DNA of 13,264 nucleotides, from IMG/VR virus record IMGVR_UViG_3300045988_145246; one strand, written 5' to 3'. The stretch is from a virus. The translations under genes were made by a program, and so were the position numbers. Below the pieces are notes generated by a model that saw nothing but the letters and a program-made list of their open reading frames with translations, did not search any database and was not told the origin of the DNA. The stretch's first letter is position 1. Each line of letters begins with the position of its first letter. This document shows positions 1-13,264 of the stretch, one piece after another.

Positions 1-131
1 CGCCTATATAGGTATCCGTGTACGGCGGACATTTGTCCGTCCCCCACGGACACACATGTCTGTCTGTCACGCACACACTCGAGACGTTTTGTCTTTCCTG
101 GGCGAACAGGTATTACAGTACATTTTGTTCT
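1..131. repeat. Left inverted terminal repeat. Core 1-110 is ~90% identical to the reverse complement of the right end, with a weaker extension to ~131. It contains a perfect hairpin gtccgt-ccccc-acggac (35-51), the palindrome ccgtgtacgg (16-25) and a (tgtc)3 run (58-69).
   Basis: Reverse complement of 13134-13264 aligns base-for-base with 1-131. Positions 1-84 have 5 mismatches (36, 38, 54-56) and 85-110 have about 5 more. The ITR is GC-rich against an AT-rich genome. Confidence 0.9.
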
Positions 132-140
132 CATAAAGAC

Positions 141-165
141 AAAAAAGAAAGGCGGTAAACCGCCT
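141..165 (-). terminator. Intrinsic terminator for leftward (early) transcription, at the ITR boundary.
   Basis: On the minus strand the RNA reads AGGCGG-UUUA-CCGCCU (plus 150-165), a 6-bp GC-rich stem with a tetraloop. It is followed immediately by UUCUUUUUU (reverse complement of 141-149). Confidence 0.7.
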
Positions 166-233
166 AACTTTAAAGTGAGTCTATTAAAAGTGTTAGTAGA
201 AAAATTAATATTCCTGCATAGATAAATACTGTC

Positions 234-262
234 ATTATATCACCCTCATAAATCTCTTTAAA
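234..262 (-). promoter_or_regulatory. Candidate extended -10 promoter firing leftward: TGaTATAAT with a weak -35 (TTTAAA) at 17-bp spacing.
   Basis: The reverse complement of 234-242 is tgatataat, a perfect TGnTATAAT. The reverse complement of 257-262 is tttaaa. It sits ~70-85 nt upstream of the 141-165 terminator. Confidence 0.3.
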
Positions 263-364
263 TAAAAATCTTTCCATTTTCTGTTATTTCTATAAACACA
301 CTGTATATATTTATTAGCATGTTTACATGTACTTTCATTAACACATCCCTTACATTCATTGTAT

Positions 365-484
365 TTATTCTTTATCATCTTTAAACCATCCTACAATAAT
401 ATCAATAGCAAGCAGCAACATTGTAACAATAAATATCCCTAAAGCACCTGTTAATAAATAATATAAAGTAAGAAATTCTCTCAT
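365..484 (-). CDS. Unannotated micro-ORF encoding a 39-aa single-pass membrane peptide (MREFLTLYYLLTGALGIFIVTMLLLAIDIIVGWFKDDKE). It is translationally coupled to the polymerase gene (ATGA overlap). It may be analogous to the phi29 p1 membrane protein encoded downstream of the polymerase.
   Basis: Hand translation of the reverse complement of 365-484. The ATG (482-484) overlaps the polymerase TGA stop (481-483). The peptide is one hydrophobic helix plus a charged tail. GGAGA lies 13 nt upstream. It is below the ORF-track size cut-off. Confidence 0.45.
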   Translation of the reverse strand: MREFLTLYYLLTGALGIFIVTMLLLAIDIIVGWFKDDKE

Positions 485-2544
485 AATCTTTTAATCTTCT
501 CCGTTTCTTTAAATAAGTTCCAATTTTCGGCATCCATCAGAACTCTGCTATACTCGTCTGTGATACCAATTTCATAGGTTGTCGGTCGTAGCACAATGTT
601 ACTTCTAATATCAATGTCATGACCTTCTTGTCCATCTGGATTATACATACCGTAATCCAGGTCATTGTAACGTGATTCCAGTTTTCCACAGTTCGAGAAA
701 ACGAAACCGATTTTAAAATTTTCCAGTGTTTTAAGTTCTTTAGCACCTTCTTTCTTTGGCACACCAGCAATGGTGATTCCGAATTTTCCGTCTTCATATT
801 CATATGCATATTTTTTCGCCCCCAATGTTTTGAATTCCTTGTATTTTCTCTCTTGTTCATAAACTCCTAGATAATGTGTTTTACCGAATGAATCAGTCGC
901 ATAACCTTTGTTATTTATACTCCTTTCTCTAATTTCATTGTTTAATTTTGTTATGTTATCCAAAATTTTGTTGTAATTGTCACTGATAATAAATTTCACA
1001 GAATCGGTATCACAGTAAACAAAATCATCACCCACAATGTTAATCATAAGTTTAAGATAATATCTAGCCCAACAGGTCACCCAACAACCCCATGCATATG
1101 ATAGAAAAGCTTTTTTATTATGTTTTTCCATAGCTTCATGTAAATCTTGCACAGGTTCAACTCTGAATGGTTTTTCACCATCATTGTATATGATCTCTGG
1201 TCTGATAGGATTTTGAGCACACATTCCATAAAGTGAATTAATGAGTTCTTTACTTTTCATGTAGTCAACTTCTTTTTCTTCAATGCCCTTTAGTTCTGTC
1301 TTATTTTTAAATAATGTGATAATCAGATTTCTTAATCCTTCTGGTAGGTAACCATATTTTGCAGTATAAACTGAAATGATTTCTATATCAAAATCATATT
1401 CGTTAATAATTATTTTATAATCAATATCAGTGAGTGATAAAACAATTCTATCACATGATAGCACTCTACCATTATCACATACAGGTTCTGACAGTTCTAA
1501 TGCTTTATCTTTGCTTATATATGGTGCACCATAGTAAACGTCTTTCTGACGAACATTTGTTAGTACAAATTTTCCGATAAAACATGAGTGTCGTCTTTCA
1601 CAAAGCTCAAGTAACTCATTAATATTATCAACCATACGTGGTGCAAAATTGCTCATTGGAAATTCACAGTTGAGCATCACATCTGGGTAACTACTCGCTC
1701 TATCCCAGCTGTCTACATTTTCCAGTATCTTATTTGAATGATACCGATTAGCGTGCGTATCACCGCCTCTGAATTCGTTTCGCAAAAGAATGTAAACAGT
1801 TTCATCGAAAAACATTTCATGTAACTGTTTATAGTTGAAGCTTTTCATAGCTTGTTTTGCTTTTCGTCTTACATATCCAGTGGACGTTAAAGGCAGACTA
1901 TAGAGAGTATCGCCATCATTATCCATTCTTTTTTTCATGGCTTCTACCAAACCTATGACATCATTTACTGAATATGCAATTTCATAGTTATCCATTTCAG
2001 TCCAGGGAAACCGTTTTTTGCTATAGTCAAATTTTTCACCACTTAATTTGCTGTGTTCCACTTTCATGTCACTGGTGAATTTTTTCAGACTTTTGTTGGT
2101 CTGTAGATAACTGCATCGAAAAACTATGTTATTAGATTTACAACTTAAAATTTTTCTACTTTTCAATGCAAAAACGTCGGTTATTTCTAACCAGTGCCGA
2201 AAGAACTGAAATTCATATGATAAGTTATGAACGAAAATTAAAGTTGATAAATATTCATCATTAATTTCATTAATCAGATTGACAAAAGAATTCCAGTTTC
2301 TATCATAGCAATAGTAGACGATTTCAGTTTCTAAATCCATCATTGCAAACTGCCATATGTACATAAAAGACTGTTCATTTTCTTTTTCGTATGTGGTTTC
2401 TATATCGAAGGCACAAATACACTTTCGGAAAGCGGTTTTATCCCATCTATGTCTGCCTTTAAAGTTTCTATCTGCTTTTACCCCCTTTACTAAATTTATC
2501 ATTTTTTGAACGTCTACTAAAGAAGTCTTTTCTGTACTCATCAT
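481..2544 (-). CDS. Protein-primed family-B DNA polymerase (phi29/PRD1/adenovirus class).
   Basis: Exo I FDIETT, Exo II HNLSYEFQF, Exo III YSVND, motif A DRASSYPD, motif B KELINSLYGMCAQN, motif C YCDTDS and a KKY (KxY) motif, all in canonical order. The polymerase sits at the end of a linear genome with ITRs. Confidence 0.95.
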   Translation of the reverse strand: MMSTEKTSLVDVQKMINLVKGVKADRNFKGRHRWDKTAFRKCICAFDIETTYEKENEQSFMYIWQFAMMDLETEIVYYCYDRNWNSFVNLINEINDEYLSTLIFVHNLSYEFQFFRHWLEITDVFALKSRKILSCKSNNIVFRCSYLQTNKSLKKFTSDMKVEHSKLSGEKFDYSKKRFPWTEMDNYEIAYSVNDVIGLVEAMKKRMDNDGDTLYSLPLTSTGYVRRKAKQAMKSFNYKQLHEMFFDETVYILLRNEFRGGDTHANRYHSNKILENVDSWDRASSYPDVMLNCEFPMSNFAPRMVDNINELLELCERRHSCFIGKFVLTNVRQKDVYYGAPYISKDKALELSEPVCDNGRVLSCDRIVLSLTDIDYKIIINEYDFDIEIISVYTAKYGYLPEGLRNLIITLFKNKTELKGIEEKEVDYMKSKELINSLYGMCAQNPIRPEIIYNDGEKPFRVEPVQDLHEAMEKHNKKAFLSYAWGCWVTCWARYYLKLMINIVGDDFVYCDTDSVKFIISDNYNKILDNITKLNNEIRERSINNKGYATDSFGKTHYLGVYEQERKYKEFKTLGAKKYAYEYEDGKFGITIAGVPKKEGAKELKTLENFKIGFVFSNCGKLESRYNDLDYGMYNPDGQEGHDIDIRSNIVLRPTTYEIGITDEYSRVLMDAENWNLFKETEKIKRL

Positions 2545-2977
2545 ATCTTTCTAATAACTCCTTTTTGCTTAGTTCTGGATTTTCCTGATAAATATTGATG
2601 GCTCTTTCACTATCGTAAATAGTTCCGATAGAGAATTCACGCACTGATTCCATGAAATCTTCAAATCTTCTTATATCTTTAATATTTCTTACTCTGTCTT
2701 TTCCTAGTTCCTGTTGTAACCATGTAACACGTTCTTTTCTTTTTCGTTTTCGTTCTGCCTGCGTCCAGTTTATCTGATTAGCCTTTTCTGCTTCTTTCAT
2801 AGCATATGCCAAATCTCTTGAATCCTTTAACTGACTTACTGGTTTCAAACGCTCTTTATAGTAATTGATAGTGTTTTGGATGTCTCTACCATAAGGGCTT
2901 TTTTCAAGTTTTTTTATCTTTTGTAAAACCTGTTTTCTCAAGTTGCTATAACTGGCTTGCTTTTGCTTTTTAGTCAT
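2468..2977 (-). CDS. 169-aa strongly basic (K/R-rich, coiled-coil ERKRKRKER) protein immediately upstream of the polymerase. It is a candidate terminal (priming) protein or another DNA-binding replication protein.
   Basis: Its position relative to the polymerase matches the TP-pol arrangement of phi29-like phages. The 3' end overlaps the polymerase 5' end by 77 nt out of frame. I recognise no diagnostic motif. It is small for a terminal protein. Confidence 0.4.
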   Translation of the reverse strand: MTKKQKQASYSNLRKQVLQKIKKLEKSPYGRDIQNTINYYKERLKPVSQLKDSRDLAYAMKEAEKANQINWTQAERKRKRKERVTWLQQELGKDRVRNIKDIRRFEDFMESVREFSIGTIYDSERAINIYQENPELSKKELLERYDEYRKDFFSRRSKNDKFSKGGKSR

Positions 2978-3137
2978 TTTTATTCAATCTTCTTTCTTTT
3001 ATAAACTCTTTAAAGATTTTAGAATCATTAATCAAAATACCTATAGTACTGCTAACACTTCTGTTGTTCTCAAGAGCATACTGCTTTAATGCTGTTAGCA
3101 TTTCAATGTCAAAATTGATTGATGTAGTTGTTTTCAT
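2970..3137 (-). CDS. Unannotated 55-aa ribbon-helix-helix (Arc/MetJ/CopG-type) DNA-binding regulator (MKTTTSINFDIEMLTALKQYALENNRSVSSTIGILINDSKIFKEFIKERRLNKND).
   Basis: I verified the codon-by-codon translation of the reverse complement of 2970-3137. The order is an N-terminal beta-strand (SINFDIEM), then helix A (LTALKQYALENN), then NRSVSS..I helix B, which is the RHH signature (compare Arc ..NGRSVNSEI..). AAGGGGG RBS lies 9 nt upstream. Its TAA stop overlaps the ATG of the next gene. It is below the ORF-track cut-off. Confidence 0.6.
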   Translation of the reverse strand: MKTTTSINFDIEMLTALKQYALENNRSVSSTIGILINDSKIFKEFIKERRLNKND

Positions 3138-3153
3138 TTTTTGTCGCCCCCTT

Positions 3154-3408
3154 TTATTCCACTGTGATTATTTGATTATTTATTGTTTTAATGCTCAAAG
3201 ATAAAAATGAACAAATAAGATAATCATAGGAGGAATCGTTTTCAGAGTAAATTTCAAATTGTTCTGATGCAATATCATATGCTAGAATATATTCCACTGT
3301 ATTAAATTTAATTTCATTGATAGTTATAAATTTGTTAGTTTCCCACAAATTAAATAAATAATTTTTTAATTCATCTTCATCATAAAAGTTTTTTATATTA
3401 TTTTCCAT
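3154..3408 (-). CDS. 84-aa very acidic small early protein (net charge about -10, no Arg). Candidate DNA-mimic anti-defence protein.
   Basis: ORF with a strong RBS (AAAGGAGGTGATAAATA-ATG). About 17 D/E against 7 K. Early leftward operon, immediately upstream of the RHH regulator. Confidence 0.65.
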   Translation of the reverse strand: MENNIKNFYDEDELKNYLFNLWETNKFITINEIKFNTVEYILAYDIASEQFEIYSENDSSYDYLICSFLSLSIKTINNQIITVE

Positions 3409-3500
3409 TATTTATCACCTCCTTTCGTATTATCATACCATTCAGCTAAAATTATTAGCCAGATACCTGCACAAATTCCTAACAAAAATGAAGCTATCAT
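3408..3500 (-). CDS. Unannotated micro-ORF encoding a 30-aa single-TM peptide (MIASFLLGICAGIWLIILAEWYDNTKGGDK). ATGA-coupled to the upstream gene, and its TAATG junction overlaps the downstream gene.
   Basis: Hand-verified translation of the reverse complement of 3408-3500. The ATG overlaps the TGA of the 82-aa ORF. Its 3' end carries the RBS of the next gene. Confidence 0.4.
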   Translation of the reverse strand: MIASFLLGICAGIWLIILAEWYDNTKGGDK

Positions 3501-3745
3501 AATATCACCTTATAAGAATGATCAGTAGAGATACTTTTTATATGTGATGAAATTATACCACAGATAAAAGCCCCATCATTGGCATATATTTTAATAAAGT
3601 TGTTCGGTGTTTCGTCAGTAGTTTTATCAAAATAAATCTTTGTTTCATTAGTTAAAAATGATATCTCATTAATGTTTACAACTACCTCATTTTTCCATCC
3701 GTCTGTTAAAATTGCTACTAATTTTTCTCTAGTTTTGATTGTCAT
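3497..3745 (-). CDS. 82-aa hypothetical early protein, first gene of the leftward operon.
   Basis: ORF with RBS AAAGGAAA 8 nt before the ATG. Function not recognisable. Confidence 0.65.
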   Translation of the reverse strand: MTIKTREKLVAILTDGWKNEVVVNINEISFLTNETKIYFDKTTDETPNNFIKIYANDGAFICGIISSHIKSISTDHSYKVIL

Positions 3746-3798
3746 TGTATTATTTTCCTTTCTTTAACTACTTTGTTTTCTTGTTCCTTACAAGTATT

Positions 3799-3827
3799 AT
3801 AATATCACAAGTGCTATTAAATGTCAA
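3799..3827 (-). promoter_or_regulatory. Candidate leftward early promoter: -35 TTGACA (reverse complement of 3822-3827), 17-bp spacer, -10 TATTAT (reverse complement of 3799-3804). Alternatively, a perfect TATAAT (reverse complement of 3796-3801) at 20-bp spacing.
   Basis: Read on the minus strand. It lies in the 239-bp divergent intergenic region upstream of the 3745 start. It overlaps a 10-bp palindrome TATTATAATA (3795-3804). Confidence 0.4.
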
Positions 3828-3879
3828 TAACTTTCAACAACTTTTTAGAAAAAATTCTTTCCTTATTATATACACCAAA

Positions 3880-3940
3880 ACAAGCACTAAAATAAAAACC
3901 TAAATTTCCTATTGACAATAAACATAAACAATGCTATAAT
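3880..3940 (+). promoter_or_regulatory. Strong rightward sigma-A promoter: -35 TTGACA (3912-3917), 17-bp spacer, -10 TATAAT (3935-3940), with A-tract UP-element-like sequence upstream (3880-3911).
   Basis: Perfect consensus hexamers at optimal spacing. It is followed by a ~38-nt A-rich leader and an AAAGGAG RBS for the 3985 ORF. Confidence 0.75.
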
Positions 3941-3984
3941 AACAATGTAAACAAAAACAACACAAAATAAAAGGAGAACAAAGC

Positions 3985-4206
3985 ATGACAAGAACCATCA
4001 TTACAACACATTACAAAGCTACAACCCCATCCGGTGAAGTTGTAGAAGGTGAAGTTATCACCTCAATGTCAGGCAGACAGCTTGTAAAGTACATTAAAAA
4101 AGTACATGGCATTGAAGAATTTGAACTTTCAACTCACTACACTAGTGACAAGTATGAACTTTCTGATGAAGACTTCATCAGATATGCTACAAAAGTAGAA
4201 AAATAA
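3985..4206 (+). CDS. 73-aa small acidic hypothetical protein, first rightward gene.
   Basis: ORF with RBS AAAAGGAGAACAAAGC-ATG. No recognisable domain. Confidence 0.65.
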   Translation: MTRTIITTHYKATTPSGEVVEGEVITSMSGRQLVKYIKKVHGIEEFELSTHYTSDKYELSDEDFIRYATKVEK

Positions 4207-4264
4207 TTATAACTTTTTTTGCAGGTCTTTCCTAAATTACATCACTAAATAACTGAATAATATG

Positions 4265-4336
4265 CACTCATTATATGTAACCTCACAAAATCAAAAAATT
4301 TGCACGGTTTCTCATCAAGCTGTCATATAATGAGTG
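4265..4336. promoter_or_regulatory. Perfect 13-bp inverted repeat: CACTCATTATATG (4265-4277) and CATATAATGAGTG (4324-4336), separated by 46 bp. The right arm embeds a plus-strand TATAAT (4326-4331) and the left arm a minus-strand TATAAT. A TTGCAC -35-like hexamer sits at 4300-4305 with non-optimal 20-bp spacing.
   Basis: Found by direct reverse-complement comparison. Located between the stop of the 73-aa ORF and the RBS of the 119-aa ORF. Confidence 0.4.
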
Positions 4337-4363
4337 AAATAAAAATCAAAAAGGAGAACAAAT

Positions 4364-4723
4364 ATGGAAATCGTAAAAACAAACATCATGGACAACGAAT
4401 GGAACATGGATATCAGTTATGATATGTTTGAAAGTCCAGACCGTCAGTCAGTAAAAGACAACAGTGGGGAAATTGCAACAATCCAGAAATTTGCCATCTA
4501 TGAAGAGTATGATAATACTGGAAATGTTATGCGATTGTTAACAATGCTTACCATTACTGGTAATGTATATGTTACTTCTTCACCTGCATTTATCCGCACA
4601 TTTGAAAGAATTGCGGAACTAGCACAGCGTTCTCATTTAGACACATTCACAATCACATTCAGAAAAGAAAAAAGCAAAAACAACCGTGAGTACATGACAG
4701 CAATATATGTTAAAGAATCTTAA
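4364..4723 (+). CDS. 119-aa hypothetical protein.
   Basis: ORF with RBS AAAAAGGAGAACAAAT-ATG, nearly identical in context to the 3985 RBS. Its 3' end overlaps the ATPase gene start by 17 nt. Confidence 0.7.
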   Translation: MEIVKTNIMDNEWNMDISYDMFESPDRQSVKDNSGEIATIQKFAIYEEYDNTGNVMRLLTMLTITGNVYVTSSPAFIRTFERIAELAQRSHLDTFTITFRKEKSKNNREYMTAIYVKES

Positions 4724-5765
4724 ACTATACAACGAACAAGGATATCTAAATTTTAAGGGGATAGTCGAACAAGGCTATCCCTTTAATTTTATCTGGGGCG
4801 GTCGTGGAACAGGTAAAACTTTCGGGGCATTAGAATATTGCATAAAAAATAAACAAGTGTTCATGTACTCACGAACAAAACAGACACAGTTAGACATCAT
4901 CAAAAACCCCGAACTTACACCAGTTAAAGCAATCAATGATTACCGTCGCACCAATATCCAGCCATTTCCAATATCCAAAATCGCAGGGTTCTATAATTGT
5001 GTTGTAAATGAAGAAGGAAAGAACATTCCAGACGGATTACCTCTAGGATATGCGTCAGCTATCAGTACAATTTCCAACCTACGAGGATTCTCAGCAGAAG
5101 ACGTTAAAATCTGGATATATGATGAGTTCATTCCTCAGAAGGGGGATAAAGTACAACGTGGGGTAGCGGAATCGTTTCTGCATGGTTACGAAACAATGAA
5201 CCGTAACCGTGAGTTGCAGGGCAAACCCCCCATACAGGTGTTCTGTCTTTCCAACAGTGACAATGTAGGTTGTGAGCTATTCGCTCAGTTAGGATTAATC
5301 CGAAAAGTATCAGAAATGTCACGGAAAAAACGTGAAACATATTACATTAAAGACAGAGGTATCGCATTATATAATCTGTGTAACTCTCCTATTTCCAAAC
5401 TTAAGGCAGAAACCTCACTCTATAAAATGACAGGAAAAGACAGCGGTTTTGCACAACTGTCACTGGAAAATGAATTTTTCGACATGGATTTCTCAGACGT
5501 AAAACCCCAAAACTTAACTGAATATGTCCCACTTCTGTTCTTCGGGGAAATTGCAATATATACCCATAAGTCTCAGGAAAAACTCTATGTCTGCAAACAC
5601 AGACAAGGCACACCAGAGGAATGCTACAATGCAGTAACCGACAAAGCTATTTTGGCACTCAAACGGAAATACTCCTGGATATGGAATATATACTACCTCA
5701 ACGATCTCATCTATTTTTCCGACCTTGAATCGAAGTATCTACTTGACACTTATTTCCACATGTGA
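4707..5765 (+). CDS. DNA packaging (encapsidation) ATPase of the phi29 gp16 type.
   Basis: Arginine-containing Walker A FIWGGRGTGKTF (compare phi29 gp16 GARGIGKS, from memory). Walker B IWIYDEF. A downstream NRNRE...CLSN block that I recall as conserved in gp16 (NRERVRCICLSN). Similar size (352 aa). Confidence 0.85.
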   Translation: MLKNLKLYNEQGYLNFKGIVEQGYPFNFIWGGRGTGKTFGALEYCIKNKQVFMYSRTKQTQLDIIKNPELTPVKAINDYRRTNIQPFPISKIAGFYNCVVNEEGKNIPDGLPLGYASAISTISNLRGFSAEDVKIWIYDEFIPQKGDKVQRGVAESFLHGYETMNRNRELQGKPPIQVFCLSNSDNVGCELFAQLGLIRKVSEMSRKKRETYYIKDRGIALYNLCNSPISKLKAETSLYKMTGKDSGFAQLSLENEFFDMDFSDVKPQNLTEYVPLLFFGEIAIYTHKSQEKLYVCKHRQGTPEECYNAVTDKAILALKRKYSWIWNIYYLNDLIYFSDLESKYLLDTYFHM

Positions 5766-5887
5766 TACAATGTCTTTAGAGGGCAGACATATGTGTGCAG
5801 TTCAAGGACAACCGTCGGAAACGGTGAACGTGCGTTCGTCCAACGCAAAAGGCACACCTGCCCCACTAAATAAAAGGGGGTTGACCA
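5766..5887 (+). other. 122-nt GC-rich (~50% GC against ~33% genome) non-coding spacer with a dense, perfectly nested stem-loop architecture including a three-way junction. Candidate structured RNA or regulatory element.
   Basis: Stems atgtct/agacat (5770-5775 / 5785-5790) and gtgtgc/gcacac (5793-5798 / 5852-5857). Stem ggac/gtcc (5806-5809 / 5838-5841) encloses two abutting hairpins, accgt-cggaa-acggt (5811-5825) and gaac-gtgc-gttc (5826-5837). The overlapping 65-aa ORF (5725-5922) looks spurious. Confidence 0.3.
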
Positions 5888-6085
5888 ATGGACGTAAACA
5901 CATTCGCACAGTTATTCTCTAACTTAGGCATTCCAGTTGCATGCCTATGCGTGACTTTCTATCTGTGGTACACTGAGACACAGAACCACAAAGAAGAAAT
6001 GAACAAAATGACAGACGCTGTAAATAACAACACTCTGATTTTACAACGACTCCTTGACAAACTGGGAGAGGATGAAACAACATGA
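5888..6085 (+). CDS. Holin-like small membrane protein (BhlA/UviB-family architecture): short N-terminus, one TM segment (FAQLFSNLGIPVACLCVTFYLWY), then a charged coiled-coil tail.
   Basis: 65 aa. RBS AAGGGGG 7 nt upstream. Architecture and the FYLWY-TETQ-KEE region resemble BhlA as I remember it. ATGA-coupled to the next gene. Confidence 0.5.
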   Translation: MDVNTFAQLFSNLGIPVACLCVTFYLWYTETQNHKEEMNKMTDAVNNNTLILQRLLDKLGEDETT

Positions 6086-6390
6086 ATCTATCAGCAAAAA
6101 TCATCACAACAGACGAAATGCCGGAAACATATACCGACTTGCACCCACATCCAGAATTCTATGGTGAATGTGAAATCACAACCAAAAAGGATGATTTATT
6201 TTTACGCACACAGCCTACCACTGACTCAGAGGTAATCACCTCATTGAAAAAAGGTTCTTCATTTTTTTCTTTTGGCTTGTTCGATTCTTCCTTGAAATGG
6301 GTTCTAGGACAAGCCAAACTTCCTACAGGGGAAATGGTGGCAGGTTTCGCATACATACAATATCTCACACTGAAAGGAGAAAATAAATGA
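6082..6390 (+). CDS. 102-aa stand-alone bacterial SH3 (SH3b) cell-wall-binding domain protein with no catalytic domain.
   Basis: LFLRTQPTTDSEVITSLKKGSSF...W....AKLPTGE..GFAYIQYL matches the SH3b pattern (L.VRSGPSTSS.VIG.L.KG..V......GW.KI...G..GYV...YL). ATGA overlaps with both neighbours. Confidence 0.6.
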   Translation: MNLSAKIITTDEMPETYTDLHPHPEFYGECEITTKKDDLFLRTQPTTDSEVITSLKKGSSFFSFGLFDSSLKWVLGQAKLPTGEMVAGFAYIQYLTLKGENK

Positions 6391-6884
6391 CATTTGAGCA
6401 ATTAATTGCACTAACTTCAGCAGGTTTCACTAAAGCTGACATCATGGCACTGGCACAGACCCCAGCACCAGCACCAGCACCAGCACCAGCACCAGCACCA
6501 GCACCAGCACCAGCACCAGCACCAGCACCAGCAACAGGATTTATGCCACAGCCAGTTCAGCCGACAGGGATTGCACCAGCGACAGCAGGACAGCCAGCAC
6601 CAGTAATTCAGGGATTCGGTAATCCGATTAATCCACAGCAGGGTGTGCAGGAACAGTTCTATGCGGATGCAATGGCACAGAATGGTCAGCAGATGCAGCT
6701 GGACATGGGAAACATGGGGGTTGTTAAAAACAACGACCCATTAATCGAAACTATTAACAATCTTACAAGAGCAGTACAGGCTAATGGAATTGCTAACAGT
6801 CAGATGCCGACACAGGCACAGCCGACTGTTGATGATATGTTAGCTGAGATTATCAGACCTAGCGGTCAGAATGGGGGTAAATGA
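6387..6884 (+). CDS. 165-aa low-complexity protein: a 24-aa N-terminal helix, a (Pro-Ala)12 rigid linker, then a Q/G/P/N-rich disordered region. It sits where a scaffolding protein would be expected (just before the putative capsid gene).
   Basis: ORF with RBS AAAGGAG. ATGA junctions at both ends. GC-rich relative to the genome because of its P/A/G/Q composition. Confidence 0.7.
   Translation: MTFEQLIALTSAGFTKADIMALAQTPAPAPAPAPAPAPAPAPAPAPAPATGFMPQPVQPTGIAPATAGQPAPVIQGFGNPINPQQGVQEQFYADAMAQNGQQMQLDMGNMGVVKNNDPLIETINNLTRAVQANGIANSQMPTQAQPTVDDMLAEIIRPSGQNGGK
6462..6533 (+). repeat. Perfect tandem hexanucleotide repeat (CCAGCA)x12, in frame, encoding (PA)12.
   Basis: Counted directly: 72 bp of uninterrupted ccagca units. 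Confidence 0.95.
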
Positions 6885-8080
6885 TGGGTTCAACCGATAG
6901 TATTCTAAATAATATTCCAACTGTTTCCAATTTTAAATCAATAGAATTATTAAATTTTATCGTTAACCAGGCAACAGGAAAAACATCTCTGGAACGTGCA
7001 ACAACACAGGATTTTGTCAGTGTTGCAAATATAGCTTTGGATATTTCAGCAGATTCATTATTAAATGCTATATCACAAACATTATCACGCACTATTTTTT
7101 CCGTACGTCCTTACGAAGCAAAATTCAAGGGACTTATGAAAGATGAAATGTGTTTCGGAAACCATGTCAGAAAATTAAATATTGGAGATAAAGATTGGGA
7201 AAAAGATATACGTTATGATTTAGTCGATGGACAAAGTATTGACGATCAAATTGTATCTAATCCCAATATTTTACAGACAAACTTTTATGGTCAGAATGTG
7301 TATAGTAGACATTATACAATATACCGTGACCAACTGAATATTGCACTCTCCAACGAGGGAGAATTCCAGCGTTTTATTACAATGATTGTTCAGAACTGTT
7401 CAGATATGATTGAGCAGTGCCATGAAAGTACTGCAAGAATGACACTTGCAAACTTCATCGGGGGGAAAGTAAAAGGGGATGTTAACAACATTATCCATCT
7501 TGTTACAAAGTACAATGATATTGCAGGAACAGAACTTACCACTGATACAGTAAGACAGCCCACAAATTTTGTTCCATTTATCAAATGGGCTTTCGGATAT
7601 ATCAGTTACATTTCTGGAATGCTCACGGAGCGTTCTCAGAAATTTCATATTAATATTACTGGAAAAGAGATTTCCAGGCATACACCGCAGAATAGACAAA
7701 AACTGTATCTATTCAGTGAATATTTAAAAGACATGGATGCGAGTGTTCTGTCATCCGTATACAATGACAATTACCTGAAATGGGCAGACCATGAACAGGT
7801 TAATTTTTGGCAGTCAATTGATACACCAGACGGAATCAATGTATCTGCTAGTTATATGGGGGAAGACGGAAATGTTGTGTTAGACCCTACAGGAACAGCC
7901 ACGAGTAATATTTTCGGTGTTCTTTTTGATGAAGAGGCTATTGGTATTACAACATGTGGTCAGTGGTCTAGTGCCAGCCGGTTTAATGCTCGGGGTGGTT
8001 ACACTAACTTCTGGTATCACTTTAACGACAGATATTATAATGACTTTACGGAAAATGGTGTTGTTTTCCTACTGGATTAA
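6881..8080 (+). CDS. 399-aa putative major capsid protein (by size and synteny with phi29 gene 8, immediately after the scaffold-like gene).
   Basis: Largest protein-coding gene pair together with the next ORF. Its position precedes a tail-knob-like gene and a connector homologue. No motif-level proof. Confidence 0.45.
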   Translation: MMGSTDSILNNIPTVSNFKSIELLNFIVNQATGKTSLERATTQDFVSVANIALDISADSLLNAISQTLSRTIFSVRPYEAKFKGLMKDEMCFGNHVRKLNIGDKDWEKDIRYDLVDGQSIDDQIVSNPNILQTNFYGQNVYSRHYTIYRDQLNIALSNEGEFQRFITMIVQNCSDMIEQCHESTARMTLANFIGGKVKGDVNNIIHLVTKYNDIAGTELTTDTVRQPTNFVPFIKWAFGYISYISGMLTERSQKFHINITGKEISRHTPQNRQKLYLFSEYLKDMDASVLSSVYNDNYLKWADHEQVNFWQSIDTPDGINVSASYMGEDGNVVLDPTGTATSNIFGVLFDEEAIGITTCGQWSSASRFNARGGYTNFWYHFNDRYYNDFTENGVVFLLD

Positions 8081-8089
8081 GGAGTGTGT

Positions 8090-9556
8090 ATGGCTTTAAC
8101 AGTTGATTTTTTTCAGATTTCAAAACGGAAAAATAGTACATTTGTTCCGGCTGAATCAGCTATCCAGAAAACTGAAAATGCGGTTTTAAAAGAGGGGTGT
8201 GGGGTTTTATCCCCCACCCTTATTTTACATTTTCCTTATAACGCTAATCCGTATGTGTGGAATTTTGTGAGGATTAGAGAATTCAACCGTTTTTACTGGG
8301 TGGTTGAGTGGACTGTAGCGGATGGTGTCGGGAACTGGGAACTAAGCTTGAATGTTGATGTATTAGCAAGTTACAGGGATGCAATAATTCAGAAAGATTT
8401 CTATATTGAAAGATGTAGTGTTGCCAGTAATGGTGATATTATTGATTTAATGTATCCAGCAACTGCAAAGCAGTCTTTTGCCACCTCTAAACAAACAATG
8501 TGGGAGGATTCTAATTGGAGTGGTGGTACTTTTGTTTGCTGTATTCTGGGAAAGAATGGGCTTGTTAATTATTATCTTTTCAAAACAGAAGCATGGAAAA
8601 ATGTAATTAAAAGTATGTTTTCCTCCACTGACTGGATGAAAGTACCTATCACTGATATACCAGAAGCAGTGTTAAAAGCTGCGGTGAATCCAGGGCAGTA
8701 TATGCTTAAATGTTTCTGGTTGCCTATGACAGTTGAGACAAAGTTTATTCCTGCTAACATAGACATTGGATGGTGGGAGATTGCTATGACTGGACAGGCA
8801 GGAAATACCAGTTGTATTCTTGACAATCAGGCATTAATAAGTAAGACACTGACATTTGAAACGACCGCCCATCCTCAGAGTGTAAGAGGTAATTATCTTA
8901 ATAATTCGCCTTATACCAGAGGGGCATTATTTTCCCATGTGTTCGGGTATATGCCTATCGACATGAACAGTTTGGACGCTGGAAATTCTTTTAATGTAAG
9001 CGTGATTGTTGACCCTCGAACAGGTATTTGTGAATTAAGAGCATATCAGGGAAATACTACTCTTGCTTTAGCATCAAAAAATATTTCATGTCCGATAACC
9101 GTAGGAAACATTACTGATGATACTGTAAGTTTAGGTGCTACTGCAACAAGTGCTGTTAGTGGACTTGTTAACCTTATTTCTGGTGGTTTTGATGCTATTG
9201 GAAACGAAAATAAAAGTATTAATGGTGATGTACTTTCCAGAGAGTTTTTACCTACCGGTTTAGGGGCTAACATTGGTAACGCTCTTAACAGTCTCAGGGG
9301 AAAAAGCGTTGTGAAAAGCGGTGACGGTTCGCTGATTAATTCACTTGGAAGTTTATGGTTTGAGCAAGAATTTTCATACGTTGTTGATTATAACAACGGT
9401 ATGTTTGGGAAACCATATTGTAGCACAGGAAAAATGGCTGATTTAGGAACTGGATTCTATCTTATAAAAAATGGCTCTATAGGCTTGGAATTTGCGTTTG
9501 AAAGTGAAATCAATCAGGTTCGGGAATGGCTGGAAAGAGGTGTATACTATGCTTAA
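8090..9556 (+). CDS. 489-aa putative tail (knob/tube) protein, phi29 gp9-like by position. It has a long Gly/Ser/Ala/Asn-rich flexible loop near the C-terminus (SLGATATSAVSGLVNLISGGFDAIG...GLGANIGNALNSLRG), as the phi29 tail knob does.
   Basis: The likely start is the ATG at 8090 (RBS AAGGAG) rather than the GTG at 8084. Synteny and the loop composition are the only evidence. Confidence 0.4.
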   Translation: MALTVDFFQISKRKNSTFVPAESAIQKTENAVLKEGCGVLSPTLILHFPYNANPYVWNFVRIREFNRFYWVVEWTVADGVGNWELSLNVDVLASYRDAIIQKDFYIERCSVASNGDIIDLMYPATAKQSFATSKQTMWEDSNWSGGTFVCCILGKNGLVNYYLFKTEAWKNVIKSMFSSTDWMKVPITDIPEAVLKAAVNPGQYMLKCFWLPMTVETKFIPANIDIGWWEIAMTGQAGNTSCILDNQALISKTLTFETTAHPQSVRGNYLNNSPYTRGALFSHVFGYMPIDMNSLDAGNSFNVSVIVDPRTGICELRAYQGNTTLALASKNISCPITVGNITDDTVSLGATATSAVSGLVNLISGGFDAIGNENKSINGDVLSREFLPTGLGANIGNALNSLRGKSVVKSGDGSLINSLGSLWFEQEFSYVVDYNNGMFGKPYCSTGKMADLGTGFYLIKNGSIGLEFAFESEINQVREWLERGVYYA

Positions 9557-10217
9557 AAGTTCATATCAGGACAATGCATTACTATTCTATATACGAGGAC
9601 GGTCAACAACTGGTAATTATCCACCTGGAGATCCAGGTGTTGTTCCTACTGTTGGAGACTGGTTCTATAAAGTTACTGATACTACTGCTGGATATTTTGC
9701 TAAAAATGGAGCAGAACAGCAAAGAAATGCTGCTAATATTTACAAGTATTTTCATGAAACACTCGGATGGGATTCAGACAGCGTTTGTGCATTAATCGGA
9801 AATATGGACGCTGAATCTACACTCAATCCTGGGCTGATTGAAGTTGGTGGAGGTACTACATCCGCCGGGCCAGGTAGGGGACTTGTACAGTGGACTCCTG
9901 GTACAGACTTAACTAATCCTATGAAAGTTGTTTATGGTTCTGCTGATGACTGGTATGATGGCTCTAAACAATGCCGAGTTATATACGCAGAATTTGAGCA
10001 GTCCACAGGAAGTAAAAACTGGGGTATTGAGCCACAATGGTATAAGGGATATGGTTATAACCTCAGTTGGACTGAATGGGCTTTTAATCAACAGCACCAT
10101 AACATTGATTATTTAGTTGAAGCATTTTGTTGGGAGTACGAAAGACCAGGTGCACCTAGAATGGAAGAAAGAAAAGCAAGGGCACAGTACTGGGCGACGG
10201 TTTTTAGAAAGGGGTGA
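9549..10217 (+). CDS. 222-aa virion-associated peptidoglycan hydrolase, lysozyme/lytic-transglycosylase-like (phage tail-tip lysozyme type), with no signal peptide or wall-binding domain.
   Basis: NMDAESTLNPGLIEVGGG...GRGLVQWTPG resembles the ES...GL(M/V)Q catalytic signature of SLT/lysozyme-like folds. The ATG at 9549 (RBS AGAGG) overlaps the stop of the previous gene. It is embedded among tail genes. Confidence 0.5.
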   Translation: MLKSSYQDNALLFYIRGRSTTGNYPPGDPGVVPTVGDWFYKVTDTTAGYFAKNGAEQQRNAANIYKYFHETLGWDSDSVCALIGNMDAESTLNPGLIEVGGGTTSAGPGRGLVQWTPGTDLTNPMKVVYGSADDWYDGSKQCRVIYAEFEQSTGSKNWGIEPQWYKGYGYNLSWTEWAFNQQHHNIDYLVEAFCWEYERPGAPRMEERKARAQYWATVFRKG

Positions 10218-10223
10218 TTAATT

Positions 10224-11177
10224 TTGTACAATGGATATAACACAATTCCAGCCGGACAGGATTATATCAATTATTACAATGGTATATATAGTCCTAGCAC
10301 ATTGCATTGCAGAAATAATGCTTTACATGCTTATTTTGTGAAATATTTATTGCAGAAAGCAATGAGCGTTTTCGAGTGGGAGTTGCCCGAAACTTGGAGT
10401 GAGAACTACTTTTTGTACACCTTATATACATGGGGTTTTGTAGGAGTTCTTGAAACTGACCGATATGGAGTTATATGTCAGGGAGCAGGAATCGAAGGGT
10501 ATGATATCTATTATCAACCATCACATATTGTAGTAACTAACCCTTTGCTTATTGGGACAAAGCAATTAAGAATTGGTGTAGAATGCGAGGTTATTAGATT
10601 AACTCCTGATTGGTCTGGAATTATTGACATGATTAATTATTACGCAGACCAGATGGCAATTACAGCAGAAGCAACTACTATAAACATTATGAATTCTAAG
10701 CTGAGTTATGTATTCAGTGCCAGAAACAAAGCTGGTGCTGAGTCGTTGAAAAAGATTCTTGACCAGATAATGGGTGGTAATATTGCTGTTTTCTACGATG
10801 AAAAACTGAGACGTGCTAATCCAACAGGTGGTAGTGAAGAACCATGGGCTACTTTTGCACAAGATTTAAGAAGTAATTTCATTGCACCGGATTTACAGGA
10901 CAGCATGAGAAGATGGGAAGAACTTTTTAATAATGAGATTGGCATTGATAATGTTCGGAGTGACAAGAAAGAACGACTGATAACAGCAGAAGCGAATGCC
11001 AATAATGTTGAGTGTCGCTGTAAAGCTGAATTGTGGTTAGACACTTTGAAAAAATGTGTTGAAAAAGTCAACAAAATGTTTGGCACAAATATAAAAGTAG
11101 ATTGGAGACATGATGCTACTATGAAGGGGGGCGCTGATGATGGCGACAATGACACTAATGGGGCTGTTAACTTATGA
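10224..11177 (+). CDS. Head-tail connector (portal/upper collar) protein, phi29 gp10 family.
   Basis: 317 aa against 309 aa for phi29 gp10. The block FVKYLLQKAMSVFEWELPETW...WGFVGV matches my recollection of gp10 ...LAYQLFEWENLPPT...FGYVGF. KKERLITAEA matches KKERMVTDEV. Acidic C-terminus. TTG start with an AAGGGG RBS. Confidence 0.6.
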   Translation: MYNGYNTIPAGQDYINYYNGIYSPSTLHCRNNALHAYFVKYLLQKAMSVFEWELPETWSENYFLYTLYTWGFVGVLETDRYGVICQGAGIEGYDIYYQPSHIVVTNPLLIGTKQLRIGVECEVIRLTPDWSGIIDMINYYADQMAITAEATTINIMNSKLSYVFSARNKAGAESLKKILDQIMGGNIAVFYDEKLRRANPTGGSEEPWATFAQDLRSNFIAPDLQDSMRRWEELFNNEIGIDNVRSDKKERLITAEANANNVECRCKAELWLDTLKKCVEKVNKMFGTNIKVDWRHDATMKGGADDGDNDTNGAVNL

Positions 11178-11751
11178 CCCAGAAATACTAAATGAGAATT
11201 TTAATCTACCCAATTCTCTCTTAAGTATAAAGACAAAACTCTTAGAGCATATTGTTTTTGAGTGTGCAGAACTGGAAATTGTTATATCAGACCCAGTTTG
11301 GTTCGGACGTGTGCTAGATGCCTGGTCATTTATAATGTCGCCACAGTGGGAATATTTTCTTAAGTGGAAACTAGCACAGGATGAAATCACGACAGAAGAT
11401 GCTAAAGGTGGACGAAAACTCACCAAAAAGAGTACTCGAACACCGGAACTCACAACACGAACCACAAATATTACAAGCAACGAGGAGAATGGCGAAACAA
11501 CCATTTCCAACAGTGCCTATAATCAGGACAAATATTATCCATCGGAACAAAGGGATGATAGTAGTTTGCAGAATATTGAAAGTGATGGAACAATTCGTTA
11601 TAGCGGTTCAGAAAGTTATCAGTATGAGGAAAACGAAAATGTTGTTTTTGATATTGAAGACATTGATAAAATTTTGAAGAATGGTTATGTCAATATCGCT
11701 AATATTATTTGTACAGATTTCAAAGAACGATTTTGTTTGATGGTTTATTAA
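11137..11751 (+). CDS. 204-aa putative lower-collar/tail-associated protein (by position after the connector).
   Basis: ORF with RBS AAGGGGGG. Synteny only. Confidence 0.3.
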   Translation: MMATMTLMGLLTYDPEILNENFNLPNSLLSIKTKLLEHIVFECAELEIVISDPVWFGRVLDAWSFIMSPQWEYFLKWKLAQDEITTEDAKGGRKLTKKSTRTPELTTRTTNITSNEENGETTISNSAYNQDKYYPSEQRDDSSLQNIESDGTIRYSGSESYQYEENENVVFDIEDIDKILKNGYVNIANIICTDFKERFCLMVY

Positions 11752-11764
11752 AGGAGGTATAAAT

Positions 11765-13057
11765 ATGGCTTTTTGGAATAATTTTCCTTTTACCAATTTC
11801 CATGAACTTAATTTAGATTGGATTATTGGAAAAGTGAAAGCTTTGGAAACAGGTTTCATGAATGTAGTTAAGAAAGTAGATGATGCCTTAGCAGAAATCA
11901 AAAAAGAAGTAGATGATGCTATCCAGCAAATTCCGACAAAGGTAGATAATTTACTGACAGAATGGAAAGATGATGGTACACTTGGAACAATGATTGATAC
12001 CATTTACGGTGGACTTTCCTATCTCGATGTAATGAAAGATAAAACTATCTACGTTTTGGGAGACAGCTTGAGTGATGGGCAAGCACCCCGAAGCTGGGTG
12101 ACAGAATTTGAAAAATTGCTTGTCGGAAAAAACTGCCACGTTATGAATGGGGCACACTCGGGCGATACCATGGCAGAACAGTATGCCATTTTTGATAGGA
12201 ATATGACATTGCACCCTGAAAATGTACCAGATATTCTGATTGTATGGTGTGGTGTTAATGATGTTAAGAAACAGACAAGCTTAACTGATTTAGGGGCTAC
12301 CATGGATAGCATTAGAAACAAAATTCAGTCTATTAATGCAGCTTGTCAGGTTTACCTTTTTAGCACGTATAAAAATTACCGTGTTTTACCGGATCAGTGG
12401 ATTATTCCACAAACTGCATATTGGAGATATTTCAGTCAGTATGCACAGCAGAACGGATGGACTTTTGTGGACATGTTTGCTTATGCACCTGTAATCTCAC
12501 CAGAGACAGACCGTATGAGAGCAGAATTTTACGAAGAACAGAACAGCGGATATTTGCATTATACAGTGAGATATACTAAGATTCTTGCTAGATTTATTCT
12601 CAATGTTTTGTGTACTGGTATGCCGATTGCTTTAGGGGATTATTGGGAACGTGTCAATGGAAACTATCTGGATGGTGCAAAAATTTTTACAAACAAGGAA
12701 GAATTTGACCCGAACTTAAATGGTAGTCATATCCGATTCGGAACCCGGTTTGTGAAAATCAGAATTGCAGGAACATTTAAACCTAAAAACACATCTTCAT
12801 TACAGTATGTTAAAATTGGAAAGCTACCAGATTTTCTGATTCCAGCTTCTACAATTTATGGTCTTGCGTATCGAGGTGGTGGTTGGGGTTCTACTGGTGC
12901 AAACGCTACTTTTGGAACATTGGTAGATAGCGACGGTTCTCTGTTGGTACATCCACTTGCGAAAGAAGGAACAAGTTATACATCTACAACTATTTATTTT
13001 GACATTTACATTTTTGACCTTGCAACTGACTGGCAGAGGAAACAGACAGTTTCTTAA
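11765..13057 (+). CDS. 430-aa tail fibre/appendage-like protein with a central SGNH/GDSL esterase domain. The N-terminus is a coiled-coil virion anchor and the C-terminus a beta-rich domain.
   Basis: Block I YVLGDSLSDG (nucleophile Ser), block II NGAHSGDT, block III WCGVNDV, and block V His in SGYLHYT with the Asp position replaced by Ser. Perfect RBS AAGGAGGTATAAAT-ATG. It is the last gene before the right ITR, where phi29 has gp12. Confidence 0.7.
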   Translation: MAFWNNFPFTNFHELNLDWIIGKVKALETGFMNVVKKVDDALAEIKKEVDDAIQQIPTKVDNLLTEWKDDGTLGTMIDTIYGGLSYLDVMKDKTIYVLGDSLSDGQAPRSWVTEFEKLLVGKNCHVMNGAHSGDTMAEQYAIFDRNMTLHPENVPDILIVWCGVNDVKKQTSLTDLGATMDSIRNKIQSINAACQVYLFSTYKNYRVLPDQWIIPQTAYWRYFSQYAQQNGWTFVDMFAYAPVISPETDRMRAEFYEEQNSGYLHYTVRYTKILARFILNVLCTGMPIALGDYWERVNGNYLDGAKIFTNKEEFDPNLNGSHIRFGTRFVKIRIAGTFKPKNTSSLQYVKIGKLPDFLIPASTIYGLAYRGGGWGSTGANATFGTLVDSDGSLLVHPLAKEGTSYTSTTIYFDIYIFDLATDWQRKQTVS

Positions 13058-13089
13058 AACTAATTCTAGTTAGTTGTAACTACTCATCA

Positions 13090-13135
13090 GACCTGTTTGT
13101 TCTATACAGACAGGTCGAATGTATGTTCGTTTCTA
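13090..13135 (+). terminator. Candidate terminator for the rightward late transcript: stem gacctgtttgt/acagacaggtc (11 bp with one G-U) closing a 5-nt loop, followed by a moderately U-rich tail.
   Basis: Inverted repeat at 13090-13100 and 13106-13116. The downstream sequence is GAAUGUAUGUUCGUUUCU. Placed 33 nt after the last stop codon. Confidence 0.3.
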
Positions 13136-13264
13136 GAACAAAATGGACTAAAATGCTGTTCGCCCAGGAGAGACAAATTGGCTCGAGTGTGTGCGTGACA
13201 GACAGACACTGGTGTCCGTGGGGGAAAGACAAATGTCCGCCGTACACGGATACCTATATAGGCG
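13134..13264. repeat. Right inverted terminal repeat, partner of 1-131. The hairpin seen at the left end is degraded here (gtcttt instead of gtccgt).
   Basis: Direct comparison of the reverse complement with the left end. Identical landmarks include ctcgag at 79-84 and 13181-13186, and tcctgggcgaacag. Confidence 0.9.

Follow-up and report, generated by a model that had tools for sequence, protein, structure and literature searches.

Organisation and termini of the genome

The window, meaning the whole 13,264-bp stretch of DNA analysed here, is bounded by inverted terminal repeats (ITRs) and carries a leftward gene block (235-3745) and a rightward one (3985-13057) around divergent consensus promoters. 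Its features are as follows.

1..131, no strand: left ITR (core 1-109)
150..165, minus: terminator-like hairpin and T-run closing the leftward operon
235..378, minus: 47-aa Cys-rich ORF, 58-68% conservation within the near clade
481..2544, minus: protein-primed family-B DNA polymerase (PolB), alternative start 2502
2468..2977, minus: terminal-protein candidate, 169 aa, basic, directly upstream of the PolB gene and overlapping it
2970..3137, minus: 55-aa ORF with weak Arc/ribbon-helix-helix resemblance, all matches below thresholds
3154-3408, minus: small early ORF, 84 aa
3497-3745, minus: small early ORF, 82 aa
3799..3940, no strand: divergent promoter region with two consensus promoters
3985..4206, plus: probable p6-like dsDNA-binding protein (DSB), 73 aa
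4364..4723, plus: p5-like single-stranded-DNA-binding protein (SSB), 119 aa
4707..5765, plus: full-length gp16-type DNA-packaging ATPase, C-terminal domain included
5743..5771, plus: promoter TTGACA-17-TACAAT with extended TG, immediately 5' of the structured RNA
5775..5872, plus: pRNA-like structured RNA, ~95 nt, following the ATPase gene, with its own consensus promoter
5888..6085, plus: 65-aa protein with one N-terminal hydrophobic helix, first late-operon gene, kept across clades
6082..6390, plus: 102-aa protein, weak SH3_3 match
6387..6884, plus: 165-aa protein with (Ala-Pro)n repeat
6881..8080, plus: major capsid protein (MCP), phi29 type (PF25622, E 4e-21)
8084..9556, plus: tail knob, gp9 fold, 490 aa (AF2 pLDDT 78)
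9549..10217, plus: tail-associated lysozyme, like the gp13 N-terminal domain (PF18013, E 6e-24), start codon taken from gene calls
10224..11177, plus: gp10-like head-tail connector (PF05352, E 4e-24)
11137..11751, plus: lower-collar (gp11) candidate, placed by synteny only (phi29 gene order 9-10-11-12)
11765..13057, plus: tail appendage with SGNH/GDSL esterase domain (PF13472, E 4e-13)
13134..13264, no strand: right ITR (core 13156-13264)

Both ends of the window open with the letters CGCCTATATAGG. The ITR arms (1-109 and 13156-13264) are 92% complementary with mismatches at 9 of 109 positions, their outermost 37 nt are identical, and allowing a single indel extends the match to ~131/130 nt. 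The same terminal base bounds independent IMG/VR contigs (L009, L012 and L006/L043). Furthermore, Illumina adapter tails are joined straight onto C1 in L010 (...GACGCTCTTCCGATCT) and in L005/L042 (GATCT), and position 1 is therefore a physical DNA end. Within the left ITR, the terminal CGCC is followed by TATATA at 5-10, and GTCCG/CGGAC half-sites recur in phase at ~14-18, 26-30, 35-39 and 47-51. An earlier note, written from the letters of this DNA, had described a complete, linear, protein-primed phi29-type genome with inverted-repeat ends, and both physical termini and all of the phi29 hallmark genes are indeed present in the window. The note had also treated the length of the repeats as unusual; they are long (~110-131 bp) but ordinary for the clade, in which ITRs range from 55 to 351 bp.

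The phi29 polarity proposed in the earlier note is borne out by divergent promoters reading TTGACA-17-TATTAT on the minus strand (3827-3799) and TTGACA-17-TATAAT with TG on the plus strand (3912-3940). PolB matches PF03175 (E 1e-9) and phrog_1907 (E 6e-64), and its sole PDB sequence match is phi29 DNAP (1xhx, E 8.7e-7); identity to the phi29 polymerase is only ~24%. The 169-aa ORF upstream is most likely the terminal protein, a candidacy derived from synteny with phi29 gene 3/gene 2; no similarity to the phi29 terminal protein was detectable and no terminal protein was recognisable by sequence, while the family alignment has an invariant IYDS motif and the ORF shows a weak collinear match to the ORF preceding the polymerase in Amedibacillus phage AD70P2. 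Neither this candidate nor the structured RNA featured in the earlier note. The 55-aa ORF (2970..3137) is possibly a transcription regulator, judging by its weak resemblance to Arc.

Recognisable SSB (p5-like), DSB (p6-like) and p4-like genes had all been reported as absent; no p4 homologue is present, but the absence of the other two is not supported. The ORF at 4364-4723 is a p5-like SSB by profile comparison: PF17427 is hit at E 6.7e-5 (23.5 bits, just below the 25-bit cut-off), 9 of 10 family members match it, and alignment to phi29 p5 with hhalign returns E 8.8e-5 (probability 60%). The ORF at 3985-4206 probably encodes a p6-like DSB, with a match to phrog_6370 (E 0.003; 4 of 10 family members) and a collinear hhalign match to phi29 p6 (E 6.5e-4, probability 28%).

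Among the packaging and virion genes, the ATPase matches phrog_2150 (E 2.6e-24) and PDB 7jqq (E 1e-19), and a profile of its family, built with phi29 left out, aligns with gp16 over the full length (probability 99.4%, E 2.8e-21). The connector matches phi29 gp10 (PDB 1h5w, E 2e-15) and the best Foldseek hits of the knob model are phi29 gp9 (5fb5, E 3e-12) and phage C1 gp12 (4eo2), with a disordered loop rich in Gly/Ala at residues 342-401. These three assignments agree with the earlier note, whereas the appendage, named gp12-like there, proves analogous and not homologous to gp12: it carries an SGNH esterase domain, only its N-terminal anchor (60-80 aa) is conserved in distant relatives and the remainder is exchangeable. 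The lower-collar candidate gave hhalign E 0.004 (probability 9%), and a fold search with its AF2 model (pLDDT 59) returned no match. The 65-aa protein is possibly a holin, and the 165-aa protein is a scaffolding candidate from its position upstream of the MCP gene, as in the phi29 order 7-8.

Relatives and lifestyle

The suggestion of an undescribed lineage does not survive comparison with public collections; the window belongs to an already well-sampled lineage. One IMG/VR genome (L006, IMGVR_UViG_3300045988_124862) is collinear, with proteins 94-100% identical to those of the window, and IMG/VR holds well over 100 relatives of 12-14 kb; searches there yielded ~37 relatives of the MCP and at least 459 of the ATPase. 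The full gene order and the RNA recur in some 30 more genomes, which are 12.3-13.9 kb long and have ITRs of 85-351 bp. GenBank relatives include 'Bacteriophage sp.' records (MT83xxxx) from human faeces and the 12.3-kb Amedibacillus phages AD70P2/P3, the best GenBank phage-collection matches reaching 47% (polymerase) and 61% (MCP) identity, and a 2024 review lists phi29-like phages of 11-14 kb. The IMG/VR and MT83xxxx records come without annotation, and among them are truncated or permuted sequences and some with leftover adapter. A weak hint of a Lachnospiraceae host comes from the binning of third-clade relatives into MAGs.

Taken together with the mechanism proposed below, the window is read, with a probability of roughly 85%, as a complete genome of linear dsDNA belonging to a virulent human-gut podophage of the phi29 type. 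It is hardly credible that assembly produced the terminal repeats artificially, or that the contig represents a permuted fragment from a circular or concatemeric molecule: related public contigs without ITRs, permuted or truncated, do exist (L001, L004, L022, L024), but several independent assemblies stop at exactly one shared base, adapter sequence abuts that base in two contigs, the 9/109 differences between the repeats mean that they are not one collapsed copy, and a sister clade, whose genomes end in AAAGTA like phi29, carries a homologous terminus in matching register. That the element is a linear plasmid encoding a capsid, as raised in the earlier note, or a host-maintained phage-plasmid, is very improbable. 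Some protein-primed linear replicons are plasmids, phi29-like phage-plasmids of ~30 kb are listed in the 2024 review and the small ORF with weak Arc/RHH likeness would suit such an element. Nevertheless, no partition, integrase, repressor, toxin-antitoxin or other plasmid-maintenance or lysogeny gene was found in the 13.3 kb, a virion and lysis module fills the entire right two-thirds, the cultured relatives AD70P2/P3 came from sewage as phages, and relatives were found in two MAG bins only and inside no isolate genome.

A structured RNA leading the late operon

In the RNA at 5775..5872, helix A with a 5' bulge leads through a three-way junction to helix C, followed by a 7-nt bulge (AAGGACA), an E hairpin (loop CGGAA) and a D hairpin (loop CGUCC); GGAC of the bulge is complementary to GUCC of the D loop. 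The MFE fold of the window RNA alone already yields this structure (z = -3.1) and covariation is strong across ~90 genomes. A first test used 18 sequences aligned by MAFFT without regard to structure; 95.3% of cells were paired compared with 34-41% in the control with slid partners, and 17 of 31 pairs had compensatory changes. A further 55 distinct sequences were 92.7% paired, with compensation at 24 of 27 pairs and a covariation score of 0.642, against at most 0.115 in slid controls. The E loop CGGAA is nearly invariant, and the 4-5-nt bulge/D-loop complementarity is preserved through more than 20 sequence variants, reaching at least 4 bp in 89% of 36 distinct cognate combinations; the figure is 6% when bulge and D loop are non-cognate and 12% when loops are shuffled. 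Intermolecular pairing and an intramolecular pseudoknot fit this covariation alike.

Each genome has a single match, always on the ATPase strand and immediately 3' of the ATPase gene, except L001, in which the RNA heads the structural operon and is distant from the ATPase gene. The promoter directly 5' of the RNA is conserved in 81% of 86 distinct examples (background 0.7%). A U-run follows helix A in just 9% of examples, and in most genomes the ribosome-binding site (SD) of the next gene lies within 10-60 nt, so the RNA forms the 5' leader of the late mRNA. No second conserved structured RNA candidate was detected in the scant non-coding space of the genome. Rfam RF00044 did not match the RNA even with a 161-nt query, nor did covariance models of the RNA match phi29; since neither model links the two families, the case for homology to pRNA is one of architecture.

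The RNA is probably the packaging RNA of the lineage, by analogy with phi29, where the gp16 ATPase is reported to dock via pRNA. Its main rival, clearly the less likely of the two, is a cis-acting late-operon leader in which the bulge and D loop form an intramolecular pseudoknot, controlling the late genes at the level of transcription read-through, mRNA stability or translation, perhaps with a phage protein bound at the invariant CGGAA loop. The late transcript does begin with the RNA from a promoter directly upstream, the first late gene usually has its SD and start codon within the next 10-60 nt, with few U-runs between, the RNA of L001 has stayed with the structural operon and not with the ATPase gene, and no model links the RNA to Rfam pRNA. 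However, the order of elements, the bulge confined to the 5' side, the D-loop size and the place of the 4-5 complementary bases are all as in phi29 pRNA, the RNA occurs in the only phage group where a homologous ATPase and connector are known to require such an RNA, and no terminator or SD-sequestering pairing common to the clades was seen, leaving a leader with no consistent expression platform.

With a packaging RNA as the preferred reading, the following model can be proposed. Replication would initiate at both genome ends, where a terminal protein, most likely the 169-aa product, would prime the family-B polymerase, aided by the p5-like SSB and the probable p6-like DSB; the phased half-sites of the ITR are a likely origin-binding array, and the terminal CGC, with an identical base at positions 1 and 3, would permit a two-base jump-back. 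Leftward and rightward early transcripts would begin at the divergent promoters near 3800-3940 and the late transcript at the third consensus promoter (5743-5771). The first ~95 nt of the late transcript are predicted to fold with the architecture of phi29 prohead RNA, and would probably be freed from the leader and multimerise on the connector via bulge/D-loop kissing pairs, docking the gp16-type ATPase to package TP-DNA. The predicted virion has a capsid of the phi29 type, a connector and a probable lower collar; it would also bear a gp9-type knob, whose loop would be membrane-active, the tail lysozyme and the esterase appendage.

Comparison with known systems

Phi29 (Salasmaviridae, Picovirinae) shares with the window a linear genome with ITRs, a protein-primed PolB with a small basic ORF ahead of it, at the place of phi29 gene 3 (TP), a p5-like SSB, a probable p6-like DSB, the gp16-type ATPase, gp10 connector, phi29-type MCP, gp9-fold knob and gp13-type lysozyme, divergent transcription of early and late genes, the late order MCP, knob, connector, (collar), appendage (8-9-10-11-12) and an RNA of pRNA architecture. 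As the earlier note had estimated, the window is ~6 kb smaller than the 19,282-bp phi29 genome. The phi29 ITR is 6 bp rather than ~110-131 bp and its terminus is AAAGTA rather than CGCC. The ATPase and SSB/DSB genes open the rightward block of the window, but in phi29 they belong to the right end or the left operon, and the RNA is a late-operon leader after the ATPase gene, whereas that of phi29 is at the left end. The window has no counterpart of p4, the head fibre, the gp12 pectin-lyase appendage or the right early operon.

Cultured phi29-like phages with a matching core gene set, and genomes about as small or smaller, include AD70P2/AD70P3, filed under Guelinviridae, and the 11-12-kb Astrithrvirus-type phages (Salmonella astrithr, Pectobacterium DU_PP_III and Acinetobacter Phanie). 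Their polymerases and MCPs are 31-37% and 22-32% identical to those of the window, and their genes are unidirectional, unlike those of the window. AD70P2 has a 55-bp ITR and, behind a promoter just 3' of its ATPase gene, a similarly laid-out RNA candidate (by eye and MFE), for which the only relative found is an identical sequence; covariance models of the window RNA matched none of these phages.

Compared with phi29 prohead RNA (RF00044, Phage_pRNA), the window RNA has a shorter helix C (4 bp), different junction linkers (1, 1 and 4-5 nt) and a near-invariant CGGAA as E loop; domain II is not obvious and the RNA heads the late operon. The two RNAs share helix A with its bulge, the three-way junction, helix C, a 7-9-nt bulge on the 5' side only, an E hairpin and a D hairpin with a 5-6-nt loop. 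In both, bulge and D loop end 3' in 4-5 complementary bases, which covary from phage to phage; in one subclade these are AACCA/UGGUU, resembling the AACC/GGUU of phi29. Previous reports of RNA of the pRNA type are confined to Bacillus phages, and the new element here is an unannotated RNA built like the packaging RNA of phi29.

A structured RNA behind the packaging ATPase gene

The weight of these results lies in an RNA and not in the genome as such, and it is this pRNA-like RNA that deserves follow-up. The elements concerned are as follows.

4707-5765 (+): packaging ATPase gene, gp16 type, 352 aa
5743-5771: promoter of the RNA
5775-5872 (+): pRNA-like structured RNA of about 95 nt

A spacer of 122 nt with 50% G+C, against roughly 36% genome-wide, separates the ATPase gene from its downstream neighbour; it is conserved across clades with length differences that are not multiples of three. 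The window RNA alone folds with z = -3.1 (MFE). A closing helix that has a 5' bulge leads into a three-way junction (3WJ); a helix of 4 bp follows, then the bulge AAGGACA, 7 nt long and confined to the 5' side, and after it two hairpins, the first with loop CGGAA and the second with loop CGUCC. In an 18-sequence MAFFT alignment made blind to structure, 95.3% of cells were paired, compared with 34-41% when partners were slid, and 17 of 31 pairs showed compensatory changes. A second set gave 92.7% paired cells, compensatory changes at 24 of 27 pairs and a covariation score of 0.642 against at most 0.115 in slid controls, figures biased towards structure because that alignment was fitted to the model.

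Covariance models found exactly one RNA per genome at 36 loci and then at 60 more, and the RNA is present in about 90 distinct genomes, with ATPase identities of the model-positive genomes running from 97% down to 38%; the copy in the relative L041 was recovered only by a filters-off search. All copies lie on the ATPase strand directly 3' of the ATPase gene except that of L001, which heads the structural operon instead of adjoining the ATPase gene. A promoter, counted as a match at 10 or more of 12 consensus positions, lies directly upstream of the RNA in 81% of 86 distinct cases versus 0.7% of background windows. Rfam searches at E up to 10 with the whole window and with the 161-nt region returned neither a pRNA nor any other credible family, a tRNA search of the window found none, and single-sequence folds were unremarkable at the left end (140-485), where a phi29-position pRNA was sought, and in the other spacers.

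In the subclade L067-L089 (ATPase 46-47% identical) an additional hairpin is inserted after the E hairpin. About 10-45 nt beyond the RNA, these genomes carry a perfect terminator-like hairpin plus TTTT (CATATGCAG...CTGCATATGTTTT), and to judge from this arrangement their RNA may be a small transcript of its own that terminates there. Covariance-model searches of AD70P2, astrithr (a Salmonella phage of the Astrithrvirus type), phi29 and Clostridium phage HM2 with filters off returned nothing. In AD70P2 (L002), a cultured Amedibacillus phage, a promoter followed by a similarly laid-out RNA is seen by eye and in the MFE fold at 6384-6506(-), with an A helix GAGGG/CCCUC, a C helix GUUGC/GCAAC, the bulge AUAUCCAAU, an E hairpin and a D hairpin, and AUCC/GGAU complementarity; a search for relatives that could provide covariation found a single, identical contig.

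Packaging, virion and replication genes

The genes between 235 and 3745 run leftward and those between 3985 and 13057 rightward. The assignments below place the genome by gene content among the phi29-like protein-primed podophages (Salasmaviridae, Guelinviridae or Rountreeviridae type).

150-165 (-): terminator-like hairpin at the end of the leftward operon
481-2544: polymerase, passing the Pfam protein-primed PolB model
2468-2977: terminal-protein (TP) candidate, 169 aa, basic, in the gene-3 position and overlapping the polymerase start
3799-3827 (-) and 3912-3940 (+): divergent, near-consensus promoters
3985-4206: probable p6-like DSB
4364-4723: p5-like SSB
8084-9556: tail knob, 490 aa
9549-10217: tail lysozyme, gp13 type
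11137-11751: lower-collar (gp11) candidate, 204 aa, placed by synteny in the position of gp11 in phi29
11765-13057: SGNH esterase appendage

As a single sequence the ATPase falls under the Pfam cut-off (20.9 vs 25). A profile of its family, built with phi29 left out, aligns residues 1-335 to residues 1-316 of the 332 of gp16 (probability 99.4%, E 2.8e-21) and also matches PDB 7jqq and 5hd9, identifying the protein as a packaging ATPase of the gp16 type, which has no functional nuclease. The connector scores above the PF05352 cut-off and matches phi29 gp10 (1h5w, E 2e-15), and the major capsid protein (MCP) scores above that of PF25622. The 490-aa knob protein matches no sequence family; its AlphaFold model (pLDDT 78, from 40 homologues) finds the phi29 gp9 tail knob in Foldseek (E 3e-12, probability 1.0) as well as the knob of phage C1, so that a gp10-type connector, a phi29-type MCP and a gp9-type tail knob are found together. 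Residues 342-401 of the knob form a disordered Gly/Ala-rich loop, and the pore-forming loop of phi29 gp9 sits in a comparable place. The lower-collar candidate gave a weak hhalign result, a poor AF2 model (pLDDT 59) and a fold search without a match. Profiles of the knob and collar had no matches among PDB sequences, nor did single-sequence PDB searches with the ATPase, MCP and esterase. One further profile search (A13) was set aside as circular, its profile including phi29.

Distant relatives of the esterase appendage keep the N-terminal 60-80 aa alone, as expected for an appendage whose enzymatic and receptor-binding distal part is exchangeable. Across window 8084-10217, three relatives (L007, L010 and L011) are 82-97% identical to the window in capsid and connector and only 36-37% in the knob, while their lysozyme is 34-40% identical and goes undetected in L010; on these identities the knob-plus-lysozyme cassette looks to have been swapped by recombination and is probably a host-range module. 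A perfect (GCACCA)n tandem repeat at 6447-6540, within the ORF 6387-6884, encodes (Ala-Pro)n in a scaffold-candidate protein whose length in near relatives varies between 151 and 169 aa. Among the public Logan/ENA contigs of the window phage, many measure about 6.2-6.8 kb, roughly half the genome, a size that points to assembly breaks at the repeat.

The polymerase scores 38.2 bits against PF03175 (cut-off 25.8), marking it as a protein-primed family-B enzyme, and the only relative that it has among PDB sequences is the DNA polymerase of phi29, aligned over residues 326-551. The SSB ORF reaches 23.5 bits against PF17427 (E 6.7e-5; cut-off 25 bits), nine of ten members of its family match that model, and an hhalign comparison with phi29 p5 reaches E 9e-5. 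For ORF 3985-4206, a PHROG 'dsDNA binding protein' family is matched by 4 of 10 members and the hhalign comparison with phi29 p6 (E 6.5e-4) is collinear and almost full-length, including YEL..E.F..A..VEK; the product is probably a p6-like DSB. An earlier note, made from the sequence alone, had named a protein-primed PolB, a gp16-like ATPase, a gp10-like connector and a gp9-like knob, all of which are borne out by these matches. It had also taken SSB and DSB genes to be absent; the first claim is refuted by the p5-like ORF and the second is contradicted by the probable p6-like one.

The TP candidate, an ORF on which the earlier note was silent, is conserved across clades, and its IYDS motif is invariant in the family alignment. 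By hhalign it has no similarity to the phi29 TP or to astrithr gp02 and only a weak match to the ORF preceding the polymerase in AD70P2; it has no match in PHROG and in Pfam a single sub-threshold match to an unrelated family, and a homologue search returned only close relatives (identity of at least 77%). It is a candidate terminal protein by its position; Y121, S123 or another invariant Tyr or Ser would be the candidate residue for linkage to the DNA. A 47-aa Cys-rich ORF (CKGC...C...C; 235-378(-)), 58-68% conserved in the near clade and without a family match, lies past the polymerase stop and before the left inverted terminal repeat (ITR).

Genome ends and lineage

The arms 1-109 and 13156-13264 are 92% complementary, the match reaching about 131/130 if a single indel is allowed and being complete over the first 37 nt. 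The two copies differ at 9 positions and hence are not one collapsed repeat. The same terminal base, CGCCTATATAGG..., begins or closes four independent IMG/VR contigs, and in two cases an adapter is joined straight to this terminal C: an Illumina adapter in L010 (...GACGCTCTTCCGATCT followed by CGCC) and GATCT in L005/L042 (GATCT followed by CGCC). Such junctions are expected where very many fragments end at one place because the DNA itself physically ends there. The window end is a true terminus and not an assembly edge, and the genome, like those of phi29-like podophages, is linear dsDNA bounded by inverted terminal repeats at genuine physical ends. Illumina TruSeq adapter remnants occur at the ends of the public IMG/VR contigs L005/L042, L010, L019 and L038; they are contamination of the records, yet informative on physical DNA ends. 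The right end of another contig, L009, has 20 additional bases (GCGAAAGGAGTGGTTCAGAA) outside the conserved terminus.

Termini in a sister clade (MCP 63% identical; L016, L021, L024, L025, L030 and L031) read AAAGTATA..., in register with CGCCTATA... in the window. The phi29 inverted terminal repeat is AAAGTA, according to a review and the phi29 genome, an exact match to the sister-clade ends, whereas the window clade has CGCC in that register. Conserved between both clades are TATA(T/C)A at 5-10, GTCCG at 14-18 and CGGAC at 26-30. Window 14-68 and 13197-13251 contain GTCCG/CGGAC half-sites every ~10 bp that form small palindromes overlapping one another, with GTCTGTCTGTC after them; of these half-sites the first two are kept in the sister clade. 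With this spacing the repeats may serve as an origin-binding array, to which the p6-like protein perhaps binds. Since positions 1 and 3 of the CGC end are the same base, a two-base jump-back is possible, and replication could, speculatively, initiate internally and then jump back by two bases at this end.

One public contig, L006 (IMGVR_UViG_3300045988_124862), is 94-100% identical to the window protein by protein. About 37 IMG/VR relatives were retrieved by MCP and at least 459 by ATPase, GenBank holds unannotated human-faecal records, cultured 12.3-kb Amedibacillus phages and an 11-12-kb Astrithrvirus group, and a review from 2024 has a table with many phi29-like gut genomes of 12-15 kb. The 169-aa TP candidate is found in identical form on ENA metagenome contigs of nearly full length, and samples containing the window genome include ENA ERZ27229728 and ERZ28570409. 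At the nucleotide level the window had no match in the phage collection. The polymerase is only about 23-24% identical to those of phi29 and BSTP6, which is not the close relatedness to the phi29 group expected of Salasmaviridae proper; the closest cultured relatives, AD70P2 and AD70P3 (37% polymerase and 32% MCP identity), are filed under Guelinviridae in GenBank, and the 2024 review puts the Amedibacillus phages in a different MCP cluster from the Clostridium phages. Two relatives of a third clade, L050 and L051 (MCP 52-53% identical), lie in MAG bins of Wujia sp. and Acetatifactor sp. (Lachnospiraceae), the only two bins holding relatives in a scan of genome contigs; this is a weak host hint for the L050/L051 clade only.

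The observation in the earlier note is thus confirmed and its interpretation supported in part. Inverted repeats do form both ends, as the complementary arms, the shared terminal base and the adapter junctions attest. Their length, which it had thought unusual, is ordinary among relatives, where 55-351 bp is the usual range; the ITRs of Clostridium phi29-like phages are 25-30 bp. The proposal of an undescribed lineage is refuted by the relatives in IMG/VR, GenBank and the review and carries little weight given near-identical public contigs such as L006, and nothing supports a linear plasmid-like element. The window genome is an ordinary new member of a sampled clade of 12-14-kb phi29-like gut phages, effectively already deposited.

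The RNA beside phi29 pRNA

By MFE folding and covariation the window RNA has the A helix, 3WJ, C helix, CE bulge, E hairpin and D hairpin of a pRNA. In the Rfam RF00044 consensus, phi29 pRNA runs from an A helix with a bulge through the 3WJ, the C helix, a 9-nt bulge on the 5' side and the E hairpin to a D hairpin with a 5-nt loop, and the order in the window RNA is the same. In phi29 neighbouring molecules pair through AACC, the final four bases of the bulge in one, and GGUU, the final four of the D loop in the other; in the window RNA the bulge ends in GGAC and the D loop in GUCC. Over 36 distinct bulge/D-loop combinations, a run of at least 4 contiguous Watson-Crick pairs is kept by 89% of the cognate pairs, against 6% of non-cognate pairs and 12% of shuffled loops, and this complementarity spans more than 20 different sequences, AACCA/UGGUU included; it covaries, as it would with inter- or intramolecular pairing alike. 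The E loop CGGAA is almost invariant. The RF00044 model, which gives phi29 pRNA 145 bits as a positive control, does not recognise the window RNA, and as the models built here in turn miss phi29, homology is not demonstrable by sequence.

The RNA is probably a genuine prohead (packaging) RNA, to which we assign a rough probability of 0.6-0.65. This reading is favoured by the detailed match in architecture, together with homologues of gp16 (its C-terminal domain included) and gp10, the known partners of pRNA; by that homology and the literature, the RNA would bind the prohead, dock the ATPase and act in packaging. The main rival, which seems rather unlikely, is that the RNA acts in cis, as the leader of the late operon. 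Such a role would account for the U-run that follows the RNA in only 9% of copies, for the Shine-Dalgarno sequence and start codon of the next gene, usually within 10-60 nt of the RNA, and for L001, where the RNA accompanies the structural genes and not the ATPase gene, but in the L067-L089 subclade a terminator-like hairpin plus TTTT does come after the RNA. A cis regulator would be a new phage RNA motif, convergent with pRNA in its shape, and would likewise be of interest.

This RNA bears on whether non-Bacillus phages with gp16-type ATPases use a packaging RNA. If it is a pRNA, it occurs in at least a hundred tiny gut phages and offers a large natural set of 3WJs and kissing pairs (more than 20 orthogonal kissing-loop pairs) for use in RNA nanotechnology. 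Reviews of 2016 and 2024 know pRNA only from phi29 and related Bacillus phages, and a literature search of incomplete coverage, which is not proof, found no report of pRNA outside Bacillus phages. A packaging function would mean that pRNA is not peculiar to the Bacillus phi29 group; it would instead be a widespread component that gp16-type packaging motors have had since their common ancestor, and in these phages it would be wired differently in the genome, at the head of the late operon.

Follow-up and report, generated by a model that had tools for sequence, protein, structure and literature searches.

The locus, its promoter and its neighbouring genes

The window, the whole 13,264-nucleotide stretch of viral DNA analysed here (IMG/VR record IMGVR_UViG_3300045988_145246), derives from a small phi29-like gut podophage with phi29-type capsid, connector, and gp16 proteins. 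The capsid protein matches Phi29_MCP (PF25622, E=4.1e-21) and the connector GP10 of the same genome matches PF05352 (E=3.8e-24). The gp16-type DNA packaging ATPase is encoded at positions 4707-5765 on the + strand and matches PHROG 2150 (terminase, E=2.6e-24); its homologues carry PF05894, and the profile of its family matches phi29 gp16 (7JQQ) with E=9e-18. A near-identity DNA search of GenBank phages with the window returned no match.

Between this ORF and the next (5888-6085) lies a 122-nt non-coding gap (5766-5887), as described in an earlier note made from the sequence alone. The gap is indeed GC-rich (50%), although the figure for the window is 36.4% rather than the 33% given there. The only ORF that overlaps the gap (5725-5922) has a TTG start, also in agreement with that description.

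A near-consensus sigma-70-type promoter, TTGACA-17-TGaTACAAT, is located on the + strand at 5743-5771 and overlaps the stop codon of the ATPase gene. Its −35 box (TTGACA, 5743-5748) is followed by a 17-nt spacer and an extended −10 box (TGaTACAAT, 5763-5771), with 11 of the 12 consensus positions matched in addition to the TG, which is provided by the TGA stop codon itself (5763-5765). The pattern TTGACA-N16-18-TANAAT occurs twice in the window against an expectation of 0.13, and this promoter is one of the two matches. TTGACA with a 16-18 nt spacing is kept upstream of the RNA described below in nearly all related lineages, where the end of the −10 box and the first helix of the RNA (the A helix) are separated by 1-10 nt.

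The ORF on the far side of the gap (5888-6085, + strand) opens the structural operon and encodes a 65-aa protein with a hydrophobic N-terminal segment, on the basis of which it is here read as putatively holin-like. A Pfam search of this protein gave no match, and it is weakly similar to a 72-aa protein of phage CI461P1 (pairwise E=4e-5). A homologous small gene comes after the RNA in every lineage examined. The intervening A-rich linker (5869-5887, + strand), which includes the RBS of the small gene (GGGGG, 5876-5880), is variable, and the tail 3′ of the A helix reads CACUAAAUAAAA. A scan of 5766-5887 for a terminator-like site (GC-rich hairpin plus U-run) found none, which counts against the transcription attenuator offered as an alternative in the earlier note. 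With no terminator behind it in the window clade, the RNA would form the 5′ part of the late transcript. The palindrome TTTCACGTGAAA found in relatives is absent from the window.

Predicted fold of the RNA

The gap contains a predicted structured RNA of ~92 nt on the + strand (5777-5868), with its 5′ end placed by the promoter and its 3′ end by the end of the outer helix. Folded alone, 5777-5868 adopts the consensus fold as its MFE structure (−29.7 kcal/mol), and it scores 82.7 bits with the covariance model built here (R1).

The terminal A helix has an outer part, GGGCAG (5781-5786) with CTGCCC (5858-5863), which may be extended by three further pairs between 5777-5779 and 5866-5868; across the window and 67%-identity clades, this outer helix measures 6-12 bp. 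Its inner part, GTGTGC (5793-5798) with GCACAC (5852-5857), is 96% paired and shows changes on both sides in five of six pairs. The two parts are interrupted on the 5′ side by a 6-nt bulge, ACAUAU (5787-5792), that is 6-7 nt long and ACAAA-like in the 67%-identity clade and may correspond to the CCA bulge of the phi29 A helix.

Within the A helix, a 4-bp C helix, GTTC (5800-5803) with GAAC (5826-5829), is 100% paired over 28 distinct sequences, and two of its four pairs covary (variants GUUC/GAAC, GCAC/GUGC, GUAC/GUAC, and GGGC/GCCC). It leads through a 7-nt 5′-side bulge, AAGGACA (5804-5810), to the E hairpin (5811-5825), whose ACCGT/ACGGT stem is 98.5% paired with covariation in all five pairs. 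This bulge directly adjoins the E helix, and E and C have continuous 3′ strands. The E loop, CGGAA (5816-5820), is invariant in the 28 distinct sequences from five clades and becomes CAGAA or UCGAA in distant lineages. The D hairpin (5831-5847) has a TGCGTT/AACGCA stem, 92% paired with three of six pairs covarying, and a CGTCC loop (5837-5841) closed by a U-A or U·G pair. A purine-rich junction strand, AAAG (5848-5851), returns from the D helix to the A helix and has 3-6 nt in all lineages. In the window, the three-way junction thus joins an A helix of 6+6 (+3) bp, a C helix of 4 bp, a C/D linker of 1 nt, and a D/A linker of 4 nt.

The GGAC of the bulge (5806-5809) is complementary to the GUCC of the D loop (5838-5841). 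Counted as five pairs, this bulge/D-loop helix reaches 88-91% pairing, with 100% for the four core pairs, and three of the five covary. At least eight different complementary combinations are found across the lineages: GGAC/GUCC, AACCA/UGGUU, AGUCA/UGACU, GCACA/UGUGC, GUAC/GUAC, GGGUAA/UUACCC, GCUA/UAGC, and AUCC/GGAU. Because it crosses two other supported helices, the pairing must be either a pseudoknot or a contact between molecules and not a nested stem.

The earlier note had proposed a different fold, a 5′ hairpin followed by a three-way junction with GGAC/GTCC as a nested stem. Every helix that it named can be drawn (−23.7 kcal/mol), but two of the five are wrong. Its hairpin at 5770-5790 overlaps the −10 box and the start site and conflicts with the conserved outer helix, and relatives pair its second inner hairpin, GAAC/GTTC, in only 64% of cells, whereas pairing of the same GAAC with the upstream GTTC reaches 100%. 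The third arm of the junction is in fact TGCGTT/AACGCA. The complementarity of GGAC and GTCC was correctly recognized and covaries; only its placement as a nested stem falls away.

Comparative evidence for a conserved RNA

Folding energy does not set the element apart. The MFE of the 122-nt gap, a check that the earlier note had itself proposed, does not differ significantly from shuffled sequences on either strand (z = −1.15 for +, −1.53 for −), and neither does that of the predicted transcript 5777-5868 (z = −1.8). A generic descriptor of the A/C/bulge/E/D arrangement with at least 4 nt of bulge-loop complementarity found ~60 chance matches in 13 kb and was dropped; shape alone in one sequence is therefore weak evidence. 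Scans for tRNA/tmRNA and for Rfam families detected nothing at the locus. The case for conservation above chance is accordingly carried by comparison among relatives and not by folding energy.

The alignments used were a MAFFT alignment of three clades (A4) and a model-based alignment (A6), which replaced an all-clade MAFFT alignment (A3) that had misplaced the gaps of the E hairpin in two clades. Changes on both sides are present in 18 of 26 pairs, the bulge/D-loop pairing included. With that pairing added, 94-95% of cells are paired compared to 27-43% with slid partners, and the covariation score is 0.60-0.73 compared to at most 0.15. RNAalifold recovers the A/C/E/D fold from a sequence-only MAFFT alignment, with 15 of 20 pairs compensatory. 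In most relatives, the single-sequence MFE structure independently yields the same fold.

A covariance model trained on the three clades finds untrained clades with E=1e-13 to 1e-18 and MT836263, MT835998, and MT836115 with E=2e-10 to 9e-6, with one match per genome. Within the window clade, 10.9% of RNA sites vary, whereas the figures for third codon positions are 66% and 52% and that for the neighboring linker is 63%. Cells with G·U outnumber those with A·C on the + strand (33 to 13). Together, covariation in five helices, purifying selection at the nucleotide level, and a dedicated conserved promoter strongly support the conclusion that the gap encodes a structured RNA, which the earlier note had suggested. 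The conserved promoter, the G·U excess, and the T-runs that occur in some lineages were counted in favor of a transcription unit of its own on the + strand.

The RNA is present in lineages whose ATPase identity falls to ~30%, including the cultured Amedibacillus phage AD70P2. Directly on its 3′ flank, a T-run occurs in some lineages, either by itself or with an extra hairpin; in the 46-47%-identity clade, the stretch leading to the next gene contains a separate hairpin with a T-run as well as conserved palindromes. When 185,579 genomes of bacteria and archaea were scanned with a pattern, 32 matches came up, of which just one is a true RNA; it sits on a 13.2-kb contig of phage size that had been binned with an Oscillospiraceae MAG, and the scan gave no chromosomal copy.

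In relatives, the constant companions of the RNA are the promoter and the small membrane-protein gene at the start of the structural operon, and not the ATPase gene. In MT835998-type genomes, it lies 8 kb from the ATPase gene, which is on the other strand, and a genetic tie between the two was rejected for this reason. The argument from position directly behind the ATPase gene, on which the earlier note had leaned, thus fails across relatives.

Resemblance to the packaging RNA of phi29

The packaging RNA (pRNA) of phi29 is described in reviews as unique to this phage and its Bacillus relatives (PMC5066667, PMC11476376). A 2025 survey added 12 more pRNAs by Infernal searches seeded from phi29, GA1, and DLc1 (PMC12670572), while the phi29-like phage asccphi28 has been reported to be without evidence for a pRNA (PMC7823558). 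Among known pRNAs, the bulge/D-loop pairs vary between phages yet stay complementary (PMC12670572; PMC5066667).

In architecture, the description of the window RNA as pRNA-like holds. The order of elements (A, C, 5′ bulge, E, D) is identical to that in the consensus line of Rfam RF00044. As in phi29, the A helix is formed from the 5′ and 3′ ends and has a 5′-side bulge, the helices meet in a three-way junction, and a 5-nt D loop is closed by U·G or U-A. Bulge and D loop form Watson-Crick complements that covary and change from lineage to lineage, with one window-type clade pairing AACC(A)/(U)GGUU in the manner of phi29. Both RNAs keep their shape while their primary sequence is poorly conserved, both have their own sigma-A-type promoter, and both occur in small protein-primed podoviruses with a phi29-type capsid, connector, and gp16 ATPase.

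The differences are mainly of size and setting. The window-type core spans ~65-95 nt compared to 117-120 nt, the C helix 4 bp compared to 9, and the A helix 9-18 bp compared to ~25. In the window type, the long junction strand runs from D to A (4-5 nt); in phi29, it is a UUU that links C and D. The invariant CGGAA of the E loop is a feature of the window type. The window RNA heads the structural operon and would be co-transcribed with it; the phi29 pRNA, in contrast, is a terminated early transcript from the left genome end. The phi29-type pRNA is carried by proheads, is needed to package the DNA, and is missing from mature virions. The connectors differ as well. The basic N-terminus of the phi29 connector (MARKRSNTYRS) is the segment that binds pRNA; the connector of the window begins MYNGYNTIPAGQDY... 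and that of AD70P2 MEVFSLNKHG..., neither with this basic cluster.

The likeness suggested by the earlier note is therefore one of layout, set against far shorter helices and a connector without the basic N-terminus, and it does not extend to a match with a known family. The Rfam model Phage_pRNA (RF00044) gave no match at E≤10 in the window, 10 relatives, AD70P2, MT835998, or CI461P1, while phi29 itself, the positive control, scored 145 bits with it. Conversely, the covariance model built here does not find the phi29 pRNA.

A candidate pRNA in Clostridium phages CI461P1 and CI55P1

The related, cultured phages CI461P1 and CI55P1 harbor a promoter-proximal RNA at the equivalent position that matches the phi29 pRNA, including its helix lengths and junction strands, and contains nine compensatory pairs. 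This RNA is a candidate pRNA for which the papers searched gave no description. The basic connector N-terminus is kept in both phages (MSSKRRKIKA in CI461P1).

The CI461P1/CI55P1 RNA and the window RNA both come from human-gut phi29-like phages, are promoter-proximal, adjoin the ATPase gene, and precede the same small membrane-protein gene. Their topology is alike, and the ACCA bulge of the Clostridium phage RNA is complementary to its UGGU D loop. Unlike that of the window, the CI461P1/CI55P1 RNA has a bulged A helix of ~22 bp and a C helix of 9 bp; its C and D helices are joined by UU, and D adjoins A without a linker. It is followed by a T-run and lies upstream rather than downstream of the ATPase gene. 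The two have no detectable sequence or covariance-model similarity.

A proposed packaging RNA and the alternatives

From this architecture and its company of motor proteins, we infer a function in packaging. The window RNA would then be a miniaturized prohead, or packaging, RNA that assembles through bulge/D-loop pairing in trans, a reading to which a probability of about one half is assigned. Transcription would start at ~5777 from the strong host-type promoter of this small + strand RNA gene. The transcript is predicted to fold into a terminal A helix, a three-way junction, an arm composed of C helix, bulge, and E hairpin, and a D arm. The bulge of one molecule would pair with the D loop of the next, giving a ring of RNA on the portal vertex of the prohead, and the gp16-type ATPase would dock on the A helices while DNA is packaged. 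As the window has no terminator after the RNA, release from the long late transcript would require processing, which may take place in the A-rich linker.

That the bulge/D-loop pairing acts between molecules, as in the ring of 5-6 RNAs built by phi29-type pRNA, is suggested by a steric argument from linker lengths. Only 0-1 nt separate the paired bulge bases from the E helix, the D loop is fully used by the pairing, the C/D linker has 1-2 nt, and the C helix has only 4 bp. Pairing in trans is thus favored, since a single molecule would have little slack in which to close a 4-5-bp helix on itself.

The position of the RNA at the head of the structural operon was counted against a role in packaging; a cis-acting leader would look alike. 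Such a leader, acting on the late operon of lysis and structural genes with the bulge/D-loop pairing formed within one molecule, is the main alternative, albeit the less likely one. It could protect the mRNA from 5′-end-dependent decay, modify RNA polymerase or termination (by put-like antitermination or by attenuation), or bind a protein, of phage or host origin, that sets the timing of late expression. The RNA always sits between a consensus promoter and the small membrane-protein gene, even in MT835998-type genomes, and in the window clade nothing separates it from the downstream mRNA. The predicted start site lies 0-4 nt from the A helix, and a short distance between start site and helix suits a 5′ stabilizer in Firmicutes; a simple hairpin would, however, be sufficient for stabilization. 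The T-runs after the RNA in several lineages could be regulated terminators; the separate hairpin, T-run, and palindromes of the 46-47%-identity clade suggest a separate unit. The absence of the phi29 basic N-terminus from the connector also favors a leader.

Evidence against a leader comes from the sequence between the RNA and the small gene. No expression platform is conserved: 63% of linker/RBS sites vary, and the distance from the RNA to the start codon ranges from ~20 to ~230 nt. Sequestration of the RBS by the 3′ strand of the A helix (CCCC/CCCUC) was considered and rejected as a conserved switch, since it fits the window and the 50%-identity clades but is inconsistent elsewhere, even in L004, a member of the window clade; by eye, complementarity between this strand and the RBS is inconsistent between clades. 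The short linkers, with little slack for the bulge/D-loop helix in cis, would likewise speak against it.

Known leaders provide a further point of comparison. The put RNAs of HK022 and other promoter-proximal leaders that act in cis resemble the window RNA in being structured RNAs of ~70-90 nt placed directly after a phage promoter and before a long operon, and in some relatives terminator-like sites follow. The put RNAs of HK022 consist of two stem-loops with neither a three-way junction nor a covarying loop/bulge pairing; the window RNA differs further in having no terminator after it and no sequence or family match to them. In riboswitches of the purine type, P1 closes a three-way junction from which two arms of similar height emerge and make distal Watson-Crick contacts, all within a 5′ UTR. 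The window-type RNA is similarly placed in a 5′ UTR, between promoter and first structural-operon gene, in all architectures examined, and its C and D arms, of 4-5 bp and 4-6 bp, reach a similar height, comparable to the side-by-side arms of riboswitch folds. However, its junction and bulge nucleotides vary, unlike those of a ligand pocket, an expression platform is lacking, and the distal contact is a full helix of 4-6 bp that consumes the whole D loop. The window RNA matches no riboswitch family in Rfam and no other known leader family.

An improbable explanation is a trans-acting phage small RNA or RNP scaffold unrelated to packaging, which might for example sequester a host protein or RNase and would resemble pRNA by convergence. 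The strong promoter of its own, the single copy per genome, and a shape conserved despite poor conservation of sequence would all fit, and the invariant CGGAA loop suggests recognition by a protein. However, nothing points to a specific target, there is no conserved extended single-stranded seed region, and the occurrence of a pRNA architecture beside phi29-type motor proteins would be left as a coincidence.

Far less probable is a signal at the level of DNA, also raised in the earlier note; in double- or single-stranded form, the sequence would then serve a regulator as operator or as inverted repeats, or would act in packaging or replication. The repeat ATGTCT-N9-AGACAT (5770-5790) spans both the −10 box and the start site, as an operator might, but other clades do not conserve it, and in L006 it is broken. 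Read from the other strand, the 33 G·U cells tolerated on the + strand would become A·C mismatches, symmetric compensatory changes that leave no half-site sequence conserved are what RNA helices typically show, and branched, crossing pairings are meaningless in duplex DNA. Finally, hardly any credence attaches to a functionless, chance GC-rich spacer or to coding by the 65-aa ORF 5725-5922, for which the modest single-sequence z of −1.15 and the open frame could be cited, since covariation and selection speak against chance, the TTG start lies upstream of the −10 box with no RBS, frame and peptide differ between clades, the compensatory changes are non-synonymous, and most clades have no ATG-started ORF of at least 50 aa over the RNA.

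Implications for phi29-like phages

If the window RNA does function in packaging, prohead RNAs may well extend beyond Bacillus phages to a large group of phi29-like podoviruses of human-gut Firmicutes with genomes of 12-15 kb, AD70P2 and, with a version closer to that of phi29, CI461P1/CI55P1 included, and the form represented by the window would measure ~85-90 nt. This extension is a tentative proposal. It would show how small a packaging RNA can be, and the interface between RNA and prohead would differ from that of phi29, as the miniature RNA would dock on a connector without the basic N-terminus. Short, natural, self-assembling three-way-junction scaffolds would also be added to those available for RNA nanotechnology. 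If the RNA is instead a cis-acting leader, it would represent a new class of control element for phage late operons and would still be a new RNA family. An RNA family with strong covariation and a pRNA layout is present in abundant human-gut phages that have homologous motor proteins and include cultivable isolates, which opens the spread of RNA-dependent packaging, the essential features of pRNA, and the evolution of the RNA-prohead interface to testing.

Genome and closest relatives

The 109-nt terminal inverted repeats (92% complementary) at 1-109 and 13156-13264 mark the window as a complete linear phage genome, which presumably replicates via protein priming. Its genes include a DNA polymerase of the protein-primed type (481-2544, minus strand), a gp16-type packaging ATPase (4707-5765, plus strand; PHROG 2150 match, with PF05894 in its homologues), a phi29-type major capsid protein (6881-8080; PF25622, E=4e-21), a gp10-type connector with a TTG start (10224-11177; PF05352, E=4e-24), and a last large gene (11765-13057) carrying a GDSL lipase/acylhydrolase domain (E=4e-13). 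The ATPase family profile matches phi29 gp16 in 7JQQ (E=9e-18). After the small membrane-protein gene lies the gene of a 102-aa protein (6082-6390), whose weak SH3_3 match suggests that it may bind the cell wall. The closest GenBank relatives are human-faecal phage contigs without annotation, while the closest isolates are the Amedibacillus phages AD70P2 and AD70P3 (filed under Guelinviridae), with ATPase identities of ~30%.

A promoter and a folded RNA 3' of the ATPase gene

The 122-nt gap at 5766-5887, singled out in the earlier note as a GC-rich structured spacer, is present and has the claimed GC content of 50%, against a measured 36.4% (rather than ~33%) for the genome. That account lacked a near-consensus promoter, TTGACA-17-TGaTACAAT, at 5743-5771 (plus strand), whose extended -10 box contains the ATPase stop codon; the pattern has two matches in the whole window versus 0.13 expected. 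From this promoter, transcription is predicted to begin near 5777-5779, so that most of the “spacer” would form the 5' end of an RNA. The promoter is kept in nearly all lineages, with 1-10 nt between the end of the -10 box and the first helix. We conclude that, behind its promoter at 5743-5771, there is a real gene for a structured RNA, strongly conserved and with predicted ends at 5777 and 5868.

Folded alone, the predicted transcript 5777-5868 has a minimum free energy (MFE) structure of four helices (-29.7 kcal/mol), named here after those of the phi29 prohead RNA (pRNA). The outer A helix pairs 5781-5786 with 5858-5863, perhaps extended by 5777-5779 with 5866-5868, and is separated by a bulge on the 5' side only (5787-5792) from the inner A helix (5793-5798 with 5852-5857). 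The C helix (5800-5803 with 5826-5829) leads through a second bulge, again only 5' (5804-5810), to the E hairpin (5811-5815 with 5821-5825; loop CGGAA, 5816-5820). The D hairpin (5831-5836 with 5842-5847; loop 5837-5841) follows and is joined to A by the strand 5848-5851. A GGAC in the C/E bulge (5806-5809) is complementary to a GUCC in the D loop (5838-5841).

Two divergent consensus promoters, both with TG, lie upstream. The one at 3799-3827 (minus strand, TTGACA-17-TATTAT) drives the polymerase operon leftward, and the one at 3912-3940 (plus strand, TTGACA-17-TATAAT) drives the rightward operon ending with the ATPase; within the scanned 3000-7000, no other match is as strong as these two and the RNA promoter. 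A strong terminator-like hairpin (4753-4796, plus strand; 14-bp stem then TTTTATCTGG), overlapped by a weak Rfam sraA match, falls within the first 30 ATPase codons and may attenuate ATPase expression.

Comparative support for the fold

ATPase-anchored searches gave 87 related loci, with ATPase identities from 100% down to 40%, and nearly all have a gap 3' of the ATPase gene followed by a ~65-aa gene. The common fold is visible by eye in the gap sequences, and single-sequence MFE prediction gives it independently in most relatives. RNAalifold, given a MAFFT alignment of three clades built from sequence alone, returns the same fold, with compensatory changes in 15 of its 20 pairs. On this alignment 94.4% of cells are paired versus 27-43% with slid partners, both sides change in 18 of 28 pairs, and the covariation score is 0.60 versus at most 0.13. 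A model-based alignment of 28 distinct sequences from five clades yields 95.2% paired cells, a score of 0.73 versus at most 0.15 when slid, and covariation in three of the five bulge/D-loop pairs; being fitted to the model it is biased towards the structure, a bias of which the MAFFT and RNAalifold results are free. Across lineages, at least eight different complementary versions of the bulge/D-loop pairing occur.

A covariance model built from three clades matches two that were left out of its training (E=1e-13 to 1e-18) and three GenBank faecal contigs (E=2e-10 to 9e-6), with one match per genome. On the 46-47%-identity clade, which has a larger, four-way-junction version, its matches are weak, always at the same position. 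The model does not reach the RNA of cultured AD70P2, where the same architecture 3' of the packaging gene is recognised by eye and by MFE. Within the window's clade, 10.9% of RNA sites vary, versus 66% and 52% of third codon positions in the flanking genes and 63% of the linker to the ribosome-binding site (RBS).

The nested three-way junction drawn in the earlier note can be formed throughout (-23.7 kcal/mol), and its gtgtgc/gcacac stem, first inner hairpin, and ggac/gtcc complementarity stand as pairings. Its other two helices fall: in relatives, only 64% of the cells of the second inner hairpin are paired, and the 5770-5790 hairpin is not conserved. Nor is ggac/gtcc a nested stem, because the supported C helix (100% paired) and D hairpin cross it, leaving a pseudoknot or a between-molecule contact. 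The overlapping TTG-start ORF exists and is not conserved among relatives. By the first check that the earlier note proposed, folding energy does not set the 122-nt gap apart from dinucleotide shuffles (MFE -35.2 kcal/mol, z = -1.15; other strand, z = -1.53), and Rfam and ARAGORN return nothing at the locus.

Genomic linkage and variants

Position immediately after the ATPase gene, once offered as an argument for a packaging role, loses its force in MT835998-type genomes, where the ATPase gene (9375-10439) belongs to the oppositely oriented polymerase operon and the RNA lies at 1053-1117; a tie of the RNA to the ATPase gene is thereby ruled out. There the RNA lies 3' of a TTGACA-17-TGaTACTAT promoter and 5' of a small membrane-protein gene opening the structural operon. 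This arrangement and the conservation of the promoter show that what stays next to the RNA is the promoter on one side and the start of the structural operon on the other. In genomes of this type (MT835998.1, locus L096, 1015-1125) the RNA is ~1 kb from the left genome end, with a T-run directly after a GC-rich A helix. In MT835998.1 a long near-perfect hairpin (10916-10990) separates the ATPase/116-aa operon from the polymerase gene; it surfaced as weak miRNA-family matches in Rfam.

No terminator was found after the RNA in the window's clade; several other lineages have a T-run directly 3' of the A helix, and the 46-47%-identity clade carries an extra conserved hairpin after the RNA, as does an Oscillospiraceae-binned contig. 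The enlarged version in that clade (loci L033-L073) lies ~45-215 nt after the ATPase stop (e.g. 3592-3760 in L033) and has an additional hairpin in the C/E arm, creating a four-way junction, and an E loop UYGGGAG; its 3' hairpin (loop GUGUCACAGC) and T-run are reminiscent of phi29 pRNA Domain II. In L033-L073, L011, and L014-L017, the stretch from the RNA to the RBS of the following gene contains an 18-bp perfect palindrome, ATGTTTCACGTGAAACAT, once or twice. It is conserved across otherwise divergent clades, is absent from the window, and looks like a regulator-binding site or conserved hairpin.

When 185,579 bacterial and archaeal genomes were scanned with a pattern, there was one true match and there were no chromosomal copies. 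The match (locus L139, 5800-5945; JAEEKA010000030.1) is in a 13.2-kb phage-sized contig binned in an Oscillospiraceae MAG, a weak hint at Oscillospiraceae hosts; its RNA (53.8 bits with the covariance model) is of the GGAC/GUCC type, followed by the long extra hairpin.

Relation to phi29 pRNA and possible function

The Rfam Phage_pRNA model, which scores phi29 at 145 bits, has the consensus order A helix, C helix, 5' bulge, E hairpin, C 3' strand, UUU, D hairpin (5-nt loop), and A 3' strand. The window-type RNA keeps this set and order of elements and shares the covarying bulge/D-loop complementarity, the hallmark of pRNA self-assembly (PMC5066667, PMC12670572). However, neither RNA is matched by the other's model, the C and A helices of the window-type RNA are much shorter, and its long junction strand lies elsewhere (D to A). 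The window connector begins with a ~30-aa Tyr/Asn-rich, non-basic extension instead of the basic N-terminus of phi29 gp10, and that of AD70P2 likewise lacks a basic segment. On these differences, membership in the pRNA family fails.

The best-supported mechanism, to which we assign a probability of roughly one half, is a miniaturised prohead RNA: the bulge of one molecule would pair with the D loop of another to form rings, on which the gp16-type ATPase would dock. That this pairing acts in trans we infer only from sterics. The main rival, a cis-acting leader RNA on the late operon, is the less probable of the two, although the constant position of the RNA and its predicted co-transcription with the downstream operon in the window's clade fit it equally well. 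A duplex-DNA signal is argued against by the promoter and by 33 G·U versus 13 A·C cells on the plus strand, which place the element in a plus-strand RNA.

A second pRNA-shaped RNA in gut phages

Two cultured Clostridium phages, CI461P1 and CI55P1, together with 13 relatives, carry a second RNA of ~105 nt, with its own promoter, between the PolB and ATPase genes (L094, i.e. CI461P1, 1286-1434, minus strand, about 9887-10035 of OP172763; also L095 and L097-L109). It is close to phi29 pRNA in layout, helix lengths, and junction strands, with a ~22-bp bulged A helix, a 9-bp C helix, an ACCA within the 6-nt bulge, a UU linker from C to D, a D-loop CUGGUAA, and a T-run after the RNA. Its cells are 99.6% paired, with nine compensatory pairs versus 0-1 when slid, and the Rfam pRNA model does not match it. 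Phages with this RNA keep a basic connector N-terminus (MSSKRRKIKA in CI461P1), as in phi29.

Neither RNA was found described in the literature searched, where pRNA is presented as unique to phi29-like Bacillus phages (PMC5066667, PMC11476376). The CI461P1-type RNA makes it more plausible that the window-type RNA is a reduced pRNA relative or analogue, and it shows that gut phi29-like phages do carry pRNA-shaped RNAs, promoter-proximal and beside packaging and structural genes.
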